DNA of 64,000 nt, taken from contig DJYK01000026.1 in assembly GCA_002450095.1 (NCBI GenBank), forward strand, positions 17,781 to 81,780. The letters run 5' to 3'. The notes beneath the pieces are model-generated. The model worked only from the letters and a program-made list of their open reading frames with translations. It made no database searches and was not told where the DNA came from. This DNA comes from Mageeibacillus sp. UBA6980. GTDB lineage: Bacteria > Bacillota > Clostridia > Saccharofermentanales > Saccharofermentanaceae. Positions 1 through 64,000 of this stretch are shown piece by piece (within the stretch, counting starts at the first letter, position 1; the number at the start of each line of letters is the position of its first letter). A program made the translations under genes and the position numbers.

Positions 1-430
1 TGATTTAGGCAAGTATCACACACACACAATTTATTCATTAATTCGGTTATTAGATTGTTATATAAAACTTAGTGAATATAAAGTCGTCATTAGTTTGTGT
101 GAATCGAATTATCGGAAAGTACAACGAACGTTAGGGGTTAACCATGAGTATACAGCTAGTATTCTAAATAAATGGGCATTATCTTGTGAGCGCAGTGCTA
201 ATTATGAATCAGCTTTAAAGAAGTATGAGCAATTAGTTGATTTACTCGAATCAAATGCTGATTACTTCCGAGCTATAAAGATGTTAATATTCTGCGGCAG
301 ACTGAGTAATACTTTATATGGAAAACGTAATACGCATAACAAAGTATTGATTAGTAAATGTATTTCGTTGAATAAAAAGTCGTTAATGAGTACAAAAGAC
401 ATACTTAAAGAGATTTTTAAATTTAGATGA
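1..430 (+). CDS. 3' part of a TPR-repeat protein gene (5' end lies upstream of the window)
   Basis: The frame containing the 95..430 ORF is open from base 2, so the gene starts before the window. The sequence (..YRKVQRTLGVNHEYTASILNKWALSCERSANYESALKKYEQL..) resembles TPR_12-type helical repeats like those in the 18674..21523 product. Confidence 0.5.
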   Translation, partial: DLGKYHTHTIYSLIRLLDCYIKLSEYKVVISLCESNYRKVQRTLGVNHEYTASILNKWALSCERSANYESALKKYEQLVDLLESNADYFRAIKMLIFCGRLSNTLYGKRNTHNKVLISKCISLNKKSLMSTKDILKEIFKFR

Positions 431-527
431 GTTTTAATGCTTATTATTATATCTGTTACCATTGATTCATATTTCCAAACAATATACAATTATAAAACTA
501 TCTTGATGATAAGGATGGATAACCTAC

Positions 528-3191
528 ATGTTAACTTGTCCGGCCTGTAATTCTGAGAATGTGTATTTCAGTAAAAAACGCTGTTGTAATATTTGTGAAG
601 ACTGCGGCAAGATATTTCGGGAAGACACAAGACTCAGGTTATTCTTCAGTTATGGTCACGACAAGCATAAAGATCTGGTTGATTTAATACGTAAGCGTCT
701 CGAAGAACGTGGTCACGTTGTATGGATAGATCACAACGATATCGTATTCAATGACGATTGGAGACAGGAAATAACAAGAGGAGTTATCGGTTCCGATGAA
801 ATAATCTCATTTATGTCAAAACATTCCCTACGCGATCCCGGAGTCTGTCTCGATGAAGTTCAAATAGCTATAAGTATAAAGAATGAGCGAGTCATACGAA
901 TCCATCTAGAGGAAACCAAAGAAATCAAACCTTCGACCGCTATATCTTCAAGGCAATACTTGGATATGAAAGATTGGGAAACGTACTATAAGCAGGGCGG
1001 GGAAGTATGGAACGAATGGTTCGATAAAAAGATGTCTGAACTTATTCGATGTATAGAAGATCCTGATAACGCACAATTCGATGGTGAGATAACAGAACTC
1101 TCCCGTAAGTTGCGCCCTATAGACTACTTAACGAGAGCAAGAATACTTTTGAAAGATGAATTCAGAGGCAGAACATGGTTGCTTGATAAGTATAAACAGT
1201 GGAAGAATAGTAGCGATTCCAATATATTCGTGTTATACGGTATACCCGGTGCAGGAAAGAGTGCATTTGCGTCTCGATTGTTTGATGAGGATTATGATGT
1301 TATTGCCTGTGTATTTTTCGAGTTCAGTAGAAAGGATATGTCGGATCTCGATAAAATTACTAATGTTCTAGCCTTTCAGATTGCCTGCAAACTTCCTGAT
1401 TACAGAGAATATCTGCTGTATTGCCTTAATAATGACAGTACTTTTCTTGAACTAGAAGGAATTACACGATTTGATTCTTATATAATAACGCCCCTACGTA
1501 ACTGTATAGTCGGCAGCCGCGACAACCAAATTATCGTTATCGATTCACTTGATGAGGCTTATGACCTTAATAATGAACTTGTAGTTTCGTTGCTCTCAAG
1601 GATAAGACTCTTACCTCGTTGGATAAAGGTCTTGGTTACCAGCAGATACAACAGTGCCATTGACGTATTATTGGACAACGCCGTTAAGACACATATCGAA
1701 AAAGAAACCAAAGATAACGATTCCGACTTAAAGGCTTATCTTTCTGATCACTTTGAAAACTTTCCGAGAATCAATGAACTTGTTTATAAATGTGAAGGCA
1801 GTTTTCTATATGCCTCAATGCTATGTCAGAAGGCAAACCAATCAAATGAATATGCCGAAGAACTACTTGAAACAAACGGAGGTCTTGACTCGTTCTATTA
1901 TCTGGATATTCGGCGGAAGTTTAATTCAGATAGCGGTTTAGATTTTAACAAATATAGACCAATACTCGAATTATTATGCGCCTCTAACGAAATTCCTGAA
2001 TCACTATTATTTCGCATTTTAAGCCTTGATAAGTATGATTATAATTCATTTAAAAACATATTTGCGGATTATATAATCAAAAAAGAATCTTTAGAATATG
2101 ATTTAGATAGGAATAATCAGATAATCAGTTTCTTTCATATGTCGTTCAACGACTGGCTAACTAACCCAGACAGCGCGAACGAGTTCTATATTAACGAACA
2201 AAATGGGGCTACTGTATTAGCCAATTATTTACTCGATAATACCAAGATTAATAACGAGCAAATAAAAGATTATATCGGGGGAAGATATTGGCATGACGGA
2301 GAGCTAATTTCAGTATTGATAAAAGCGGAATTATACAAAGACTGCATAGATATTCTTATTGACAACCCCAATAACAACAGAATGTGGCGTTATGTTAAAC
2401 AATTTCCATCATACATTGATATATCATCTTTAGAAGATACATTTGTTAACAATTGTCGTCACGAACAAATTTATCTAAACAAGATATCAACTGAAGATTT
2501 CATTTATAATTGGTTTCATTTTAGACGTCTTTCTTCCCGATACGAGACTCTATCTCACTTGCTATCAGATGAAAGATTTCTAATAATCCTTATTCAATTA
2601 CTACGCAATGACGATATAGATCCTACAACTTTGGTAGTTATATCACATTTCAAAACGAGTGTACTTCGTGAGATTCTAGGGCTCTATAAAATAGGCCAAA
2701 CACTATCTGATTGTTTAGACCAGTGCGATATACAAGGATATAATATTCCAGATGATATTCGTAAAAAAATCAATCTATTTATTCTTTGTTCCTGCTTTAG
2801 TTATGGTCATCCATCAATAGATTGTATTGAAACTCTAAGGAATGATAAGTTGTATCACAATATTAATGAAATCTGTTCTCTGTCAATTGAAGAGCTGTCT
2901 GTCTATGATATTAGCCAAGATTTAATAATAGCAAGGAACAAATACAACACTTCATGTTTAATAGATTATCTACTAAAACATCTATTTGAATACACCCATA
3001 AAGAACTTAACAACGATAATAAAAACCACATACTCCGTCTTGTTAAATATGGTGCCGAGTTCAATACCGTTATAAACCTTTTTAGAGATTTTGACCGCAG
3101 TAAACTCAAAGACATCATTCTTAATGAAAAGCTGAATTCAATTATTAGTTTGCTTACTCAAATCCAAAATGAACTACCAAATATCAAATGA
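528..3191 (+). CDS. Zn-ribbon - TIR - NACHT/STAND P-loop NTPase (bacterial NLR-like)
   Basis: 887 aa. N-terminal CPAC..CEDC zinc ribbon. TIR-like block RLFFSYGHDKH..WIDHNDI..GVCLDEVQIAI. Walker A YGIPGAGKSAF and Walker B IIVIDSLDEA. Long helical C-terminal region. Confidence 0.8.
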   Translation: MLTCPACNSENVYFSKKRCCNICEDCGKIFREDTRLRLFFSYGHDKHKDLVDLIRKRLEERGHVVWIDHNDIVFNDDWRQEITRGVIGSDEIISFMSKHSLRDPGVCLDEVQIAISIKNERVIRIHLEETKEIKPSTAISSRQYLDMKDWETYYKQGGEVWNEWFDKKMSELIRCIEDPDNAQFDGEITELSRKLRPIDYLTRARILLKDEFRGRTWLLDKYKQWKNSSDSNIFVLYGIPGAGKSAFASRLFDEDYDVIACVFFEFSRKDMSDLDKITNVLAFQIACKLPDYREYLLYCLNNDSTFLELEGITRFDSYIITPLRNCIVGSRDNQIIVIDSLDEAYDLNNELVVSLLSRIRLLPRWIKVLVTSRYNSAIDVLLDNAVKTHIEKETKDNDSDLKAYLSDHFENFPRINELVYKCEGSFLYASMLCQKANQSNEYAEELLETNGGLDSFYYLDIRRKFNSDSGLDFNKYRPILELLCASNEIPESLLFRILSLDKYDYNSFKNIFADYIIKKESLEYDLDRNNQIISFFHMSFNDWLTNPDSANEFYINEQNGATVLANYLLDNTKINNEQIKDYIGGRYWHDGELISVLIKAELYKDCIDILIDNPNNNRMWRYVKQFPSYIDISSLEDTFVNNCRHEQIYLNKISTEDFIYNWFHFRRLSSRYETLSHLLSDERFLIILIQLLRNDDIDPTTLVVISHFKTSVLREILGLYKIGQTLSDCLDQCDIQGYNIPDDIRKKINLFILCSCFSYGHPSIDCIETLRNDKLYHNINEICSLSIEELSVYDISQDLIIARNKYNTSCLIDYLLKHLFEYTHKELNNDNKNHILRLVKYGAEFNTVINLFRDFDRSKLKDIILNEKLNSIISLLTQIQNELPNIK

Positions 3192-3211
3192 TTTATCTGC
3201 AAATCCCGCTA

Positions 3212-3261
3212 AAACAGCATGCCGTTTCCGATAGAACGGCATGCTGTTCCGCTTCAAGCGG
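3212..3261. terminator. Bidirectional intrinsic terminator between convergent genes
   Basis: Perfect 14-bp stem aacagcatgccgtt (3212-3225) / aacggcatgctgtt (3234-3247), followed by a second small hairpin ccgc-ttcaa-gcgg. Confidence 0.7.
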
Positions 3262-3286
3262 CACGGAGTGACGCTAATAATTAGAA

Positions 3287-3595
3287 TTAAACACAGTTGA
3301 AATAAGGTTTAAGGCTGTTCATGAGTTCCTTAATATCGCTGTAATCTACGAAGGCGAGCTCGCCATTTGCAAGGAGCGTTTTCAATGGATGGTCGGCGGC
3401 TAATGGTAAATTGCAGGTGATTCCTTTATCGATGAAGACCTTATACAGAGTATTACATTTCTCAAAGCCTAAACGGCAGCTGGATCTGCTGAAGGAAGAG
3501 GGGAGAGTGCATCGGTAGACTTCGCAGTTTCCTTCTTCAAGAAGATCTTTAAGCATATCGTATTGTTTCTGTGTTCCGTAAACGAATTCTCTCAT
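3287..3595 (-). CDS. Small protein (102 aa), paralog of the N-terminal domain of the adjacent AAA+ ATPase
   Basis: SD AAGGAGGA lies just upstream of the ATG, which is 3 nt after the stop of the JAB-E1 gene. It aligns by eye with residues 1-105 of the 5196..6488 product (RLGFEK/RLGIEK, YKVFID/YTVYIED, GELAFV/GELRFN, LKPYF/LEPLF). Confidence 0.7.
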   Translation of the reverse strand: MREFVYGTQKQYDMLKDLLEEGNCEVYRCTLPSSFSRSSCRLGFEKCNTLYKVFIDKGITCNLPLAADHPLKTLLANGELAFVDYSDIKELMNSLKPYFNCV

Positions 3596-3598
3596 GGG

Positions 3599-5194
3599 TT
3601 AATCCTCCTTAACGTCAATAATACGAGTGTCTTTCCATTTTCCTGCGAGTTTACTGAGATCGTGTATGCAACCGCAGAGCTTGCATTCTTTCTCCGGTGA
3701 CTGTTTGAACCAGATCGGTTCGTCTGTGAATGTATTATCGGATGCTTCCTTGTATATGTTATCGAAGCACTTTATTCCGAGTATACTGTTGATATCAGGG
3801 CTGGTTCTGATCATTACGAAGTTTCTGTCGGCAATCTGGTCAAGCAAATTGTTGTATGGACTGTCGGGAGCATCGTGATAACAAAGCATCATTAGTGCAA
3901 TCTGGCCCTTAAGTGAATTCATTCTTTCTGTAACAAATACAGAGCATTCGGCCGAACCGACATTGTTTTTATAGCCGTTCTCGTAGGCTACAAAACGGGG
4001 AAGGAGAATGCATCTCGGACAGGATTCGGTAACTCCGGGATAAACGAACATCAATTCGCATCCTGCTCCTCGCTCATAAACCATAGCAGCCAGATATGGT
4101 ATACCGAATTTCAAAGCTAAATAAGAACTCCTTTTCTGTGCTTCAAAATTATCAGTACAGCCAAGAATAAGGTAATCCTGAGGGCGCTTCCCCGGGAACA
4201 TATTAAGAAGTGAACCGAACTCTTCATCGCTCATACTGTTGTCCAGGAACCTGTTAACAGTAATTACATTTGCTTTGGGGTTAATGTCCAATATACGGCT
4301 CTTTATAACTTCAGTCTTCTGCTTGCCGATCTCACTTATGAATACTCCCTGAGTGGCAATGTTAGATGCACTGACTATGTCCTTATCCATAATAATATAG
4401 TTATTGAATCCGTGTCGGGCCATGTTCTCGAGGAATGATCTGGCTCCGCCTGCTCCGATGCAGACGATTACTTTGTTCCTGACATTGTCGGGAACCAAAG
4501 TATCAACTTTGCCAAACAGCTCAGTTGAGGTGGGAACTGTTGCCTCTACCGATTCCTTGGCAGGTTCCATCTTTTGCTTGGGCTGCGGATTAGTCTTTTC
4601 GATATACGAATCCACTTCTGAAATAGAATAAGAAGTGTGCCAGGATCTTCTGCCGGAGATAGCATAACCGTCCTTGGTTGCATCAATAATGTATTCCAGA
4701 CAGACGAGAATTCTATCATTAATAGTCCTTACTGTATAGAAGAACATTTTATAGAAACCGTTTTTGGTATTAGACATGAATATCGGCATATAGAAAACAG
4801 ATGAATGAAAGAAGTTCATCAGAATTCGTGCAGTCGAAATGTCGTGAAAAGAGGGTCTTATACATCCGTGAGGATGACTGTGGAAGAACCCCAGAGCTGA
4901 AATATAACCTCTGTCTTTCCAATCCCAATAGACATCGTTCATTGCCTTAGGATCATAATAGAATGTTCCTGCGGTGTTGCAGGAAGAAACATCAAACTCA
5001 GCAAGGTCAATCAGATTGGCGTCGTTGGTACAACCGAGCATACCTCCGGTTTCGGCAGGGTAACGACCTACGTTTGTTCTAAAATAGTCCAATACTTCTT
5101 TGGAAAACTTAACTACCGGGCTCTTGGGTAAATCAGCAGGCGTCTGCATCTTTGCATTTCTTCTATTATTTCTGCGAATTGTATATCTTCTCAT
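3599..5194 (-). CDS. JAB/JAMM (MPN+) metallopeptidase fused to a ThiF/MoeB/E1-like adenylyltransferase
   Basis: JAMM motif HSHPHGCIRPSFHD (HxHx7Sx2D) with an upstream AETGG Glu. C-terminal half has Rossmann VCIGAGGARS, DKDIVSASNIATQ, and the Cys pairs CPRC and CKLCGC as in ThiF/MoeB. ATG at 5194 is preferred over the ORF-track TTG at 5209 because SD GAGGAGG sits at 5201-5207 and the upstream gene stops at 5196-5198. Confidence 0.85.
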   Translation of the reverse strand: MRRYTIRRNNRRNAKMQTPADLPKSPVVKFSKEVLDYFRTNVGRYPAETGGMLGCTNDANLIDLAEFDVSSCNTAGTFYYDPKAMNDVYWDWKDRGYISALGFFHSHPHGCIRPSFHDISTARILMNFFHSSVFYMPIFMSNTKNGFYKMFFYTVRTINDRILVCLEYIIDATKDGYAISGRRSWHTSYSISEVDSYIEKTNPQPKQKMEPAKESVEATVPTSTELFGKVDTLVPDNVRNKVIVCIGAGGARSFLENMARHGFNNYIIMDKDIVSASNIATQGVFISEIGKQKTEVIKSRILDINPKANVITVNRFLDNSMSDEEFGSLLNMFPGKRPQDYLILGCTDNFEAQKRSSYLALKFGIPYLAAMVYERGAGCELMFVYPGVTESCPRCILLPRFVAYENGYKNNVGSAECSVFVTERMNSLKGQIALMMLCYHDAPDSPYNNLLDQIADRNFVMIRTSPDINSILGIKCFDNIYKEASDNTFTDEPIWFKQSPEKECKLCGCIHDLSKLAGKWKDTRIIDVKED

Positions 5195-5195
5195 T

Positions 5196-6488
5196 TTATG
5201 CCTCCTCAATAGTAATTCCGTCTTTGAGGTTTCCTTTTACTGCTACTCTTACGCTTTTTCTTTTGTTCTTCTTAATAACTTCGAAAAGCGATTTGCTCTC
5301 GCTTAAGCATTGCTCAACATTATTTCTTATAGTTCTGGCTCCATAAGCACTGTTGTTCAGATAAACAGTTGTCAGATCAAATATCAGGCGTTCGTCTATA
5401 CGAACCGGAGTAAGGTTATATTTGGTAAGACGATCGACTATGAATTTGTTTACTATGTTCATTATGGCTTCTTCATCAAGCTCATCGAAAATGATATAGT
5501 TGCTTATTCTGCTGCTTATTTCAGGACGGCCGCAGTAACGTGTGAAAGCATCTTTGCACAGTTCACATACTTCGTATCTGTTTCTGGCTGATGAAACACT
5601 TTTTACAGGGATATTCGAAGTGAATACCATTATGCAGCAACGGAGATCTATATCCGGTTTGTTGTTGTTTAAATGCAGGAAGCCCTTGTCAATTGCTTCC
5701 ATCAAAGCTGTTATAAGTGATGTGTGGGCTTTTTCAATTTCATCAAATATAAGCACATGAAAAGGATTGTTTCTTACAGGATCAAGAAGAGTCTTATCCT
5801 CGTAGCCTATATATGACGGCGGAGCGCCAAGAATTGACTGTACAGCATGTTCCTGGACAAATACATTGCAATTTATCCTTATTGTGTCGTAATTTGTACC
5901 GGATGCCTCTGACAGTACTTTTGATAATACTTCTGCACACTGTGTCTTACCGGTTCCGGTAGGTCCCATGAACATCATTGTTGTAGGGTGATCCTGTTCC
6001 AGCCATGTTGAAGAAGCAAGTATTCTTGAGACAGAATCAATCTGACGGTCCTGTCCGAATATCTCTTTCTTCAACGGTATTGCGATATCTTCTGATTCGA
6101 GGATCTTTCGATCCTCGTTAGTTCTGTTGTTAAGCATGTCCTTAACTTCGTTTTTGTTATAAAGCGTTTCTGTCTTCTGCTTGAAAAGAGGTTCAAGACC
6201 GATAAGAAAACTCATCATTTCATCAAATGAATTGAATCTTAATTCTCCGGTAGTGATAAGCTGCATGAACATTCTGTTATCACAGTTAAAGCGGATATTG
6301 TTATCTTCAATATAGACAGTATAGTTGCTGCCGGATTTCTCAATGCCTAATCTGGATGTAGGGGGAACACATCCTTCAGGCAGCTTGCAATTGCTGAACA
6401 GAGACATTCTGTTCATGGATTCAAGCTGAGTCAGTTCGTCTTTGAGCGACATTATATCTTCTATTGTTCCGGCAGCAAATCTATACAT
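5196..6488 (-). CDS. Single-module AAA+ ATPase of the ClpA/ClpB D2 (AAA_2) type with a novel N-terminal domain
   Basis: Walker A FMGPTGTGKTQ, GAPPSYIGYED, Walker B VLIFDEIEKAH, sensor-1 VFTSN, GRPEISSRI, sensor-2 GARTIRN. The N-terminal ~105 aa are paralogous to the 102-aa protein. SD AAAGGAG precedes the ATG. Confidence 0.85.
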   Translation of the reverse strand: MYRFAAGTIEDIMSLKDELTQLESMNRMSLFSNCKLPEGCVPPTSRLGIEKSGSNYTVYIEDNNIRFNCDNRMFMQLITTGELRFNSFDEMMSFLIGLEPLFKQKTETLYNKNEVKDMLNNRTNEDRKILESEDIAIPLKKEIFGQDRQIDSVSRILASSTWLEQDHPTTMMFMGPTGTGKTQCAEVLSKVLSEASGTNYDTIRINCNVFVQEHAVQSILGAPPSYIGYEDKTLLDPVRNNPFHVLIFDEIEKAHTSLITALMEAIDKGFLHLNNNKPDIDLRCCIMVFTSNIPVKSVSSARNRYEVCELCKDAFTRYCGRPEISSRISNYIIFDELDEEAIMNIVNKFIVDRLTKYNLTPVRIDERLIFDLTTVYLNNSAYGARTIRNNVEQCLSESKSLFEVIKKNKRKSVRVAVKGNLKDGITIEEA

Positions 6489-6533
6489 GTTTATTCTCCT
6501 TTACAAGTATTATTGAAGTTGGAATGATTCTGA

Positions 6534-6788
6534 TTACGGCATCGGTTTACGCTGCCCGTCTCCATGAAAGCCTCCGGAGGGCAGCGATTGGCGCTGCTCA
6601 CCTCCGTGGAAGCCTCCGGAGGGCAGCGATTCACGCTGCTCACCTCCGTGGAAGCCTCCGGAAGGCAGCGATTCGCGCTGCTCACCTCCGTGGAAGCCTC
6701 CGGAAGGCAGCGATTCACGCTGCTCACCTCCGTGGAATCCGAGAGAGGGAAGGTGTGTTCTTGTTGTAGTGTTCTGAATGTTTGTCAT
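6534..6788 (-). CDS. 84-aa tandem-repeat peptide (five 14-aa units LPSGGFHGGEQRES), first gene of the operon
   Basis: AAGGAG lies 9 nt upstream of the ATG at 6788, and the stop is 45 nt before the AAA+ gene. The repeat is open in all six frames, so coding status rests on the SD/ATG context and operon position. Confidence 0.55.
   Translation of the reverse strand: MTNIQNTTTRTHLPSLGFHGGEQRESLPSGGFHGGEQRESLPSGGFHGGEQRESLPSGGFHGGEQRQSLPSGGFHGDGQRKPMP
6538..6750. repeat. Head-to-tail 42-bp tandem repeat array (four near-perfect copies at 6567-6734 plus degenerate flanking copies)
   Basis: Copies at 6567-6608, 6609-6650, 6651-6692 and 6693-6734 differ by only a few bases each (unit gaagcctccggagggcagcgattcacgctgctcacctccgtg). 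Diverged partial copies lie on both sides. Confidence 0.95.
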
Positions 6789-6842
6789 AGTTGTTTTCTC
6801 CTTTATATAAGTTTTTTGTTGTGTGGCGAACCACGTTTATAC

Positions 6843-6998
6843 TCCTATGATATGTTGCTTTTTACTAAGCCCGGGGAGGGGGGTGATAATTTGAAGATCA
6901 ATCCTCTCCCTTGTTGTTATGCTCCTATGATATGATGCTTTTTCTATCATTCCCGTAGGGGGGTAATAAACTGAAAGTGGTAATTGATCCCCCCTCGC
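6843..6998. promoter_or_regulatory. Duplicated ~80-bp module in the divergent intergenic region (conserved 22-mer plus G-tract/C-tract hairpin)
   Basis: ctcctatgatatgTtgcttttt (6843-6864) and ctcctatgatatgAtgcttttt (6922-6943). Each is followed by a G-run (ggggagggggg / gtagggggg) and a complementary C-run (cctctccc / cccccctc). Confidence 0.5.
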
Positions 6999-7019
6999 AA
7001 TGCAATCTATATGAGCTCC

Positions 7020-7046
7020 TATAATTAACTAAAACCAATAAGGAGG
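7020..7046 (+). promoter_or_regulatory. Candidate -10 box and SD for the plus-strand operon
   Basis: TATAAT at 7020-7025 and AAGGAGG at 7040-7046, 6 nt before the ATG at 7053. No convincing -35 was seen. Confidence 0.35.
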
Positions 7047-7052
7047 TTCCAT

Positions 7053-7649
7053 ATGAGACTTGCAGATAACGGTTCATTAACTCTTGATAATAACTTACAG
7101 GAAGCCTTTATTGAGGACATAGACAGCTTTACATATATATGTCACGGACGTGTTCTTGAGGTTGATCATCATGAGTTGTTTTATTCAAAAAATCACAAGA
7201 TTGCGAACTCCATTTTCAGGGGGGAGCCCTATCAGTATGCTCATCAATCGATAGAATACAGAGTCAGACTCGGTAACCTCTCATATGGACGTTCGACAGA
7301 TTATAGAGATTACAATCTTTTTGGAAACTATCTTGGCATGATTAAGCCCGGAGATGAAGTAAAATTCAGAGTTCGTAAGGGACCTCGAGAGAAGGTTGTT
7401 GCAATTTATAACTGTACGACGGGAAGACAATTAAGACCGTCAATTCAGTTGTCTGCCGGTGTGGTCAGACTGTTTGCGGTTTTGGCCACGGCCTTGTTGG
7501 CCGGAGGCGTGTATGGTGTTTACTACCTGATAACGTCAGGCGTTCTTTGGCATATTTTTATGAAGATCCTTTATGGTCTTATCGGACTGGGCTTAGTCCT
7601 GTGGATCTATGATCTTTTGTTTTTCAGGTTCTTCAGAAAGAGAAAGTGA
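7053..7649 (+). CDS. Membrane protein (soluble N-domain plus C-terminal TM helices), function unknown
   Basis: 198 aa with a strong SD. Hydrophobic stretches VVRLFAVLATALLAGGVYGVYYLI and ILYGLIGLGLVLWIYDLLFF. Confidence 0.6.
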   Translation: MRLADNGSLTLDNNLQEAFIEDIDSFTYICHGRVLEVDHHELFYSKNHKIANSIFRGEPYQYAHQSIEYRVRLGNLSYGRSTDYRDYNLFGNYLGMIKPGDEVKFRVRKGPREKVVAIYNCTTGRQLRPSIQLSAGVVRLFAVLATALLAGGVYGVYYLITSGVLWHIFMKILYGLIGLGLVLWIYDLLFFRFFRKRK

Positions 7650-7652
7650 TCT

Positions 7653-10157
7653 GTGAGGTGGAATATGGACAAGAATACTACTGATTATTTATCTGCAAAG
7701 AGAATTGCTTCCGGGATAGTAAATGTGTCTCAAGGATATGGTCTTGAGACTGTTGCTCCCGGTGATGTTCTTGCTGACAGAATACTTATGCCTGATGTAA
7801 ACAGATGGTACAGGCTCAATCAGATACGAGCCTGTTCTAATAATGAGAATACTCATAATACTTATAAGAATGCAATCAAAAGCACTATGGCATCGGTGTT
7901 AAGACAAAATGAAGATATCGTTTGTTCATATGTGTTTGATGGTGGCGAAGTGTCAGTAATGTATGGAGCAAGAAATGCCGATGTTGGCATGATGCTTGAA
8001 AGTTCTTTGCCTGAATGCAGAATGGAGATGGCAAGTCTTGATATTAATGACAGAACATACAGCTATAACGGAATAATTACCGGTCGTATCAGAGGAGAAG
8101 AGCTGTCGGATAAATTGGTTGCAGCAGGCGTTAACGGCGGATCAGGCTTTGTTGCACTTGTAGCCCAGAGTGTCCCTTTACAACACTTGAATGAAAGAAT
8201 TGAAAATAATAACCGTTTGATTGGTTTCCTTAACCGTTACTCTGTGTCACGTAATACTTATGGTGAGATGAGTAGGTACGAGGAAGAATATGTTGAACAG
8301 GATATTGTTAATGCCGTTGAAATACTGAAGGAAGAGAACGATGTATTGCTTCGTAACAGAGAAGAAGGATTTACATACTCTATAATAAGATTTGGTGCAA
8401 ATGGCATTGATTTATTCAACAGGCTCAAAACAATGCTTTGTTCAGTTAATTCTGCCTCTGTGGACAGAAATACCGGTGTAAGCCATGAACCTGTCAGATG
8501 TATTGAGATCCCCCCGTTTATGCGAATCAGACCGCTGGCTGTACCATACATTAAGTCAGGCGATAATGTTTATATCCCTGATACTATGGTTGCAATTGAT
8601 GAATTGTCAGAAGCATTTATTCCTGCGAGACGGTCTGTATTCGGATATAACTACATTAACTATCATATAGATGAAAACTCTTATGAAGCTTTTCCTACAA
8701 TGCCGTTGTTTGCCGGTAAATCGTTTGAAGTCGGAAAGATAAGCGATTCAAACGGAAAGGCTTTAATTCCTGTAAGTATGATAAATCAGCATGTCTTTGT
8801 TACCGGAAGTACAGGTCAGGGTAAAACGACTACGGTAAAGAAGCTTTTAGCAGAGGCGTGGAAAGAACAGATTCCTTTTATTGTCTTTGAGAGTGCAAAG
8901 AAGGAGTACTTCTCCCTTATTAAAGCAATACCGTCTCTTCGTGTGCTGACATCAGGCCTTGACGGTAACGCTTTGGCAACGGATCCTTTCTGCCCGGAAA
9001 GGGGCATTACTATAGGTGAACATGCTGATGCTTTGGAAAGGGCGATAATGGCAGCTTGTGAAGGCGAACATCCTATCCCCGAAGCTTTGGCGGGTTTGCT
9101 TGAGTATTCATATCGTAAATCCGGATGGGAGTATGATGAGCCGGCTTATGAAGATTTACGAAGACCTTTTCCTACAGCCCGGGAAGTATATGAGAATATC
9201 GACGATTATATACGAGAGAATGCCGGGTATGGTCAGGAAGTGACGGCAAATATCAAAGGAGCTCTCGAGATGAGGATCAGGGTTCTGACCAGCGGATTGG
9301 CAACTCATGTGTTTACCTATAATAATGCAATGACTGCCAGGGAACTGCTATCTGTTCCGACCGTGATTGAGATGGAAGATTACCCCGAGAAACTAAGAGT
9401 GTTCTTGACCAATATCCTTTTGTTTAAGATCAAGTCTTATCTCAAAAAGGTTGCTGAGAGTGATTCATTGAAAAGAATCATAGTAATAGAAGAAGCGCAT
9501 AATATCTTCCGAAAGACAATACATGAAGAATCAACTCAGGCTGCAAATAACAGATATATAGAGAATATGCTCGCAACCGTACGTGCATCCGGTACAGGGA
9601 TAATTATAAGTGATCAGCGTCCGTCATTAATGTCTGACGCAGTTATAGCAAATACTTCCGTGAAAATACTGCATGCTCAAACATCGTCTGAAGATATCAA
9701 TATTGTTGGTCAGAGTATGGGGCTTACAGAGTTTCAGATAAGAAAAGTGAGAGAGCTTCGTAAAGGCGAATGTCTTATTGCATTGACCGGTGTCCACGGA
9801 GTTCAGAGAGCGAAGATTAATATGTTGGAAACAACAGCTGCAATCAATGCTGCGTGCCATATTTGTCATCATCGTTATGACTGTAAACAATCTATGGCTG
9901 CCAGAACAGTCGCATCTATGAATCGGGATTTGTTGAAATACCATGTATCCGGAATCCTCGGTGTGATATATGAACCTGATAGGCTTAAGTCCGGCCTCGA
10001 CAGATTATTCCATGATGTCGGATTATATTGCGGATTGACAGCCTCGTGTTGTGTTTTGGCAGAGATACTGAATGAGTATGCACCTGATCTTTCTTTCGAA
10101 GAGAAGAGGATAATCGTAACTTCATATTACAGGTTTTTATCCCCCCTCAAGAGATGA
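7653..10157 (+). CDS. HerA/FtsK-superfamily (DUF87-like) P-loop ATPase with a large N-terminal extension
   Basis: Walker A VTGSTGQGKTTT, Walker B RIIVIEEAHNIF, then IIISDQRPS. No TM segment. The start is ambiguous (GTG 7653 or ATG 7665). Confidence 0.7.
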   Translation: MRWNMDKNTTDYLSAKRIASGIVNVSQGYGLETVAPGDVLADRILMPDVNRWYRLNQIRACSNNENTHNTYKNAIKSTMASVLRQNEDIVCSYVFDGGEVSVMYGARNADVGMMLESSLPECRMEMASLDINDRTYSYNGIITGRIRGEELSDKLVAAGVNGGSGFVALVAQSVPLQHLNERIENNNRLIGFLNRYSVSRNTYGEMSRYEEEYVEQDIVNAVEILKEENDVLLRNREEGFTYSIIRFGANGIDLFNRLKTMLCSVNSASVDRNTGVSHEPVRCIEIPPFMRIRPLAVPYIKSGDNVYIPDTMVAIDELSEAFIPARRSVFGYNYINYHIDENSYEAFPTMPLFAGKSFEVGKISDSNGKALIPVSMINQHVFVTGSTGQGKTTTVKKLLAEAWKEQIPFIVFESAKKEYFSLIKAIPSLRVLTSGLDGNALATDPFCPERGITIGEHADALERAIMAACEGEHPIPEALAGLLEYSYRKSGWEYDEPAYEDLRRPFPTAREVYENIDDYIRENAGYGQEVTANIKGALEMRIRVLTSGLATHVFTYNNAMTARELLSVPTVIEMEDYPEKLRVFLTNILLFKIKSYLKKVAESDSLKRIIVIEEAHNIFRKTIHEESTQAANNRYIENMLATVRASGTGIIISDQRPSLMSDAVIANTSVKILHAQTSSEDINIVGQSMGLTEFQIRKVRELRKGECLIALTGVHGVQRAKINMLETTAAINAACHICHHRYDCKQSMAARTVASMNRDLLKYHVSGILGVIYEPDRLKSGLDRLFHDVGLYCGLTASCCVLAEILNEYAPDLSFEEKRIIVTSYYRFLSPLKR

Positions 10158-10197
10158 GTTTTATCTGATATATCATCAGAGTAAGGAGGAAGGATTT

Positions 10198-10422
10198 ATG
10201 GCAGAAGTATTAGGACCAATTGTTTGTGTTGTATATGCTTGTATAGCTGTTGGGTTGATAACCGGTACAGACGATTCGTTTAAGTGCAAAGTTATCGGAA
10301 TCTGTTTCGCTGTAGCTGCGATTCCTCTGGTGGTTTTTATGGACGTCGTGATTAAAGTTCTCGGCGTGTTAATTGTAATAGCAGCGATTTTAATATTTAT
10401 CTACTGCCTGTTAGGAGTGTGA
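10198..10422 (+). CDS. Small two-TM membrane protein
   Basis: 74 aa, almost entirely hydrophobic. SD AAGGAGGAAGG upstream. Confidence 0.6.
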   Translation: MAEVLGPIVCVVYACIAVGLITGTDDSFKCKVIGICFAVAAIPLVVFMDVVIKVLGVLIVIAAILIFIYCLLGV

Positions 10423-10928
10423 CTGTTATGGATAAGACTATCTATTCTGTTTTTCTTGTAGTTGTAATAGTCGGAGCTTGTGTAATTAAGCTTGTGTATC
10501 TTAATTGTAAGGAACGCAAGGCTCAGCAACAGCGAAATAGGAACAATAACAATAGCAGCAATATTAACAGTAACAGGAATAGTGTAAGCCGCCCGATAAT
10601 ACAGGAAAGTACACCTGTTGCCCGTGCAAATATTAGTAATAATTATGTTTATTATTTTGCAAACGGCAGAGGCCCTCTTGAAGACAGGACGTTTTGTTTC
10701 AGTTACGAGAAAGTTGGTGAATCCTGGCGTGCTTATATAGTAAAAATGCCTTCCTTGAGATCTCGTGATGCGTCATTCGCGTTGACCCACAGATTGAGAG
10801 CGGATGACGGCAGGACGTATGTCTGCTGGGACAGTCCGATACATAATCTGAAGGATATGCAGAATGTATCTAAGATGTGGGCTGACTGTATTTGTGAGTA
10901 CATCAAGACAGGAAAGAGATTCGGATGA
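10419..10928 (+). CDS. Single-pass membrane protein with an Asn-rich linker, function unknown
   Basis: N-terminal TM YSVFLVVVIVGACVIKLVYL, then QQQRNRNNNNSSNINSNRN, then a globular C-domain. Overlaps the upstream stop. The start could be ATG 10428. Confidence 0.5.
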   Translation: MTVMDKTIYSVFLVVVIVGACVIKLVYLNCKERKAQQQRNRNNNNSSNINSNRNSVSRPIIQESTPVARANISNNYVYYFANGRGPLEDRTFCFSYEKVGESWRAYIVKMPSLRSRDASFALTHRLRADDGRTYVCWDSPIHNLKDMQNVSKMWADCICEYIKTGKRFG

Positions 10929-10938
10929 GGGAAAAGAT

Positions 10939-11718
10939 ATGAAACTAATGAAAAACAAGTTAACGAATATGGGTGAAGCACAGGCGCACGCTGAAAGCTG
11001 CCATTGGAATTCACTTGGAAGAATTGCTGAGACTGAAGGCAGATTCATCTCTGATGCTGACAAGGAGCGGATAGCCGGCGGTGTAGATACACTTAAGGTT
11101 GTTGAGTACGATCCTTTCGGTGAACGAAGCGGTGGGTACAGATGCCTAGAGGGTAAAAGCGAGATGGAGATATCTGTTCTTAATAAAGAACAGGTTGAAC
11201 GCACTACAATGCATGAGACAAACCATTTCGTAAGTCATCACAGCGAGACTTCCGTCCCATCCGTGGAACGTAACGGTGTATATGAGTACCAGACGGTAGG
11301 ATTGCGCCACTCTTCTTGGTTCAGGTCTAATGAGACGGGCAAAGTTCAAGAGGTGAAGATAACGGGCCGTGGACTTAACGAAGGTGTTACTACGATGTAC
11401 ACGAACAGACAGTTGATGGAATTAGACCGTGCCAAAGGTTTGGAGGCTGCAAGAACCGGAATATATCAGCATGCTACTGAGTTGTCATCCCAGCTTGAGA
11501 TAATTGTCGGCAGCGATGTTCTTAAGGAGGCATATTACGGAGGCAAGGAAAACGAGTTGAAAGAGCGGGTTGATAGACTTGGAGGAGCTGGTACTTACGA
11601 GAGATTGCGGGAATGCATGGATGGAACCGTATCATCTAACTATTATGAGCGAATCAATTCGACTGCACGGGCTCAGAAGATAATGGAAGAACTGTATGAA
11701 GGAGCGAAGAGAAAATGA
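10939..11718 (+). CDS. Putative HExxH zinc metallopeptidase
   Basis: MHETNHF motif plus a downstream GLNEGVT (possible third ligand). ATG 10939 chosen from the longer 10864 ORF because the preceding gene ends at 10928. Confidence 0.45.
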   Translation: MKLMKNKLTNMGEAQAHAESCHWNSLGRIAETEGRFISDADKERIAGGVDTLKVVEYDPFGERSGGYRCLEGKSEMEISVLNKEQVERTTMHETNHFVSHHSETSVPSVERNGVYEYQTVGLRHSSWFRSNETGKVQEVKITGRGLNEGVTTMYTNRQLMELDRAKGLEAARTGIYQHATELSSQLEIIVGSDVLKEAYYGGKENELKERVDRLGGAGTYERLRECMDGTVSSNYYERINSTARAQKIMEELYEGAKRK

Positions 11719-12056
11719 AAGATTATGTTATGAACTATTTGTTCTCAAACGGCGTAAGTATTAACTCGGTTAAGGAAGAGCAGGAGATCGAAGAAGGTAT
11801 ATCGCTCTTTCTTACAGAGTGCGGCTTGGCTCGAAGTAAGGATTCAGAGTATGCCAGAGGATATGTAAGACAGATCTTGTCGATAATAGACCCCCGTGAT
11901 ATAAAACAAATATTTTTGAAGTATAATGTAATAAGTAGAACGAGACAGCTCGCAGCCGAAGGCCGTACCTATGCGGATCCTGAGATGATGAAGTGTCTTA
12001 CTGAACTGAATGAGTGCGGGTTATACGGAAAGTATGTGCCCAATGTAGAAGAGTAA
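11715..12056 (+). CDS. Small hypothetical protein, translationally coupled to the peptidase gene
   Basis: ATGA start/stop overlap at 11715-11718. 113 aa with no recognisable motif. Confidence 0.5.
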   Translation: MKDYVMNYLFSNGVSINSVKEEQEIEEGISLFLTECGLARSKDSEYARGYVRQILSIIDPRDIKQIFLKYNVISRTRQLAAEGRTYADPEMMKCLTELNECGLYGKYVPNVEE

Positions 12057-12073
12057 TATCAGGAGGAATGATT

Positions 12074-13774
12074 ATGGCAGTTAGAACTATTACAAGAAGA
12101 ATGAATGCAGCTGAAGAAGCATTTGTTTCCGAACTTACAAAGATACATTCGAGACATAACTTTGAGAATCTTCTCACAAAAATACTGGTTGAATCCAGAG
12201 AATCAAATACTGAAGTATGGAATGAGTTGGTTGGTAAACTTTTTGATATGTTAAGAGATTGTGATATCGAGTTTAGTGAGGATGTTTTTTCAGACCCTGC
12301 GAATTACGATGCTGACAAAGAATATATAGAATCTTTGCTTGATAATGTCGAACTTGAAAATAGTGATGATGTTTTAAGATGTCTTATGGGAAAGGTACAG
12401 AATGTAATTGAAGCTGCGCCTTTACCTGAAGCATATTTGGAAAGGATTGTTGACCATGCATTAAATGGTGAATTGAATGGTGATTCCTTACGCCTCAAGA
12501 TCCTCAAGAGATTTATTAAGTATGGACGAGATGCTTTGTTTGATTCTGATAGTATTTCTGCAGAAAAACCGGGAGCCGGTTACGGCGGTAAAGGGTATAT
12601 ATATAAATGCGCACAAAAAAATGCTGGGGCAGATATTAGTATAGAGAAAGAAGACTACGATAGAATTGCTGATTATATCGATGAAAGTGTATTCAATGTT
12701 TTAAATGATGACGAGATAAATCGTGATAATTTCAGACCTGGCCGAACGTATGGAATTATTAAGGTGGTTAACGATCTTGCAAATGGACTTTTCAGGTCTA
12801 ATGAATCAACAAAGAAAGACTTATATATATTTGCCATAATTTTTGATATGTCATTCTATTATGAGGATCCTTTGCGTGCTCAGATACGTGATGAGTATTT
12901 AGATGTCGAGACGGGTTTGTTTGATAACTATTATCAGAATAATATTAAACGATTCATTAATGAAAAATATTATGATAAAGATAATGATTGTCTTGGTTCT
13001 GCATACGAGATAATACCTTCCGGAAGTGGAATTAACTATAATAACTTTGTTGAGTTGACGTACATATACTATTTATCTAATACTTTGGCGGAGGAAATGA
13101 CTCCGGAGGAAAAGATCAGAAGATCAGCGGCAATGATTCAAAGAATCAGAAATGCAGATAGAAATACTCATGAAGTATTAAATACGGCTCAGAGTAAGAG
13201 TTTTTTTGTTGATGATATTTTGAAAAAAAGTATAACTGAAGATAGTTATTTTGATTTTGTTGTAAAGAATATTGATATTGGTGAAAAAGACGATAACTGT
13301 GGACCGATGCAATATGGAGTTGGATCAGATACAGCATTTAGAGAATATAAATCCATAATCAATCAATATGATCAGCTTAAGGCTGAAGTGAAAGATCAGC
13401 TTAATCAGATGAAAATTGATGATAAGTATTGTGAAATAATTGATCATCAGGGTCATTATCTTGACTATTTCCCGGAAGATAGAACTCCTGCGTTTGATTG
13501 TGTTATTAAGATTTTGGATCGTATGTTGAAGGAAGATTATGTGCAATCAAAAGAGAAACTAACCAGAACACATATGATAGCTGCTTATTATGAGTACTTT
13601 ATATTGAAGTATTCTGACGATAAGTCTACGTTGTATGATTTCAAAGATGTGTATGATTGGTTTAAGAACGGGATTAATTATCACTTGAGAATTTCAGGAT
13701 ATACGGAGATAAACGCCAAGAGTTTGTTGGATATTCTCATTATAGCTTCTGCATATTCGTATTTGGCATTGTGA
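12074..13774 (+). CDS. Hypothetical protein (566 aa)
   Basis: AGGAGG at 12061-12066, 7 nt before ATG 12074. No motif recognised. Confidence 0.55.
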   Translation: MAVRTITRRMNAAEEAFVSELTKIHSRHNFENLLTKILVESRESNTEVWNELVGKLFDMLRDCDIEFSEDVFSDPANYDADKEYIESLLDNVELENSDDVLRCLMGKVQNVIEAAPLPEAYLERIVDHALNGELNGDSLRLKILKRFIKYGRDALFDSDSISAEKPGAGYGGKGYIYKCAQKNAGADISIEKEDYDRIADYIDESVFNVLNDDEINRDNFRPGRTYGIIKVVNDLANGLFRSNESTKKDLYIFAIIFDMSFYYEDPLRAQIRDEYLDVETGLFDNYYQNNIKRFINEKYYDKDNDCLGSAYEIIPSGSGINYNNFVELTYIYYLSNTLAEEMTPEEKIRRSAAMIQRIRNADRNTHEVLNTAQSKSFFVDDILKKSITEDSYFDFVVKNIDIGEKDDNCGPMQYGVGSDTAFREYKSIINQYDQLKAEVKDQLNQMKIDDKYCEIIDHQGHYLDYFPEDRTPAFDCVIKILDRMLKEDYVQSKEKLTRTHMIAAYYEYFILKYSDDKSTLYDFKDVYDWFKNGINYHLRISGYTEINAKSLLDILIIASAYSYLAL

Positions 13775-13792
13775 TAATAGGAGATTTGATTA

Positions 13793-14470
13793 ATGGGATT
13801 AAGTGAACCCGGTTTTTACCATGTACAAGAGTGTGTACCTAATCAGGATTGTATTCTTGCTGGTACCGTGAATAATTATCGAGTAGCAGTATTGGCTGAT
13901 GGAGTTTCTACTTGTCGTTGTTCAGGACAAGGTGCTTTTTTAGCCTGTTCTAAAACAAGAAGTTTTTTACTGAATAATGCAGAAGATGTTTTCGAATATG
14001 ATAAAGAATCAATTGCTGAATACATAGTTGATTCTGTTTATCGCTCTTTGTGTGAAGTATCAAATGTAAATGGCGATGCTCCCGCTGACTATTCCAGTAC
14101 ACTATCTGCAGTCTTATATGATCGCAGATCTCACCGATTAGTATGCTTTCATTTGGGAGATGGGTTGATTCTTTTGGCAAATAGGAAAGGATGCAGAGCT
14201 TTATGCATCCCGGGCAGCCGCATTAACGGAACAGCAGTTACAACAACAATTGGTGCTCATAAGGTATCAGTTGTTGTTAAAGAAGATATCTCATTTGATA
14301 AACACGTGTTATTGTGTTCAGATGGGGCATGGGAGAATATGTATAGAAAGGGATTCTTAAAGAATGAACCATTAAAATACATAACTAAAGGCAGGTTTAA
14401 TGCTTTGGATAATTATATTAGAAATACACATCCTAATGACGACTACAGTTATATTGCGATGAAACTATAG
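13793..14470 (+). CDS. PP2C-family Ser/Thr protein phosphatase
   Basis: VLADGVS, HLGDGLILL and LLCSDGAWE blocks, matching the metal-binding Asp motifs of bacterial PP2C/SpoIIE-like phosphatases. Confidence 0.7.
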   Translation: MGLSEPGFYHVQECVPNQDCILAGTVNNYRVAVLADGVSTCRCSGQGAFLACSKTRSFLLNNAEDVFEYDKESIAEYIVDSVYRSLCEVSNVNGDAPADYSSTLSAVLYDRRSHRLVCFHLGDGLILLANRKGCRALCIPGSRINGTAVTTTIGAHKVSVVVKEDISFDKHVLLCSDGAWENMYRKGFLKNEPLKYITKGRFNALDNYIRNTHPNDDYSYIAMKL

Positions 14471-14485
14471 AATAGGAGACTTTTT

Positions 14486-17400
14486 ATGGAACGGAATCAT
14501 AGATTGGTAAATGATGATGAGATTGAATTGTCGGAAGTAAGTACAGGTGCAACTGTTACCTTTAAGATAAATGATGTGCTTTCGGGTTCAGACGGATCAT
14601 CTGTAATATGTTATAGTGCCAGACGTCTTGATACCGGAAGGTCCATTATTCTTAAGGAGTTCTATCCCTTAGTTTATTCGTTTAATGATGACGGAAAGAG
14701 TTTTTCTCTTGTTAGAAATGATAATAACCAATTAATACCGTCATCAAATATCACAGAAGCCAAAGAAAAGTTCTTAGATCTTAGAAATACTAAATTCAAT
14801 ACTTCTAAAAAGATAATTGAAACAATAAACTCGAGTCAAGGTGAGAATATTCTAAAGACGTTTATTCCAAGTATTTCATTGTATCGAGGAACTGTTGATA
14901 ATGATGGTAATTGGAATAGCACTTTTTATTATGTTGTTGATCAGCCTCAATTGATTACTTTCGAAAGTGTTTGTGAAGATATCAAAAAGAATCCGCAGAA
15001 GGATTCAGAGTATAAATTGTTGGTTATATTAAAGTCGATTCAACAGTTAACTATCTGTATAAAGACTCTTCATGAAGAAGGTTTTTGTCATAGAGATATT
15101 TGTCCAAGCAATTTTGGATTTGCAAAGCGCAGTGAAGACTATCTTACTGAAACAATATCATTGTTTGATATTGATTGTTTTATGTATTTTAAAGATAAGA
15201 AAACGAATGAATTTGTGGGAACCCCAGGCTTTATGGCACCGGAGGTTGAGTCAAAAACTGTTCAGAGGTCTGTATCTGCAGATTTGTATTCGATAGGAGC
15301 AACTCTTTACTATGCTCTTACAGGAGAACACGCACAAGCAATAGAAGATCATAATAATAATCAGATAAGAGAAGAAATAGAACAATCGAAACTTGTAAAA
15401 GCTTCTACGGTTAATAATAATCCATATTTACTGGGGAAAATATGCGAGTTGCTTTATAAGTCATTGAATAGGGATGTAGATAATCGATATAAGAATTCGG
15501 ATGAGCTACTTAAAGACATTAGAATGGCTTTATTCTTTATGTTGCCTCCTGATAGAAGAGATATTGATGTTGACGGACTGGTATGGGAACTTACCAGAAC
15601 TGATTATACAACTGAACAGAAACAATACTATAAATTTTTGATGCTGTATCAGTTGTTTAAAGTACCTTTATACAATCCTGATCGCAGTGACGATAACAAT
15701 ACTATCGATGTTACACTTGTTGGATTTGACAGATATGGTTATGATTTCCTTGATGCTGTGCTTCAATTCAGTCAATGTATTAAGGAGACTGTCAATACAA
15801 GAGTTTATGTAAACGTCGATAGGTTTGAATCAGTTGATTTATATTTGGGTAATCGACCGGCTTTGAAGGACTTCTTTAGAATAAATAAGTTCGGAACACC
15901 ATTGAACCCTGTAAAAGAGTTTAATGACACGGATACATATTCATACGGTACAGTTGAGTTCATTAATTTTACAGGAAATGTAGATCCAAATCATATTGTT
16001 CGAAATGAGGATAATCGTAATTATATATTTGTTACTTTGGGAAATGACAAGAAGAATTACGAATATGCAACCCAATTAAGTGATGTAGTTTTGAATGTAG
16101 ATAAATGTATAACCTATATTGCAACGATGAACGAAGCAGTGGAAGATTATGCAGATTGTGTTGTGCCGATATTTGTTAATAAATTCGATATGAATGACGA
16201 AAAATCGGAGTTCTATCTGATTGAGGAGCGTTCAAAGATTCGTAACTTCCTGCATGACAGAGGAATATATGTAGATATTGAAAAAAAGATGAAGGATTAT
16301 CATAAAGATAACGAATATAAGCATAATGCATGTGTATCTGGAGTGTTATCACTGAAATATATGTTGCATCGTATAGGTGTTTCTCGTGATATGATTCATG
16401 ATCCAGAAGGGACTTCGGTAGAATTTGAGCGCGTTCACGATAATAACAGAAATGAACTCATATATATTGAACATAAACGCTGGGTAGTTGATAAATTATG
16501 TGATGGTTGGAGTCCTCTTCCTATAGATGAATTTGATGTGTATACATCTAGCGGTGAGAATAAAGATACAACTAACAAGCGACATTCTTGTATCGTCAGA
16601 AGCAGCATAAATAACAACGTCAATATACTGAAGGATCAGTATGGAGACGGCATTAATGTCAATGTGGATAAATGGGACGGAACAGAAGTAATACCTGAAA
16701 TGGATGAGCTTGACAGAGTATCTTTAACTTTGCATAGGTCATTTAAAAGGGCTGCCAATAATCCCAATAGAATAAATGATATCAAAAGAAATCTCTCTTT
16801 TATTGGTCAGGAAGTTTCCTGCGATCCTGAAAAATACAAACCATTTTCTGATTGGCAGCATTATATACTGAATCTTTTGGAAGGGAAAAACCCGGTTGAT
16901 AGATATGGTTCATTAAGGGACGCTTTCTTCTCGGCTATTGAGAAAGATGACGATGAGGTAAAGAAAAAGGCTAAAACAGTTGATGATGACGTTAAATGTA
17001 TAGTTCAATATAACAAGTTCCTTAACTATAAATATGAAGATGAGAAGATCTTTGATAATCTTCCCTTTATATTGAATTATTCATTAGAAACAGTATTAGT
17101 TAGAGATTTATACTTTGGTCCCAATAAAGAGAAACTGTTAAATAATTATGCATCAATTATGATCGCTAATCCTGCTGCTGTCGTTTATTGTGTTAATCTA
17201 ACCGCTACTAATGCTAACGTTGATGCAATATGTAATGTTATAGACTCAATCAATAACACTTTCAAAAAGCACTTTATACGGACCCAAATGAAGTTTTTGT
17301 TGTTCTATAATAATAATGACATAATTAGACATAAAAAAGAGAACTTAATAACTGCGTTAAATTCAAATAATCGGCAGTTCACAGTTATAGGTTCGGTCTT

Positions 17401-18601
17401 GATTCATAATAGTTACAATGAATCTCGTGAAAGTGCATTAAAAGTTTTAAATGGGAATAATAATTATTTAGTTGAAGATGAAGACTATTCGTTTAATTAT
17501 AAAACTCGTCATTTTGACAAGTCACCCCGCCTTAAGTACATAACTAAGCATTTACCAAGTCTTGCAGTAGCAGATGTTTTGAATATTACAAATATTGAAT
17601 ATGCATATGATGTTCCGACGTATTATGAAAGCTTTAAAACTCTATGGTCATTCTATGCTGATAACAATCAAAGGTCTAACTGGAATGCATTTTGTTCTCC
17701 TTTTAATATAGATAGAGACTCTCATGTAAAACAGTTACTAAATATGAAAGTTAAGGAAAAACATAAGGATGAAGGGAATTATGATAGCTGTTCTTTTACC
17801 ATTCCATCAGTATGTCAGGAGGGCGTTTTCAAGATTATGGAGTTTCTCCATAATAATAGAATAATTAAGTGGTCTCATAATTTTACACATCAATCGATAA
17901 ATGATTTAAAGTTGGATTATAAAGTGTTAAGCACCTGCAATGAAAAATTGAAGAATCTCCTAAGTGAACCACAATTCTTAATTAATGATAAAGCTTTATA
18001 TACTCTTAAACAGAGTAGCCATTATTACGTAAAGTATAAGAATTTGCGCGTGAATCTAAACGAATATGAAGAAGTTGCTGATAAGAATTATCCTAGGGAG
18101 ATTATCGAAGAAATACTAAAAGAAGCTAAAATAATTGATTTTATTAATGATGAAGGTTTCACATGTACCAGTTTCGAGGCTTATGATCTTATTTCTGCAG
18201 AAGGTAGGTTGCTTGAAATTCTTGTTTACTATGCATTAAAGACTAGTGGTATGTTTGATGATGTCGCAACAAGTATTAGTGTTAATTGGGATGATTACAG
18301 TCGTAATGAGCTTGATTTAATCGTAACCAAAGGTTTTAGGTGTGCAGTTATAGAATGTAAGGCTAGGAGTATGATTGGTAATAGTGAGTATAGGCAATTA
18401 GTTGGTGAGAATATTGATCATCCGGGCCCTGGCTTTAGGTTATCTGTCCCAACTGAAAGAATTTTGGTCGCTATGTGCAATCCTGATAATGATACAGCCG
18501 ATTCAGAATTAAAGAATAAAGTAAAAACCATATATTGGTTAAGTGATAAACCAAAGGAATTTGCTCAAAGAATTATAGATGCATTAGGCTGGAATGATTG
18601 A
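14486..18601 (+). CDS. Giant Ser/Thr protein kinase fused to a C-terminal Card1/DUF1887-like PD-(D/E)xK nuclease domain
   Basis: Kinase motifs: IILKE (VAIK Lys), HRDICPSNFGF (HRD..N), LFDIDCF (DFG position), GTPGFMAPE (APE). C-terminus: NELDLIVTKGFRCAVIECKAR (D..ExK). The middle has a weak Rossmann-like VTLVGFDRYG and a RyR-like IEHKRWVVDKLCDGW segment. Confidence 0.75.
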   Translation: MERNHRLVNDDEIELSEVSTGATVTFKINDVLSGSDGSSVICYSARRLDTGRSIILKEFYPLVYSFNDDGKSFSLVRNDNNQLIPSSNITEAKEKFLDLRNTKFNTSKKIIETINSSQGENILKTFIPSISLYRGTVDNDGNWNSTFYYVVDQPQLITFESVCEDIKKNPQKDSEYKLLVILKSIQQLTICIKTLHEEGFCHRDICPSNFGFAKRSEDYLTETISLFDIDCFMYFKDKKTNEFVGTPGFMAPEVESKTVQRSVSADLYSIGATLYYALTGEHAQAIEDHNNNQIREEIEQSKLVKASTVNNNPYLLGKICELLYKSLNRDVDNRYKNSDELLKDIRMALFFMLPPDRRDIDVDGLVWELTRTDYTTEQKQYYKFLMLYQLFKVPLYNPDRSDDNNTIDVTLVGFDRYGYDFLDAVLQFSQCIKETVNTRVYVNVDRFESVDLYLGNRPALKDFFRINKFGTPLNPVKEFNDTDTYSYGTVEFINFTGNVDPNHIVRNEDNRNYIFVTLGNDKKNYEYATQLSDVVLNVDKCITYIATMNEAVEDYADCVVPIFVNKFDMNDEKSEFYLIEERSKIRNFLHDRGIYVDIEKKMKDYHKDNEYKHNACVSGVLSLKYMLHRIGVSRDMIHDPEGTSVEFERVHDNNRNELIYIEHKRWVVDKLCDGWSPLPIDEFDVYTSSGENKDTTNKRHSCIVRSSINNNVNILKDQYGDGINVNVDKWDGTEVIPEMDELDRVSLTLHRSFKRAANNPNRINDIKRNLSFIGQEVSCDPEKYKPFSDWQHYILNLLEGKNPVDRYGSLRDAFFSAIEKDDDEVKKKAKTVDDDVKCIVQYNKFLNYKYEDEKIFDNLPFILNYSLETVLVRDLYFGPNKEKLLNNYASIMIANPAAVVYCVNLTATNANVDAICNVIDSINNTFKKHFIRTQMKFLLFYNNNDIIRHKKENLITALNSNNRQFTVIGSVLIHNSYNESRESALKVLNGNNNYLVEDEDYSFNYKTRHFDKSPRLKYITKHLPSLAVADVLNITNIEYAYDVPTYYESFKTLWSFYADNNQRSNWNAFCSPFNIDRDSHVKQLLNMKVKEKHKDEGNYDSCSFTIPSVCQEGVFKIMEFLHNNRIIKWSHNFTHQSINDLKLDYKVLSTCNEKLKNLLSEPQFLINDKALYTLKQSSHYYVKYKNLRVNLNEYEEVADKNYPREIIEEILKEAKIIDFINDEGFTCTSFEAYDLISAEGRLLEILVYYALKTSGMFDDVATSISVNWDDYSRNELDLIVTKGFRCAVIECKARSMIGNSEYRQLVGENIDHPGPGFRLSVPTERILVAMCNPDNDTADSELKNKVKTIYWLSDKPKEFAQRIIDALGWND

Positions 18602-18673
18602 TCATTAGAGTTATAGTACTTCAGATAAGTATTAAATACCGCTGATCTGAACGAACCTGAATAGCTTTCTTGG

Positions 18674-21523
18674 ATGAGAGATAATAACATGACTGAACCG
18701 ACATTCTTACATAAAACTAAAGATGGATCTTCCCTTCAGAATAAGCCTAAGGTCTTCTTTACATGCCATCCTGATGATTTTGAGAAGTGTTTTAAGCAGA
18801 TATGCCAAGATATATTTGAGTTTCAAGATTGTGTTGTTTTCTATACTGAGGATATGACTCAAGATCTTAGTGATAAGAATACTTGTGTTGACTTGGAAAG
18901 AATGAATCTGTTTGTTATACCGGTCACAATAAAAACTTTGATAACACCTAACAGAGCTATGGATTCGGATTTCCATTTTGCGTTGGAAAGACATATCCCT
19001 GTTCTACCTATTATGATTGAACCTGGTATTTATGATGTTTATTCAAGACCGGATAAATTTGGAGACCTACAATATCTAAAGACTTATAGTAAATCAGATA
19101 CGGAAGTGGATTATAAAAACAAACTTAAGAATTATCTTGAATCTGTGTTAATAAGTGATGAATTAGCGAATCGTGTGCGTCAAGCTTTTGACGCGTATAT
19201 ATTTCTGAGCTACAGAAAGAAGGATAGACAGTATGCTAACAGTCTAATTAAGATGATTCATAATAATCCCCAATGTGAGAATATTGCGATATGGTTTGAT
19301 GAGTTCCTAATTCCCGGAGAGAGCTTTAGGGAGGGTATAGATCGAATATTAAATGACAGTAAACTCTTTACTTTGCTGGTAACACCGAATTTGCTTGAGC
19401 GAAATGGCGAAGAACCTAATTTTATAATGAGGGAGGAGTACCCTAAGGCTAAGGAAATGGGAAAACCTATTCTCCCAACTGAGATGCAAGCAACAGATCG
19501 AGATGCATTAGCAGCGGAGTTTCCAGGATTACCTGAATGTGTAGATTATGTAGATCAAGAATCTTTTAATAAGAGGTTGCTTGATGTGCTGACAAGAACG
19601 GCTATTGCAGAAAACCCTAATAACACTCCGGAACACGATTATCTCATTGGATTAGCGTATTTAGAGGGTATTGATATGGAAGTTGATGCTGATCGAGCTG
19701 TTAGACTAATTACAAAAGCTGCAGAAGCAGATTTGCCTGAAGCCATCGAAAAGCTGATTGATATGTATAGGAATGGTATAGGGGTACAAAGAAATTATAA
19801 AAAAGCACAGAAGTGGGTAAAAAGATGGTTATATCATTTGACAAGGTGGATTGAAGAGGCAGATGAGCCTTTGGATAACTGCATTAGACGTTTGCTTGAT
19901 GTTGCATATTTCTTTCTGGATATTGGTGATTATGATGATTATATAGATGGTATGTATGGTGCATATACTTTTGGTGTTAATCGCTTGGGACGCGATAATC
20001 AGTTTACACTTCGTGCAATGTCCGAACTGGCTTTAGGATATTTTTATACAGAAAAATATGAAAAAGCGCTTGAATTATCTATAAAGTGTTATGATGCGAG
20101 TTGCAGGCATCAGGGAAAAGAATCTCATGATAGTATTCGGTATCAAACGATTCTTGCTCGAGTATACCAATCTATGAATGATACTGATCGTAGCATTTCT
20201 TTGTACGAAGAGTGTTTTGAGCTTAGCAGTTCTGTATTAGGTGAGAATGATGAAGTTACTTTAACAATAATGGCGAGTCTAGCTATTGCATATTGTGATA
20301 AAAATGAGTTTGATAAGAGCATAGAATTGTTGAAGGATTGTTATCAGCGTTGTTGTAATACATTTGGAGAGACATCAGATAAGAGTATTGATGTGCTTGC
20401 AAAAATGGCTCGTTCATACTATAGATATGACTTTTATGATAAGGGGATAGGTTTATATCAAAAATGTTATGAATACTATTGTGACAAATATGGAAAGGAT
20501 CATCCTAAGTCAATAGGCACTCTTCAGTACATTGCAGATGGATATTTTGATAACGGTGGTTATCAAAATGCAATCAATTTGTATGATTCAGTTATTAGTT
20601 TTAATCGTGTATTATTTGGAGATGATAGTCCGTTTATCATTTCGCCGCTGCTTGGACTTGCTAAATCATATAAAGAGATTTTGGAATATGAAAAATCGAT
20701 GTCTATATATGAACAATTGTATGTAGTGTATTTTAATAACTCCAAGTATGATGAGTGCGTCAATATACTAATGAATGAATGTTATCCGCTTAGTTGTAAG
20801 GTTTATGGGGATAAGCATGAGAATAGTATTAGTTTATTAGATTGTGGAAGACTTGTTGCTTTGTATTGTGATGCGTGTAAAGAGGAGGACAAAGTTCGCG
20901 GTGAGTATAATAATTACGATTTAATGAAACAAGTGTATACTAATCAGTTCGATTATTATAAAAGGTGTTATCAACTAATAAAAAAGCATAAGAATTATAG
21001 GCCTGAGATTTATAACAAGATTCTCGATGCTATTTCTAGTTTCAATGTTCCAGGCTCATTACGACGAGATCCTTCTGCAATCTATTTATTAGAAGAATGC
21101 TATAAATATAAGTGTGAAGAGTTCGGAAGATTGAATCCCGGCAGTATTGGTTCTTTGGAGGCTCTTTCAAACTTTTATTACTTTAATCACGATTATGAGA
21201 AAGCGATTGAACTTAAATCCCAATGTTATGCTGATTATGTTAGCGTTTTTGGAAAAGCTGATTTTAATACTTTGGATTGTCTAGAGGCTCTTGCTGAAAT
21301 GTATTCTTCTATTGGTGAGAAACAGAAATTGATAGAGTGTTATAATGAATTGTTTTCGATCGTTGATGAATTAGATATAGATACTGATCTTTACAGGTGG
21401 ATAAAGGATCAACTAAAAGATTATCATTATCGTATGAGTTGTATGCGGTATGGTGAAAACCATCCAATTAGTGAAATGATTATGAATAAGATAACCGAAT
21501 TGAATCAGAAGGAAAGTGGTTAA
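18674..21523 (+). CDS. Tandem TIR-like domains fused to Sel1 and TPR repeats
   Basis: KVFFTCHPDD.. (TIR/flavodoxin-like) and YIFLSYRKKDRQYA..WFDEF..LVTPN (TIR). Sel1-like LAYLEGIDMEVDADRAVRLITKAAEADLPEA..YRNGIGVQRNYKKAQKW. Then many TPR_12-like repeats. The start is ambiguous (ATG 18674 or 18689). Confidence 0.75.
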   Translation: MRDNNMTEPTFLHKTKDGSSLQNKPKVFFTCHPDDFEKCFKQICQDIFEFQDCVVFYTEDMTQDLSDKNTCVDLERMNLFVIPVTIKTLITPNRAMDSDFHFALERHIPVLPIMIEPGIYDVYSRPDKFGDLQYLKTYSKSDTEVDYKNKLKNYLESVLISDELANRVRQAFDAYIFLSYRKKDRQYANSLIKMIHNNPQCENIAIWFDEFLIPGESFREGIDRILNDSKLFTLLVTPNLLERNGEEPNFIMREEYPKAKEMGKPILPTEMQATDRDALAAEFPGLPECVDYVDQESFNKRLLDVLTRTAIAENPNNTPEHDYLIGLAYLEGIDMEVDADRAVRLITKAAEADLPEAIEKLIDMYRNGIGVQRNYKKAQKWVKRWLYHLTRWIEEADEPLDNCIRRLLDVAYFFLDIGDYDDYIDGMYGAYTFGVNRLGRDNQFTLRAMSELALGYFYTEKYEKALELSIKCYDASCRHQGKESHDSIRYQTILARVYQSMNDTDRSISLYEECFELSSSVLGENDEVTLTIMASLAIAYCDKNEFDKSIELLKDCYQRCCNTFGETSDKSIDVLAKMARSYYRYDFYDKGIGLYQKCYEYYCDKYGKDHPKSIGTLQYIADGYFDNGGYQNAINLYDSVISFNRVLFGDDSPFIISPLLGLAKSYKEILEYEKSMSIYEQLYVVYFNNSKYDECVNILMNECYPLSCKVYGDKHENSISLLDCGRLVALYCDACKEEDKVRGEYNNYDLMKQVYTNQFDYYKRCYQLIKKHKNYRPEIYNKILDAISSFNVPGSLRRDPSAIYLLEECYKYKCEEFGRLNPGSIGSLEALSNFYYFNHDYEKAIELKSQCYADYVSVFGKADFNTLDCLEALAEMYSSIGEKQKLIECYNELFSIVDELDIDTDLYRWIKDQLKDYHYRMSCMRYGENHPISEMIMNKITELNQKESG

Positions 21524-21710
21524 TCAATACATTTACTTATAGAACTTATGATGACTATGTTGATATTGAAGAAGAATTGTTGGATATCAAAGTTATACAG
21601 TGGGACCATACAGATTATAGATATGAATATACTAGATGCTTATGAGGAGAAAGTAGACAATTATATTAAGGATAACCCTTAAACGATAATAAGTAGTAAG
21701 ATATAGCATT

Positions 21711-21739
21711 GGCGCTCCTCGAGGGCGCCTTTTTGTTTT
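21711..21739 (+). terminator. Intrinsic terminator after the 11-gene operon
   Basis: ggcgctcctcgagggcgcc hairpin followed by tttttgtttt. Confidence 0.7.
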
Positions 21740-21809
21740 ACCCCCCCTCAGGACCTCACTAATCTGGCAAATACAATGTAGATAAAGAAAACACAAACGG
21801 AGGTCCAAT

Positions 21810-21998
21810 ATGAATACAAAGAATATTATCACAGTAGTCATTATTACTCTCTGTGTAGCTGCACTTTTCTTCGCAGGATGCTTAGTTACCTCTCACGAAG
21901 ATAAGCAATATGTATCAGCGCCTAGAGCACAGGTAAGTGCGTATGAACTGCCTACACCGGTGCCCACACCAACTCCTGTTCCAGGATTCGGGGGGTAA
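21810..21998 (+). CDS. Small lipoprotein
   Basis: GGAGG SD. Signal peptide with lipobox LFFAGC. Pro/Thr-rich tail. Confidence 0.6.
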   Translation: MNTKNIITVVIITLCVAALFFAGCLVTSHEDKQYVSAPRAQVSAYELPTPVPTPTPVPGFGG

Positions 21999-22152
21999 TA
22001 TTTATCCCCCCCTCTCAAGCAATGAAAATGGGCGTATAGAATGAAGATAAATCAAATAAGAACAGTTCTTGGTGGTAAGGATATATCCCCCCTTCATGAT
22101 CAAAGAATAATACAAAGTACACTAAAGAAAAAGACTTACGGAGGTAACAATT

Positions 22153-22368
22153 ATGAGCAGAGGTTTCAGTCAGCGAGGCGCAGATGGTATCACACGTCAC
22201 TACAACAGCAATGGAGTAATGACAGGCTTCAGTCAGAAAGGAAGTGATGGATTTATTCGACACTACGATAACAACAGGAATGTAAGAGGATTCAGCCAGA
22301 GTAATGGCTATGGCGGGTACAACCACTACGATAACAAGGGACACAAAAAGAACAGCTCCTGGTGGTAA
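22153..22368 (+). CDS. 71-aa protein made of three ~21-aa YD-like repeats
   Basis: GFSQRGADGITRHYNSNGVMT / GFSQKGSDGFIRHYDNNRNVR / GFSQSNGYGGYNHYDNKGHKK. GGAGG SD. Confidence 0.55.
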   Translation: MSRGFSQRGADGITRHYNSNGVMTGFSQKGSDGFIRHYDNNRNVRGFSQSNGYGGYNHYDNKGHKKNSSWW

Positions 22369-22431
22369 GGAGCACTGACGGTAATAACCACAAAGCTGTT
22401 CTATCGGCTATACGGGAGAAAGGAGTTGTAA

Positions 22432-22818
22432 ATGTTTTTTACGAAGAGAAAAGCAAATACGGTTAAAGTCGGTAATAGTATCATCGAGTGGAATCCCTCC
22501 GGGAACTGTTGGGATGAAACCGTTAACATTAACGGTAAAGCTGTAAGAGTAAAATACATTGTATCTCCCGGTAATACTGATCCGAATTCTCTGGTAACCG
22601 GATTTAAGCGTCTTAATCTTTATAATGCCGCTTACGAGTATACGGTTAACAACTGTCAGCTTACTGAAGAATATGAGACTGAAGAATATGATCTGATGGC
22701 TGTAATAGTATCTTCTCTTTCAATTGAATTCCTGTATCGCAATCGCTTTTTGGGAGCAAGGCATTGTGTGTGTACAGAGTATGACTATAGAAAGTTCCAC
22801 GATTGTTACATCAGGTAA
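22432..22818 (+). CDS. Hypothetical protein (128 aa)
   Basis: AAAGGAG SD. A terminator follows. No motif recognised. Confidence 0.5.
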   Translation: MFFTKRKANTVKVGNSIIEWNPSGNCWDETVNINGKAVRVKYIVSPGNTDPNSLVTGFKRLNLYNAAYEYTVNNCQLTEEYETEEYDLMAVIVSSLSIEFLYRNRFLGARHCVCTEYDYRKFHDCYIR

Positions 22819-22848
22819 CAAATGACACACCCCTATTCTTCTTTGCAG

Positions 22849-22888
22849 AACTGCCCCGTTTTTTTCATTTTATCGGGGCAGTTTTGTT
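22849..22888 (+). terminator. Intrinsic terminator
   Basis: aactgccccg / cggggcagtt stem followed by ttgtt. Confidence 0.6.
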
Positions 22889-22996
22889 ATGGAGTTGATT
22901 AGTGATACAGGTGCTTCAAAGTCTGTAACCGTAAATTTTAGAAGGTAAGTATTAAAGTTGATCTTGAAGGAGATGCAGAATGAATATACATATTGA

Positions 22997-23756
22997 GTTA
23001 ATAATCTTTCTGCTTCGGATGATACGGAAGATGGAAGTGTCAGACCGACCGCTGCCGGACTTCTTATGTTTGGTGAAGAATACAGGATCACACGTGAGTT
23101 CCCGGAATTCTTTCTGGATTACAGGGAGAGGCTTGATCCCAATATACGGTGGACGGATAGGATACAGAGCCAATCCGGAGATTGGTCAGGTAATGTGTAC
23201 GATTTCTTCTCACGAGTATCGGCAAAACTCACATTGGATCTTAAAAGACCTTTTAAGACAGATGGTTTGTTCCGTATTGAAGAGACACCCGTACATGAAT
23301 CTGTCAGAGAAGCCCTAGTCAATTGCATTGTAAACACGGACTATTTTCAGTCTTGGAGCATCGTTATCGAAAAGTATATTGATAGGATAGTATTTGCTAA
23401 TCCCGGATCCATTCGTATTGGCAAATCGCAGATGCTCAAGGGAGGAATATCTCAGCCGCGTAATCGGTGTTGATCATGTCCTTTCTGTTGAAGGGCATGA
23501 AAAAGGGCATGAAAAAGGGCATGAAAATAATGTTGCCACTAAGACCGATGAACTCAATTTAAGGAGAATGGCAATATATAAGATGATTGTAGCAACAGCT
23601 GATATATCTATACCTCAGATAGCTCAACGATTAGAAATCACTGATAAGCAAGCTAGGAGTGATATAGATTATCTAAAGAAGAATGGTTATATAATTCACA
23701 AAGGTCCTGCGAAAGGTGGCAAATGGATTGACATTAAAGATAATAACTCTGATTGA
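22997..23756 (+). pseudogene. 5'-truncated, frameshifted AlbA_2/HATPase_c_4-type putative regulator
   Basis: ..RPTAAGLLMFGEEYRI.., ..PVHESVREALVNCIVNTDY.., ..FANPGSIRIG..GGISQPRN, then a frame change. The C-terminal wHTH-like IPQIAQRLEITDKQARSDIDYLKKNGYI is in another frame. The N-terminal domain is absent. Confidence 0.6.
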
Positions 23757-23899
23757 CGATATAGATTTGAGCAAATAATTGCAAAAGACACAGGATATTA
23801 GAACGCAAATGGAATCAATAGATATCAAGGCTCTTATACAAAACAAGTTAGGATTAGTTTTAACTTGGGGAACTCGAATAACGGACAAGAAATCTACAG

Positions 23900-23932
23900 T
23901 GCCCGAAAACATTGCGTTTCGGGCATTTTTAT
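23900..23932. terminator. Intrinsic terminator between convergent genes
   Basis: gcccgaaa / tttcgggc stem followed by attttt. Confidence 0.6.
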
Positions 23933-24014
23933 ATCTTGAATGAGTTCAAACCCAAAGAGATTTAGCAGTTGCCAGAAAGGTATATGATTCGGACGTCAGT
24001 GACAAGTATATAGA

Positions 24015-24545
24015 TCAGGAGGCGGAGGATTCTAATTCGCGGAACTCTTCGTAGTATCTGTCATTGGTCCCGAATCTTACTGCTTCGGCGTATCCTTCTT
24101 CGAGGAGGATACGCTCGAGCATTACGACTTCGCCGCCCTGATCGATGTAGACGTATGCGAGCGTTCTGTCGTACTGGTCGTAGATCTCGTTATCGTATTC
24201 GAGCCATACTTCGTAGTTTGCTTCATCCATGAGTTCCTTGACGAAGTCGGAGGCGATGACGCCTTCCTCGGTATTGCGTTCTTCTTCCTGTGCGACAGAT
24301 TCGGGAGTGTTTATTCCGATAAGCCTTACGCGCGTCCTGACGCCGTCGATATATACGATGAGCGTATCACCGTCGACGACCCTCTCGACCTCATACGGTC
24401 CGTTAAGCTCGATATCGGAAGGTGTCTCAATCTCGGTCTGCTCGGTCATCTCATATAAGAAGTCTTCACATCCGGTGAACAGAGAGCCTATTAAAACTGC
24501 ACTAATAATCACGATTCCGGTTTGTAAAATTCTGTGTTTACTCAT
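24015..24545 (-). CDS. Thermonuclease (SNase-like) lipoprotein
   Basis: DGDTLIVYIDGVRTRVRLIGINTPES motif. Signal peptide with LFTGC lipobox. Confidence 0.8.
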   Translation of the reverse strand: MSKHRILQTGIVIISAVLIGSLFTGCEDFLYEMTEQTEIETPSDIELNGPYEVERVVDGDTLIVYIDGVRTRVRLIGINTPESVAQEEERNTEEGVIASDFVKELMDEANYEVWLEYDNEIYDQYDRTLAYVYIDQGGEVVMLERILLEEGYAEAVRFGTNDRYYEEFRELESSAS

Positions 24546-24617
24546 GCGGATATTATATTATAATTTGTTCGTTGCGGTCATACCGCATTTACAATTTCAT
24601 ATTTGGAGGACTTTGTC

Positions 24618-25577
24618 ATGAAGAGAAAGTTAATGGCAGTCGCAATGAGCGTTGCAGTAGCAGCAACTCTTTTTGCAGGTTGCGCACAGTCGGATTTGAA
24701 TTCCGAAGAGTCCGGTGCATCTGAATCCCAGGGGGAGTCTGTTTACCCTCTCACACTTACTGATGCTTACGGAAATGTAGTTACGGTTGAGGAAGAACCC
24801 GAGACCATTGTCACCGTATCTCCCGCTTTGACTGAGATAGTATATGCTTTGGGCGGTGAGGATAAACTCATCGGAAGAAGCGAAGTCGATGATTATCCTG
24901 AAGCGGTTTTTGATGTTCAGAGCGTAGGCGATATCGCTATGCCCGATACCGAACTTATCGTATCTCTCGATCCCGATGTTGTTCTCGCGTCTTCTATCTT
25001 CAGCGAGGAAGCTTACAACGCACTGACTGATGCGGGTATCACTGTTGTCATCATAAAGGATGAGTCCGATCTTGACGGCATGTTCGAATATGTAACTACA
25101 ACGGCAGACGTCATCGGACTTCACGAAGAAGGATTGGCACTTGCAGATCAGATGGAAGCCGATCTTGCCGAGATCGAGGCCGAAGTTCAGGATACGATCG
25201 CAGGCGACGATATCACTGTTTATTACTGCATGACTTACGGCGAAATGGGCGATTTCACTGCTGGCGGCGATACATTTATCAATGACATTATCGAAGCGGC
25301 CGGATGCGTTAACGCTGCAGGCGATGTCGAAGGCTGGTCCTATTCAGCCGAACAGCTTCTCGAAGCAGATCCTGACATCATTCTTGTTCCTTCTTGGGGT
25401 TACGATGCTTTCCTCGAGACAGAGCCTTATACGGAGCTTACTGCCGTACAGCAGGGAAGGGTGTTGTCCGTTGACAATAATCTCTTCGAGAGGGTAGGAC
25501 CTCGTAATATTGATGCAGTAAGGACTGTTTACGAGTTCGCTGTTGACGCCAATGCCGTAGCTCATGCAGGGGCATAA
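24618..25577 (+). CDS. ABC importer substrate-binding lipoprotein (BtuF/FhuD-type, Peripla_BP_2)
   Basis: Lipobox LFAGC. IVTVSPALTEIVYALGGEDKLIG. ATG 24618 lies 7 nt after GGAGGA. Confidence 0.75.
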   Translation: MKRKLMAVAMSVAVAATLFAGCAQSDLNSEESGASESQGESVYPLTLTDAYGNVVTVEEEPETIVTVSPALTEIVYALGGEDKLIGRSEVDDYPEAVFDVQSVGDIAMPDTELIVSLDPDVVLASSIFSEEAYNALTDAGITVVIIKDESDLDGMFEYVTTTADVIGLHEEGLALADQMEADLAEIEAEVQDTIAGDDITVYYCMTYGEMGDFTAGGDTFINDIIEAAGCVNAAGDVEGWSYSAEQLLEADPDIILVPSWGYDAFLETEPYTELTAVQQGRVLSVDNNLFERVGPRNIDAVRTVYEFAVDANAVAHAGA

Positions 25578-26616
25578 TAAAGACCACGACAGATTACTTA
25601 TAAAGTTTATTATCGCCGCCATCATGCTATGCTGCGTGATGGCGGTGTCGTGCTGTCTCGGAAGTTCCGGGATAACGTTGAGCGATGTTATCAGATACTT
25701 TACCGGAAGATCTGAAGAATTATCCCGCACGACTGTGACGATACTCGGAAGGATAAGAGTTCCGCGTACCGTGACAGCCGCGCTCGTAGGGGGTGCTCTC
25801 GCGACGGTCGGATGCGTGATGCAGGGGCTCTTTCGCAATGCGATGGCGGATCCGTCTGTCTTAGGTATCAGCAGCGGAGCCGCATTGGGTGCCGCAGTTG
25901 CCATCGTTACCGGCCTTAACGGAGTGATAATCTGGGAGGCCTTCACCGGGGCTTACATAGGTGCCGTCATCGGGGCGGCGGTTACATGGCTCATGGTGTT
26001 CGTCATTGCATCTCATAACGGCAGATACGATACGTCATCCACACTTTTGGCGGGGATAGCGATATCGTCGCTGATGAGCGCACTAATAACCGTGCTCATG
26101 ACGCTTCACATGGAGCAGATGGAACGTGTCTATCTTTGGATGCTCGGGACTTTCTCGGCATCGACGACGGGCAAGACGCGTCTGCTTCTTATCGTGGTTG
26201 CAGCACTGATGCCGGTAGTGATATTTATCGCTCCGAGGATAGACGTTCTTAAACTCGGAAGGGAGGCTGCTCAGACGCTGGGTGTCAACTATAAGGGAAC
26301 TTTGCTCATCGCATTGGGAGCCTGCTCGTGCCTTCTGGCATTCTGTGTCGCGAACTCGGGGATCATCGGATTTGTAGGTCTCATCATCCCTCATATAGTC
26401 TCGTTCTTTAAGGTTACGCGCATGAGGGGAAGAGTGATCATGAGCTTCATGACGGGTGCCGTGTTTATGGTCCTCGCGGATACGATCTGTAAGACCATTG
26501 TCGCTCCGGGCGAACTCGCGATAGGAGCGGTCACGAGTCTTATAGGTGCGCCGTACTTCCTGTTCCTTCTTATCGGAAGCAGGATCAGGAGTAAGAAAGA
26601 GAAGGTGAGCCTGTGA
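25564..26616 (+). CDS. FecCD-family ABC importer permease
   Basis: GGALATVGCVMQGLFRNAMADPSVLGISSGAALG and multiple TM helices. Confidence 0.85.
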   Translation: MQGHNKDHDRLLIKFIIAAIMLCCVMAVSCCLGSSGITLSDVIRYFTGRSEELSRTTVTILGRIRVPRTVTAALVGGALATVGCVMQGLFRNAMADPSVLGISSGAALGAAVAIVTGLNGVIIWEAFTGAYIGAVIGAAVTWLMVFVIASHNGRYDTSSTLLAGIAISSLMSALITVLMTLHMEQMERVYLWMLGTFSASTTGKTRLLLIVVAALMPVVIFIAPRIDVLKLGREAAQTLGVNYKGTLLIALGACSCLLAFCVANSGIIGFVGLIIPHIVSFFKVTRMRGRVIMSFMTGAVFMVLADTICKTIVAPGELAIGAVTSLIGAPYFLFLLIGSRIRSKKEKVSL

Positions 26617-27311
26617 ACCTCGTGATGGAGAACGTAACCGTAAGCTACGGCGATATCAGAGTCCTCTCGGATGTCTCGCATACATTTAAAGAAGGCAAGA
26701 TAACCATCCTTCTGGGACCTAACGGCTGCGGCAAGAGTACTTTTATCAAGGCCATAGTAAGAAAGTACGCGAAGACGGGGGTGCTGTCTTATATCCCGCA
26801 GGAGATGTACGGGCAGATCGGACTTACGGTGGAAGATACCGTTGCTCTCGGAAGATATGATCCGAAGAAGTTTATATCCGGGGAGACAGAGGAAGACATA
26901 AAGTATATCGACGATGCTCTGTCTTCTATGGAGTTAGCCGACAAGAGATATCTTATTTACGATGATCTGTCAGGAGGAGAGAAGCAGCGCGCGATGGCCG
27001 CCCGTGCGATCTGTCAGGACGCGCCGTGGTTTATCATGGATGAGCCGTCCTCAAACCTCGATATAGTTCACAGCAAGCATATTATGGACACTGCCGTAAA
27101 CCTCGTATCACAGAAGGGCAAATCATTCATAATAGTGATGCATAACATCAACGATGCCGTGCGTTACGGCGACGAATTCGTTCTGATGAGAGACGGCAGG
27201 ATAATCAAGGTCTGCGATAAATTGGACAGCGATTCTCTGAAGGCGGTGTTCGGCACTGATTTTGAATCCGTCAGGACTTCTTCGGGGCGCGAATTATTCT
27301 TTGCCGGATGA
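26613..27311 (+). CDS. ABC importer ATP-binding protein
   Basis: Walker A GPNGCGKST, signature LSGGEKQR, Walker B FIMDEPSS. Confidence 0.85.
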   Translation: MNLVMENVTVSYGDIRVLSDVSHTFKEGKITILLGPNGCGKSTFIKAIVRKYAKTGVLSYIPQEMYGQIGLTVEDTVALGRYDPKKFISGETEEDIKYIDDALSSMELADKRYLIYDDLSGGEKQRAMAARAICQDAPWFIMDEPSSNLDIVHSKHIMDTAVNLVSQKGKSFIIVMHNINDAVRYGDEFVLMRDGRIIKVCDKLDSDSLKAVFGTDFESVRTSSGRELFFAG

Positions 27312-29412
27312 GAAGGTAGAAGATAAGACAGACCGCGATAATGACCGAGGCTTCCCATGTGCCCTCGGGACCGAATGCACTTCCGGTATATGTGGTGGAT
27401 ATTAAGGATGCCGTCTCGCTGTTGCCGCTTACGGACAGGCCGAAGATGCTCCCCTGGAACAGATTCCACATCGTGTGACAGGCGCAGGTTATGAGGATGT
27501 TTCCGGTATCGATATAGATGAGGGCGAACAGCACCGCGAGAAGGAATATGTTTATAAGTGCCGTCAGCGAGAATCCTCCGTTAAATCCGTGGAACAAAGA
27601 GAACAGGACAGAGGAGACGATTACCGCCGTCGCATTCTTATATGCGGGCATTATGGCAGTGATGCGGTCGATCATGAATCTTCTGAACAGAAATTCCTCG
27701 GCCGATCCCTGCGGTATCCACATAAGCACGGAAAAGGCGAAAATCATTATGTTCTCCTTATTAAGCCCGAACCCTCCGGGAACTGCCTTGTGAGTGATGA
27801 TGAGAAATATATATACGAATGTCATCATCAATGCCCCGGAAACGGCGCCCTTCAGATATGAAGGGAAGAGGTCTCCCGGAGTCGTTACGCTGACAGTGCC
27901 TCTCGTTCTTATTATGCATGCGATAATGATGAGGATATAACTTACCGACATAAGACCTAAGAACTTCGGATCGCTCATGAAGATGTTTATTATCTCCATT
28001 GTCTTGTTTATGATATCCGGTACGCTCGTTACCTCGGAAAGATCAGCAATGAATTCGGAATATGAAGGGTCTCTCATATAAGAGATGACTACGGGGATCA
28101 TCGCGATAAGCTGGAATATCGAGAGCGTGACCATTGGATATATGATGACGTCGATAAATCCCGTTATGATATCTCCTGCTTTGCTTAAAGGTCCCGGTGC
28201 CTTAACTTCGTTCTCGTCTTCGGAGCTTACGGTCCTTACAGTGAACTTCTCGTTTTTAAGAAGGACGGAACTTACGTAAACGACCGCTGCTCCCAGCATG
28301 ACGGTCAACACCGAACAGATCAGCGCCGGCAGGATATCGACCGTCCCGTTAAATGCATTTCCGAATCCGTAGAACTGCCCGTAAACGGGAAGCCAGGAGT
28401 ACACGTCCCTCGACGATTCCTCGCCGTTTATACATGTAACGAGTATCGTAAGGATAATAAAGAATATCGGGAGAAATGCGGTCTGGGCGGAAGTGACAGA
28501 GTCGTTCATAACCGATATGAGTACTGTTATCGCCGATATGAAGAACGCCAGGCTCACCGCCAGGATCAGGGCGGGGATGACGGATTCCGGGTGCCTGTAT
28601 GGCGGGATGAGAAAAGAGATGATAAGAACGATCAGTGCCGGGATCATCGAGCTTATGAATACGCCCTTTGTAAAGGATATAATGATGTTTTTTCGAGGGA
28701 CCGGGGTCAGAAGTATCCTCGAGAAAGTTCCTCTCTCTTTTTGTCCCGATATGGCTTCGGTGCCCGTTGACATGCCTGAATACATTAATGTGATAAAGAG
28801 GAGGATGGGGATGAAGTTGTTGCCCATCGACCTCGCGAAATGCGTCGCGAAAGTCTCGTTCTGCGCGGTCGGAATGTCTGCGCTTATGACTTCCCAGGTG
28901 TTGCTCGTATCGGGGATATCGAATCTGTCGATGAGAAATGTCCGGTAGTCTTCGAGGTATCCGTCACGCACAAGATCCCTTATGTATTTGTAGTCCGTAC
29001 TGTCCGTTCTGTAATAAGTAAGAATATCGGCATTGGCGCCGGAAATGATCTGTTCGTCAAAATCATCGGGGAAGAAGATGACAACGCCCGCGGCATTCTT
29101 GTGCATAAACTCGGACATGGCAAGAAAGTCAAACGGTGCATCGAACTGTTCGTAGTAGATCTTTGAATCCGAAGGCTCGCTTTCCGTGAACTTAATGAAT
29201 GAAGAAGGCGCATTAACGACAACGATGGAGCCCGAAGACTTCACGTAATCGTTGAATCCGAAGAACGACAGCAATGCCGAGAACATCGCGACTATACAGG
29301 TGAAGACGAAGCCTATGGCAAGAAACAGCGTAGTACCGCAGACTTCGGTGCTGCCGCGTCCGCTCCTGAAGATCATGTTCTTCGTTATAGCCTGTCCCTT
29401 ATTCTTCGACAT
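27271..29412 (-). CDS. ABC-2 type permease fused to a C-terminal CPBP (CAAX-like) intramembrane protease domain
   Basis: Polytopic N-half like NatB/ABC-2 permeases. C-half has the CPBP motifs EEFLFRRF, FSLFHG and HTMWN. Confidence 0.7.
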   Translation of the reverse strand: MSKNKGQAITKNMIFRSGRGSTEVCGTTLFLAIGFVFTCIVAMFSALLSFFGFNDYVKSSGSIVVVNAPSSFIKFTESEPSDSKIYYEQFDAPFDFLAMSEFMHKNAAGVVIFFPDDFDEQIISGANADILTYYRTDSTDYKYIRDLVRDGYLEDYRTFLIDRFDIPDTSNTWEVISADIPTAQNETFATHFARSMGNNFIPILLFITLMYSGMSTGTEAISGQKERGTFSRILLTPVPRKNIIISFTKGVFISSMIPALIVLIISFLIPPYRHPESVIPALILAVSLAFFISAITVLISVMNDSVTSAQTAFLPIFFIILTILVTCINGEESSRDVYSWLPVYGQFYGFGNAFNGTVDILPALICSVLTVMLGAAVVYVSSVLLKNEKFTVRTVSSEDENEVKAPGPLSKAGDIITGFIDVIIYPMVTLSIFQLIAMIPVVISYMRDPSYSEFIADLSEVTSVPDIINKTMEIINIFMSDPKFLGLMSVSYILIIIACIIRTRGTVSVTTPGDLFPSYLKGAVSGALMMTFVYIFLIITHKAVPGGFGLNKENIMIFAFSVLMWIPQGSAEEFLFRRFMIDRITAIMPAYKNATAVIVSSVLFSLFHGFNGGFSLTALINIFLLAVLFALIYIDTGNILITCACHTMWNLFQGSIFGLSVSGNSETASLISTTYTGSAFGPEGTWEASVIIAVCLIFYLLIRQRIIRAPKKS

Positions 29413-30133
29413 GTGCCTCCACGTATATCTTAAAGAATGCTTCTTCGAATGTCTCGGAGCCGCTTGCCGATGTCAGTTCGTCAACCGTTCCCTGTGCCGC
29501 GATCCTTCCGTCAACGAGTATCGCTATCTCGTCACACAGACTCTCGGCGACCGAGAAGATATGTGTCGAGAGGATGATCGCGTGCCCCTCGTTCTTAAGC
29601 TCGAGCAGATAGTCTGTGACCTGCTTGCTCGTTAATATATCGAGACCGTTGGTAGGCTCATCGAATATGATCACCGGGGGATTATGGATGAGGCTTATCG
29701 CGATGGACGCTTTCTGCTTCATACCCGTCGATAATTCGTTTATCCTCTTCTTTCTGAACGGCATTATCCCGAGTTTATTGAATATCTCTTCCTTGCGCTT
29801 TAATGACTTCTCCTTAGGGATGTCGTAAAGCTCGCCGAAGAAGTCCCAGAGTTTATCCGGGGTGGACATCGGATCGAGCCTGACTTCTGTCGTGAGATAA
29901 CCTATCCTTCGGTGTATCTCGAGAAGGTCCTTGTCCGCACTGAGTCCGTCGATCAGGATGGTGCCCGAGGTCGGCTTAAGAAGAGTTGAGATCATCTGCA
30001 TAAGCGTCGTCTTTCCGGCACCGTTAGGCCCCAGAAGACCGAAGATCATTCCGTCCTTTACTTCGAAGCTTACGCCCTTGATTATCTCCTTGTCTTTCGA
30101 GTAACTCTTGTGCACATCGGTTACGGTTATCAA
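29399..30133 (-). CDS. ABC-2 exporter ATP-binding protein
   Basis: GPNGAGKTT, LSTGMKQK, IIFDEPTNGLD. Confidence 0.85.
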   Translation of the reverse strand: MITVTDVHKSYSKDKEIIKGVSFEVKDGMIFGLLGPNGAGKTTLMQMISTLLKPTSGTILIDGLSADKDLLEIHRRIGYLTTEVRLDPMSTPDKLWDFFGELYDIPKEKSLKRKEEIFNKLGIMPFRKKRINELSTGMKQKASIAISLIHNPPVIIFDEPTNGLDILTSKQVTDYLLELKNEGHAIILSTHIFSVAESLCDEIAILVDGRIAAQGTVDELTSASGSETFEEAFFKIYVEAHVEE

Positions 30134-31284
30134 CTTGTGTACCCCTCTTTCTTAAATGTCCGCTTCAAAAGAATGAAAGCCGTTCCGAGACCGGTCAGAA
30201 GCATCCCGATAAGCTGCCACGGCCTGTATTCCGACAAGAATACGGTCTTGATCACCGCTATGCTCCCGTGTATCGGGATGAGAAACTCCAGGCGCCCCGG
30301 GGTGCCCGTGAATATCTGAAAGAACAGATCTGCCATAAGGTAGATAAGAGGCATCTGAAGGTTAAGGATAACGTCCTTCATCCTCTTTACGGAGAAGATT
30401 ATGTTCGTGCATATGACAGCGCAGAGAAAAGCCGTGACCGGGATCACCAGTGCGATCACCATAAGCTGATCGGGAAGGAGGAATACTCCGAAAGGGATGA
30501 GTGAGTTGGCGCTGTTGGACCGGTTCAGCCACGAGGAGAGAAACAGGAAAATGAAAGTTATGTAAGAGGCGCCCGTTACGAGTAAAGAGGAGGCCAGTAT
30601 CTTCCCGAGCATTATGCTCTTCGGTGAGACCGGTGACATGAGGAGTTTGTCGTAGAAGCCCCTGTCCCTCTCGGAGGCGAACATATCGCTCGTCAGCGAG
30701 TAAATGCAGTAGTAGATAAGAAGTACGAGGACCGGGGGAATCACCCGTCCCGCTCCCTCGTTGGCCGTGGTCCTGTAATCGAGAAGTTTGATCACGGGGT
30801 TGAACCTGTCGATCTCATATACCCGGTTGCCCTGCCGTGACAGCATGTCGTTATACTCATCCATAACGACTTCTATAAAACTGTCCCGTTTGTTGATCGC
30901 GATCGCGGAATTGCCGTCGCAGCCTACATAAGCCGCTCCGGCGTTCTCGTCCCACAGCACGTATATCGAGCCGTTTCGTAATTCTCTTATAAGTTCGCCC
31001 GATTCCTGCTTGTTGGAAAATTCCTCAGGGGACAATATCACATACTCGTAAACGGTAGTTCCGTCGGTGTCCTCTATGTACTGAAGGAATGAATCCGGAG
31101 CGTTAATGACGGAGACGGGCTTCTCCTTTACAGAACCCGTGCTCATGTAGTTTATGAGGTAAGGGAAGATCCCGAGTGCCGTCATCATTACGGCAGCAGG
31201 GATTATGAACACGGCAGCAGCCCTCTTCCAATTGGAATAGACTTTAAGAATCTCCCACTTAATTATTATAAATATACCGCGCAT
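30130..31284 (-). CDS. ABC-2 type permease
   Basis: Polytopic protein. The ORF-track start at 31371 would overlap tRNA-Cys, so the internal ATG at 31284 (MRGIFIIIKWE..) is preferred. Confidence 0.65.
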   Translation of the reverse strand: MRGIFIIIKWEILKVYSNWKRAAAVFIIPAAVMMTALGIFPYLINYMSTGSVKEKPVSVINAPDSFLQYIEDTDGTTVYEYVILSPEEFSNKQESGELIRELRNGSIYVLWDENAGAAYVGCDGNSAIAINKRDSFIEVVMDEYNDMLSRQGNRVYEIDRFNPVIKLLDYRTTANEGAGRVIPPVLVLLIYYCIYSLTSDMFASERDRGFYDKLLMSPVSPKSIMLGKILASSLLVTGASYITFIFLFLSSWLNRSNSANSLIPFGVFLLPDQLMVIALVIPVTAFLCAVICTNIIFSVKRMKDVILNLQMPLIYLMADLFFQIFTGTPGRLEFLIPIHGSIAVIKTVFLSEYRPWQLIGMLLTGLGTAFILLKRTFKKEGYTS

Positions 31285-31357
31285 AAATATTATTATATAG
31301 GACAAATGGCACTTGACAAAAGCGGTCTGATTTTTGCATAATAGTCGGGCACGATTA

Positions 31358-31432
31358 GGTGCCATAGCCAAGCGGTAAGGCCAAGGTCTGCAAAACCTTT
31401 ATTCCCCGGTTCAAATCCGGGTGGCACCTCCA
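31358..31432 (+). tRNA. tRNA-Cys (anticodon GCA)
   Basis: Cloverleaf by eye: acceptor ggtgcca/tggcacc, anticodon arm aaggt-ctGCAaa-acctt, T arm cccgg-ttcaaat-ccggg, encoded CCA. Confidence 0.9.
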
Positions 31433-31442
31433 GTAAACGGCT

Positions 31443-31476
31443 CCGCAGGTATTTTCCCTGCGGGGCTTCTTTTTTA
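31443..31476 (+). terminator. Intrinsic terminator after tRNA-Cys
   Basis: ccgcagg / cctgcgg stem followed by a T-run. Confidence 0.65.
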
Positions 31477-31507
31477 CAAAGGCGAAGGAAATATTCGGGT
31501 GGATTAA

Positions 31508-32458
31508 ATGATCGAACAGAAAGTCAAAGATGTTCTTAAAAGGTACGATGAGATAGCAGGACTCATCCTTGATCAGAAGGTTGATGAGTTCGCGGATAAG
31601 ATGGATGAGAAGCCTCCCGAAGAGGATGACTTAACGTATGAACAGTACCTTCAGAGAGTCGCGATGCAGGAGACCGAGGAGCAGAGCCTTCTCATGGAGG
31701 CCGAGCCCCGTGAGGAATTGGGCGGGCTGTCGATGAACGATTATTTTGCTCAAAGATCATTTGACGAACTCGTTGAGATCCTTGAGTTCTGCGCGATGGA
31801 GCTTGACCGCGGTGTTCCGCAAAGTGTTGTAAACGCTCTTGTAAATATAGATGATTCATCGGCTGTCGAGGAATATGCCAGACATATGGTCAGGGATTCC
31901 GCTTGGCGTGATGAAGAGATGAAGGATGAAGACACGCTTTTCGAGATGGAGTTTCAGAAGGTCAAGGCAAGCCTCAAGATACTCTCGGGAAGGCATGATG
32001 CGAGTCTTATAGACGACGTCCTCGACAGGTTTATGAGTTACGAGAGCACGCACAGCTTTGTTGCCGATTCCATCGCGGAATACATAGAATCATTCCCCGA
32101 CGAATCTCCCCGGAAGATCATAGACAGGCTCGAAGAGCACAAGGACGACGGCATGGAAGGCCCCTGTGAGGACCTGATAGTTATGATCACGAATATCGGT
32201 AAAGAGAAAAAGTCCGATGAGATCTACAACGCCATAAGACTGGCTTTCAGATGTATGACCAATAAGATCTATGCGGTCATCTGTTTCGCGGATTACGGTG
32301 ACGACCGTGCAGTCCCGCTTCTTAAGAATTACATTAACCGCCATCAAAGTGACATAAGCCGCGAACTCTTCTACGAGATGATGAGCGCCATTCAGAACCT
32401 TGGAGGCAACATAGAAGACATCTCCGATCCATTCGGGGATTTTCAGAAGAAAGGCTGA
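31508..32458 (+). CDS. Acidic hypothetical protein with a possible HEAT-like C-terminal repeat
   Basis: 316 aa, Glu/Asp-rich. DYGDDRAVPLLKNY resembles PBS-lyase HEAT-like repeats (weak). Confidence 0.45.
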   Translation: MIEQKVKDVLKRYDEIAGLILDQKVDEFADKMDEKPPEEDDLTYEQYLQRVAMQETEEQSLLMEAEPREELGGLSMNDYFAQRSFDELVEILEFCAMELDRGVPQSVVNALVNIDDSSAVEEYARHMVRDSAWRDEEMKDEDTLFEMEFQKVKASLKILSGRHDASLIDDVLDRFMSYESTHSFVADSIAEYIESFPDESPRKIIDRLEEHKDDGMEGPCEDLIVMITNIGKEKKSDEIYNAIRLAFRCMTNKIYAVICFADYGDDRAVPLLKNYINRHQSDISRELFYEMMSAIQNLGGNIEDISDPFGDFQKKG

Positions 32459-32477
32459 TATATAAGGGTTTGTAACA

Positions 32478-33575
32478 GTGTTAAAGCAAAGAATCCCGGG
32501 TGTATATAAGCTTCTCGGCAGGTTAGAGGACGTAGCGTATTCGGATGATTTCATGTTCGGACATCAGAATGCGGGACACATCGGTGTGTCGATCACCAAT
32601 AAGGACGGTTCCGAGTCGGATATCAAGAATCTCGTCGGAAAGCACCCTGCCGTCGTAGGCATCGATACATTGGGATTCTATGGTTACGAAGGCAATATGG
32701 AACAGTTGGTCAGGGTTGTTAAGGAGCTTCACCGCGAAGGCTGCATAATCACCTTATCCTCGCATATGCCTAACTTCTCCCTGGGAGGAGATGATTTCTT
32801 CGATTATTCCCCGAACTTTACTGACGGCAATGTCGGATACCGTATCCTGCCGGGCGGAGATCTTAACGAGAAGTATCGAAGATTTCTCGATGCGATAGCA
32901 GAATTTGCTTCGCTTTGTGTCGATGTTGACGGCGAACCCATCCCGATGCTGTTCAGACCGTTCCATGAGGATAACGGAAACTGGTTTTGGTGGGGCAGAG
33001 AATATCTTCCGGACGACAAATATGTAACGTTATACAGATATACAGTCGATTATCTGCAGGATGAGAAGGGCGTAACGAGCTTTGCATACGCCTATTCCCC
33101 GAACGGTTTCTTCGATGATGACAAACACTATCTTCGAAGGTATCCCGGAGACGATTACATAGATGTTCTGGGCATGGACATATACCGTGACAGACCTTCA
33201 CCGGATGACGGCTTCTACGACAAGCTCAAGTCCTCTCTTCAGATCCTCTGGCAGGTATCTTTGGAGCACGGTAAACCATATGCTCTGACAGAGCTCGGCA
33301 TCAGAGTTCTCGATTCGGTCGGAGGCTACTACGAAGGCCTTGCACCGTCGGGAAATATCGTAAAGAACTTCTTCACGGAGTTTCTGGAATTCATGTGTTC
33401 CTTCGAAGCGGGGGGCAGATGTTCGTATGTCCTCACCTGGGCGAACTTCTCAGATCAGCAGTTCTGGGTGCCCTATGAGCTTAAGGACAAAGACGGAAAC
33501 GTCACCTTCAGGCACGAGATGTGCGATGACTTTATTAAGTTCGTAAGTGATCCGCACGTTATTTTGGCGCCATAG
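32478..33575 (+). CDS. Glycoside hydrolase family 26 (mannanase-like)
   Basis: LFRPFHEDNGNWFWWG signature. GTG start. No signal peptide evident. Confidence 0.75.
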   Translation: MLKQRIPGVYKLLGRLEDVAYSDDFMFGHQNAGHIGVSITNKDGSESDIKNLVGKHPAVVGIDTLGFYGYEGNMEQLVRVVKELHREGCIITLSSHMPNFSLGGDDFFDYSPNFTDGNVGYRILPGGDLNEKYRRFLDAIAEFASLCVDVDGEPIPMLFRPFHEDNGNWFWWGREYLPDDKYVTLYRYTVDYLQDEKGVTSFAYAYSPNGFFDDDKHYLRRYPGDDYIDVLGMDIYRDRPSPDDGFYDKLKSSLQILWQVSLEHGKPYALTELGIRVLDSVGGYYEGLAPSGNIVKNFFTEFLEFMCSFEAGGRCSYVLTWANFSDQQFWVPYELKDKDGNVTFRHEMCDDFIKFVSDPHVILAP

Positions 33576-33623
33576 TTTTATTGACAAGTTTTTTGCCGTG
33601 AAATAAAATTATCAGGCGAATAT

Positions 33624-33699
<76 letters not shown>

Positions 33700-33703
33700 T
33701 TGA

Positions 33704-33745
33704 AACCCCCAAGATCATTAGGTCTCGGGGGTTATTTCTTTTCTT
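33704..33745 (+). terminator. Hairpin plus T-rich tract after tRNA-Gly
   Basis: aaccccc / gggggtt stem followed by atttcttttctt. Confidence 0.5.
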
Positions 33746-33766
33746 GGAAGTAAATTTGGAAGTAAA

Positions 33767-34103
33767 TCATACGGATTTTTTTGCTGCCTCGAACAATGGT
33801 GTTACCTGCAGACGTTCAGATGCTTCCTTTAGTTCGCCGTCGATGATGTGGTTACCATACAGTTCGTGACTGGGTGTAGTCTTCGATGAATCTTTGATAA
33901 GCGACCACGAACTTGAGCTTCTCCGACATCTGATGTCCGTTCTCTATCCATTCCTTTGCTCTGTCCCGACAATCTCTCTTACCAGGCATTCCAGGAGCTC
34001 TGGAGACGAATTGCTTACGCTTACCGTCGATCATGATGGACAGAGTCCACTTCTTGTTCTTCTTATCCCACTTAGGCTGCGGGATACGGTCGATCTGATA
34101 CAT
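33767..34103 (-). pseudogene. Internally deleted tyrosine integrase remnant
   Basis: N-terminal 83 aa (..KWTLSIMIDGKRKQFVSRAPGMPGKRDCRDRAKEWIE..) are joined out of frame to a C-terminal tail HELYGNHIIDGELKEASERLQVTPLFEAAKKSV* (33767-33868) that looks like the catalytic-Tyr end. The ~250-aa catalytic core is missing. Confidence 0.65.
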
Positions 34104-34347
34104 AACTGTATCTTCGGGGATCTTTTTGTTTGCTATAAGCGAATGTATGATGTTACTTCGACAATTGTACGAGTAAGTCTAAGTATTTATCAGTCATGCC
34201 GATCTGAGACAAATCTATATCGTAAGATTCTTCATTTATTAATCTGGTCATATCCGATAATAGATTTGTTTTACTCCTTTTGTCGGGTAAACGCATCATC
34301 AACATAATAATATATGCAGATAGATCCGTATTATTTATCTCGGGGTG

Positions 34348-35046
34348 TTATGTAAGAAAACTCTTCGACAAACGTACTGGTGGAGTCATCTTTGCATTAT
34401 ATAATCTAGAGCAATGAGCACATTTGTTTCTCAACACTGATAAGCAATGTAGATGCTTTTCGAGCGTTTTGCTCGTTGTTCCACAATTTTCTGCAATGCA
34501 CTCTTTGTCTGTATTATACATTGCGGAATATAACCTTGAGAGATTGGAAAACGAGAGTAATTCTGTCATCACCCATATAGGCATCTTTCCTTCATATTTG
34601 GCCATATGGTGCTTTACAATAGGACCATCTTTATAGTAGTCTCGTTCTTTATTGAAACTCTCCATCACGCTGTTGTATACATCTTTTTTATAGAAATTCT
34701 TCTCATCGTAATGTTGATTGTGAGGTGGTTGAATGCACTCTCTTAATGCGAACCCATCGGCTATTTGTGTGCGATAATAAATCTCGCATATTTCAAGATA
34801 TCTTCGTAAAAGACTTCTTAGTTTCTCGTCGAATTTGTAAATGTGGTATAGGTGTTCCAAACTAATAGGAGAAGATAGGTCGCTAGAGTTAGTATCTTTG
34901 CGATACTGGAGAGCATATCCCGTTAATCTGTAATATCCTACGTTGTTGAGAACTAAACGAGCAAAAGACTCATCGTTAATCACTATGCCGTGAGTCCTCA
35001 ACATCTGTATCTGTTCATCGCAATTAATCGGTCTCTTCAGTTCCAT
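34348..35046 (-). CDS. Abi_2 (AbiD/AbiF-like) abortive-infection family protein
   Basis: MELKRPINCDEQIQMLRTHGIVIND..NVGYYRLTGYALQYR.. is typical of Abi-like proteins. The start could instead be 35058 or 35130. Confidence 0.65.
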   Translation of the reverse strand: MELKRPINCDEQIQMLRTHGIVINDESFARLVLNNVGYYRLTGYALQYRKDTNSSDLSSPISLEHLYHIYKFDEKLRSLLRRYLEICEIYYRTQIADGFALRECIQPPHNQHYDEKNFYKKDVYNSVMESFNKERDYYKDGPIVKHHMAKYEGKMPIWVMTELLSFSNLSRLYSAMYNTDKECIAENCGTTSKTLEKHLHCLSVLRNKCAHCSRLYNAKMTPPVRLSKSFLT

Positions 35047-35282
35047 AATTTTCTCCATATAGCAAAAAAGCTGGGTATGCACCCAGCCGGTCCCCAAGAA
35101 ATCAATCTCAGGCAACACTGTTGCATACATGGTATCAAATAAATCGTTTATAGGAACGATGCAACGTTACAATTCTGTAAATTTTTGCGATTGTAATTGT
35201 CAAGATTCGTGTAAAGTATAGCTAAATGAAAATCGTTTTGCACGGTTTGCAAGGGCCACTCTAATGGAGGGGCTCTATTTTA

Positions 35283-35699
35283 TTAGCCCGCATTCAACTT
35301 TTCTTTTAATGCATCCTGAAGAACCTGCGAGAAGTTGATCCTTTCCTGCATTGCAGCTTCGTTAAGCCATTCCGGAATTGTAAGTGTCTTCTTAACGGCC
35401 TTTGTACCGAACTTCTTTCTGTATTCTGTTGTGTCGCATACGATATACGTAGCGAACTCGTCAGCTTCGAGCTTTAGATCCTTGATAGGTGAGCTTGCCG
35501 GCACTTCAACCCCGGGTTTCTCGTAGTTTGAGTAGATCATAAGCGCGAGCGCATCTTCCGCCATCTTCATTCCGTCCTCAATATCGTCGCCGCAGGTAAA
35601 GCAGTTTTCGATATCGGGGAATCTAATGGAATACGCACCATTTTCTTCGGGTGTGAAGATCGCAGGGTATACGTAGGTTGATGTTTTCTTTCCGCTCAT
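35283..35699 (-). CDS. hicB: HicB-family antitoxin with a C-terminal RHH-like DNA-binding tail
   Basis: YVYPAIFTPEENGAYSIRFPDIENCFTCGDDIEDGMKMAEDALALMI (UPF0150/HicB fold). C-terminal LTIPEWLNEAAMQERINFSQVLQDALKEKL. Confidence 0.75.
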   Translation of the reverse strand: MSGKKTSTYVYPAIFTPEENGAYSIRFPDIENCFTCGDDIEDGMKMAEDALALMIYSNYEKPGVEVPASSPIKDLKLEADEFATYIVCDTTEYRKKFGTKAVKKTLTIPEWLNEAAMQERINFSQVLQDALKEKLNAG

Positions 35700-35786
35700 T
35701 TTTGGCTTCCTTTCTTATCCTCTTGGATTATTGATGTGTATCTATGATGTATTGAGCTCATATGCGAAAAGTAAGTAGGTGGGGGC

Positions 35787-35972
35787 TTATTTAAGCCCCG
35801 CCTGCCTTCTGATGTTCTTCTCGGTCCCTGTTGGCAACTCTTTCGAACTGTGCCTCGGTAGAGGGAAGTGTTGCTTGGTAATCGGTGAGTACCATAACTC
35901 GTGGTTGGTGCCTTCCTTTTCCTTGTAACATCCACTTTACTCGAGGAGCTTCTTCATCTCTGATATCTTCAT
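35787..35972 (-). pseudogene. hicA: HicA toxin gene with an in-frame TAA at codon 12
   Basis: My translation: MKISEMKKLLE*SGCYKEKEGTNHELWYSPITKQHFPLPRHSSKELPTGTEKNIRRQAGLK*. SD GAGGAG lies 6 nt before the ATG at 35972. The premature stop is at 35937-35939. Not in the ORF track because both pieces are under 60 aa. Confidence 0.7.
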
Positions 35973-36001
35973 TGTAATCTCCTCTCTATGTTTTATCATA
36001 G

Positions 36002-36016
36002 CACGTATAATACGTG
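36002..36016. promoter_or_regulatory. Perfect 15-bp palindrome overlapping the likely hicAB -10 box (candidate operator)
   Basis: cacgtat-a-atacgtg. On the minus strand it contains TATTAT, with TTCAAA 18 nt upstream and about 35 nt to the hicA ATG. Confidence 0.5.
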
Positions 36017-36511
36017 TGCCAAGTGTTTTCTTTGAAAATCTCAACATTTTCAAGGGTTTCGCAGGCGATTACTAACTATCAGCATTTCACGATTGCGGAT
36101 GACGCCGGAAGATATCGGTGACATCTTCCAGGCGTTGGAGGATGCCTTATTCGTCATGGCCATTAGGACCATGAAGTACCATCATAACTGGGAAGAGGAA
36201 GAAGGCTTCAAGTGGACTCAATGGCAGGCGGAACAGATAACGGACTTCGTGCATACCATCAGAATGTATCCGCTCTTACCAATTACCACTTCAATCTTGC
36301 CAAGAAAGCTATCGAAGCTTTCTTAAGAGAAGCGTATGAAGGAAGTGTGAGTGATGCTGCAGGTTTGATAGCTCGTTAGTGTTACTGCTCAATTCTGGGT
36401 AGTCATAAGTAATACAGCTTAAAAGATTATATATCAGAAAAGAAAATGTGACCTTAAGGCAGAGAGTGCTACAATATGAGTTAGCAATAACTAACCTCAT
36501 GGGGTATAATG

Positions 36512-36800
36512 CTCGCGGCGGATAATGATCAGGCGGATATTATATGACCGCTTGGGTCTTACAGATGTCAGTAATGAAGGAGGCATGATAAAAAGTAAAA
36601 CAGGGGCGATGTGAAAGCTATCACGGTTGTATTATTCAAGTACAACAGTGAGACAGAGTAGATACTAACTCGACATATTTACTGATCCGTATGAGGTCGC
36701 GAAGGAGAATGGGAAGTTAGCAATCGAATCATGCAGAGGTCGAGAAGGCCGAATAGGAGATTGGAAGCATCACCCAACAGAAGTTGTCTTGCTGAAGGAA
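36512..36800 (+). ncRNA. Candidate IS110 bridge-RNA-type noncoding RNA in the left arm
   Basis: Long non-coding stretch between the -10-like box and the transposase SD, with local hairpins (e.g. ggttgta..tacaac). The assignment is by analogy only and the boundaries are not determined. Confidence 0.3.
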
Positions 36801-36817
36801 CTTACGGAGGTAAGAAA

Positions 36818-37906
36818 ATGAGTAAGACAGAGGAAACAAGAAGGTTGTGCGTAGGCGTAGATCTGCATAAGACACAGTTTACGGTAAGCGCATTAACCGA
36901 AGACGGAGAAGTAGTTCTCCAGGAAGAGTATCGAACAACTCCTGACGGGTATTCCGAGTTTATAGAGGAGATGCATCGATACGAGGAAGAAGACGGATGT
37001 TCCATAGAGTTGGCGGTAGAGACTACCGGTAACGCAAGGTTCTTCAAGAACCAAATGGAAAAGGAATTCTTTGATGTGACAGTGGTCAACACGAATAAGT
37101 TCAAAGTGATCACATACAGCACGAAGAAGACAGATGCAAACGATGCGTTGACGTTGGCAATGTACTTGCAAAAGGAAATGTTACCTGAAGCGCACCTATG
37201 CAGCCAGACCAGTGAAGAGATCCGCAGGATGCTTAAGACAAGAAGAATACTTGTTCAAAGCTCTGTAAAGATCAAGAATCAGATCCACGGAATGCTTCTG
37301 GGCTACGGAATTGAGACGAATGCAGCTCAGTTTCAGAGCAAAAGAAAGAGGCAGGATCTGATAAACGATCTCGCGGATCACGACTACTCAGAATTCACTG
37401 CCTCATCACTAGAAGTGATGCTTAATATCTTAGATGGTTTGGAAGGACAAATCAAGGATGTTGAGGCACAAATTGAGAAGATGGTCGAAGACAATGAAGA
37501 TGTTGAGTTGTTAAAGACGATACCGGGAGTGGGAAAGATCGGAGCGGCAACGATAGCATCTTACACAGAAGATCTTGAACGATTCGATGGAGACTTCAAG
37601 AGATTTGCAGCTTATATCGGGATAGTGCCAAGCGTGCACAACTCGAATGAGACTGTACATCTGGGACACATAACAAAGCATGGACCACAGGAGTTAAGGA
37701 CGGCATTTGTTCAAGTAGCGCTTGGAATGATTCGGGCATCGAAGCAGACAAGCGAATGGCGATTGATAGAAGACTATCGTCGCAAGAAAACAGAAAAAGG
37801 TTCCGGTAGAGCGATTATCGCTTTGACCAGAAAGATAGCAAGAATAGTATTTGTAATGCTTGAGAAAAGGGAAGAATTCAATCCTGAACTCATGCTGAGC
37901 AAATAA
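36818..37906 (+). CDS. IS110-family transposase/recombinase (DEDD plus Transposase_20 domains)
   Basis: LCVGVDLHKTQF.. N-terminal DEDD-type motif. LLKTIPGVGKIGAATIASYTEDLERF.. in the C-terminal domain. ATG 36818 lies 7 nt after GGAGG. Confidence 0.85.
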   Translation: MSKTEETRRLCVGVDLHKTQFTVSALTEDGEVVLQEEYRTTPDGYSEFIEEMHRYEEEDGCSIELAVETTGNARFFKNQMEKEFFDVTVVNTNKFKVITYSTKKTDANDALTLAMYLQKEMLPEAHLCSQTSEEIRRMLKTRRILVQSSVKIKNQIHGMLLGYGIETNAAQFQSKRKRQDLINDLADHDYSEFTASSLEVMLNILDGLEGQIKDVEAQIEKMVEDNEDVELLKTIPGVGKIGAATIASYTEDLERFDGDFKRFAAYIGIVPSVHNSNETVHLGHITKHGPQELRTAFVQVALGMIRASKQTSEWRLIEDYRRKKTEKGSGRAIIALTRKIARIVFVMLEKREEFNPELMLSK

Positions 37907-37959
37907 AGAAAAAATACAGCAAACGGCTTAAACTGTTTGACTTTTTATAGGAGTAGATT

Positions 37960-39054
37960 ATGAAGACATATAAGATAGCTGTAATCGCGGGTGACGGTAT
38001 AGGCCCCGAAGTAACCGGTTCCGCCGTCAGCGTACTTAAAAGAGCAGGTGAGGTGGAAGGCTTCGGACTCGAATTTACGGAATGTGATGCCGGAGGATGC
38101 GCGATAGACAAATACGGCATTCCTCTTCCCGAATCGACGCTTCTGACCTGTAAAGCGTCTGATGCTGTCCTGTTAGGCGCTGTAGGCGGCCCGAAATGGG
38201 ACAGCGTGGAACCTTCAAAGCGGCCTGAACGCGCATTGCTCGGTCTTCGTTCCGGGCTCGGTCTCTATTCCAATCTGAGACCTGCACTGATGTTTAAGGA
38301 ACTGTCTTCCGCATCTCCTCTTAAGAATGTTGATTCGATCGATCTTCTTATCGTCCGTGAGCTTACGGGAGGAATTTATTTTGGCAGACACGGAAGAAGT
38401 GATTCATCGGAATTGCTGTCTGACGGATCGGTTAAAGGACTGACGGCATTCGATACCGAAGAGTATTCCACGGCTGAGATAACAAGGATCCTTAAAGAAG
38501 GATTCCGATATGCCATGGGAAGAAATAAGAAGCTTACCGTAGTCGATAAGGCAAATGTTCTGGAGACCTCGAGACTGTGGCGTGAGATCGCAGAGTCCTT
38601 AAAGCCTTCATATCCTGAGGTTCAAGTGGATTATCTGTATGTCGATAACTGTTCCATGCAGCTTATAAACAGACCTTCAACATTCGATGTTATCGTAACT
38701 TCGAATATGTTCGGCGATATCTTATCCGATGAAGCGGGTATGATCACGGGCTCTATCGGTATGCTTCCATCCGCTTCGTTAGGCGCTCCCGGGACTCCCG
38801 GAATGTACGAGCCCGTACACGGTTCCGCGCCTGATATCGCAGGGACGGGCAAGGCCAACCCTCTGGCCGCCATACTGTCTGCCTCCATGCTCTTACGCTG
38901 GTCGTTGGGCGAGACAGAGGCGTCTGATCGTATAGAGAAAGCCGTCCGCGATACACTGGCAGACGGCTTCAGGACTTCTGATATCAAGTCTTCCGATGAA
39001 GATAAGATCGTCGATACCGACGGTATGACGCAAGAGGTAATAAGAAGACTTTAA
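37960..39054 (+). CDS. leuB: 3-isopropylmalate dehydrogenase
   Basis: MKTYKIAVIAGDGIGPEV.., ..LGAVGGPKWD.., ..NMFGDILSDEAGMITGSIGMLPSASLG.. hallmark blocks. Confidence 0.9.
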   Translation: MKTYKIAVIAGDGIGPEVTGSAVSVLKRAGEVEGFGLEFTECDAGGCAIDKYGIPLPESTLLTCKASDAVLLGAVGGPKWDSVEPSKRPERALLGLRSGLGLYSNLRPALMFKELSSASPLKNVDSIDLLIVRELTGGIYFGRHGRSDSSELLSDGSVKGLTAFDTEEYSTAEITRILKEGFRYAMGRNKKLTVVDKANVLETSRLWREIAESLKPSYPEVQVDYLYVDNCSMQLINRPSTFDVIVTSNMFGDILSDEAGMITGSIGMLPSASLGAPGTPGMYEPVHGSAPDIAGTGKANPLAAILSASMLLRWSLGETEASDRIEKAVRDTLADGFRTSDIKSSDEDKIVDTDGMTQEVIRRL

Positions 39055-41081
39055 TGTGCGATCACCCTTGTGGTGTCATAGATGTTCTCTTCCCAGTCCG
39101 GATCTCCCGCGGTGAAGATGCGTTCGAATGTCTGTGAGATGACTTCTTCGTTGACTTCGTATTCTTGACTGAATCTGGCGGCTCGGTCAACGATGATGTA
39201 TCTGATGTTGTTTTCACGGCAGAGCTCAATCAGCTCTTCGCTGCTTGTGGCTTCAAACATCGCATCTCTTTGTTCGTGCCTGTAATCGGTATCGTAACCT
39301 GCGCTCCAGGGAGAATAAGGCCAGCCGTAGTACAGCATTGCTCCTGCTACTGTCTCTTTGGTGCATGAATACTGATCTGTCAGGAAGATGTCTGACGCTT
39401 TCGCATTGTTTAATATCCACTGATACACGGGATCTGTCGTATCAAATACGGCGTAGAAGTCGTTCTCGGGCTTATTCTTGTTGTAGAAGATAAGAAGTTC
39501 GTAGACTCCGGTGATCGTCATCAAGACCGCCAGTGTCACCGCTGTGATCTTCACGATAATATCTTTGTTCTTCAACAGTCCGGCTACTGCAAATCCTGCG
39601 AATATATCGCATAACATGCATCCGATGATGATGTATTTATGGTTAACGGCCACATCTTTTGTGAGATTGATTATAAGTGCCATTACTATCGGTGATATGA
39701 AGGCGAGAAGCAGCCATCTGTACGGTCCTTTTGTCATTATGGCCGCGAGTATCATAGTGATCCAGAATGCACCGAGAAGGCTTGTTATGAACAGGAGGAC
39801 GCCGGGGAACGTCTTGACCTCGGCAAGGTATCCCGGTTCGAAACTCGAAGAGAATGTCGAGCCGTTGATAAAGAATTTGGTCTGTGCGGTAACAAGTATA
39901 AGCGAGATCAGCGCGGTAATGGCAAATTCGAGCTTTCGATCTGACATTATCGCGATAATGAATAATACGAGCAGACATGCGATGACACATGCCCCGTTAA
40001 AGAAACCGGTAAGTCCTATTATCAGACCGAGAGCTACCGGAGTGGCATACTCTTTGGGAAGCCATGCTTCCTTGCTTAAGAATATCCTCTTAAGTGAATC
40101 GACGAATTTCCTGTTCTGAATACTGTGGAACATTGAGAACAGATGAGGCGTAAAAAGCATGACGGCAATCAGGATCATGCAGATCCCCATCGCCAGATGT
40201 CTCTGGTTGGGATAGACATTGAGGTTGTAAAGTCCCCAGTTTTCTTTGGGAGTATATCCCAGGTAATCCGTGTTGTTGATAAAGGTGGTCCAGCGTTCGG
40301 AGACGGTTCCGGTAAGGCTTCCTATGTATTTGAAAAAAGATGTACTGCTCCTGAATAGGAAGAAGACTATGGTAAGAGCACCGACGATCCTTTTCCGGAA
40401 CAGCTTTAATGCAAACAGATAAAGGAGCATGCACACTGAAGTGAAGAAGAGCATGCCGGGAATCGTGAAAGCAAGATCGATTCTCAGACCGAGGTGTTCG
40501 AGGTTTCCGGTAAAGAACTGATACATAAAGTGATACTTGATGTCGAGCCCGGCAAAGTGCGAGTATGAAGTCGGGAAATTATTGCCGTGGGAGAACGATC
40601 TGATCATATCAAGATGCGTCGCGAAATCTCCGGTTACGATCCTGCTGATGTAGAGCGATCCGTCGCTGTAATAGAAGACTCGGAACATCATAAATCCCGA
40701 CAGTATCATAGCGAATACCATTATGACTATCTCGCACGGCTGTATGTTTACGATAAGCTGCTTAAGGTTTTTAACGGTATCCTTACGCTTAAGTCCTATG
40801 GCAGCCGCATTAATAAGAACAGCCAGTATTATTATGATGACATCGGCGGTGCTGAGAGGATTCTTTGTGTTTCTTAACCAGTAGGCAAGGATATAAGTAG
40901 GCCAGCTCAGGAATAACACACCGATAAGAAGTGAGGCAGGGAATATGAGAAGCAGCGAAGGTGCATCCAGAGTGTGCCTCGTATATGTCTTCTTGGTGAA
41001 GTCAAAAAGGTTTGGCAGAAAATACAGGATAAAGTTATATCCGGTACATATAGTCAGAAGTATATAGAGTATTCCCAGCAT
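39051..41081 (-). CDS. Large polytopic membrane protein (possibly glycosyltransferase-like), function unknown
   Basis: 676 aa with many TM helices and a soluble C-terminal domain. No catalytic motif confidently recognised. Confidence 0.5.
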   Translation of the reverse strand: MLGILYILLTICTGYNFILYFLPNLFDFTKKTYTRHTLDAPSLLLIFPASLLIGVLFLSWPTYILAYWLRNTKNPLSTADVIIIILAVLINAAAIGLKRKDTVKNLKQLIVNIQPCEIVIMVFAMILSGFMMFRVFYYSDGSLYISRIVTGDFATHLDMIRSFSHGNNFPTSYSHFAGLDIKYHFMYQFFTGNLEHLGLRIDLAFTIPGMLFFTSVCMLLYLFALKLFRKRIVGALTIVFFLFRSSTSFFKYIGSLTGTVSERWTTFINNTDYLGYTPKENWGLYNLNVYPNQRHLAMGICMILIAVMLFTPHLFSMFHSIQNRKFVDSLKRIFLSKEAWLPKEYATPVALGLIIGLTGFFNGACVIACLLVLFIIAIMSDRKLEFAITALISLILVTAQTKFFINGSTFSSSFEPGYLAEVKTFPGVLLFITSLLGAFWITMILAAIMTKGPYRWLLLAFISPIVMALIINLTKDVAVNHKYIIIGCMLCDIFAGFAVAGLLKNKDIIVKITAVTLAVLMTITGVYELLIFYNKNKPENDFYAVFDTTDPVYQWILNNAKASDIFLTDQYSCTKETVAGAMLYYGWPYSPWSAGYDTDYRHEQRDAMFEATSSEELIELCRENNIRYIIVDRAARFSQEYEVNEEVISQTFERIFTAGDPDWEENIYDTTRVIAH

Positions 41082-41082
41082 A

Positions 41083-42264
41083 TTATCTAATCTTTAATTC
41101 TTCGGCTATCTTGAAGAATGCCTCTCTTGAGTTTCTGATCGTTGACTCGGATACGCAGAACGCGAGCCTCATGTAGCCGGATCGTTTAAACGAAGCGCCC
41201 GGTACGAGAAGAAGATTATACTTAGCGCAAATATCCTGGAATTCGGTGTCGGTGAGACCTTCCGGTGTCTTCATGAAGATGTAGAGCGCACCGTTAGGCT
41301 TAACCGCCTCGAATCCTGCGTCAACTATGTTGCTGTAAAGAAGGTTTCTTCTGTGCTCATAGTTAGCGACATCGACCTTCGCATTAAGCGCCTTCTCGAC
41401 GACCCTTTGCCAGATGGCAGGAGCATTAACGCTTCCGAGTACTCTGTTCGAGAGGACGATGGCACCTGTAAGGTCTGCGTAGTCCTCGTTCTTGGGTGAT
41501 ACGAGTGTGTATCCGATTCTCTCGCCCGGAAGAGAGAGGGACTTACTCCAAGAGAAGCAGATAACGACATTATCGATGTACTTAAGAACTGAAGGAACAG
41601 TGAGTCCGTCGTAAACGAGGTCGATATAAGGCTCGTCGGAGATGACCTGAATGACATGATCCTGAGATTTAAGAAGAGCATTAAGTTTTGTAAGCTGGTC
41701 TTCGCCATAGACAACGCCTGAAGGATTGTTGGGGGAGTTGATGATGATAGCTTTCGTCTTAGGTGTGATGGCTTTCTCTATCGCATCGAAGTCGGGCATG
41801 AACTTATCGTCGGTCTGGACGATAACGACCTTGCCGTTATGATTCTCAATATAGTTTACATACTCCATGAAGAAGGGGGCGAGTACGATGACCTCATCGT
41901 CCGAATCAAGTATGGAGTGAAGCACGTCGTTCATCGCGGAAGCCGCGCCTACAGTCATGCAGACTGCGCCTGCGTCGATCGTAAGACCGGACTGCTCTGA
42001 TCTTTGCTTGGCGATCGCCGCTCGTGTAGATTCATAACCCGAATTACTCATATACCCGTGCATTCCGGGGGTGGGGTTATTGGCAAGATTCTTTAAAGCG
42101 TCCGAGACTTCCTTCGGAGGCTCCAGGTCCGGGTTACCGATAGAGAAGTCAAATACCTTGTCCTCTCCGTATATCTTCTTGAGTCTGTTTCCTTCCTCGA
42201 ACATCTTCCTGATGGCTGAGCCCGAAGCGAGTTTCTCTTTGATCTTTGCAGAAATCATAATCAT
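41083..42264 (-). CDS. Class I/II PLP-dependent aminotransferase (aspartate/alanine family)
   Basis: FSIGNPDLEPP, NSPNNPSG, and SWSKSLSLPGERIGY (PLP lysine motif). Confidence 0.85.
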   Translation of the reverse strand: MIMISAKIKEKLASGSAIRKMFEEGNRLKKIYGEDKVFDFSIGNPDLEPPKEVSDALKNLANNPTPGMHGYMSNSGYESTRAAIAKQRSEQSGLTIDAGAVCMTVGAASAMNDVLHSILDSDDEVIVLAPFFMEYVNYIENHNGKVVIVQTDDKFMPDFDAIEKAITPKTKAIIINSPNNPSGVVYGEDQLTKLNALLKSQDHVIQVISDEPYIDLVYDGLTVPSVLKYIDNVVICFSWSKSLSLPGERIGYTLVSPKNEDYADLTGAIVLSNRVLGSVNAPAIWQRVVEKALNAKVDVANYEHRRNLLYSNIVDAGFEAVKPNGALYIFMKTPEGLTDTEFQDICAKYNLLLVPGASFKRSGYMRLAFCVSESTIRNSREAFFKIAEELKIR

Positions 42265-42442
42265 ACCTTCTTATTAATTATTACTTACTGATTATATTTC
42301 AACTTTGGGTTTATGTGAACTGTGACCTGACCGGTTCCGAATTCGTATATATGGGTCGTGTGCTGGTATACTATTGATACACGGCCTAAGAAGGTCTGAG
42401 TCGAGAAAATAGACAGCATAATGTTCGATGGAGGGATAGAAA

Positions 42443-42988
42443 ATGAAGGCACTTATCATGAATTGCAGTCCTGTCAGGACAGGAGCAACAGCTGAGATAG
42501 TAAAGATAGTGGAAGGTGAGCTTAAGTCCCGCTATGATACCAGGTGCATTTGTATAGATGATTATTCCTATGCATTCTGCAGAGGCTGCCGTTCATGCCA
42601 TAATACTGCGAAGTGTGTTATGCGTGATGCTGCGGTCATTGAGAGTATAATGAGAGAATTCGACGAGGCGGATATTATTGTATCTGTTTCTCCCTCCTAC
42701 TGGGCTGATATCCCCGGACAATTTAAGGCATTTATTGACAGATGTACTCCATGGTGCAATACACATGAGCCACATGCATCAATTAAACCCGGAAAGAAAG
42801 GATATGCCATTGCTTTGAGAACCGGTCCTAATATGCCTGAATGTGAGAGACTAATCGGCAGCATAGAACATTTCTACGGACATCTCGAGATTCAGTGCGA
42901 AGGACATCTGGGTCTGACATCGCTCGAATACAGGGAACAAGTCGAATCCAGGAAACAGGAGATTCTGGACTTTTGTAAGAGCATTTGA
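42443..42988 (+). CDS. Flavodoxin-like / iron-sulfur flavoprotein family protein
   Basis: MKALIMNCSPVR.., Cys cluster CRGCRSCHNTAKC, SPSYWADIPGQFKAFIDR. Confidence 0.7.
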   Translation: MKALIMNCSPVRTGATAEIVKIVEGELKSRYDTRCICIDDYSYAFCRGCRSCHNTAKCVMRDAAVIESIMREFDEADIIVSVSPSYWADIPGQFKAFIDRCTPWCNTHEPHASIKPGKKGYAIALRTGPNMPECERLIGSIEHFYGHLEIQCEGHLGLTSLEYREQVESRKQEILDFCKSI

Positions 42989-43056
42989 CACTTAAGGTAT
43001 TAGTAAGAATAATCAACAGGATAATACACAGAATAAACGGCAAAGTAAGATTGAAT

Positions 43057-43365
43057 ATGAACAATACCAAATGGAATGAGATATTTCATGCTTTTTATGA
43101 TAACGAGTGCTCTCCTGAACACCAGATTATCAGTTGGAGAACAAAGGACATAGAAAACGGCTATTTAAGTAATTGGGACGGTACATGGACTCATTTCGGC
43201 TGCGAGCCCCGCGAATGGGACAAGATCGAATATCTGCAGATCAAGCTCACGGAAGAAAATTCCGATCTTGTACTTTCTGAACTGAGAAGGATCCATGTTC
43301 CCGGAGAAATTGAAGATGGTATCGTGACCGTCTACGGGTACAGAACAGATGTTGATTATCTGTGA
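43057..43365 (+). CDS. Hypothetical protein
   Basis: ORF only. ATG 43057 chosen from the longer 42985 ORF. Weak SD. Confidence 0.35.
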   Translation: MNNTKWNEIFHAFYDNECSPEHQIISWRTKDIENGYLSNWDGTWTHFGCEPREWDKIEYLQIKLTEENSDLVLSELRRIHVPGEIEDGIVTVYGYRTDVDYL

Positions 43366-43412
43366 TTTTGAATGGATAATCATCAGAAAAGCTGATCGTG
43401 AAGGAGCTACCT

Positions 43413-43709
43413 ATGCGGAAAAGAAACATAATCGGATTGTTAGCTTCTGTTGTTCTGGCAATCCTTTGCCTTATTCCGAGTCCGTTAAATGCTGCAAAAG
43501 CTGCTGATGGAGGAACAAGGATGTATTCTCCGATTCTTCCAGTATACAAGGTCATAGATTGGAACAAAATTGAGATTACTCCACATAATACAGACGTGCC
43601 TGAAGCTAATGTTTCCAATGGAATAACAACAAAGGGAATCCAGATATTTCTGTTCGGGATAAGCGTATACGATGGCCGCTATACCGTTGAAGGAATACAT
43701 ACCAGATGA
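43413..43709 (+). CDS. Small secreted protein
   Basis: AAGGAG lies 6 nt before ATG 43413. Signal peptide MRKRNIIGLLASVVLAILCLIPSPLNAAKA. Confidence 0.5.
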   Translation: MRKRNIIGLLASVVLAILCLIPSPLNAAKAADGGTRMYSPILPVYKVIDWNKIEITPHNTDVPEANVSNGITTKGIQIFLFGISVYDGRYTVEGIHTR

Positions 43710-43840
43710 TCATATTAGATCACTAAATCAGGAATATAGTCGACAAAGACCTCGGATCAATCTGAGGTCTTTTTATTAGGGTTATCTATGACTAACTGAT
43801 TGTGCTATACTTCACCTTGAACACAGATTAGATAATAGGA

Positions 43841-44254
43841 ATGCATATGGAACATAACTATATATTTTGGGGAGTAGTAGGAATAATCAGCGGTCTGGTA
43901 GCTGCCTTGGCTGATGTGCCTCTGGTGAAGCCCGGAAGACCGGATTCCGACACGGCTGTGCTTAAAGGTAAGATTCAAACTTGGTGGGCAGATGTGCCAT
44001 CAAAACGGTTTGTAATATCATTTTGGCTATCATTTTTAGGTCAGCCCGGAACATACATTGTAATGTGGCTTCTTGCCGGATTGATAAGCAATAATAATGA
44101 ACCCCTTGGAATAGCATTGAAGATAAACACATTCATAGGATGCTTTACAGGCCTGCTTTGTCATGTCGCATTTTGTATCAAGCCGCCCTCTTGGAGTGGG
44201 ATATATGCTTTTTGCAATACTACTCATCATTGCCGGAGCTGGTTAAACATATGA
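43841..44254 (+). CDS. Small membrane protein
   Basis: Several hydrophobic helices. Its stop overlaps the next ATG (ATGA at 44251-44254). Confidence 0.5.
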   Translation: MHMEHNYIFWGVVGIISGLVAALADVPLVKPGRPDSDTAVLKGKIQTWWADVPSKRFVISFWLSFLGQPGTYIVMWLLAGLISNNNEPLGIALKINTFIGCFTGLLCHVAFCIKPPSWSGIYAFCNTTHHCRSWLNI

Positions 44255-45165
44255 GACGCAAAGACTTTAACATGAAAGAACACGGCTTTGTCGGGCATTT
44301 GGCTGAACCTGATGTTGGTAGCGATAGAGCTGTTATTGTAATTATGGGAGGAGAACAGAGCCTTCTCCCGGGGATTAAATTCGCAGAGCGGTTTGCGGAT
44401 TATGGCATTACAGGGCTTTCTGTTTCACTATTCGGCGCAGAGGGGCTTCCGGATGCTCCGAATCAGGTTCCGCTTGATATGTTTATACCGGCAGTGGAAT
44501 ATCTGCGGGAGAAGAAAGGCATAGAGCATATTAGTGTATACGGACAGTCTATGGGTTCTATTTTTGCCGTACTTGTTGCGCAGTATATCGGAGGTATGGA
44601 AAACCTTATAATGGTCTCACCCACACATGTTCCGTTTGAAGGGACAGAGAAAGATAAAAAGACCATGACGGGGAGAAGTGTCGCCACCTATAAAGGTGAG
44701 GATATTCCTTTTATAAGTGCGGATTTCAGTAAAATCAAGGCAGCGAAGTATTATAAGCATCCGGATGCAGAATATAAGGTTACGGGAATGTGGATAGCCT
44801 ACCATGATGCATATGCGGATGTGGCGGGAACAGAAAAAGCGATGCTTCATGTTGAAAAAACAGGTTCAAGAGTTTTACTCATTGCAGGGCATGAAGATGA
44901 AGCGTGGCCTGCCGAATATTCTGTTCGTGAGATAGAAAAAAATCTTAAAGACGCCGGATACGATAAAGATGTTAAGGTTATAGTATATCCTCATGGAAGT
45001 CACCTGAATGGACTTATGCCAAACAAGAATCGAGAGAAAAGACTTTATCGGATGATTCCCCTTATAGGATTGATGTACAAGACTTTTGGGAAATATCGAA
45101 AGGAAAACCTAAGATATTTTGAAGAGTCGGAAAAAGAAATCTGTGCATGGCTCGTTAGTGAGTAA
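44251..45165 (+). CDS. Alpha/beta hydrolase (BAAT/acyl-CoA thioesterase C-terminal-like)
   Basis: Nucleophile elbow YGQSMGS. Overall dienelactone-hydrolase-like layout. The start could be 44272. Confidence 0.6.
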   Translation: MRRKDFNMKEHGFVGHLAEPDVGSDRAVIVIMGGEQSLLPGIKFAERFADYGITGLSVSLFGAEGLPDAPNQVPLDMFIPAVEYLREKKGIEHISVYGQSMGSIFAVLVAQYIGGMENLIMVSPTHVPFEGTEKDKKTMTGRSVATYKGEDIPFISADFSKIKAAKYYKHPDAEYKVTGMWIAYHDAYADVAGTEKAMLHVEKTGSRVLLIAGHEDEAWPAEYSVREIEKNLKDAGYDKDVKVIVYPHGSHLNGLMPNKNREKRLYRMIPLIGLMYKTFGKYRKENLRYFEESEKEICAWLVSE

Positions 45166-45193
45166 AATCATAGTATAAGCGGATGGAGCAATT

Positions 45194-45748
45194 ATGGAAT
45201 GGATGAACGGTGAAGATTTTTTGCTCGGTATGATGAATATTCATAAAAAGGCTGAGGATGCGCCGGGGGCGATAAAAGAACATGATCTTCCCAAAGGACA
45301 CTGGAGAAGAGTGATAGATCCTGACGGAGAGGCTTTCTGCGTAATAATCACAGAGAATTTTGTAATCGGAGTTAAGACCGGGCGAGTTATCTTCCTGGAT
45401 AAGAAAACTAAGAAGCGGCTTGATCCCATCATGGGTTTTCATCATCTGGTTACGGGAGATGTTAAACCTGATGAATCTGAACTGGCAGTTCTTGAGAACG
45501 GAAAATGTTTCCATGTAATATCTCTTAAAACATTTGAAGTGATCAAGAAAGTCAGTGTTCCGAGGTCTTTCTATTCAAGTGATTCGTATTGCACATATTC
45601 TGAGGATGGTAAAACGTTAACGGTTCCGGTTACCAGATATGATTATGATAAGCGCAATTATGTTTTTATGCATTGTGAATATGAGACAGAGAATTACACA
45701 CTGATCAGCAAGACAGAGGTTTCACTTAAGGAAATGGACCGGTGGTGA
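45194..45748 (+). CDS. Hypothetical protein (184 aa)
   Basis: ORF with an SD. No motif recognised. Confidence 0.45.
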   Translation: MEWMNGEDFLLGMMNIHKKAEDAPGAIKEHDLPKGHWRRVIDPDGEAFCVIITENFVIGVKTGRVIFLDKKTKKRLDPIMGFHHLVTGDVKPDESELAVLENGKCFHVISLKTFEVIKKVSVPRSFYSSDSYCTYSEDGKTLTVPVTRYDYDKRNYVFMHCEYETENYTLISKTEVSLKEMDRW

Positions 45749-45786
45749 AACATCACGTGTATAAAATCTGTAAAGAGGCACCTGCT

Positions 45787-45892
45787 AATCCCCACTTAGT
45801 GCCGATAAATCGGGGAAAACAGGGGACAATACAGGGGATATCGGCTGAAATCCCCACTTAGTGCCGATAAATCGGGGACAATACAGGGGATA
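45787..45892. repeat. Direct duplication of a ~30-bp hairpin-containing element plus flanking caatacaggggata
   Basis: aatccccacttagtgccgataaatcgggga at 45787-45816 and 45849-45878 (identical). Each has tcccc/gggga inverted ends. Confidence 0.85.
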
Positions 45893-45903
45893 GCAGATAT
45901 CGC

Positions 45904-45932
45904 TTGACATTACGGGAAAGAATCAGTATTAT
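45904..45932 (+). promoter_or_regulatory. Sigma-A-type promoter of the infC operon
   Basis: TTGACA (45904-45909), a 17-nt spacer, then TATTAT (45927-45932). Confidence 0.7.
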
Positions 45933-45939
45933 ACGTAAG

Positions 45940-46058
45940 TCAATTAGGAAGCAGAACTCATCGGTTCTCACCTCAAGCATATGCGAAGAGGTCCATATTA
46001 TTAGCTTTTTAGCGAATGTGTGGAACGGTGATTTTGCTTGACCGTTCTTTTTTTATGA
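45940..46058 (+). promoter_or_regulatory. L20-leader-like 5' leader ending in an intrinsic terminator (attenuator)
   Basis: Leader of roughly 120 nt between the promoter and the infC SD. Stem gaacggt (46023-46029) / accgttc (46041-46047) followed by ttttttt directly before GGAGG. Confidence 0.55.
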
Positions 46059-46073
46059 TTGGAGGTGTTACAC

Positions 46074-46598
46074 ATCGCTAAAGCAACCGGAAACCAGATG
46101 GTGAATGACAACATCAAGTTCAGCAAGGTAAGACTTATTGATGCTGAAGGAAATATGGTCGGTGTCGTTGATACGAACGAAGCCATGAAGAAGGCAGAAG
46201 AAGCCGGGCTGGATCTTGTATGTATCTCGGCAAATCCCGATAACCCCGTCTGCAGGATAATGGACTACGGTAAGTTCCTTTTCGAGCAGAGCAAGAGGGA
46301 GAAGGAAGCCAAGAAGAAGCAGAAGGAAACCGAGCTTAAGGAAGTCGGCATGAAGCTTACAACCGATTCGCACGATATCGAAGTAAAGCAGAAGATGGTC
46401 ATTAAGTTCCTTAATAACGGAGACAGAGTCAAGATCAACATCAGATTCCGCGGACGCGAGATGGCATACCAGCAGCAGGGATACGCGGTAATGGAGAAAT
46501 TTGCCGAAGGTATCTCAGAGTATGGTCAGATTGACAAACAGCCGAAGATCGAAGGTCGTAACATGGTTATGTACCTCGTTCCGAAGAAGAACAAGTAA
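46074..46598 (+). CDS. infC: Translation initiation factor IF-3
   Basis: ..VRLIDAEGNMVGV..PVCRIMDYGKFLFEQSKREKEAKKKQK..IRFRGREMAYQ... Likely non-AUG start ATC at 46074, 8 nt after GGAGG (46061-46065). The ORF-track TTG at 46059 overlaps the SD itself. Confidence 0.85.
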   Translation: MAKATGNQMVNDNIKFSKVRLIDAEGNMVGVVDTNEAMKKAEEAGLDLVCISANPDNPVCRIMDYGKFLFEQSKREKEAKKKQKETELKEVGMKLTTDSHDIEVKQKMVIKFLNNGDRVKINIRFRGREMAYQQQGYAVMEKFAEGISEYGQIDKQPKIEGRNMVMYLVPKKNK

Positions 46599-46620
46599 TA
46601 GTAAGGAGGACATATAAAAA

Positions 46621-46818
46621 ATGCCTAAGCAGAAGACACACAGTTCATCTAAGAAGAGATTCAAGGTAACGGGTACCGGTAAGGTATTAAGAGCACAGGC
46701 TTTCCGCCGTCATATCCTGAGTAAGAGACCCACTAAGAGGATGCGCCACCTGCGCCACAACATTCTTGCATCTGAACAGAACAGAAAAGTCATTCGCAAG
46801 ATGATCCCTTATATGTGA
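46621..46818 (+). CDS. rpmI: 50S ribosomal protein L35
   Basis: [22 protein letters not shown].. and its position between infC and rplT. Confidence 0.95.
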
Positions 46819-46843
46819 TAGGAAATGAATGGAGGATTAACAT

Positions 46844-47197
46844 ATGTCTAGAGTTAAAAGAGGAATTCGTACAAGAGCTCGTCATAAGAAGATTTTAAAG
46901 CAGGCTAAGGGTTACTTTGGTAAGAAGAGCAAGCTGTTCAAGGTTGCTAACCAGCAGGTTCTCAAGTCCGGTAACTACGCTTACAGAGACAGAAGAAATA
47001 AGAAGAGAGATTTCAGAAAGCTCTGGATCACAAGGATCAACGCTGCAGCACGTCTCAACGGTATGTCCTACTCAAGATTCATGGATGGTCTTAAGAAGGC
47101 CGGTGTTGAACTCGACAGAAAGGTTCTTTCCGATATCGCTATCACAGATCCTAAGGGCTTTACGGCTCTCGTTGAGAAGGCTAAGGCTGCTCTGTAA
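46844..47197 (+). CDS. rplT: 50S ribosomal protein L20
   Basis: [52 protein letters not shown].. Confidence 0.95.
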
Positions 47198-47233
47198 TCT
47201 GTAATATAAATCAGTTAAATAGATTTTGGCAGA

Positions 47234-47270
47234 TTCCCCAAGCATAATTGTTTGGGGATTTTATTTATTT
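47234..47270 (+). terminator. Intrinsic terminator of the infC-rpmI-rplT operon
   Basis: tcccca / tgggga stem followed by ttttatttatttt. Confidence 0.7.
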
Positions 47271-47282
47271 TATAATATTCAT

Positions 47283-48509
47283 ATGGGAAGCTTATTCACT
47301 AATTATGAACGCGACTATGTGGAATTCAAGAAGAACGGTTATCTCGATTCGTATTCAGGAGGGTTGATATCTCTTAGCGAGAAAGGGCGTTTCAGTGTAA
47401 AGAATAACCCGATCTCCTGTATCACATTCCCTTCGAGGATAGATGGGAAGCGTTTGCAGAAGGCGGTAGATAAGGCTTTGCTGTGTTGTCCTCATATGGC
47501 TTATCAGGTACACAGGATCGAGGGCAAGTGGCCGGTACGTTATACCATTAGCGACAGACCTTATACCGTGCTTGAGGGCGTAATTCCCGAATACTACGGT
47601 GATGATGAAACGAACAACCATTATTCTTTTGTCAGTTTCTCGGATGACAGATTAACCGTCGGGTTTTGTCATGCTATTACCGATCTTTATGGTTCGAGCA
47701 TGTTCTATAATTCCATCATCAGAAATTATTTTGATCTTCCGGGTTCGGATACGGACTATAAGGAATCTCCGATATATGCAGCAGATGTTTTGAAATATGA
47801 TCTGCTTGTAAGCGAAGGGTTCGTTCCGTTTAAAAGAGAAGAAGGAGAGGTTTTCTCGGTTTTTCCGAAGGACAATTCCTGTTTTGTCGGCAATATAAGT
47901 ATTGGCAAGGATGCTTTTGTATCTTATGTCAAAGGTCTTAATACGTCCAAACAGGTTGCTGTTTCCATGCTTCTTGCTATGGCGATCCGTGATGTTTATT
48001 CTGATTACAAAGGAAAGATATGTATCAGGGGGCCGGTCGATACGAGACGTTCCTTCGGCCTTGACTGTACCTTCCAGAATTGCAGTTACCCCCACACATT
48101 CTTAAATCTTTCTGTTGATGATATCAGTTCCGACAGGATCAAGGAGACTGCTGTGCGGCTTAAGAGTGACCTTAAGAAACAGCTCGATACGAATAATCTG
48201 GCGTGGATCACCAACCGATTGGCGCTTATCGTTAAAACCGATGATCCGGTTCTTTTCCGATCTTTAATCAGCGAATACGTATTTGCTACAGGTATACTTG
48301 TCAGTAATATCGGTGCGTTTGGAGCGAGCGATACGCAGGAATATATCAAAGATTATTCTTTACTTCATCGTGCTAATTTCCCGATATCAGTATATTTCGG
48401 TGAGACTAGTGATCGTGTAAAGTTCATATTTATGCAACAGTTCGGGTCTCAGGAGATCTTTGAGGCTTTTAAGAAAATAATAACCACAACGATAGGAGAG
48501 GATCAATGA
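47283..48509 (+). CDS. Stand-alone condensation-domain-like (HHxxxDG-superfamily) protein
   Basis: FCHAITDLYG at the position of the HHxxxDG motif (first His replaced by Cys). About 400 aa, the size of a C domain. ATG 47283 was chosen because the longer ORF runs through the rplT terminator. Confidence 0.55.
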   Translation: MGSLFTNYERDYVEFKKNGYLDSYSGGLISLSEKGRFSVKNNPISCITFPSRIDGKRLQKAVDKALLCCPHMAYQVHRIEGKWPVRYTISDRPYTVLEGVIPEYYGDDETNNHYSFVSFSDDRLTVGFCHAITDLYGSSMFYNSIIRNYFDLPGSDTDYKESPIYAADVLKYDLLVSEGFVPFKREEGEVFSVFPKDNSCFVGNISIGKDAFVSYVKGLNTSKQVAVSMLLAMAIRDVYSDYKGKICIRGPVDTRRSFGLDCTFQNCSYPHTFLNLSVDDISSDRIKETAVRLKSDLKKQLDTNNLAWITNRLALIVKTDDPVLFRSLISEYVFATGILVSNIGAFGASDTQEYIKDYSLLHRANFPISVYFGETSDRVKFIFMQQFGSQEIFEAFKKIITTTIGEDQ

Positions 48510-51397
48510 GAAGGTTTATTGAACGGGCAATCGATATCATACAGAGATATCCTGACAGGATCGCCGTAAAACAGGAAGACAATTATCTCACCTATAAAGA
48601 TTTGGACGAGAGGTCAGGTAAAGTTTACTCATGGTTGAAATCCAAGGGGATAGGGGCGGAGGACTTCGTTCTGATCCTGATGCCCAGAGATGTTGACGCT
48701 ATTGCAGCGGTCTTCGGAGTCATGCGAAGCGGTGCCGCTTTCGTTGTGATGGAAGATTTCTTTCCTTCTCAAAGAGTCGAATACATCCGTTCTGACGTTA
48801 ACGCGAAAGTGGTGATCGATGCGGATACTTTCTTATCGATAATGAAGACAAGTGATTATCTTGAAGGATACGAGGAAACTGATCCGCATCAGGCGGCTTT
48901 CGCGGTATATACTTCAGGTTCGACCGGCGTTCCCAAGGGCGTTCTTCACGAATACGGTAATATCGATATATTCTCGAGAATACTACCTGAGAAGGATGAA
49001 TATGAGATCACGACGGCAGCGATGGTGTCACCGTTCTATTTTGTCGTAACAATACTCATTATCGTCAACTGCCTGTCGACCTCGAGAACCATTTATATTG
49101 TTTCGATGTCAATGGTAAGAAACTTCAATAAATTCAGTGCTTTTCTTGTTGAGAATAAGATAAGCTCCGTCTATTTATCTCCTTCTTACATCCGCATGTA
49201 TAAAGAGCCGTCCAAGTATCTTACACAGGTAATTACCGGAAGCGAGCCTGCTAACGGTATCTATTATGAGGGCGGCAATCCTTCGATACAGAATATATAC
49301 ACGATGAGTGAGGCAGGTATCCCCGTATTGTCATGTATTCTGGACAGGTCATATGAAGAGGCTCCTGTCGGATATCCTGCTCCGGGGATCGATCTTCATA
49401 TAATCGATGAAGACGGGAATAGGATCGAAGGTGAAGGTAAGGGAGAGATAGTATTCATTAATCCTTATGTCAGGGGATACATCAATCTTCCCGAGAAGAC
49501 GAAGGAAGTGTTTGTTAACGGGTACTATCACACCGGTGATGTCGGCAGAAGAGATAAAGACGGTAAATACTATATTGTCGGCAGGATCGATGATATGTTC
49601 AAGATCAACGGTAATCGAGTAGAGCCGGGTGAGATCGAGGGCATAATGAAGCTTGTCACCGGCCTTACTAACGTTGTTGTAAAGGGATTTAATGAAGAGG
49701 GTCACTCATTCATTTGTATGTATTTCCTTAAGGCTGAAGCTCAGAGTCTCGGTATATATAACGACGGCAATCTGGTCTTTGACAGGAACAAGCTTGAGAA
49801 TAAACTCCCCCGTTATATGATCCCTACATATTATGTCGGACTTGATGAGTTCCCGATAAATATGAACGGTAAACTCGTAAGACGCGAGTTGAAGGCTCCC
49901 GTGCACACTTCTTTTGAAGAGAACTATGTTGCTCCGTCGAATGACCTTGAAAGACTTATCTGTGATGCCATGGCTAAGGTCCTTAATATAACCCGTGTCG
50001 GAGTTGAAGATGACTTCTACCAGATCGGCGGAGATTCGATGAGCAGCATTGAGCTGATAACTGTTCTCGGGGAGAAAGGTTATGATATAAACGATTCCGA
50101 TCTTTATAATCTGAGGACCCCCTCTGCTCTGGCAACTCTTTGTTCTAATAGGAATATCGAGGATCCCGAGACGCTTATGCGCGGGGAGAAAGAGAATGAG
50201 GACAAACCTCAGGATCTTTTGCCGATGCAGATGATGTGGACTCGTATCTGTGAGAAGCATCCCGAGGCAAAACTTCGTCACATGCCGATCCTTTACAGGA
50301 TGAAGGCGGATGTCGATGTCGACAGGCTTAAGGCGGCGGTTGATAAGGTATTTGACCATTATCCGATATTTAAGACGAGAATAGTTAAGGATAATAACGG
50401 TAAGTATGTTCAGGTATATGATCCCGGCATATTGGAACCGATCAGCGTCGAGACGGTAAGCGATGCTGAATTTGAGAAGATACAGGAGTCTTTGGTAGGA
50501 CATCTTGATATGTTCAGCGGAGTGTCCAACAGAAAGGTCATCTACAGAACCGAGACGCAAGTATACCTGTTTATGCATTTCCATCACGCTTTCTTTGACG
50601 GTTCGGGTCTTATGGTGATAAGAAATGCGATCTACAACTGCTATAAGGATCCGGATTATGTGATCCCTCCGGACTATTACTATTATATTCTGGACAGTAT
50701 CAGCAGGCAGAAAGGCGAAGATTCTTATAAAGAAGCAGCGGATCATTTTGAGAAGCTTAATAAGGAATTTGAGGGTGCAGGAGACAAACTCATTCCCGAT
50801 CTTGAAGGAGAATACAGATCAACAGGGTTGTTCTTTGATCCTACTGCATTTACCAAGGATAAAGACAGAACGAACTTATTCTATCTTGCATGTACGGCAA
50901 TTGCCACTGTCAGAACGAATAAGAGCGACAAAGCGGTCGTATATCTTGAGATAAACGGAAGAGACAGGTTTATCAAGAATATATCGGCGGGAGGATATGC
51001 AACCAGTATTCCGATATTTATCGATCTTAATGCCTTAAAGGAACCTCAGGAGATTATCGGTAACATTAAGGATCAGGTCGAGTATGCTTCGCTTCATTTA
51101 TCTTATACCTGCTCATATGATTCCATAGATAAGATAGATCAAACGGTAATGTATCTTTATCAGAAGGATATCTACAGCTTAGGTGCCATTGAGGAGCTTG
51201 TTGAAGATTCCGTACAGCTTTCTATGGATCCGGTTCAGCCCTGCCACTATTTTGGTGTAGCGGTTATTGATAATACAGGACTTCCGGTACTGCCTTTGTC
51301 CTTTATCTATTCCAAAGAGCATTATTCGCAGAATAAGGTTAATGAGTTTGCCTCCAACTTTAAGGAAGCGGCAGCATTTCTTGGAGGAGTAAGCTGA
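48506..51397 (+). CDS. NRPS module, domain order A-T-C
   Basis: A3 YTSGSTGVPKGV, A7-A8 YHTGDVGRRDKDGKYYIVGRIDDMFKINGNRVEPGEIE, A10 NGKLVRR, T FYQIGGDSMSSIEL, C MHFHHAFFDGSG. Confidence 0.85.
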   Translation: MRRFIERAIDIIQRYPDRIAVKQEDNYLTYKDLDERSGKVYSWLKSKGIGAEDFVLILMPRDVDAIAAVFGVMRSGAAFVVMEDFFPSQRVEYIRSDVNAKVVIDADTFLSIMKTSDYLEGYEETDPHQAAFAVYTSGSTGVPKGVLHEYGNIDIFSRILPEKDEYEITTAAMVSPFYFVVTILIIVNCLSTSRTIYIVSMSMVRNFNKFSAFLVENKISSVYLSPSYIRMYKEPSKYLTQVITGSEPANGIYYEGGNPSIQNIYTMSEAGIPVLSCILDRSYEEAPVGYPAPGIDLHIIDEDGNRIEGEGKGEIVFINPYVRGYINLPEKTKEVFVNGYYHTGDVGRRDKDGKYYIVGRIDDMFKINGNRVEPGEIEGIMKLVTGLTNVVVKGFNEEGHSFICMYFLKAEAQSLGIYNDGNLVFDRNKLENKLPRYMIPTYYVGLDEFPINMNGKLVRRELKAPVHTSFEENYVAPSNDLERLICDAMAKVLNITRVGVEDDFYQIGGDSMSSIELITVLGEKGYDINDSDLYNLRTPSALATLCSNRNIEDPETLMRGEKENEDKPQDLLPMQMMWTRICEKHPEAKLRHMPILYRMKADVDVDRLKAAVDKVFDHYPIFKTRIVKDNNGKYVQVYDPGILEPISVETVSDAEFEKIQESLVGHLDMFSGVSNRKVIYRTETQVYLFMHFHHAFFDGSGLMVIRNAIYNCYKDPDYVIPPDYYYYILDSISRQKGEDSYKEAADHFEKLNKEFEGAGDKLIPDLEGEYRSTGLFFDPTAFTKDKDRTNLFYLACTAIATVRTNKSDKAVVYLEINGRDRFIKNISAGGYATSIPIFIDLNALKEPQEIIGNIKDQVEYASLHLSYTCSYDSIDKIDQTVMYLYQKDIYSLGAIEELVEDSVQLSMDPVQPCHYFGVAVIDNTGLPVLPLSFIYSKEHYSQNKVNEFASNFKEAAAFLGGVS

Positions 51398-51398
51398 T

Positions 51399-54281
51399 AT
51401 GTATATAGAAGATGCAATCAGGTTTATGCATCTCCATAAGGAGAAGAAAGCGGTAGAGGATGACAACGGGTCAATGACTTACGGTCAGCTCGATCTGGAG
51501 TCTTCATGTGTTTATTCATATCTTAAGCACCAGGGAATCGGTAAAGAGAACTTTGTGCTTATCACACTCTCCCGCGGAATAAGGTGTGTAGCGGCTATCC
51601 TCGGCGTTATCAAGAGCGGTGCGGCATTCGTTATTCTTGACTCAAGTTATCCGGCGGATCGTGTGGATTACATAAGGCGGGATGTTAATGCCTTATGTGA
51701 GATCAACGATGACAACTATCCTTCTATAGTCAGTACTAATGCTCCTTTGGAAGGATACGAGAAGACGGATGTTCACGATGCGGCATTTGCCGTATATACA
51801 TCGGGGTCGACCGGTAATCCTAAAGGGGTGCTTCATGAATACGGCAATATAGATTTGATCGCGACGCTCAATTCCAGGTTTGACGAGATCGACGGAGATT
51901 ATAACGCCCTGGTTGCGCCGTTCTATTTTGTGGCGGGAATAATGGGCGTGATCAATCTCTTTACGTATGTAAGACCTATGTATATCATTTCTTCTTCTAT
52001 GTTAAGAGACCTGAACAAACTGAAGAAGTTCATTATTAAGAAGAAGATATCTTCAATCTATCTGTCTCCTTCGTATCTGAGGCTTTACAAGGAGCCTGCA
52101 CCGTGTTTAAGGAAGATAACGACGGGAAGTGAGCCTGCCAGCGGTATTTATTATGGCGATGACGGCCCCGTGATCACCAATTGTTACTCGATGAGTGAAG
52201 CAGGGTTCCCTATCCTTATGATGAGACTGGATCGTTCCTATGACATCGCTCCTGTAGGACGTCCCGTGCTGGATGTTGATGTGCATCTGGAGGACGAGAA
52301 CGGCAATCGGATCGAAGGTCCGGGCAAAGGCGAGATATGCTTTCGCAATGAGTACGTAAGAGGTTACATTAATCTTCCTGATGTTACCGCGAAGGCTTTT
52401 GTTGACAAGATCTTCCACACCGGCGATATAGGGCGAAGGGATGAGAACGGTCTTTATTACATAATCGGACGTAAGGACGATATGTTTAAGATAAACGGAA
52501 ACCGTGTAGAACCGTCTGAGATAGAAAGACATGTAGAAGCGGTGACCGGATTAAATAAGGTCGTTGCCATGGGCTTTTGTATCAACGGAAGGTCATTCAT
52601 ATGTCTTTACTTCATCAGAAGTGAAGCGGAAGGACTGGGGTTACTTACCGACGGCAAACTTGATATAGATGAGAACAGTCTTAAGAAACTTCTGCCTTCT
52701 TATATGATCCCGACATACTATATTCCGCTTGAGAGATTCCCTATAAATGCAAACGGAAAGATGGTAAGAAGACTTCTGGAACCGCCTGTAACGGGTGACG
52801 TGTCTGACGGATATGTCGAGCCTAAACCCGGTAACGAGAGTCTGATCGCCGATATCATGGCAAAGGTCCTTAATATCTCAAGGGTTGGTGCGGAAGACGA
52901 CTTCTATCAGATCGGCGGAGATTCCGTAAGATCCATCGCTTTCTGCGCTATGGCCTCGGACGAAGGGCTTCAGATCCCGTTAAGTGCTCTTCATAAGTTC
53001 AGAACGCCGAGATCTATCGCTAAGAATGTTGATCTGTTCTCCGATCTTACGGAAGAAGAATTGATCAAAGCGGATGAGGAGGCCAGAAAGAAAGCCATGC
53101 CGCTTCTTCAGATGCAGTATATAAATGCTTCTGCTTGTGAAAAGGATGCCAATGCGCCGATAGGCAAGATAAAGCTGATGTATAAGCTGAAAGATGATAT
53201 TAACCTCGACAGGTTGTCTTCGGCAATTGATAAAGTCTTCAGGCATCATCCTATACTCCTGACAGTATTCGAGAAAGACGGTAACGGCAGATTCGTTCAA
53301 AGATATGATCCGTCCGTGTTTGTCCCTACCGGTATCATCGATATGTCCGAAGAAGACTTCCGCGAGAATATGGGAAGCCTCGAAGGCAAGTTCGGTATAG
53401 AGGAGAGAAGACTCCATTACAGGGGAATAATAAGAACAGAAGAAGGAAATTATCTGCTTCTCGTATTCCATCATATTCTTATCGACGGTATGGGAATAAG
53501 GATAATATGCGACAACATCTTCAGAGCGTATGAGGATGAGGAGCTTAAGAGGGACTGTTACTATTACCTCCTTGAGAAGATGTCTGAAAGCGTTGAAGGA
53601 GATATTAAAGAAGAGGCCATAAGAGAACTTCGGGCCTCCGGAATCGATGATCTGTCGGGTATATTGCAGCCTGATCTTGAAGGCCCCGATACATGTCCGG
53701 GTATTAAGAAGGATCTGATCATAAGCAAAGAGAATGAAGGTAATGTATTCTACCTTGCATGTTGTCTTTTGGCTCTTATCAGATGCAATGGCACCGATAA
53801 AGGAGTTGTCTATTGGGGCTATAACGGAAGAGATGATGAATTAAAGCAGAATTCGGCCGGAGGGTTCGTCAGCTATCTTCCCGTATGTGTCGATGCAGGA
53901 AGTGCTCCTGATCCTGAATCGATAATAAGCGAAGTCAAAAGACAGGTTGATTACTATATGGTACATAATATCTTCATGGATGGAGGTTATGCCAAGGATA
54001 CAAAACCTGTAAACACTATGATGTTCCTGTATCAGAAAGATATCTACGACATAGGACTTATTGAGGGGTTGATCAGCGAGGTTGTTAAGATGCCCGTGGA
54101 TGTAACCTCCCCGATGGGAATATTGAGCGTGAGACTTACGAAGACTGAAGGATCCGATAAACTGCCGACTCTCTTTGTGTATTCGAAGGGGTACTACTCT
54201 GAGAAGTTAGCGGAAAAGTATTTTTCTGAATTCAAAAAGTCGATCCAATATCTTAGAGGTGAAATTAATGCTGTTGATTAA
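51399..54281 (+). CDS. NRPS module, domain order A-T-C
   Basis: YTSGSTGNPKGV, FHTGDIGRRDENGLYYIIGRKDDMFKINGNRVEPSEIE, NGKMVRR, FYQIGGDSVRSI, VFHHILIDGMG. Confidence 0.85.
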   Translation: MYIEDAIRFMHLHKEKKAVEDDNGSMTYGQLDLESSCVYSYLKHQGIGKENFVLITLSRGIRCVAAILGVIKSGAAFVILDSSYPADRVDYIRRDVNALCEINDDNYPSIVSTNAPLEGYEKTDVHDAAFAVYTSGSTGNPKGVLHEYGNIDLIATLNSRFDEIDGDYNALVAPFYFVAGIMGVINLFTYVRPMYIISSSMLRDLNKLKKFIIKKKISSIYLSPSYLRLYKEPAPCLRKITTGSEPASGIYYGDDGPVITNCYSMSEAGFPILMMRLDRSYDIAPVGRPVLDVDVHLEDENGNRIEGPGKGEICFRNEYVRGYINLPDVTAKAFVDKIFHTGDIGRRDENGLYYIIGRKDDMFKINGNRVEPSEIERHVEAVTGLNKVVAMGFCINGRSFICLYFIRSEAEGLGLLTDGKLDIDENSLKKLLPSYMIPTYYIPLERFPINANGKMVRRLLEPPVTGDVSDGYVEPKPGNESLIADIMAKVLNISRVGAEDDFYQIGGDSVRSIAFCAMASDEGLQIPLSALHKFRTPRSIAKNVDLFSDLTEEELIKADEEARKKAMPLLQMQYINASACEKDANAPIGKIKLMYKLKDDINLDRLSSAIDKVFRHHPILLTVFEKDGNGRFVQRYDPSVFVPTGIIDMSEEDFRENMGSLEGKFGIEERRLHYRGIIRTEEGNYLLLVFHHILIDGMGIRIICDNIFRAYEDEELKRDCYYYLLEKMSESVEGDIKEEAIRELRASGIDDLSGILQPDLEGPDTCPGIKKDLIISKENEGNVFYLACCLLALIRCNGTDKGVVYWGYNGRDDELKQNSAGGFVSYLPVCVDAGSAPDPESIISEVKRQVDYYMVHNIFMDGGYAKDTKPVNTMMFLYQKDIYDIGLIEGLISEVVKMPVDVTSPMGILSVRLTKTEGSDKLPTLFVYSKGYYSEKLAEKYFSEFKKSIQYLRGEINAVD

Positions 54282-55683
54282 TCCCGTAGACAATAAGAAG
54301 AATTATCGTATTCTTCGACATGGTGCCGGTGTTTTTAAGGAAGCCGTTAAGGGGGTTATGAAGGGAGAAGAGTTTTTCCATGTAGCCGATAACGGTTGCT
54401 TTATCTACGATCTTAAGTATGTTGATAACAATTCCCTGGCAAAGACAAGTAAAGAGTATCCGGGATCGAAGCTTTTTGACGGATATTGTCTTTGTCCGCC
54501 GCTCCTTACATATGATGAGACGAATACGGATCTTTTAAGTCTGTTTGTGTTCGAAGGGAAGAAAGCAGTCTTCTTTGAAGACGTTAATGAATATTCTGTT
54601 GTGATGACGGGCATTATCCTTCAGCATACCGATATGGATATTTACTTCACTGATGATATCGTAAGATTATTCTACCCTTCGGAAGAACGTATTCATGTGC
54701 AGGATCAAAAACCTGATATGCCCCCCGAAGATCTTCTGACGGTTCGTCAGGAGTATTATCCGTCAATATTGTACAATGACTACGATACGATGGATATAAT
54801 GTCTTGCTTCTTTAACGTAATGATATATCAGTGGATCATCGACAGGCCGTATCAGGATATTAAATACTTTGAACTGATAATATCTCAGGATGAGGGAATA
54901 GGTTCGATACTGAATCAGTATGCAGGTGTCAGACGCCTTTTGAGCAGATTCGGCAAAGAAGTTACTCTCGCTTGCGGCGGGACCAAATACAGCGATGACA
55001 TCCTTGAGGATTACTTTAATATCAAGATCACCCCGTCTGATTCGAATCCTGATAATACCGTTACCATTGCCAATATCTATGCGCTTATGTTCACTAAGGC
55101 AGTAGGCGGCGTCTCTTCAAGTCATTATAAGATCGATGATCTTAACCCTGCATTTATCGAAGACCTTAAGGAGTATGCCGAGGCGATCATAAGAGGCCGT
55201 AAGCTGATGGGGCTTTTTTTAAGGGGTACGGATTACTTTAAGGCTAATTTTCAGGGGGCCGCGGGAGCAGTTACGATGGATGTGGGAATCCCTCTTATCC
55301 GCAAGCACTTTGATGAAGATAAGTATGACGGAATTATGCTTGCGACGGAGGATAAGGATATTCTTAATGCCGTTCGTGCCGAATTCGGGGATAAGGTTAT
55401 AGCCGTATCTCAGGAGCGCTATTCTGTCAATGATTTCAAAGAAGTTAATACTATAAGCGAGCTTGAAAGGAAAAGGCGAAGCCCGGAGGAATACGATCTT
55501 TACGTTAATGATACGACGATCAATTACTTTTACGGGATCTATATGGTCTCAAGATGTGAGACGGTAGTCTATTCCAATCACTGTTTTGGCAGTAATATGT
55601 TAAAGTCATTTGGAGAAGGTTCGATCAGGAAGATGTATTGTCTTGCTGAAGAAATAAGTGAGAAACAGGAGCAGGACGGTTAA
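54268..55683 (+). CDS. Hypothetical protein embedded in the NRPS cluster
   Basis: GAGGTG lies 7 nt before ATG 54268, and the gene overlaps the upstream stop. No confident motif (GLFLRGTDYF weakly recalls fucosyltransferase-type RxxD motifs). Confidence 0.45.
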   Translation: MLLINPVDNKKNYRILRHGAGVFKEAVKGVMKGEEFFHVADNGCFIYDLKYVDNNSLAKTSKEYPGSKLFDGYCLCPPLLTYDETNTDLLSLFVFEGKKAVFFEDVNEYSVVMTGIILQHTDMDIYFTDDIVRLFYPSEERIHVQDQKPDMPPEDLLTVRQEYYPSILYNDYDTMDIMSCFFNVMIYQWIIDRPYQDIKYFELIISQDEGIGSILNQYAGVRRLLSRFGKEVTLACGGTKYSDDILEDYFNIKITPSDSNPDNTVTIANIYALMFTKAVGGVSSSHYKIDDLNPAFIEDLKEYAEAIIRGRKLMGLFLRGTDYFKANFQGAAGAVTMDVGIPLIRKHFDEDKYDGIMLATEDKDILNAVRAEFGDKVIAVSQERYSVNDFKEVNTISELERKRRSPEEYDLYVNDTTINYFYGIYMVSRCETVVYSNHCFGSNMLKSFGEGSIRKMYCLAEEISEKQEQDG

Positions 55684-55685
55684 GT

Positions 55686-58091
55686 ATGGTTTATATCGAT
55701 TGTTTTGACGAGTGTTCATCAAAGTTTTCCGATAGAGTCGCTGTTGTTGATCATAATGGACAAAGAAAGGTTACATATGGCGAACTGGCGGCTATGGCGA
55801 AGAAGGCAGCAAGGTTGATATCAGATATCAAGACCGAATCCGGAGAGCCTTTTATTATCAGGATGAGCAGGACTGCCGAATATATAGCGGTCTACTTAGG
55901 GATCCTGTATTCGGGATGCGTAGCGGTTCCGGTTACTACGGCATATCCCGAGGAGAGAATAAGTGCCATCAAGGCGGATTGCAAGGCTAAGCACGTTATA
56001 GATGACTCGTTCTTTGACAATGAACCTTCTTCGTCCGAACAGGTTCATGTAAGAAGAGAGGGGACCGATACGGCATTATTGCTCTATACTTCCGGTTCGA
56101 CGGGCAATCCTAAGGGTGTAGTACATGATCATAACAGCGTGGTCGCGTCGACCGAGAGAACATTCGAGCTCGCGGAAGGTATTGAAGTACTGAATTACGC
56201 CGCGTTCTCACCTTTCAATTTTGCACCTTCCACATCCGATATCTTCGGCATGTTCAGACTCGGGGGTACCGTATTTATCATTGAAGATGACGTAAGGAAG
56301 GATCCCACGAAGCTTATAGATTTCTATTGTGCCCACGACATTACTCTTACCTTTGTGCCTCCGTCACTTCTGAAGATCATGTTAAGGCTGATCGAGGATG
56401 AGGAGCTTCCTTTAAAGCGCGTGCTCTGCGGAGCCGAGAGAATGGTTAATATCTTTACGGATAAGTTTGAGATCTATAATGTTTACGGAATGAGCGAGAG
56501 CCTTGCCGGAATATCATACTTTAAGCTGGATCGCGCTTATGAGTTCACTCCGGTAGGCAAACCTTATAAAAACGTTAAGATCACGATAGAGGACGGCGAG
56601 ATATGCGCTAAGAGCTATTACGCCCGATCATATCTGAATCTTGAGGAACAGAGTGCCCGAAGATTTAAGGAATGTGATGACGGTGAAGTCGTGATACATA
56701 CCGGCGACAGCGGAAGACTCGATGAGGAAGGGAACCTGATCATTACCGGCCGAATGGATTTTATGTGCAAGATCAACGGTCAGCGCGTAGAGCCGGAGGA
56801 ACCGGAGAGCAGGCTGTTAAGTATCCCCGGAATCAAAGAGGCCTGTGTAATGGGTGTCAGAATAAGCGATAATATGACCGCTCTGGTTGCATTCTATACC
56901 TCTGATACGGTATTAGATATCGATTACATCAAGGGTGAACTTAAAAAGACGTTGCCTGACTATATGATCCCGTCGATCTACCGAAGATTAGTCAATATGC
57001 CCCGCAACCTTAACGGTAAAGTGGACAGAAGTCAGCTTACCGGTGCATGGGAGTTCCAGCGTCATGTCCCGGTAGATGTTATTCCGCCTGTAGAGGATGA
57101 CGAGAAGGAGCTCGCTTCCATATACGCCAACATCCTTAATCTTGACATTAAGGAAATAGGTCTCAGGAATAACTTCTTTACACTCGGAGGCGATTCATTA
57201 CGAGCGGTAATCCTGTCCATTGAGATCATGGAGAAAACGGGTGTCAGGTTAGCGCCCGCAGATATATTTAAGCATCCGACAATAGAAGAGCAGATCGAAC
57301 TTATTAGGGCTAACAAGAGTGTTAAAGATATCTATATATGCAATGATAATCCGGATCTTCCTGACATATTCTTTGTACATACCGGTCATGCGGGAGGTGA
57401 AGCATACTACAATCTGTCATTGCTTCTTAAGGATATCTGTAATGTAAAATGTCTGGAACCTCATAATGTATTCCATCCCGATGATATAATAACCGGAATA
57501 GAGAACCTTGCCGAGAAGTACATCAGCAATCTTAAGTCGGTTAAACCTGAAGGTCCTTATTTCTTAGGCGGATGGTCATATGGCGGATTGATCGCATATG
57601 AGATGGCAAGGCAACTGTCGTTATCGGGTGATGAGGTCAAGTATCTGTTCATTATGGATTCGAATTTCATGTCATCCGACAGGGAGAGAGAACTTTATAT
57701 CGACATGTTTAAGCGGGATTCATTTGATTCTTATCTCGAGAAGGATCCTTTGTTTGAAAGATTCCGTCAGATGGGCGTCATTGATTCTGTTGTATCTAAC
57801 AGTAAGAATGTAGTCTATGATATGACCAGTTATGTTCCGAAGCCGTATGACGGCAGAGCCACATTCTTTAAAGCATATGTGTTTGAGAATGAAGATATGT
57901 TAGGCGAAGAGCTTTCCGGCATTATTAAAGGTAAGAAAGCTAACGGATTTGATAAACTTATCAAAAAGCTTAAGATAATCAACATCGGGTCAGATCATGA
58001 CCGCATAATGACAGGATATGCTTTATACAAAATAGCACTTCATATAGAATATACACTTGATCATTTGGAAAAGGGTTATGAAGATGACTGA
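55686..58091 (+). CDS. NRPS termination module, domain order A-T-TE
   Basis: YTSGSTGNPKGV, HTGDSGRLDEEGNLIITGRMDFMCKINGQRVEPEE, NGKVDRS, FFTLGGDSLRAV, TE nucleophile GGWSYGG and downstream GSDHD. Confidence 0.85.
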   Translation: MVYIDCFDECSSKFSDRVAVVDHNGQRKVTYGELAAMAKKAARLISDIKTESGEPFIIRMSRTAEYIAVYLGILYSGCVAVPVTTAYPEERISAIKADCKAKHVIDDSFFDNEPSSSEQVHVRREGTDTALLLYTSGSTGNPKGVVHDHNSVVASTERTFELAEGIEVLNYAAFSPFNFAPSTSDIFGMFRLGGTVFIIEDDVRKDPTKLIDFYCAHDITLTFVPPSLLKIMLRLIEDEELPLKRVLCGAERMVNIFTDKFEIYNVYGMSESLAGISYFKLDRAYEFTPVGKPYKNVKITIEDGEICAKSYYARSYLNLEEQSARRFKECDDGEVVIHTGDSGRLDEEGNLIITGRMDFMCKINGQRVEPEEPESRLLSIPGIKEACVMGVRISDNMTALVAFYTSDTVLDIDYIKGELKKTLPDYMIPSIYRRLVNMPRNLNGKVDRSQLTGAWEFQRHVPVDVIPPVEDDEKELASIYANILNLDIKEIGLRNNFFTLGGDSLRAVILSIEIMEKTGVRLAPADIFKHPTIEEQIELIRANKSVKDIYICNDNPDLPDIFFVHTGHAGGEAYYNLSLLLKDICNVKCLEPHNVFHPDDIITGIENLAEKYISNLKSVKPEGPYFLGGWSYGGLIAYEMARQLSLSGDEVKYLFIMDSNFMSSDRERELYIDMFKRDSFDSYLEKDPLFERFRQMGVIDSVVSNSKNVVYDMTSYVPKPYDGRATFFKAYVFENEDMLGEELSGIIKGKKANGFDKLIKKLKIINIGSDHDRIMTGYALYKIALHIEYTLDHLEKGYEDD

Positions 58092-59304
58092 CAATTTGAA
58101 ATTATATGAAGCAACATGGAAGACTATGTCTCAGCTTCTTGAAGTTGAAGACCTCGATGAAGCGCTGGCGGGAAGTCTGGAGATAATCGTAAAGGAATTG
58201 AACTGTGAAGCCGGTGCCATTTGGCTTCTTGATAAAGATGCTTCGCATCTGTCTTCCATATATCAGATCGGTCCCGTTGATTTGTCTAATATCAGTATCG
58301 AGAACGGTATCGGCATTGAAGGTCAGGTAGCGAAGACGGGCAAATCCGTTATGATCGGGGATCTTTCTGCTGATAAGAGCTTTGACGGCACTGTTTTTGA
58401 CGATAACGGGCTTACTGCGAAGACCGTCATCTGCGTTCCTCTTCGTAATATAAGAGACGTTATCGGATGCTTTATAGTCGTTAATAAGAAAAATGGTGAG
58501 AACTTTGATAAAGATGAGCTCACTTTATGCGAGCATATTTCAAATCTCGCGGCCATGACGATAGCCGAGAAAGGACTTGATGTTCATCTTGATGAGGATA
58601 AAGAGGTTCTGGCATCACTTCGCAATGTTACGAAGGTCTATAAGATCGGCGATAATACTAACACCGTACTTAAGGGGATCAACCTCGATATCTACAGGAA
58701 TGAATTCGTCGTTATACTGGGTGAGTCCGGATGCGGTAAATCCACGATGATGAATATAATCGGAGGGATGGATCCTCTAACGAGCGGCTCTCTCACCGTA
58801 GAAGGAAAAGATTTCTCCAATCCTTCAGATGCGGAGCTTACGGATTACAGGCGTAAGTATATCGGATTTATCTTCCAGCAGTATAATCTCATGCCTAATC
58901 TTACGGCTTTGGAGAATGTTCGTTTCATTGCGGAACTGGTAGATGATCCTATGTCTCCGGAAGAGGCGATAGATAAGGTCCGCCTTACGGATCGTAAGGA
59001 TAATTATCCCGGACAGATGTCGGGAGGTCAGCAGCAGAGAGTCTCTATCGCCAGGGCTATAGTTAAGCGCCCGAGCCTTATTCTTGCCGATGAGCCGACT
59101 GCCGCTCTTGACTATGTGACCAGTATCGAAGTCCTCCAGGTTATTGAGGATATCATAAGAAACAAGGGAACAACGGTCATGATGGTAACTCATAATCCCG
59201 AGATCGCGAAGATGGCTGACAGAGTCATTAAACTTCGAAGCGGCAAGATAGCAAGTGTTAAGAGAAATCTTAAGCCTTTGCATGCTACGGAACTGGTCTG
59301 GTGA
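58084..59304 (+). CDS. GAF domain fused to a MacB/LolD-type ABC ATPase
   Basis: N-terminal ~170 aa are GAF-like (..AGAIWLLD..GIEGQVAKTGKSVMIGD..ICVPLRN..IGCFIVVNK..). Then GESGCGKST, MSGGQQQRVSIARA, ILADEPTAALD. The start is ambiguous (58078 or 58084). Confidence 0.75.
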   Translation: MTDNLKLYEATWKTMSQLLEVEDLDEALAGSLEIIVKELNCEAGAIWLLDKDASHLSSIYQIGPVDLSNISIENGIGIEGQVAKTGKSVMIGDLSADKSFDGTVFDDNGLTAKTVICVPLRNIRDVIGCFIVVNKKNGENFDKDELTLCEHISNLAAMTIAEKGLDVHLDEDKEVLASLRNVTKVYKIGDNTNTVLKGINLDIYRNEFVVILGESGCGKSTMMNIIGGMDPLTSGSLTVEGKDFSNPSDAELTDYRRKYIGFIFQQYNLMPNLTALENVRFIAELVDDPMSPEEAIDKVRLTDRKDNYPGQMSGGQQQRVSIARAIVKRPSLILADEPTAALDYVTSIEVLQVIEDIIRNKGTTVMMVTHNPEIAKMADRVIKLRSGKIASVKRNLKPLHATELVW

Positions 59305-59307
59305 TAA

Positions 59308-62300
59308 ATGAAGAAGACTCAGGTAAAAGACTCAATAAGGAATATCAGGAAGCAGATAGTATCCTATCTGTCTATTCTTGTTATATCAATGCTTGCCGTT
59401 CTGACATTCCTCGGAATCAACTATTCTGCAGAAGCAATAAGAGCTAACAGTTCAAAGTTCTATGCAGATACAAATTTCAGAGATGTAGAGATCGTATCTA
59501 CCTATCTGATCACGCCTGATGACCTGGAAGCCATTAGGGCTGATGAAGGGGTCGAAGACGTCGAGGGCGTATACAGGACCGGTTGCAGAGTCTATGGCGA
59601 TGACGGTATTACAGGTGTAATGGTCGTATCTCTTACAGAGAGGATCAATGTCCCGTTGGTTGTTGAGGGAAGGCTTCCTCAAAATGAGAATGAGTGTGTT
59701 ATAGAGCCTGAGATCAGTTCGAGTACCGGCCTTGATATCGGAGATACTATCTCGGTCCTTAACAGTCATCACGTTATGCCTGAGTATCTTAATCGGTGTG
59801 ATTATGTTATAACCGGTATAGTCCGTCACCCCGATCATTCGTGCGTCAGTAATATTTCGCCGGGAGCCCGATATGTTATGGTCCTTCCCGAGGCTTTCGA
59901 TTCTGAGGCCTTGGACGGCTGTTATATGGCCGCTGTTGCTTCGATAGCAGGCGCCGATCAATTCAGGATGATGGATGATGAATACCATAACTATATCTCG
60001 GATACGGTAAACAGACTTAACGGACTTGCCGATGAGAGAGCGATCATTCGTTATAACGAGGTCAGGGATGCTGCATCGAATCGAATTGATGAAGGTCAGG
60101 ATCAGATAGACGAGGCCGGCGAAGAACTTCAGGAATCCAGAGACGAGTTGGATCAGCGTTGGCAGGAGTACTACGACGGAGTGGCTCAGCTGAACGATGC
60201 CGAACAGGAATTGAGTGAAGCGGAAGCTCAGCTTGCTGACGCCAGAAACAGGTTAAGTGAGGGCGGACTTCAGCTTGAAGAAGGAAGGGCGCAGTTAGAA
60301 AGTGTAGAGGCTCAGCTTGCCGAGGCGAGAGCGAGACTTGACAGTACCAGAGCGCAGCTTGATTCAGGATGGGCGCAACTCGAGGAGGGCAGGCAGCAGC
60401 TTGATGCATATGCCGTTCAGATCGAACAAGGTCGTATACAGCTTAATGATGCTCAGCCTCAGTTAGAGGCGGCAAGATTAAGACTTCAGCAGGCGCAATC
60501 CGAGCTCGAACTCGGCAGACAGGGGCTGATAGCCGGATATGCCCAAATAGAGGATTCCAAGACCGTTATCAGAAACAGCTTGCGTCAGGCAATAGTCGAT
60601 GTCCTCGGTGAGGATATCGCCAACCGGATCGACTGGTCAGAAAGCTCGTATGTTATTGACACTGATGATCCTCAGGCTTCGGCGCAGCTTCTCCATATAA
60701 CGAACGGAATTACGATAGATCTCCAAAGATCTCTCGGTGATAATATCTTTGCCGTCATTTCCTCTCTCGGTATCCCCGAGGATGAGCTTCGCGCCGCATA
60801 TGAACGCACTACGGGCAGGATAATCGAGATCATTGACGGAAGACCTGTATTGCAGTTTATTGTCGACGTCATAGTAGAGTCTTACAATGTGATCGATAAC
60901 CGTTACAACGAATATGCGAGTTACGCGAGATTATGGGATGAGCAGCACGGTCAATATATCGCGGCTCTTAATCTTTATAATCAGGGAATGGCGGCCTATA
61001 ACACCGCTCTGGAACAGTATAATTCCGGTCAGAGCGCTTTCGACGTCGGACTTGCACAGTACAATGAGCGTATCGCTCAGTATAATGACGGATTGGCTCA
61101 GTATTATGCCGCACGGGATCAGTATCTTGCAGGTGAGGACGAGTATGCCGCAGGCCTTGCCGAATATAACGCTAGGCTCGCTGAATTAGCGCAGGCAGAG
61201 GCTCAATACGAGGAAGGACAGATCCAGTATCAGGAAGGTCTCGAACAGTATCAGGAGGGCCTCGAACAGTATCAGCAGGGGCAGGAGGATCTTGCCGAAG
61301 GACTGGATTTGCTTAATGAGGGAGAAGAAGCCTACGACGAAGGTCTTGCGCAATACGAAGAGGGGCAAGTCAGACTTCAGGAGGCGATGGATGACCTTGA
61401 GAAGTTGAATCAATGTCATTGGAACCTGTTGACGCCGGAAGGAAATGCCGGTTTCGTCCAGATAAGAACTGATGCGAGAAACGTATCCGATATGGGCGGC
61501 ACTTTCGCATTGGTGTTCATATTGGTCGGAGCGCTTGTAATCTACGCTACCGTCGGTCGTATAATCGATGAGCAACGTAACCTTGTCGGCGTCTCCAAAG
61601 CACTCGGAATGTATAACCGCGAGATCTTTATGAAGTATCTGTCTTTTGGTGTTACTGCTACTGTCATAGGTTCGATACTCGGCATTGTTCTGGGTTATTT
61701 CTTCATTCAGAGCATATATCTGACTCTTTACGGGGAGAATTACACCTTTAATATGGATCATCACTCGATCATTATTTGGTTAACCGCGGTGGTGTTTGTT
61801 GCGGGTCTTGCACTCTCTTCCGTAACGGTATGGTTCGCATGCTCGACTCTGATGCGGTCTTCTGCCATTACATTGATGCAGGACAGAGTTCCCGATATCA
61901 AACGCTCAAAGAAGAAGTCCGGACGTGGCAAGGGATCTTTGTATGGCAATATGATCCTTCTTAACATGCTGTCAGATAAGAAGAGGGTACTCGTAACCAT
62001 AGTAAGTATTGCCGGAAGCTGTACTTTGCTCGTTACGGGTATGGCCCTGAACTTCAGTATCAATAACTCGATAGATGCACAATTCAATGATGTCGAGGTC
62101 TATGATCTTAAGATCACTTACGATCTCAATATATCCGGCAGAGTTCAGGATCAGATCGAGCGTGTCCTTCAGGAGCAAGGTCTGTCTTATTTACCGGTAA
62201 GCAGTTCGTTCACTTCTTATGATTCGAACGGCAAACTCGGAGTCTTTGAACTTCTGACGACGGATTTCGGAAGTATCGATCAGTATATCGAGCGACATGA

Positions 62301-63054
62301 TATTAACACCAATGAGATATATACCGGCGCAGGAAGCGGTATATGGATATTCCAGCGATTGGCAGAGACTTTGGATATCGGAGCCGGAGATACATTGACC
62401 TTATACGATTCTTCGTTAAATCCTCATGAAGTCTCGATCGCCGGCGTCTTCACCGAATATGTCGGTCAGCAGGTGCTAATGTCAAACGAGCTTTATGAAG
62501 AAGTCTTCAATGAAACTCCGCAATACAATACCCTGCTGGTTAATCAGAACGGTTCGGATTGCACGGAGGCGGTAGAGAGGATATCGGGTATTAACGGCTT
62601 CATCAGTTCCCGTGATACGGTTGAACGCTACAACCATGCCAAGGCTCTGTCTTCCGTTCTGGATTATATATCGGCATTGTTTGTTGCAGCGGCAGGATTG
62701 ATGGCTTACTTCATACTTCTTAATCTGGTCAACATGTATGTGCATCAGAAGACTCACGAACTTACCATAATGAGGATCAACGGTTTTACGGTAGGCGAGA
62801 CTATCAAGTATGTGTCACTTGAGCTTATCGTAAGTACCGTTCTGGGTATTATCCTCGGACTCGGCCTCGGATCCTTATTATCATATCGGGTCGTATGCCT
62901 GCTTGAGTCCCTGTCGCTTCATATCATAAGAGACATACAGTTTAAGGCGTGGGGTTACGCTGCGTTTATAACCGTTATATTTGCAACGTTGGTAAGCGCA
63001 TGGGCATTGAGAAAAGTCAGAAGGCTTAAGCTTACCGATATCAATAACGAATAA
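59308..63054 (+). CDS. Double FtsX-domain ABC permease with a very large coiled-coil extracytoplasmic region
   Basis: Two FtsX-like 4-TM blocks (near residues 740-860 and 1120-1240). Between TM1 and the first block are hundreds of residues of Ala/Gln/Glu-rich repeats (AQLADARNRL.., LAQYNERIAQYNDGLAQYY.., YQEGLEQYQEGLEQYQQG). Confidence 0.75.
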   Translation: MKKTQVKDSIRNIRKQIVSYLSILVISMLAVLTFLGINYSAEAIRANSSKFYADTNFRDVEIVSTYLITPDDLEAIRADEGVEDVEGVYRTGCRVYGDDGITGVMVVSLTERINVPLVVEGRLPQNENECVIEPEISSSTGLDIGDTISVLNSHHVMPEYLNRCDYVITGIVRHPDHSCVSNISPGARYVMVLPEAFDSEALDGCYMAAVASIAGADQFRMMDDEYHNYISDTVNRLNGLADERAIIRYNEVRDAASNRIDEGQDQIDEAGEELQESRDELDQRWQEYYDGVAQLNDAEQELSEAEAQLADARNRLSEGGLQLEEGRAQLESVEAQLAEARARLDSTRAQLDSGWAQLEEGRQQLDAYAVQIEQGRIQLNDAQPQLEAARLRLQQAQSELELGRQGLIAGYAQIEDSKTVIRNSLRQAIVDVLGEDIANRIDWSESSYVIDTDDPQASAQLLHITNGITIDLQRSLGDNIFAVISSLGIPEDELRAAYERTTGRIIEIIDGRPVLQFIVDVIVESYNVIDNRYNEYASYARLWDEQHGQYIAALNLYNQGMAAYNTALEQYNSGQSAFDVGLAQYNERIAQYNDGLAQYYAARDQYLAGEDEYAAGLAEYNARLAELAQAEAQYEEGQIQYQEGLEQYQEGLEQYQQGQEDLAEGLDLLNEGEEAYDEGLAQYEEGQVRLQEAMDDLEKLNQCHWNLLTPEGNAGFVQIRTDARNVSDMGGTFALVFILVGALVIYATVGRIIDEQRNLVGVSKALGMYNREIFMKYLSFGVTATVIGSILGIVLGYFFIQSIYLTLYGENYTFNMDHHSIIIWLTAVVFVAGLALSSVTVWFACSTLMRSSAITLMQDRVPDIKRSKKKSGRGKGSLYGNMILLNMLSDKKRVLVTIVSIAGSCTLLVTGMALNFSINNSIDAQFNDVEVYDLKITYDLNISGRVQDQIERVLQEQGLSYLPVSSSFTSYDSNGKLGVFELLTTDFGSIDQYIERHDINTNEIYTGAGSGIWIFQRLAETLDIGAGDTLTLYDSSLNPHEVSIAGVFTEYVGQQVLMSNELYEEVFNETPQYNTLLVNQNGSDCTEAVERISGINGFISSRDTVERYNHAKALSSVLDYISALFVAAAGLMAYFILLNLVNMYVHQKTHELTIMRINGFTVGETIKYVSLELIVSTVLGIILGLGLGSLLSYRVVCLLESLSLHIIRDIQFKAWGYAAFITVIFATLVSAWALRKVRRLKLTDINNE

Positions 63055-63062
63055 TAACCGAT

Positions 63063-64000
63063 ATGAAGACAGAAAGACCATACATAAGGGCCAAGATCAC
63101 ATCAAAGGCCGAGAAAGCCGTTAAACGTGGCCATCCGTGGGTTTACGGAGAAGAGATAACGGATCTGTCGGGTACTCCTTCTGACGGTGATATCGTTGAT
63201 GTTTTCGCCGGAAATGCATGGATGGGATCGGGCTTTTATAACAGTAATTCCAAGATAACCGTGAGGATCTTTTCCACCAACAGCAATGACCGGTTTGATC
63301 TTGATTTCTGGAAAAGACGGGTCTTTTATGCGATCAGTTACAGAAAGACTGTTATGCCGGGAGATGACTTCAGATGCTGCAGGCTTATCCACGGAGAAGC
63401 CGATCAGATGCCGGGACTTACGGTTGACCGTTATGAGGGCATACTCTCAGTTGAGATCTCGTCACTCGGTATGGAGCGTATCAAGGATACCGTCTATAAA
63501 GCCCTTTACGAAGTGCTTAAAGAGCAGGGAATACAAATAGACGGAATATATGAGAAGAACGAGATCGCGCTTCGGACCAAAGAAGGTCTCGATCTGTACA
63601 AAGGCTGGTACGAGGGGATCCCTCATGTCGATTCTCCCGTTACGAAGATCACCGAGAACGGTATCTGTTATCTCGTGGATGTAATGAACGGGCAGAAGAC
63701 GGGATTCTTCCTTGACCAGAAGTATAATCGTGCGGCGGCCTCAAGGATCGCTTCAGGGAAGACGGTCCTTGACTGTTTTACTCATACGGGATCGTTCGGC
63801 CTCAATGCCGCAAGATGCGGAGCAAAGCATGTGACTTCCGTTGATATATCGGATTCCGCTATTGAGATGGCAAAGCAGAATGCCGTTCTTAACGGGCTTG
63901 CGGATAAAATCACTTACGAATGTGCTGATGTATTCGAGTATCTTACGGATCTGTCGAATAAGAAAGAACGCGTATTTGATTATATAATCCTCGATCCTCC
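63063..64000 (+). CDS. RlmI-like class I SAM-dependent rRNA methyltransferase (3' end beyond the window)
   Basis: My reading of the frame from ATG 63063: MKTERPYIRAKITSKAEKAVKRGHPWVYGEEI.. (PUA-like N-terminus). Later ..GFFLDQKYNR.. and VLDCFTHTGSFGLNAA (SAM motif I). There is no stop before base 64000, so it is absent from the ORF track. Confidence 0.7.
   Translation, partial: MKTERPYIRAKITSKAEKAVKRGHPWVYGEEITDLSGTPSDGDIVDVFAGNAWMGSGFYNSNSKITVRIFSTNSNDRFDLDFWKRRVFYAISYRKTVMPGDDFRCCRLIHGEADQMPGLTVDRYEGILSVEISSLGMERIKDTVYKALYEVLKEQGIQIDGIYEKNEIALRTKEGLDLYKGWYEGIPHVDSPVTKITENGICYLVDVMNGQKTGFFLDQKYNRAAASRIASGKTVLDCFTHTGSFGLNAARCGAKHVTSVDISDSAIEMAKQNAVLNGLADKITYECADVFEYLTDLSNKKERVFDYIILDP

What the first reader, a model, noticed from the sequence alone, without database searches (positions are those of the whole stretch)
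7053..21523. Eleven-gene co-directional operon combining a HerA-like ATPase, membrane proteins, a peptidase, PP2C, a kinase-nuclease and a TIR-TPR protein
Seen in the sequence: eleven plus-strand genes with gaps of 0-70 nt or overlaps (for example ATGA at 11715), one promoter-like region and one terminator at 21711. The encoded parts are:
- a membrane protein;
- a DUF87/HerA-type ATPase (Walker A/B and the DQRPS block);
- two small membrane proteins;
- an HExxH peptidase followed by a coupled small gene;
- a 566-aa unknown protein;
- a PP2C phosphatase;
- a 1371-aa active-looking Ser/Thr kinase ending in a PD-(D/E)xK nuclease;
- a double-TIR/Sel1/TPR protein.

Established knowledge: HerA ATPases, TIR domains, kinase/PP2C switches (the TerY-P triad) and Card1-type nucleases each occur in known anti-phage systems.

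Inference: I do not recognise this particular combination as any named system. The AT-rich composition and neighbouring TIR-NACHT gene fit a defence island. It may be one large multi-effector system or two or three stacked systems read from one promoter.
Basis: partly seen in the sequence, partly recalled or inferred. Interest (0 to 1): 0.8.

Follow-up and report, generated by a model that had tools for sequence, protein, structure and literature searches.

The report
Two stacked candidate phage-defence gene systems
The co-directional gene array is real, but it is two separate, recurring and so far unnamed gene systems of gut Clostridia placed end to end, one of which continues upstream on the opposite strand; both look like anti-phage immunity, though nothing has been tested.

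Summary
The array at 7053-21523 is real, but it holds ten genes, not eleven. It ends at a strong terminator at 21711.

Comparison with about 50 related loci splits it in two.

- **System A (3287-12056).** Genes 1-6 are a membrane protein, a HerA-type ATPase, two small membrane proteins, an HExxH protein and a small partner. In 23 lineages of gut Clostridia they travel with a Clp-type AAA+ ATPase, a JAB-E1 fusion, a 100-aa protein and a tandem-repeat "…F(H/R)GGEQ…" peptide gene.
- **System B (12074-21523).** Genes 7-10 are an unknown protein, PP2C, a kinase and a TIR-TPR protein. This set recurs without System A in all six loci seeded with the kinase. It is followed by TIR proteins in five of them.

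The predicted fold of the kinase's C-terminal half matches Can2/Card1 (CARF plus nuclease).

The two systems share accessory genes (ClpP, a soluble T4CP-like ATPase, SprT-like, RyR) and co-occur in four or five lineages. No PADLOC, NCBIfam or Pfam system model fits either. No conjugation or phage hallmarks were found.

A defence function and the proposed TIR-to-CARF signalling are inferred, not shown.

The parts
528..3191 (+). TIR-NACHT (STAND NTPase) protein, 887 aa. It is a neighbour and possibly a further TIR sensor of System B.
   Evidence: Pfam TIR_2 at 67 bits, NPHP3_N at 88 bits and HTH_TANC1. GC3 is 0.33, like genes 7-10. A TIR-NB-ARC-HD protein flanks a related HerA locus, L045.
3287..3595 (-). 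System A: 102-aa protein 'X', homologous to the N-terminal domain of the AAA+ ATPase. It has no C-terminal Gly-Gly.
   Evidence: It clusters with the N-termini of the AAA+ proteins and lies directly after JAB-E1 in about 30 loci. It has no Pfam, PADLOC or PHROG hit.
3599..5209 (-). System A: JAB (JAMM) peptidase fused to an E1-like (ThiF) adenylating domain, 536 aa.
   Evidence: Pfam ThiF at 72.8 bits and Prok-JAB at 30 bits. The family alignment keeps E...HSHP...S..D, GxGGAR and two CxxC pairs. The nearest PDB sequences are MccB and SUMO E1 at E about 3e-7. It is 44-55% identical to the gene between AAA+ and X in relatives.
5196..6488 (-). System A: AAA+ ATPase made of the X-like N-terminal domain plus a ClpA/B/C D2-type module, 430 aa.
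   Evidence: Pfam AAA_2 at 92 bits. PDB matches are ClpB, ClpC and ClpA D2 at E about 1e-31. The GAPPSYVGY pore-loop motif and Walker A/B are conserved. PADLOC gives DolB and PDC-M37B at E about 2e-21.
6534..6788 (-). System A: 84-aa tandem-repeat peptide gene, with five LPSGGFHGGEQRES-like units, four of them exact.
   Evidence: Tandem repeat at 6538-6737, period 42 nt, 4.8 copies. The same (L/M)PxGxF(R/H)GGEQ repeats, 2-14 copies, occur in front of the AAA+ gene in L001, L007, L008, L009, L011, L014 and L015.
7053..7649 (+). Gene 1, System A: membrane-anchored protein with a soluble N-terminal beta-rich domain and two C-terminal transmembrane helices, 198 aa. The window copy lacks the N-terminal zinc ribbon of its relatives.
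   Evidence: Transmembrane segments at 130-194. The family alignment shows the CxxC...CPFC ribbon missing here. It is conserved directly upstream of the HerA gene in all loci.
7653..10157 (+). Gene 2, System A: HerA-clade P-loop ATPase, 830-834 aa. It has a roughly 350-aa N-terminal region with no database match and a Cys-rich C-terminal region.
   Evidence: Pfam DUF87 at 35 bits and HerA_C at 30.6 bits. The family profile hits antiphage and archaeal HerA structures (8yho at E 3e-17, 4d2i, 9c1m, 8wiv) and no VirB4.
10198..10422 (+). Gene 3, System A: 74-aa polytopic membrane protein. By size and hydrophobic pattern only, it resembles the ~77-aa membrane protein that precedes the AAA+ gene in relatives.
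   Evidence: Hydrophobic throughout. No significant BLAST link was found.
10419..10928 (+). Gene 4, System A: N-terminal transmembrane helix, a low-complexity linker and a conserved ~95-aa cytoplasmic domain with nearly invariant His and Cys (THR...G..YVCWD). The fold has no known relative.
   Evidence: Family alignments are. There are 437 cluster representatives at E<=1e-3 and no Pfam hit. The AlphaFold model has pLDDT 93.2. The best Foldseek matches are E 0.63 against PDB and 0.25 against viral structures. A protein with three copies of the domain sits next to ThiF, AAA_2 and T4CP in L053.
10939..11718 (+). Gene 5, System A: predicted zincin-type metallopeptidase, 259 aa from the ATG at 10939.
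   Evidence: H-E-T-x-H (HETNH; HETVH in two loci) and GxNEGxTT(M/L)(Y/F)TN are conserved in 13 homologues. No Pfam or PDB sequence match was found. The 259-aa start agrees with independent gene calls.
11715..12056 (+). Gene 6, System A: 113-aa protein translationally coupled to gene 5 through an ATGA overlap.
   Evidence: It always follows gene 5 in relatives. No family hit was found.
12074..13774 (+). Gene 7, System B: 566-aa protein of unknown function, apparently mostly helical. It is the constant upstream partner of the kinase.
   Evidence: Homologues lie directly upstream of PP2C or the kinase in L013 and L046-L051 at 23-55% identity. No Pfam or PDB hit was found.
13793..14470 (+). Gene 8, System B: PP2C-type Ser/Thr phosphatase, 225 aa.
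   Evidence: Pfam PP2C_2 at 68.4 bits. It is present next to the kinase in L013, L046, L047, L048 and L051, absent in L049 and L050, and fused to the kinase in P0047.
14486..18601 (+). Gene 9, System B: 1371-aa multidomain protein. The order is Ser/Thr-kinase domain, a Rossmann domain with a GxGxxG motif, a helical RyR-like region, then a Can2/Card1-like CARF plus PD-(D/E)xK nuclease.
   Evidence: Pfam Pkinase at 63 bits and Card1_endonuc at 32.7 bits. The AlphaFold model of residues 340-1371 has pLDDT 79.9 and pTM 0.75. Foldseek matches are 1xmx at E 3.3e-8, Cdn1/cA4 at 4.8e-8 and Can2/cA4 at 1.3e-7, over 530-580 aligned columns. The catalytic-loop Lys is Cys in this copy.
18674..21523 (+). 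Gene 10, System B: TIR-like domain, TIR, Sel1 and TPR protein, 944-949 aa.
   Evidence: Pfam TIR_2, Sel1 and TPR_12 at 117.7 bits. The N-terminal domain aligns to the TIR domain by hhalign at 94.9%. The Glu at the expected catalytic position is kept only in the second TIR. Homologues occur in L007, L044 (two copies) and L049.
21711..21739 (+). Intrinsic terminator-like hairpin with a T-run that closes the array.
   Evidence: 7-bp stem with 6 G-C pairs, followed by TTTTTGTTTT. It is the top-ranked site in the region.

Best explanation
**Shown**
The ten-gene array is a composite of two separable gene systems that recur together. They sit in a low-GC island of a gut Clostridia genome.

- **System A (3287-12056)** is split here into two divergent operons. 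It comprises a tandem-repeat GG-peptide gene, a Clp-D2-type AAA+ ATPase, a JAB-E1 fusion, protein X, three membrane-anchored proteins (genes 1, 3 and 4), a HerA-clade ATPase, a zincin-like HExxH protein and its small partner.
- **System B (12074-21523)** comprises an unknown 566-aa protein, PP2C, a kinase fused to a Rossmann domain, an RyR-like region and a Can2-like CARF-nuclease, and a TIR-TIR-Sel1-TPR protein.

**Inferred**
Both are anti-phage or anti-mobile-element systems.

- *System B.* The repeat-bearing TIR proteins (TPR, Sel1, WD40 or NACHT in different loci) act as infection sensors. Their TIR domains convert NAD+ into a nucleotide signal, or deplete NAD+. The signal is read by the CARF or Rossmann part of gene 9 and switches on its PD-(D/E)xK nuclease. 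The kinase and PP2C pair sets and resets the threshold by phosphorylation.
- *System A.* The three membrane proteins hold a HerA hexamer at the membrane. The JAB-E1 enzyme processes the repeat peptide after Gly-Gly and adenylates it as a small tag. The Clp-type unfoldase handles the tagged proteins, together with ClpP in the loci that carry it.

The two systems share accessory genes and probably cooperate, but neither needs the other to be maintained.
For: **Composite structure**
- HerA homologues (34-39% identity) sit in a fixed order in 23 lineages: [ClpP][T4CP-like][repeat peptide][~77-aa membrane protein][AAA_2][JAB-ThiF][X][gene 4, 1-3 copies][gene 1][HerA][gene 5][gene 6].
- The window has the AAA_2/JAB-E1/X/repeat half inverted at 3287-6788.
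- GC3 is 0.36-0.48 for System A genes (0.58 for the short repeat-peptide gene) and 0.25-0.28 for genes 7-10.
- Kinase-seeded loci L046-L051 carry gene 7-like, PP2C (in four of the six) and the kinase. Five of the six also carry 1-5 TIR proteins. None has a HerA/JAB-E1 gene within 10 kb.

**Coupling between the systems**
- The kinase family lies within 10 kb of HerA in the window, L011, L013, L023 and L040.
- TIR proteins lie within 10 kb in 7 of 23 HerA lineages.
- SprT-like (47-49% identity), RyR (65%), ClpP, T4CP-like and WG-repeat genes are shared between A-only and B-only loci.
- In L013 System B, ClpP/T4CP and the HerA block form one co-directional array without the E1 block.

**Domain assignments**
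- HerA-clade membership is.

**Defence context**
- Neighbours include TIR-NACHT, HsdR, ResIII helicases and WYL, and PLD-ResIII-DUF3427, RAMP and serine recombinases.
Against: - No experiment or expression data exist, so the defence function rests on domain content and neighbourhood only.
- No nucleotide cyclase, Cas10 or CD-NTase was found that would supply a classical CARF ligand. No TIR product has been shown to bind a CARF domain.
- Gene 7, the constant partner of the kinase, has no assignable function.
- In the window's kinase the catalytic-loop Lys is Cys.
- For System A, no Ubl or E2 was identified. Protein X lacks a C-terminal Gly.
- The idea that gene 4 is E2-like was tested and not supported.
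- The window lacks the ClpP and T4CP-like genes.
- The sample is about 50 loci with 10-kb flanks, and many come from fragmented metagenome contigs.
Confidence: 0.55

Rival explanations
1. All fourteen genes (3287-21523) form one obligate, integrated super-system. The HerA/E1 machinery and the kinase/TIR machinery would be parts of a single pathway that only works as a whole.
For: - In the window, genes 1-10 are one co-directional array with short gaps and one terminator.
- The kinase module and the HerA block are adjacent in two different orders (the window and L013). The kinase family is also near HerA in L011, L023 and L040.
- Both types of locus share accessory genes.
Against: - All six kinase-seeded loci lack HerA, JAB-E1 and genes 1, 4, 5 and 6 within 10 kb.
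- Most of the 23 HerA lineages lack the kinase.
- GC3 differs sharply between the two halves.
Confidence: 0.2
2. System A is a peptide natural-product (RiPP or bacteriocin) pathway. The tandem-repeat gene would be a multi-core precursor. The E1-like enzyme would modify it in the manner of MccB. JAB, the zincin and ClpP would process it, and the membrane proteins with the ATPase would export it. The TIR and kinase genes would simply be neighbours.
For: - A repeat peptide gene lies directly upstream of the enzymes.
- MccB is the top PDB sequence match of the E1 domain, at E 3.4e-7.
- Several peptidases and three membrane proteins are present.
- Radical-SAM/SPASM, AMP-binding and acetyltransferase genes lie next to some loci.
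Against: - SUMO and UBA5 E1 enzymes score as well as MccB.
- There is no ABC or MFS exporter and no leader-peptide recognition element in the core.
- The charge distribution (KRKAQ after the gene 4 helix; a poly-Arg tail on gene 1) places the conserved domains in the cytoplasm.
- HerA-clade ATPases are not known as peptide exporters.
- The system is recurrently linked with TIR, nuclease and restriction genes.
Confidence: 0.12
3. Genes 1-6 are part of a conjugative or other type IV-like secretion apparatus: a VirB4-like ATPase with membrane components, a wall-acting peptidase and a coupling protein.
For: - There are weak hits to TraG P-loop, TrwB, VirB4 and CedD models.
- T4SS-DNA_transf/TraG-D_C proteins are encoded beside the system in many relatives.
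- Serine recombinases lie near L013.
Against: - All VirB4 and CedD scores lie far below the curated cut-offs (82 bits against 600, 31 against 590).
- The family profile matches HerA structures and no VirB4.
- The T4CP-like proteins have no N-terminal membrane anchor.
- No relaxase or VirB6/VirB8-like gene was seen in the neighbourhoods.
- No full-length relative was found in 72,556 plasmids or 50,697 phage records.
- The window itself has no T4CP gene.
Confidence: 0.04

Closest known systems
Thoeris (ThsB TIR sensors with a ThsA effector)
   Same: One or several TIR-domain genes sit beside an effector that carries a Rossmann-type nucleotide-sensing domain. Weak PADLOC ThsB hits fall on gene 10. 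Several different TIR paralogues per locus are seen.
   Different: The effector is a 1371-aa kinase, Rossmann, RyR-like, CARF and PD-(D/E)xK protein, not SIR2/Macro-SLOG. The TIR proteins carry TPR, Sel1, WD40, NACHT and other fusions. PP2C and an unknown 566-aa protein are added. No ThsA is present.
Card1/Can2/Cdn1 (CARF plus PD-(D/E)xK nucleases activated by cyclic oligoadenylates in type III CRISPR)
   Same: The predicted fold of the C-terminal ~500 residues of gene 9 matches 1xmx, Cdn1 and Can2 (E 3e-8 to 1e-5, probability 1.0). Pfam Card1_endonuc scores above its cut-off.
   Different: It is fused behind a protein kinase and two further domains. No Cas10 or other cyclase was found among the annotated genes of the window. 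The ligand is unknown.
TerY-P triad (TerY vWA protein, PP2C phosphatase and Ser/Thr kinase)
   Same: PP2C and a Ser/Thr kinase are adjacent, with a third constant partner upstream.
   Different: The third partner, gene 7, has no vWA/TerY signal even at E<=1. The kinase carries a nuclease. TIR genes follow it.
HerA-based defence complexes (SIR2-HerA, DUF4297-HerA) and archaeal HerA-NurA
   Same: The ATPase core is of the HerA clade. The best structure matches are antiphage HerA proteins, and PADLOC HerA models hit at E about 1e-11.
   Different: There is no SIR2, DUF4297 or NurA partner. The protein has a novel 350-aa N-terminal region and a Cys-rich C-terminus. Its partners are membrane proteins, a zincin and a JAB-E1/Clp module.
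Ubiquitin-like conjugation in bacterial immunity (type II CBASS Cap2/Cap3; Bil)
   Same: An E1 adenylation domain and a JAB peptidase with intact motifs are present. Weak PADLOC E1-E2 and JAB hits were found.
   Different: JAB and E1 are fused. There is no E2 domain, CD-NTase or Ubl gene. Instead there is a tandem-repeat peptide with internal Gly-Gly, plus a Clp-type AAA+ ATPase.
Pup-proteasome and Clp degradation pathways; Dodola DolB
   Same: A small disordered GG(E/Q)-containing peptide, an AAA+ unfoldase and (in relatives) ClpP are present together. The AAA+ matches DolB at E 2e-21.
   Different: There is no PafA/Dop ligase, and an E1-type enzyme takes that place. No ClpP-docking loop was recognised. 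The resemblance is an analogy only.

Membership tests
HerA-clade ATPase (FtsK-HerA superfamily) | P-loop core with Walker A/B and a match to HerA family models | tested here: met
   DUF87 scores 35 bits (cut-off 23.2) and HerA_C 30.6 bits (cut-off 22). GxxGxGKT and EEAHN are invariant. The profile hits HerA structures at E 3e-17 to 5e-7.
SIR2-HerA, DUF4297-HerA and NurA-HerA systems | An adjacent SIR2, DUF4297 or NurA effector partner | tested here: not met
   No such domain occurs in any gene of 528-21523 or in the conserved neighbours.
TerY-P triad | A TerY-type vWA protein next to PP2C and the kinase | tested here: not met
   PP2C and the kinase are present. Gene 7 has no vWA or any other Pfam hit at E<=1 and no PDB sequence hit.
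Thoeris | A ThsB-type TIR protein plus a ThsA (SIR2 or Macro with SLOG) effector | tested here: not met
   TIR is present, with ThsB models reaching only E 1e-4. No SIR2, Macro or SLOG domain was found in the window genes scanned.
Card1/Can2 CARF nucleases | A CARF domain followed by a PD-(D/E)xK nuclease | tested here: met
   Foldseek against 1xmx, 9u49, 7bdv and 8q3z gives probability 1.0 and E down to 3.3e-8 over 530-580 columns. Card1_endonuc scores 32.7 bits against a cut-off of 26.4.
Card1/Can2 CARF nucleases | Operates with a cyclic-oligoadenylate synthase (Cas10 of type III CRISPR) | tested here: not met
   No Cas10 or cyclase domain occurs in the annotated genes of the window or in the six kinase loci. 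A RAMP protein was seen only near one HerA locus, L041.
Card1/Can2 CARF nucleases | Nuclease activated by ligand binding | not testable with these tools
   This needs biochemistry.
Type II CBASS and Bil ubiquitin-like systems | E1 and JAB together with an E2 domain and a CD-NTase or Ubl substrate | tested here: not met
   E1 and JAB motifs are intact. There is no E2 domain, since PADLOC E1-E2 models match only the E1 part. The gene 4 domain gives no E2/UBC fold match. No CD-NTase or Ubl is present.
Conjugative type IV secretion system | VirB4 ATPase, membrane-anchored coupling protein, relaxase and VirB6/VirB8-type channel proteins | tested here: not met
   VirB4 models score 23-31 bits against cut-offs of 590-643. 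The T4CP-like proteins lack transmembrane helices. No relaxase or VirB6/8 genes occur in the neighbourhoods. No full-length relative was found in plasmids.
MADS (methylation-associated defence system) | mad1-8 gene set including a methyltransferase | tested here: not met
   Only partial hits were found: mad8 at E 1e-15 and mad6 at E 1e-13. MAD6 in NCBIfam scores 40 bits against a cut-off of 460. No methyltransferase was detected.
Zincin metallopeptidase (gene 5) | HExxH plus a downstream Glu ligand, and a match to a peptidase family or fold | tested here: inconclusive
   H-E-T-x-H and the NEG motif are conserved in all 13 homologues. No Pfam, NCBIfam or PDB sequence match was found. No structure was predicted.

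The most novel reading that the evidence does not exclude
System A would be a bacterial tag-and-unfold pathway that uses a gene-encoded tandem array of ~14-residue Gly-Gly peptides in place of a folded ubiquitin-like protein.

- The JAB domain would cut the repeats after GG.
- The fused E1 would adenylate each peptide and attach it to target proteins.
- A Clp-type AAA+ ATPase (with ClpP in the loci that carry it) and a membrane-held HerA motor would then dispose of the tagged invader or host proteins.

System B would add a TIR-to-CARF signalling route, a sensor-effector pairing not described before.
Probability: 0.15. Interest if true: 0.9.

Novelty: new variant of a known kind. Interest (0 to 1): 0.77.

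Why it matters
If the two systems are immune systems, they add two multi-gene architectures from gut Clostridia, a group with few tested defence systems.

- System B would join TIR sensors to a CARF-nuclease effector under kinase and phosphatase control. That would link NAD-derived signalling to the effector class known from type III CRISPR.
- System A would join a HerA motor to an E1/JAB enzyme, a Clp unfoldase and a repeat peptide. That bears on how ubiquitin-like and proteasome-like logic arose in bacteria.

Six of the ten genes have no Pfam family. One of them (the gene 4 domain, 437 cluster representatives) has a confident predicted fold with no structural relative.

Tried and rejected
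1. **Gene 4 as a membrane-anchored E2.** The motif THR..G..YVCWD resembles HPN..G.ICLD. The AlphaFold model is confident (pLDDT 93.2). Foldseek found no E2/UBC or any other match (best E 0.63 against PDB and 0.25 against viral structures). The family profile found nothing in PDB sequences. The idea was rejected as unsupported.
2. **Protein X as the ubiquitin-like substrate.** It has no conserved C-terminal Gly and no family hit. It was not pursued.
3. **A homologue search with the 98-aa gene 4 domain** returned one hit because of the word prefilter.
4. **PHROGs.** There were no phage-family hits for genes 1, 4, 5, 6 and 7 or for X.
5. **Profiles of the gene 5 and gene 7 families against PDB sequences** found nothing.
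6. **Pfam at E<=1 on sub-regions of genes 1, 2, 5, 6, 7, 9 and 10** found nothing useful.
7. **A search for inverted repeats that could explain the inversion of the AAA+/E1 half** found none.
8. **Literature searches** for combinations of HerA, JAB, E1, ClpP, TIR, PP2C, CARF and kinase found no description of either architecture.
9. **The Lactococcus plasmid hit** (28.6% identity over the ATPase domain only) is a different HerA-like system, with dynamins, WYL and HNH.

Full report
**1. The observation**

The + strand between 7053 and 21523 carries ten ORFs. An independent assembly of the same locus calls ten products of 198, 830, 74, 166, 259, 113, 566, 225, 1371 and 944 aa.

With the start sites supported by ribosome-binding sites and, the gaps run from -4 to 72 nt. 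Genes 5 and 6 overlap by ATGA at 11715. The hairpin at 21711-21729 followed by TTTTTGTTTT is the best terminator-like site in 3000-22500. Promoter-like matches are not enriched over shuffled sequence, so a single promoter cannot be asserted.

The domain calls hold:
- DUF87/HerA_C, PP2C_2, Pkinase plus Card1_endonuc, and TIR_2/Sel1/TPR_12.
- Transmembrane segments in genes 1, 3 and 4.
- A conserved H-E-T-x-H (HETNH in the window) and a downstream NEG motif in the gene 5 family.
- A second, divergent TIR-like domain at the N-terminus of gene 10 (hhalign 94.9%, E 4.5e-8).

Six of the ten products have no Pfam, NCBIfam, PADLOC or PHROG family.

**2. Neighbourhood seeded with the HerA-like ATPase**

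The ATPase belongs to a small family: 32 clusters with E below 1e-79, 28 of them near full length at about 825 aa and 34-39% identity. It is found in Lachnospiraceae, Oscillospiraceae, Faecalibacterium, Blautia and other gut Clostridia.

I compared about 45 loci from genomes and metagenomes, representing 23 lineages at 90% HerA identity. The ATPase sits in a nearly fixed co-directional order:

[ClpP][soluble T4CP-like ATPase][tandem-repeat peptide][~77-aa membrane protein][Clp-type AAA+][JAB-E1 fusion][~100-aa protein X][gene 4, 1-3 copies][sometimes a SprT-like protein][gene 1][HerA][gene 5][gene 6][often a WG-repeat protein]

In the window the AAA+, JAB-E1 and X genes lie at 5196-6488, 3599-5209 and 3287-3595 on the minus strand. 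They are preceded by an 84-aa ORF at 6534-6788 with five LPSGGFHGGEQRES-like units, four of them exact. The same (L/M)PxGxF(R/H)GGEQ repeats, 2-14 copies, occur at the equivalent place in seven other distinct loci.

Genes 3 and 4 sit after HerA here rather than before it. The window copy of gene 1 lacks the N-terminal zinc ribbon of its relatives. No ClpP or T4CP-like gene is present in the window.

**3. Neighbourhood seeded with the kinase**

Gene 9 belongs to a family of about 30 clusters, 1300-1580 aa long. In six loci chosen from it (L046-L051):
- The kinase is always preceded by a gene 7 homologue.
- PP2C is present in four of the six. One family member outside these six loci (P0047) has PP2C fused to the kinase.
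- In five of the six it is followed by one to five TIR-domain proteins with varied fusions: TPR, Sel1, WD40, FtsK-like, tubulin-like or a second kinase.
- None of the six has HerA, JAB-E1 or genes 1, 4, 5 or 6 within 10 kb.

Genes 7-10 are therefore a second unit, System B, that can stand alone. GC3 supports a separate history: 0.25-0.28 for genes 7-10 against 0.36-0.48 for System A genes apart from the short repeat-peptide gene (0.58).

**4. Links between the two systems**

- The kinase family lies within 10 kb of HerA in the window, L011 (a version without the kinase domain), L013, L023 and L040.
- In L013, System B, ClpP/T4CP and the HerA block form one co-directional array that lacks the AAA+/JAB-E1/X block.
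- TIR proteins lie within 10 kb of HerA in 7 of 23 lineages. These include TIR-Sel1-TPR proteins of the gene 10 family in L007 and L044 and a TIR-NB-ARC-HD protein in L045. The last mirrors the TIR-NACHT gene at 528-3191.
- ClpP, T4CP-like, SprT-like (47-49% identity), small RyR proteins (65%) and WG-repeat proteins occur in both A-only and B-only loci.

Both families are rare, so this degree of co-location is unlikely to be chance. The simplest reading is a set of interchangeable modules that often work side by side.

**5. What the parts are**

*HerA.* The family profile matches antiphage and archaeal HerA structures (8yho, 4d2i, 9c1m, 8wiv, 8xau) and no VirB4. NCBIfam VirB4 and CedD scores lie far below the cut-offs.

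*AAA+.* It is a single Clp D2-type module with the GAPPSYVGY pore-loop motif. Its N-terminal domain is homologous to protein X.

*JAB-E1.* It keeps the JAMM motif, the GxGGAR nucleotide loop and two CxxC pairs.

*Gene 4 domain.* It has 437 cluster representatives and no Pfam family. The predicted fold is confident (pLDDT 93.2) and has no structural relative. In L053, a protein with three copies of the domain sits beside ThiF, AAA_2 and T4CP genes, which ties the domain to the E1 module.

*Gene 9.* Residues 340-1371 were modelled with a 27-sequence alignment (pLDDT 79.9, pTM 0.75). The top Foldseek matches are VC1899, Cdn1 with cA4 and Can2 with cA4 (E 3.3e-8 to 1e-5, probability 1.0, 530-580 aligned columns). 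The C-terminal ~500 residues are therefore a complete CARF plus PD-(D/E)xK unit, not just a nuclease. Upstream of it lie:
- a Rossmann domain with a GFGxYGQ motif, with weak similarity to TrkA/RCK and dehydrogenase domains;
- a helical region with the EHRRWxxEKxxxGW signature that I recognise as RyR-like. Two relatives carry Pfam RyR, and small RyR proteins accompany the kinase in L011, L023, L034 and L050.

The kinase keeps LKE, HRD, N, a DFG-like D and APE. In the window copy the catalytic-loop Lys is Cys.

**6. Mechanism (inferred)**

*System B.* The pattern is several TIR proteins with different repeat or NTPase sensor modules next to one effector that carries nucleotide-sensing domains. 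This matches the logic of Thoeris and of CARF effectors. I propose three steps:
1. TIR proteins sense infection and make an NAD-derived signal, or deplete NAD+.
2. The CARF or Rossmann part of gene 9 reads the signal and switches on its nuclease.
3. The kinase and PP2C pair gates the response.

No step has been tested. No classical CARF-ligand synthase was found.

*System A.* The charge pattern places the conserved domains of genes 1 and 4 in the cytoplasm, so a HerA hexamer would be held at the membrane. The repeat peptide with internal Gly-Gly is the best candidate substrate for the JAB-E1 enzyme, by analogy with polyubiquitin processing and with Cap2 acting on a disordered C-terminus. The Clp-type ATPase, with ClpP in many relatives, would unfold tagged proteins. 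This is the weakest part of the account.

**7. Alternatives**

- *One obligate super-system.* Disfavoured because each half occurs independently.
- *A RiPP pathway for System A.* Suggested by the repeat precursor, the MccB match and nearby radical-SAM genes. It lacks an exporter and does not explain the linkage with TIR, nuclease and restriction genes.
- *A conjugation apparatus.* Not supported.

**8. Comparison with known systems and novelty**

The membership tests give these results:
- HerA clade: met.
- CARF-nuclease fold: met.
- SIR2-HerA/DUF4297-HerA, TerY-P, Thoeris, type II CBASS/Bil, MADS and T4SS: each fails a defining feature.

PADLOC v2 models, NCBIfam release 20 and six literature searches gave no named match. 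I rate the finding as new variants of known kinds of immune system. System A is the more distant of the two.

**9. Context**

The island (1-24000, GC 0.37) abuts a Fe-siderophore ABC transporter at GC 0.49. Related loci border HsdR, ResIII helicases, WYL, PLD-ResIII-DUF3427, a RAMP protein and serine recombinases. That fits defence islands on or near mobile DNA.

Noticed in passing
window 6837-6863 and 6917-6943: A 27-nt direct repeat (TTATnCTCCTATGATATGwTGCTTTTT, 93% identical, 80 nt apart) lies in the 264-nt divergent intergenic region between the two halves of System A. It could be an operator pair or another regulatory element.
   Followed up: partly
window 528-3191: A TIR-NACHT (NPHP3_N) STAND protein with a winged-helix domain lies upstream. 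Only weak PADLOC TIR and bSEFIR hits were found. It may be an independent NLR-like defence gene or a further TIR sensor of System B.
   Followed up: partly
window 7053-7649 compared with L001 9213-9950 and others: The window copy of gene 1 lacks the N-terminal CxxC...CPFC zinc ribbon present in all 13 compared homologues. It starts at a strong ribosome-binding site right after the inversion junction.
   Followed up: partly
window 14486-18601 (residues ~203-211): The kinase catalytic loop reads HRDICPSNF where the family consensus is HRDIKPxNF. The closest relative, P0039, has Asn at this position. The domain may have altered or lost phosphotransfer activity.
   Followed up: partly
L004 10388-14439, L039, L045 7179-9034, L049 1-3410: A module of acetyltransferase (Acetyltransf_3), AMP-binding enzyme and radical-SAM/SPASM proteins recurs next to both System A loci and a System B locus. 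It sometimes includes an adenosine deaminase or a methyltransferase. It may be another shared accessory module or a separate RiPP cluster.
   Followed up: no
L053 1263-8773: A more distant arrangement has a T4CP-like ATPase, a 393-aa protein, a 75-aa protein, a 366-aa protein with three copies of the gene 4 domain, ThiF (564 aa) and AAA_2 (527 aa). The contig ends before any HerA gene could be seen. The E1/AAA+/gene 4 module may be wider than the HerA family.
   Followed up: no
L052 (Lactococcus cremoris plasmid pB26B, NZ_CP032437.1 33553-50812): A 1076-aa HerA-like 'ATP-binding protein' is 28.6% identical over the ATPase domain. It sits in an operon with two dynamin-family proteins, two hypothetical proteins, an HNH endonuclease and a WYL protein, near an Abi gene. 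It is a different candidate defence system.
   Followed up: no
window 47226-63054: A non-ribosomal peptide synthetase cluster has three AMP-binding/PCP modules, two with condensation domains and one with a thioesterase, followed by a 1248-aa FtsX-type permease.
   Followed up: no
window 36731-37906; 31358-31432; 33624-33699; 24015-24545: An IS110-family transposase, tRNA-Cys and tRNA-Gly genes, and a staphylococcal-nuclease homologue at the right edge of the low-GC island.
   Followed up: no
window 21800-23800: Several small ORFs of 62-135 aa lie between the terminator and the SNase gene. One has a weak HTH_11 hit in precomputed annotation, and perfect short tandem repeats occur at 22663-22691 and 23491-23527.
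   Followed up: no

Follow-up and report, generated by a model that had tools for sequence, protein, structure and literature searches.

The 1371-amino-acid protein encoded at positions 14486..18601 (+ strand, ATG start) of the window, as we call the whole 64,000-nucleotide stretch of Mageeibacillus sp. UBA6980 DNA that was analysed, has the appearance of an effector from an antiviral system that has not been described. Our preferred reading, to which we assign a probability of about 0.55, is that this giant protein acts as effector in a conflict or defence cassette that signals through TIR proteins in a Thoeris-like manner. An initial annotation of the sequence had described the open reading frame as a kinase joined to a Card1-type nuclease, and both domains indeed score above their Pfam thresholds, with catalytic residues that are conserved in the family. 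The ~900 residues that had then been called unassigned are a Rossmann domain, a RyR-repeat domain, a helical linker and a CARF-like domain. The view that the kinase-nuclease fusion could not be assigned to a described family was upheld as well: no family or defence-system model (PADLOC, NCBIfam, literature) covers the giant protein, and no published account of a system composed of the genes described below (protein A, a PP2C phosphatase, the giant protein and TIR proteins) was found in the literature. As far as computation allows, the interpretation given in the initial annotation is thus supported.

Residues 1-360 (14486..15565, + strand) form a Hanks-type Ser/Thr kinase domain whose N-lobe is divergent and which contains an insert. 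Pfam Pkinase matches residues 172-336 with 63.1 bits (cut-off 31.7), and every motif quoted in the initial annotation is found at its place, namely K57 in IILKE, HRDICPSN at 202-209, D228 in FDID, and GTPGFMAPE ending at E253. K57, D204, N209 and D228 are invariant across 28 full-length homologs, and E253 is conserved in the family. The position of the catalytic-loop Lys (HRDxK) is taken by Cys206 in the window and by Asn in the closest homolog, while the other 26 homologs have Lys. Profile matches in the PDB are the PknB, ULK and CDPK kinases. The best PADLOC and NCBIfam matches are the defence kinases PD-T4-6, Mad6 and PglW; they span the kinase domain only, with scores far under the family cut-offs.

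The remainder of the protein (residues 361-1371) was modelled by AlphaFold with a pLDDT of 81.4 and a pTM of 0.80. Residues 401-570 (15686..16195, + strand) adopt a Rossmann-type, nucleotide-binding-like fold, for which Foldseek returned TrkA (4j9u_H/4j9v_A; probability 1.0, about 166 columns, rmsd 5.2) and, as further matches, malate dehydrogenases. This agrees with the earlier recognition of VTLVGFDRYG as a Rossmann-like segment. The accompanying suggestion of a TrkA-N plus RyR architecture was borne out for the fold and for the RyR part, but not for TrkA at the sequence level, since the family profile of the Rossmann domain gave no sequence match to TrkA in the PDB. In the family consensus, the nucleotide-binding loop reads GxGxxG and beta2 ends with an acidic residue; the corresponding loop of the window protein, G413-F-D415-R-Y-G418, is GxDxxG instead.

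The next domain, residues 571-760 (16196..16765, + strand; model pLDDT 83-93), resembles RyR repeats, as had been noticed by eye. All 26 PDB matches of a profile of residues 570-770 were ryanodine-receptor repeat domains (best E-value 1.2e-6), the bacterial RyR protein 3NRT being among them at 0.011. Pfam RyR matches 8 of 18 family members, although the window protein by itself is not matched, and the first RyR half-repeat of the window protein is degenerate. The candidate pocket for cADPR isomers consists of H663 (16472-16474), W666 (16481-16483), H700 (16583-16585) and D743 (16712-16714), all on the + strand. H663, W666 and D743 are invariant among the 28 homologs and H700 is kept in 96% of them. 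These residues correspond to H75, W78, H100 and D117 of RyDEP and to H129, W132, H154 and D171 of RyR Tad. The register agrees with that of RyR2, 3NRT and small RyR proteins; for the latter, hhalign found the common register with a low probability of 13% and an E-value of 0.002, and the alignment of H700 and D743 to canonical RyR domains needs insertions of about 12 and 26 residues, respectively.

The corresponding residues have been studied in two phage proteins. RyDEP is a cADPR glycosidase in which H75, W78, H100 and D117 bind or cleave the TIR-made signals 2'/3'cADPR (PMC13232231), and RyR Tad is a gcADPR sponge that binds 1''-3' gcADPR through H129/W132, H154 and D171 (doi 10.64898/2026.06.04.730250). 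These two 2026 preprints, both on phage proteins, are the only sources for cADPR binding by RyR domains. Judging from the conserved residues, the RyR-like pocket of the giant protein probably senses small molecules made by neighbouring TIR enzymes. It is likely that the sensor of the TIR product is this domain rather than, or besides, the CARF-like domain. The copy in the window may be a weakened one, because it combines Cys206 in the kinase, the GxDxxG Rossmann loop and the degenerate first RyR half-repeat.

A connector of residues 761-865 (16766..17080, + strand), all-helical in the model with a pLDDT of about 77-94 and with K849, D852 and P860 invariant in the homolog alignment, leads to the C-terminal module. 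The latter comprises a region of residues 866-1230 (17081..18175, + strand), which holds a CARF-like Rossmann domain (residues ~866-1010) and an inserted alpha/beta region, and a Card1/Can2-type PD-(D/E)xK nuclease domain of residues 1231-1371 (18176..18601, + strand). The initial annotation had proposed a search for CARF-, SAVED- or SLOG-like folds ahead of the nuclease, and a CARF-like domain was what emerged: the 15 best PDB matches of the model of residues 361-1371 were all full-length CARF-nuclease effectors, i.e. Cdn1, Can2 and Card1 (E-values of 2.6e-8 to 2.1e-5, TM-scores of 0.45-0.55 on the target). Since the alignments are longer than the targets (507 columns for the 373 residues of Card1, 533 for the 399 of Cdn1 and about 550 for the 437 of Can2), both the CARF and the nuclease domains are covered. 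The CARF-like region shows a beta-alpha-beta-alpha pattern in the model and contains an 'FxNVAxxxxxNP' motif with a weak colinear sequence match to 'LLPNVIPVIQAPP' of Can2. It is the least conserved part of the giant protein (about 25% pairwise identity), and profile searches with it gave no significant CARF match at the sequence level.

The nuclease domain was recognized by Pfam Card1_endonuc, the PF09002 profile against which the initial annotation had proposed to check it, at residues 1239-1299 with 32.7 bits (cut-off 26.4), and with 36.9 bits when the C-terminal module was scanned alone. Its E..D..ExK motif consists of E1244, D1277 (18314-18316), E1290 (18353-18355) and K1292 (18359-18361), on the + strand. 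The string NELDLIV..x13..VIECKAR, by which this motif had been described, does contain the D..ExK arrangement, but x13 is the distance from Asp to Glu and not the gap between the two strings. The nuclease profile matches Can2 (7bdv) across the catalytic core, and the matches of the PADLOC models CARF_PDDEXK and Csx1 do not extend beyond the nuclease part. Of 28 homologs, about 24 retain the motif and 4 have a clearly degraded one; the output is therefore not a nuclease in every member.

These similarities raise the question of the trigger. By fold, the C-terminal ~510 residues match the whole two-domain proteins Card1, Can2 and Cdn1 (PADLOC CARF4--CARF_PDDEXK), and the PF09002 nuclease with its E..D..ExK residues is intact. 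Unlike these proteins, the module is the tail of a 1371-residue protein, it has insertions of about 100-150 residues, and the giant protein has neither a significant CARF sequence signature nor an association with CRISPR or Cas10. One could nevertheless propose that the module is a conventional cyclic-oligoadenylate receptor, the protein serving a type III CRISPR or CBASS-like system elsewhere in the genome as ancillary effector, with the RyR and Rossmann parts as accessories. This is what the closest structures, activated by cA4 or cA3, and the PF09002 assignment would suggest. However, neither the window nor the Pfam-annotated or scanned flanks of the giant gene at about 25 related loci showed a Cas10, CRISPR array or CD-NTase, the CARF-like region is the least conserved part, and the partners that are conserved are instead TIR and RyR proteins. 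We therefore regard this proposal as very improbable, and the module probably responds to a different trigger than Card1, Can2 and Cdn1.

In the window, the giant gene is the third of four co-directional genes on the + strand, separated by gaps of 15-72 nucleotides. The first gene encodes protein A (12074..13774, 566 residues); its mechanical ORF starts at GTG 12014, but the conserved start is ATG 12074. Searches of Pfam, NCBIfam and PDB sequences with protein A gave no match, and its AlphaFold model (pLDDT 76, pTM 0.73) is all-helical, with a best PDB fold match at E=1.9. The second gene (13793..14470, 225 residues) encodes a PP2C-type Ser/Thr phosphatase that matches nearly the whole Pfam PP2C_2 profile (E=8.5e-19) and carries the metal-binding-type Asp motifs NQD, ADG and SDG. 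The fourth gene (18674..21523, 949 residues) starts 72 nucleotides past the giant gene and encodes the adjacent TIR protein of the initial annotation, which was confirmed by Pfam and PADLOC: an N-terminal TIR-like region is followed by TIR_2 (residues 176-293), a Sel1 repeat and a TPR_12 array. It has weak sequence similarity to the NADase AbTIR (E=5.5e-4), and the catalytic Glu of its TIR domain has no unambiguous placement. The cassette is closed by an intrinsic-terminator-like hairpin at 21711..21739 (GGCGCTCCTCGAGGGCGCC then TTTTTGTTTT), which is the strongest such site on the + strand within 6400-24200. With a GC content of 0.338 (12014-21523), the cassette differs from the upstream region (0.418) and the chromosomal flank (0.49), and its neighbours include a TIR-STAND protein, a JAB/E1 protein and, upstream, a VirB4/HerA-like ATPase. 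Genes for T4SS coupling proteins flank several relatives, and the setting is mobile and defence-island-like.

The family comprises at least 421 cluster representatives. It is patchily distributed in Clostridia MAGs, and the identifiable members come from gut and rumen Clostridia. The conserved gene order is protein A, PP2C, giant protein and then usually one to five TIR proteins. A homolog of protein A lies directly upstream in all 23 kinase-bearing loci with upstream sequence, 18 of which have PP2C between A and the kinase, and A, PP2C and the kinase are colinear in nearly all of the 23; in P0010, PP2C is fused to the N-terminus of the kinase. The possible link to a TIR product, raised in the initial annotation, gains from the downstream genes: of the 17 loci with enough flank, 9 have TIR there, and a TIR-like DUF4062 protein brings the number to 10. 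The immediately downstream TIR genes are those of the window, L004, L005 (three), L006 (three), L008, L009, L019, L024 and L029. In 6 of the 17 loci (L007, L013, L022, L023, L027 and L028) no TIR gene is located beside the giant gene, and if TIR proteins were the sole source of the signal, these loci would therefore need a partner encoded elsewhere. The TIR association is thus frequent, but not universal. Residues 13-398 of the window TIR protein share 47% and 41% identity with TIR proteins downstream of the kinase homologs of L006 and L024, respectively.

Kinase-plus-phosphatase pairs invite a more mundane explanation, as STK-PP2C gene pairs are common in Bacillota. The cassette could encode an ordinary signalling pair with housekeeping duties, comparable to PrkC/PrpC or Stk1/Stp1, in which the kinase has an unusually long regulatory tail and the nuclease-like and sensor-like folds serve as non-catalytic scaffolds. 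Indeed, NCBIfam gave weak matches to the Stk1 and Stp1 families, the window protein has no catalytic-loop Lys, and the four homologs with a degraded motif lack a recognizable nuclease site. However, the matches are far under the cut-offs (35.7 versus 450 bits for Stk1 and 21.2 versus 230 for Stp1), and about 24 of the 28 homologs keep the nuclease motif. Furthermore, the low-GC, patchily distributed cassette was never found in a conserved chromosomal context, the flanks being occupied by TIR, STAND and T4SS genes. We consider this explanation extremely improbable.

A rather unlikely, but more serious, alternative is that protein A, PP2C and the giant protein form a self-contained, kinase-based abortive-infection switch, for which the neighbouring TIR proteins do not make the signal. 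The kinase or A would sense a phage cue and autophosphorylation would activate the nuclease; the TIR genes would be separate defence genes of the island, or encode downstream NADase effectors activated by the kinase. This view is supported by the strictness of the A-kinase pairing, by the TIR-free loci, and by the free exchange of TIR proteins (the kinases of the window and L006 are 28% identical, compared with the 47% of their TIR N-termini). Kinase-only defence proteins also exist, the best matches of the kinase domain being of this type. Like PD-T4-6, Stk2, Mad6 of MADS and PglW of BREX, the giant protein has a Hanks kinase domain, and the grouping of kinase and PP2C with one more protein is reminiscent of the TerY-P triad of vWA, PP2C and STK, except that the third protein here is all-alpha and has no vWA fold. 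None of these systems has RyR, CARF or Card1 modules.

What speaks against the kinase-based switch are the modular variants. Kinase-less variants lack A and PP2C (A is absent from L090-L093), and three of the four kinds examined keep a TIR or TIR-like protein and a small stand-alone RyR gene. A 1027-residue kinase-less form (L090/L091) lies amid five TIR genes, arranged in a row in one orientation, and a 93-residue RyR gene; in L168/L169 a DUF4062 (TIR-like)-TPR gene overlaps the start of the giant gene and an RyR gene follows. Because most of these variants keep TIR or TIR-like partners, the TIR link belongs to the Rossmann-RyR-CARF-nuclease part and not to the kinase. The kinase-based switch also gives no role to the invariant His/Trp/His/Asp set of a cADPR-binding fold. 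The nuclease-less L094 still has protein A and the kinase, together with a ThsB-like TIR and a canonical RyR domain in fused form.

We therefore return to the giant protein as a TIR-signalling effector. TIR proteins with variable repeat or partner domains would sense an infection and use NAD+ to make a signal of the cyclic ADP-ribose type. The residue conservation and the experiments on phage RyR proteins suggest that H663, W666, H700 and D743 of the Rossmann-RyR module would bind, and possibly later hydrolyse, this signal. Binding would turn on the C-terminal CARF-nuclease, and nucleic acid would be cut and the cell or the invader arrested. The co-variation among loci suggests that the kinase, its obligate partner A and the opposing PP2C may be a separable phospho-switch that sets a threshold or provides a second output. 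The small RyR protein of many relatives could buffer or destroy the signal, as ring nucleases do in type III CRISPR systems.

In Thoeris, of which there are types I and II, the TIR protein ThsB synthesises the signal and ThsA is the effector; the combination of thsA with multiple thsB genes is mirrored here by one effector with several variable TIR paralogs. As in Thoeris, the effector gene adjoins one or several variable TIR genes, some of which match the ThsB_TIR model, and the expected logic would run from signal to effector to abortive infection. The effector also bears a fold shown to bind 2'/3'cADPR (PMC13232231). Unlike Thoeris, the cassette has no ThsA of the SIR2-SLOG or Macro-TM type; a RyR-like domain with a Rossmann domain is the candidate sensor, a Card1-type nuclease and a protein kinase would provide the outputs, and there are two additional components, a PP2C phosphatase and a novel all-helical protein. 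The TIR domains are here fused to TPR, Sel1, WD40, LRR, FtsK, tubulin or kinase domains.

Lastly, the cassette could belong to a conjugative element as its counter-defence or addiction module. The RyR domains would then serve the opposite purpose and destroy or soak up host Thoeris signals, like those of RyDEP and RyR Tad, instead of reading a signal that the cassette makes. The experimentally studied prokaryote-associated RyR-domain proteins are all anti-Thoeris factors (PMC13232231; doi 10.64898/2026.06.04.730250), the catalytic His/Asp dyad is conserved, T4SS coupling-protein genes adjoin several loci, and the gene of the VirB4/HerA-like ATPase lies upstream in the window. We regard this as quite improbable, however, as the loci encode their own TIR proteins, up to five in a row in the same orientation, and a nuclease, kinase and phosphatase would be superfluous for a sponge or glycosidase; moreover, viral contigs of IMG/VR hold no full-length homolog. 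With RyDEP and RyR Tad the giant protein has in common a fold of the PF02026 type as well as the ligand and catalytic residues His-x-x-Trp ... His ... Asp. Those two, however, are small proteins of phages and serve to shut down Thoeris. The RyR domain here is encoded by the host or an ICE, forms part of an effector and contains two insertions that interrupt it. Since the RyR-bearing giant gene adjoins TIR genes, sensing rather than evasion is suggested. The stand-alone RyR genes of related loci, which encode 93-95 residues, resemble the phage RyR proteins more closely than does the domain of the giant protein, but Thr replaces the second His in them.

The open reading frame at 14486-18601 on the forward strand of the window is genuine and codes for a giant protein of 1371 amino acids, in which all the kinase motifs quoted in the initial annotation were found where it had placed them. 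Pfam PF00069 was matched by 27 of the 28 family members, in the window protein with 63.1 bits against a cut-off of 31.7 (residues 172-336), and the matches of the kinase domain in a PDB profile search were PknB, ULK and CDPK. In an alignment of 28 full-length homologs that are 22-42% identical, the β3 lysine K57, D204 of the HRD motif, the catalytic-loop asparagine N209 and D228 at the DFG position are invariant, and the APE glutamate E253 is kept in 96% of the sequences. The catalytic-loop lysine of HRDxKxxN, which is the γ-phosphate contact specific to Ser/Thr kinases, is replaced by Cys206 in the window protein (HRDICPSN) and by Asn in its closest homolog, while the remaining 26 of the 28 homologs have Lys at this position. 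Judged from this substitution, the kinase activity of the window copy may be reduced or altered. In PADLOC and NCBIfam, the kinase resembles the defence kinases PD-T4-6, Mad6 and PglW at the domain level only.

The stretch of roughly 900 residues that had been described as unassigned and sensor-like was divided by AlphaFold and Foldseek into a Rossmann part, a RyR-like part, a helical linker and a CARF-like part. Fold and profile matches thus give the architecture kinase, Rossmann, RyR-like, helical linker, CARF-like and PD-(D/E)xK nuclease. The underlying model covers residues 361-1371 and was built from 32 sequences (mean pLDDT 81.4, pTM 0.80). The predicted Rossmann domain (residues ~401-570), which had been proposed from the segment VTLVGFDRYG, matched TrkA in Foldseek with a probability of 1.0 but an E-value of 0.05, and also matched malate dehydrogenases. 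Membership of the TrkA-N family by sequence was dropped, because PF02254 was matched by none of the members in Pfam and TrkA was absent from the PDB-sequence profile search. The likeness to TrkA is consequently claimed for the fold only. The Rossmann loop reads GxGxxG in most members and GFDRYG (GxDxxG) in the window protein.

The nuclease at the C-terminus had been proposed to be Card1-like, and this is borne out by a PF09002 match above threshold (residues 1239-1299; 32.7 bits with the whole protein and 36.9 bits in a second scan, against a cut-off of 26.4) with the E...D...ExK catalytic residues in place (E1244, D1277 and E1290-x-K1292 in the window protein). D1277 is kept in 89% of the family, E1290 and K1292 in 86% each, and the motif is intact in about 24 of the 28 homologs. 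At the sequence level, the nuclease half alone gave significant matches (Can2 7bdv, E=0.008; PF09002 in 15 of 16 members). No CARF Pfam match was found in the C-terminal module, and a sub-threshold colinear match pairs 'FxNVAxxxxxNP' with 'LLPNVIPVIQAPP' of Can2 (α1-β2). At the fold level, the 15 best Foldseek PDB matches of the model of residues 361-1371 were all complete CARF plus PD-(D/E)xK effectors, with E-values from 2.6e-8 to 2.1e-5 (Cdn1 2.6e-8, Can2 about 1e-6, Card1 1.4e-6) and TM-scores of 0.33-0.55 on the target. These alignments span 507-571 columns and are longer than the full-length targets of 372-437 residues, which argues for a whole Card1/Can2-like module with insertions and for more than a nuclease alone. 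By predicted fold, the last ~510 residues would be such a module, composed of a CARF-like sensor and a nuclease. A CARF-, SAVED- or SLOG-like fold had been suggested as worth looking for; in the model, the region N-terminal to the nuclease has a Rossmann-like β-α pattern, and the Foldseek match points to a CARF-like part there. One alternative, in keeping with this likeness, is that the giant protein is a cOA-responsive CRISPR accessory. Its tail is indeed like that of Card1 and Can2, but neither Cas10 nor a CRISPR array was found in the window or around about 25 related loci, which speaks against a link to type III CRISPR.

The resemblance to bacterial RyR domains, noted earlier by eye, was substantiated by a profile of residues 570-770, which matched 26 PDB sequences, every one of them a RyR repeat domain (best E-value 1.2e-6; RyR2 0.0016; the Bacteroides protein 3NRT 0.011). 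The Pfam RyR family PF02026, which is of the Repeat12 type, was matched by 8 of 18 members (best E-value 2.9e-4), the window sequence alone giving no match. Two 2026 preprints describe Thoeris signals as the target of phage RyR-domain proteins (PMC13232231; doi 10.64898/2026.06.04.730250). In one of these, the cADPR glycosidase RyDEP, the catalytic dyad consists of H75 and D117, with W78 stacked against the adenine and H100 in contact with the phosphates; all four residues are conserved across PF02026 (PMC13232231). The other, the sponge RyR Tad, binds 1''-3' gcADPR with a Kd of 43 nM via H129/W132, K147/H154 and K170/D171 (doi 10.64898/2026.06.04.730250). Both have identical spacing, with a His, a Trp at +3, a His at +25 and an Asp at +42. 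In the window protein, all four candidate pocket residues are present (H663, W666, H700 and D743); H663, W666 and D743 are invariant in the family, and H700 is kept in 96%. The spacing of this candidate pocket matches only if insertions of about 12 and 26 residues are allowed. Its register comes from two independent alignments, by HMMER to RyR2 and by hhalign to small RyR proteins, and the motif 'LDxLDRxS' of the giant protein aligns with 'EKEYDRNT' of RyR. The conserved equivalents of the RyDEP and RyR Tad ligand residues suggest, by analogy with these two proteins, that the RyR part is probably the sensor of the giant protein. The phage proteins share fold and key residues with this domain, but the biological role that we propose for it is the opposite one. 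Both preprints are silent on RyR domains that hosts encode in TIR operons, kinases or nucleases.

The adjacent TIR protein, to which the initial annotation had attributed a possible signal, was confirmed as a TIR_2 protein with Sel1 and TPR repeats at 18674-21523, which has a weak match to a ThsB model (E=1.2e-4). Its alignment with AbTIR is ambiguous, in that an Ile lies opposite the AbTIR Glu and Glu residues lie 3-4 positions away. TIR or ThsB_TIR proteins were found in 9 of 17 related loci, and additionally in the variants L090, L091 and L094. The TIR gene lies downstream in the window and in the homolog loci L004, L005, L006, L008, L009, L019, L024 and L029. There are one to three such proteins per locus, with TPR, Sel1, WD40, LRR, FtsK, tubulin or kinase fusions, and L012 has a TIR-like DUF4062 protein. 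Among the related loci scanned, six (about a third) have no TIR gene, a finding that would fit the alternative in which the kinase switch is self-contained and the TIR genes next to it are unrelated; speaking against this alternative are family members without a kinase domain, described below, some of which have TIR or TIR-like neighbours. In the TIR-less locus L007, VWA and Tubulin_2 proteins are encoded at 13485-18782 and may be alternative effectors or partners.

A homolog of the 566-residue protein A (12074-13774 in the window) is encoded upstream of the kinase gene in all 23 loci for which upstream sequence is available. A PP2C phosphatase gene, at 13793-14470 in the window, lies between the two in 18 of these 23 loci, and one homolog combines PP2C and kinase in a single fused protein. 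Searches of Pfam, NCBIfam and PDB sequences with protein A returned no relative, and its model is all-helical (pLDDT 76; best PDB fold match E=1.9). The idea that A is a divergent vWA protein of the TerY-P or ternary systems was rejected, as it is all-alpha and has no PDB fold or profile match. Kaur et al. 2020 (PMC7159879) report the combination of kinase, PP2C and vWA for actinobacterial GTPase systems only. The window cassette consists of four co-directional genes with gaps of 18, 15 and 72 nt and a strong terminator-like hairpin after the TIR gene, and its GC content of 0.338 is lower than that of the upstream region (0.418) and of the chromosomal flank (0.49). An unlikely alternative is a housekeeping STK/PP2C pair, against which the low GC content of the cassette and its TIR neighbours speak.

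Immediately upstream of the cassette, at 7053-12056 on the forward strand, is a group of genes made up of one for a HerA/VirB4/CedD-like ATPase of 834 amino acids, a 198-residue gene that precedes it and four small genes that follow, of which one is TM-like. These genes were excluded as parts of the system, because they adjoin no homolog and differ in GC content (0.418 versus 0.338). Carriage of the system on conjugative elements is suggested by its surroundings in L005, L006, L019 and L027, where it is bordered by genes for T4SS coupling proteins, ClpP and SprT-like proteins. Such carriage, together with the fold shared with RyDEP and RyR Tad, would be in line with a further alternative, namely an ICE-borne anti-Thoeris module; against it, the RyR domain considered here is part of a protein with a Card1-like nuclease, and TIR genes are encoded at its side.

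In many loci, the gene for the giant protein is directly followed by a stand-alone canonical RyR gene of 93-95 codons, which the window does not have. It follows a full-length kinase gene in L010 (7885-8154), L018 (8406-8681), L022 (5008-5274), L024 (15617-15883) and L025 (14102-14377), and it is also found in the kinase-less loci L090 (7039-7320) and L168 (12243-12530). The small RyR proteins of different loci are 59-86% identical, as compared to about 25% for the giant proteins of these loci, and they have more than 6000 relatives. The His, Trp and Asp ligand positions are kept, with a Thr at the position of the second His. Loci without a small RyR gene can have a small PGDYG-family protein (PF14083) after the kinase gene, namely L005 (11804-12547), L006 (12340-12834), L007 (10910-11383) and L019 (14700-15185). 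This protein, on which nothing relevant was found in the literature, may be an alternative accessory.

Natural variants of the giant protein show which genes accompany which of its parts. A recurrent class of about 1000-1060 amino acids starts exactly at the linker preceding the Rossmann domain and therefore has no kinase. In L090 and L091, neither A nor PP2C is encoded near the kinase-less gene, and the gene order is a TIR-DnaA-like gene, the kinase-less gene, the 93-residue stand-alone RyR and four more TIR genes. In L168 and L169, the start of the kinase-less gene overlaps a gene for a DUF4062 (TIR-like)-TPR protein, and a 95-residue RyR gene comes after it. On the short contigs of L092 and L093, neither TIR nor RyR genes adjoin the kinase-less gene; upstream of it, a CotH kinase is encoded in L092 and a helicase-like protein in L093, where LRR proteins come downstream. 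The product of L093:2-2464 is 34% identical to the 1385-residue DEAD/ResIII helicase encoded at L022:7519-11673, downstream of a full-length kinase gene, and this helicase-like protein may be a further recurrent partner. Conversely, the homologs P0029 and P0030 have no nuclease, and their C-terminus is an additional RyR domain of the canonical kind (E=2.5e-33); their genes have an A homolog on one side and a ThsB-like TIR gene on the other. Two genes downstream of the nuclease-less variant in L094, a trypsin-like protease is encoded (13765-15330), which may be an alternative effector or partner. These variants reveal two associations: A and PP2C come and go with the kinase domain, and the TIR and small RyR genes with the Rossmann-RyR core. 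The kinase-less and nuclease-less forms thus constitute a natural 'deletion series', in which the role of each part is directly testable.

From the domain identities, conserved residues, conserved gene order and modular variants observed here, we infer a mechanism in which the TIR proteins would detect infection through their variable repeat or partner domains and would then make a cADPR-type molecule. The RyR-like pocket of the giant protein would bind this signal and perhaps later hydrolyse it, and binding would activate the Card1-like nuclease. The kinase, with A and PP2C, would add a phospho-switch that sets a threshold or provides a second output, and the small RyR proteins would reset or buffer the signal. 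We give this mechanism, with a TIR signal, a RyR sensor and nuclease and kinase outputs, a probability of roughly 55%. The interpretation offered in the initial annotation is supported, and the observation behind it was confirmed. Counting against the mechanism are the lack of a TIR gene in about a third of the loci, the loss of the nuclease motif in four homologs, the ambiguous catalytic Glu in the TIR domain of the window, and the conservation of the CARF-like domain, which is the lowest anywhere in the giant protein. The same is true for the window copy itself, which has C206, a GxDxxG loop and a degenerate first RyR half-repeat.

The system is like Thoeris in having a ThsB-type TIR protein encoded beside the effector, but neither the giant protein nor its neighbours have a SIR2, SLOG or Macro domain as in ThsA. 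Therefore, we do not file it as Thoeris but only as working like it, that is, as a TIR second-messenger defence with a new combination of sensor and effector. It also differs from the TerY-P triad, which comprises vWA, PP2C and STK, since its third protein is all-helical and lacks the vWA (TerY) fold or Pfam match. PADLOC, NCBIfam and the literature hold no entry that covers the family (the 2020 CARF census of Makarova et al. being outside this comparison), in agreement with the earlier statement that it could not be assigned to a described one, and nothing relevant on a kinase/PP2C/TIR/CARF system was found in the literature.

TIR-based nucleotide signalling is common to bacterial, plant and animal immunity and, to our knowledge, the receptor folds for TIR products are few: Thoeris uses SLOG and Macro, and plants use EDS1 complexes. 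With its RyR-type pocket, which is part of a host effector, the present family adds a new candidate receptor, only months after the RyR fold was shown to bind and cleave TIR signals in phage counter-defence. It also unites three regulatory logics in a single polypeptide: the sensing of a second messenger, a Card1-like nuclease of the kind known from CRISPR systems, and reversible phosphorylation. More tentatively, and with odds somewhat short of even, bacteria could use a RyR Repeat12-type fold as the receptor for TIR-made cADPR signals, and the family could represent a new type of Thoeris-like system with a RyR/Rossmann sensor that acts on a Card1-type nuclease, a phospho-switch of kinase, PP2C and A, and small RyR proteins as signal erasers. 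In that case, host immune receptors would be the source from which phages captured their anti-Thoeris RyR proteins, and an immune cADPR sensor would be the ancestor of the RyR Repeat12 domain in animal calcium channels. This would be of direct relevance to the long-standing question of cADPR action on ryanodine receptors. Should the RyR pocket be the sensor, the family would be a bacterial model in which the recognition of cADPR by ryanodine-receptor domains is tractable.

A word-indexed homology search yielded 28 full-length relatives. The view that the family is rare, with about 28 members, is contradicted by an exhaustive profile search with the C-terminal module, which gave at least 421 cluster representatives at E≤1e-30, and rarity is therefore not claimed; the best 150 of these representatives are mostly about 1400 amino acids long. 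All full-length genomic matches come from gut, rumen and mouth MAGs of the Clostridia type, and the family is abundant in gut and rumen Clostridia, whose defence systems are poorly charted. No full-length homologs were found on viral contigs. A phage origin was rejected, as the IMG/VR matches were to the generic kinase domain only and BFVD gave no significant fold match.

The low-GC island of the cassette contains a second, independent TIR immune-type gene at 528-3191 (forward strand), which codes for an 887-residue protein with TIR_2, a NPHP3_N STAND NTPase and a winged helix. At 3599-6488 on the reverse strand, overlapping genes encode a Prok-JAB plus ThiF/E1-like protein (536 amino acids) and an AAA_2 ATPase (430 amino acids), a pair in the style of ubiquitin-like conjugation as seen in conflict systems. 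A 42-bp tandem repeat (6538-6737; 4.8 copies, 91% matches) lies at the start of the open reading frame 6564-6935 (123 amino acids), its first 26 bp being upstream of the start codon. The island edge is marked by a staphylococcal-nuclease homolog at 24015-24545 (reverse strand). The remainder of the window looks chromosomal; it includes an IS110-family transposase gene at 36731-37906 and a three-gene NRPS cluster (A-PCP-C, A-PCP-C, A-PCP-TE) at 48506-58091, both on the forward strand.
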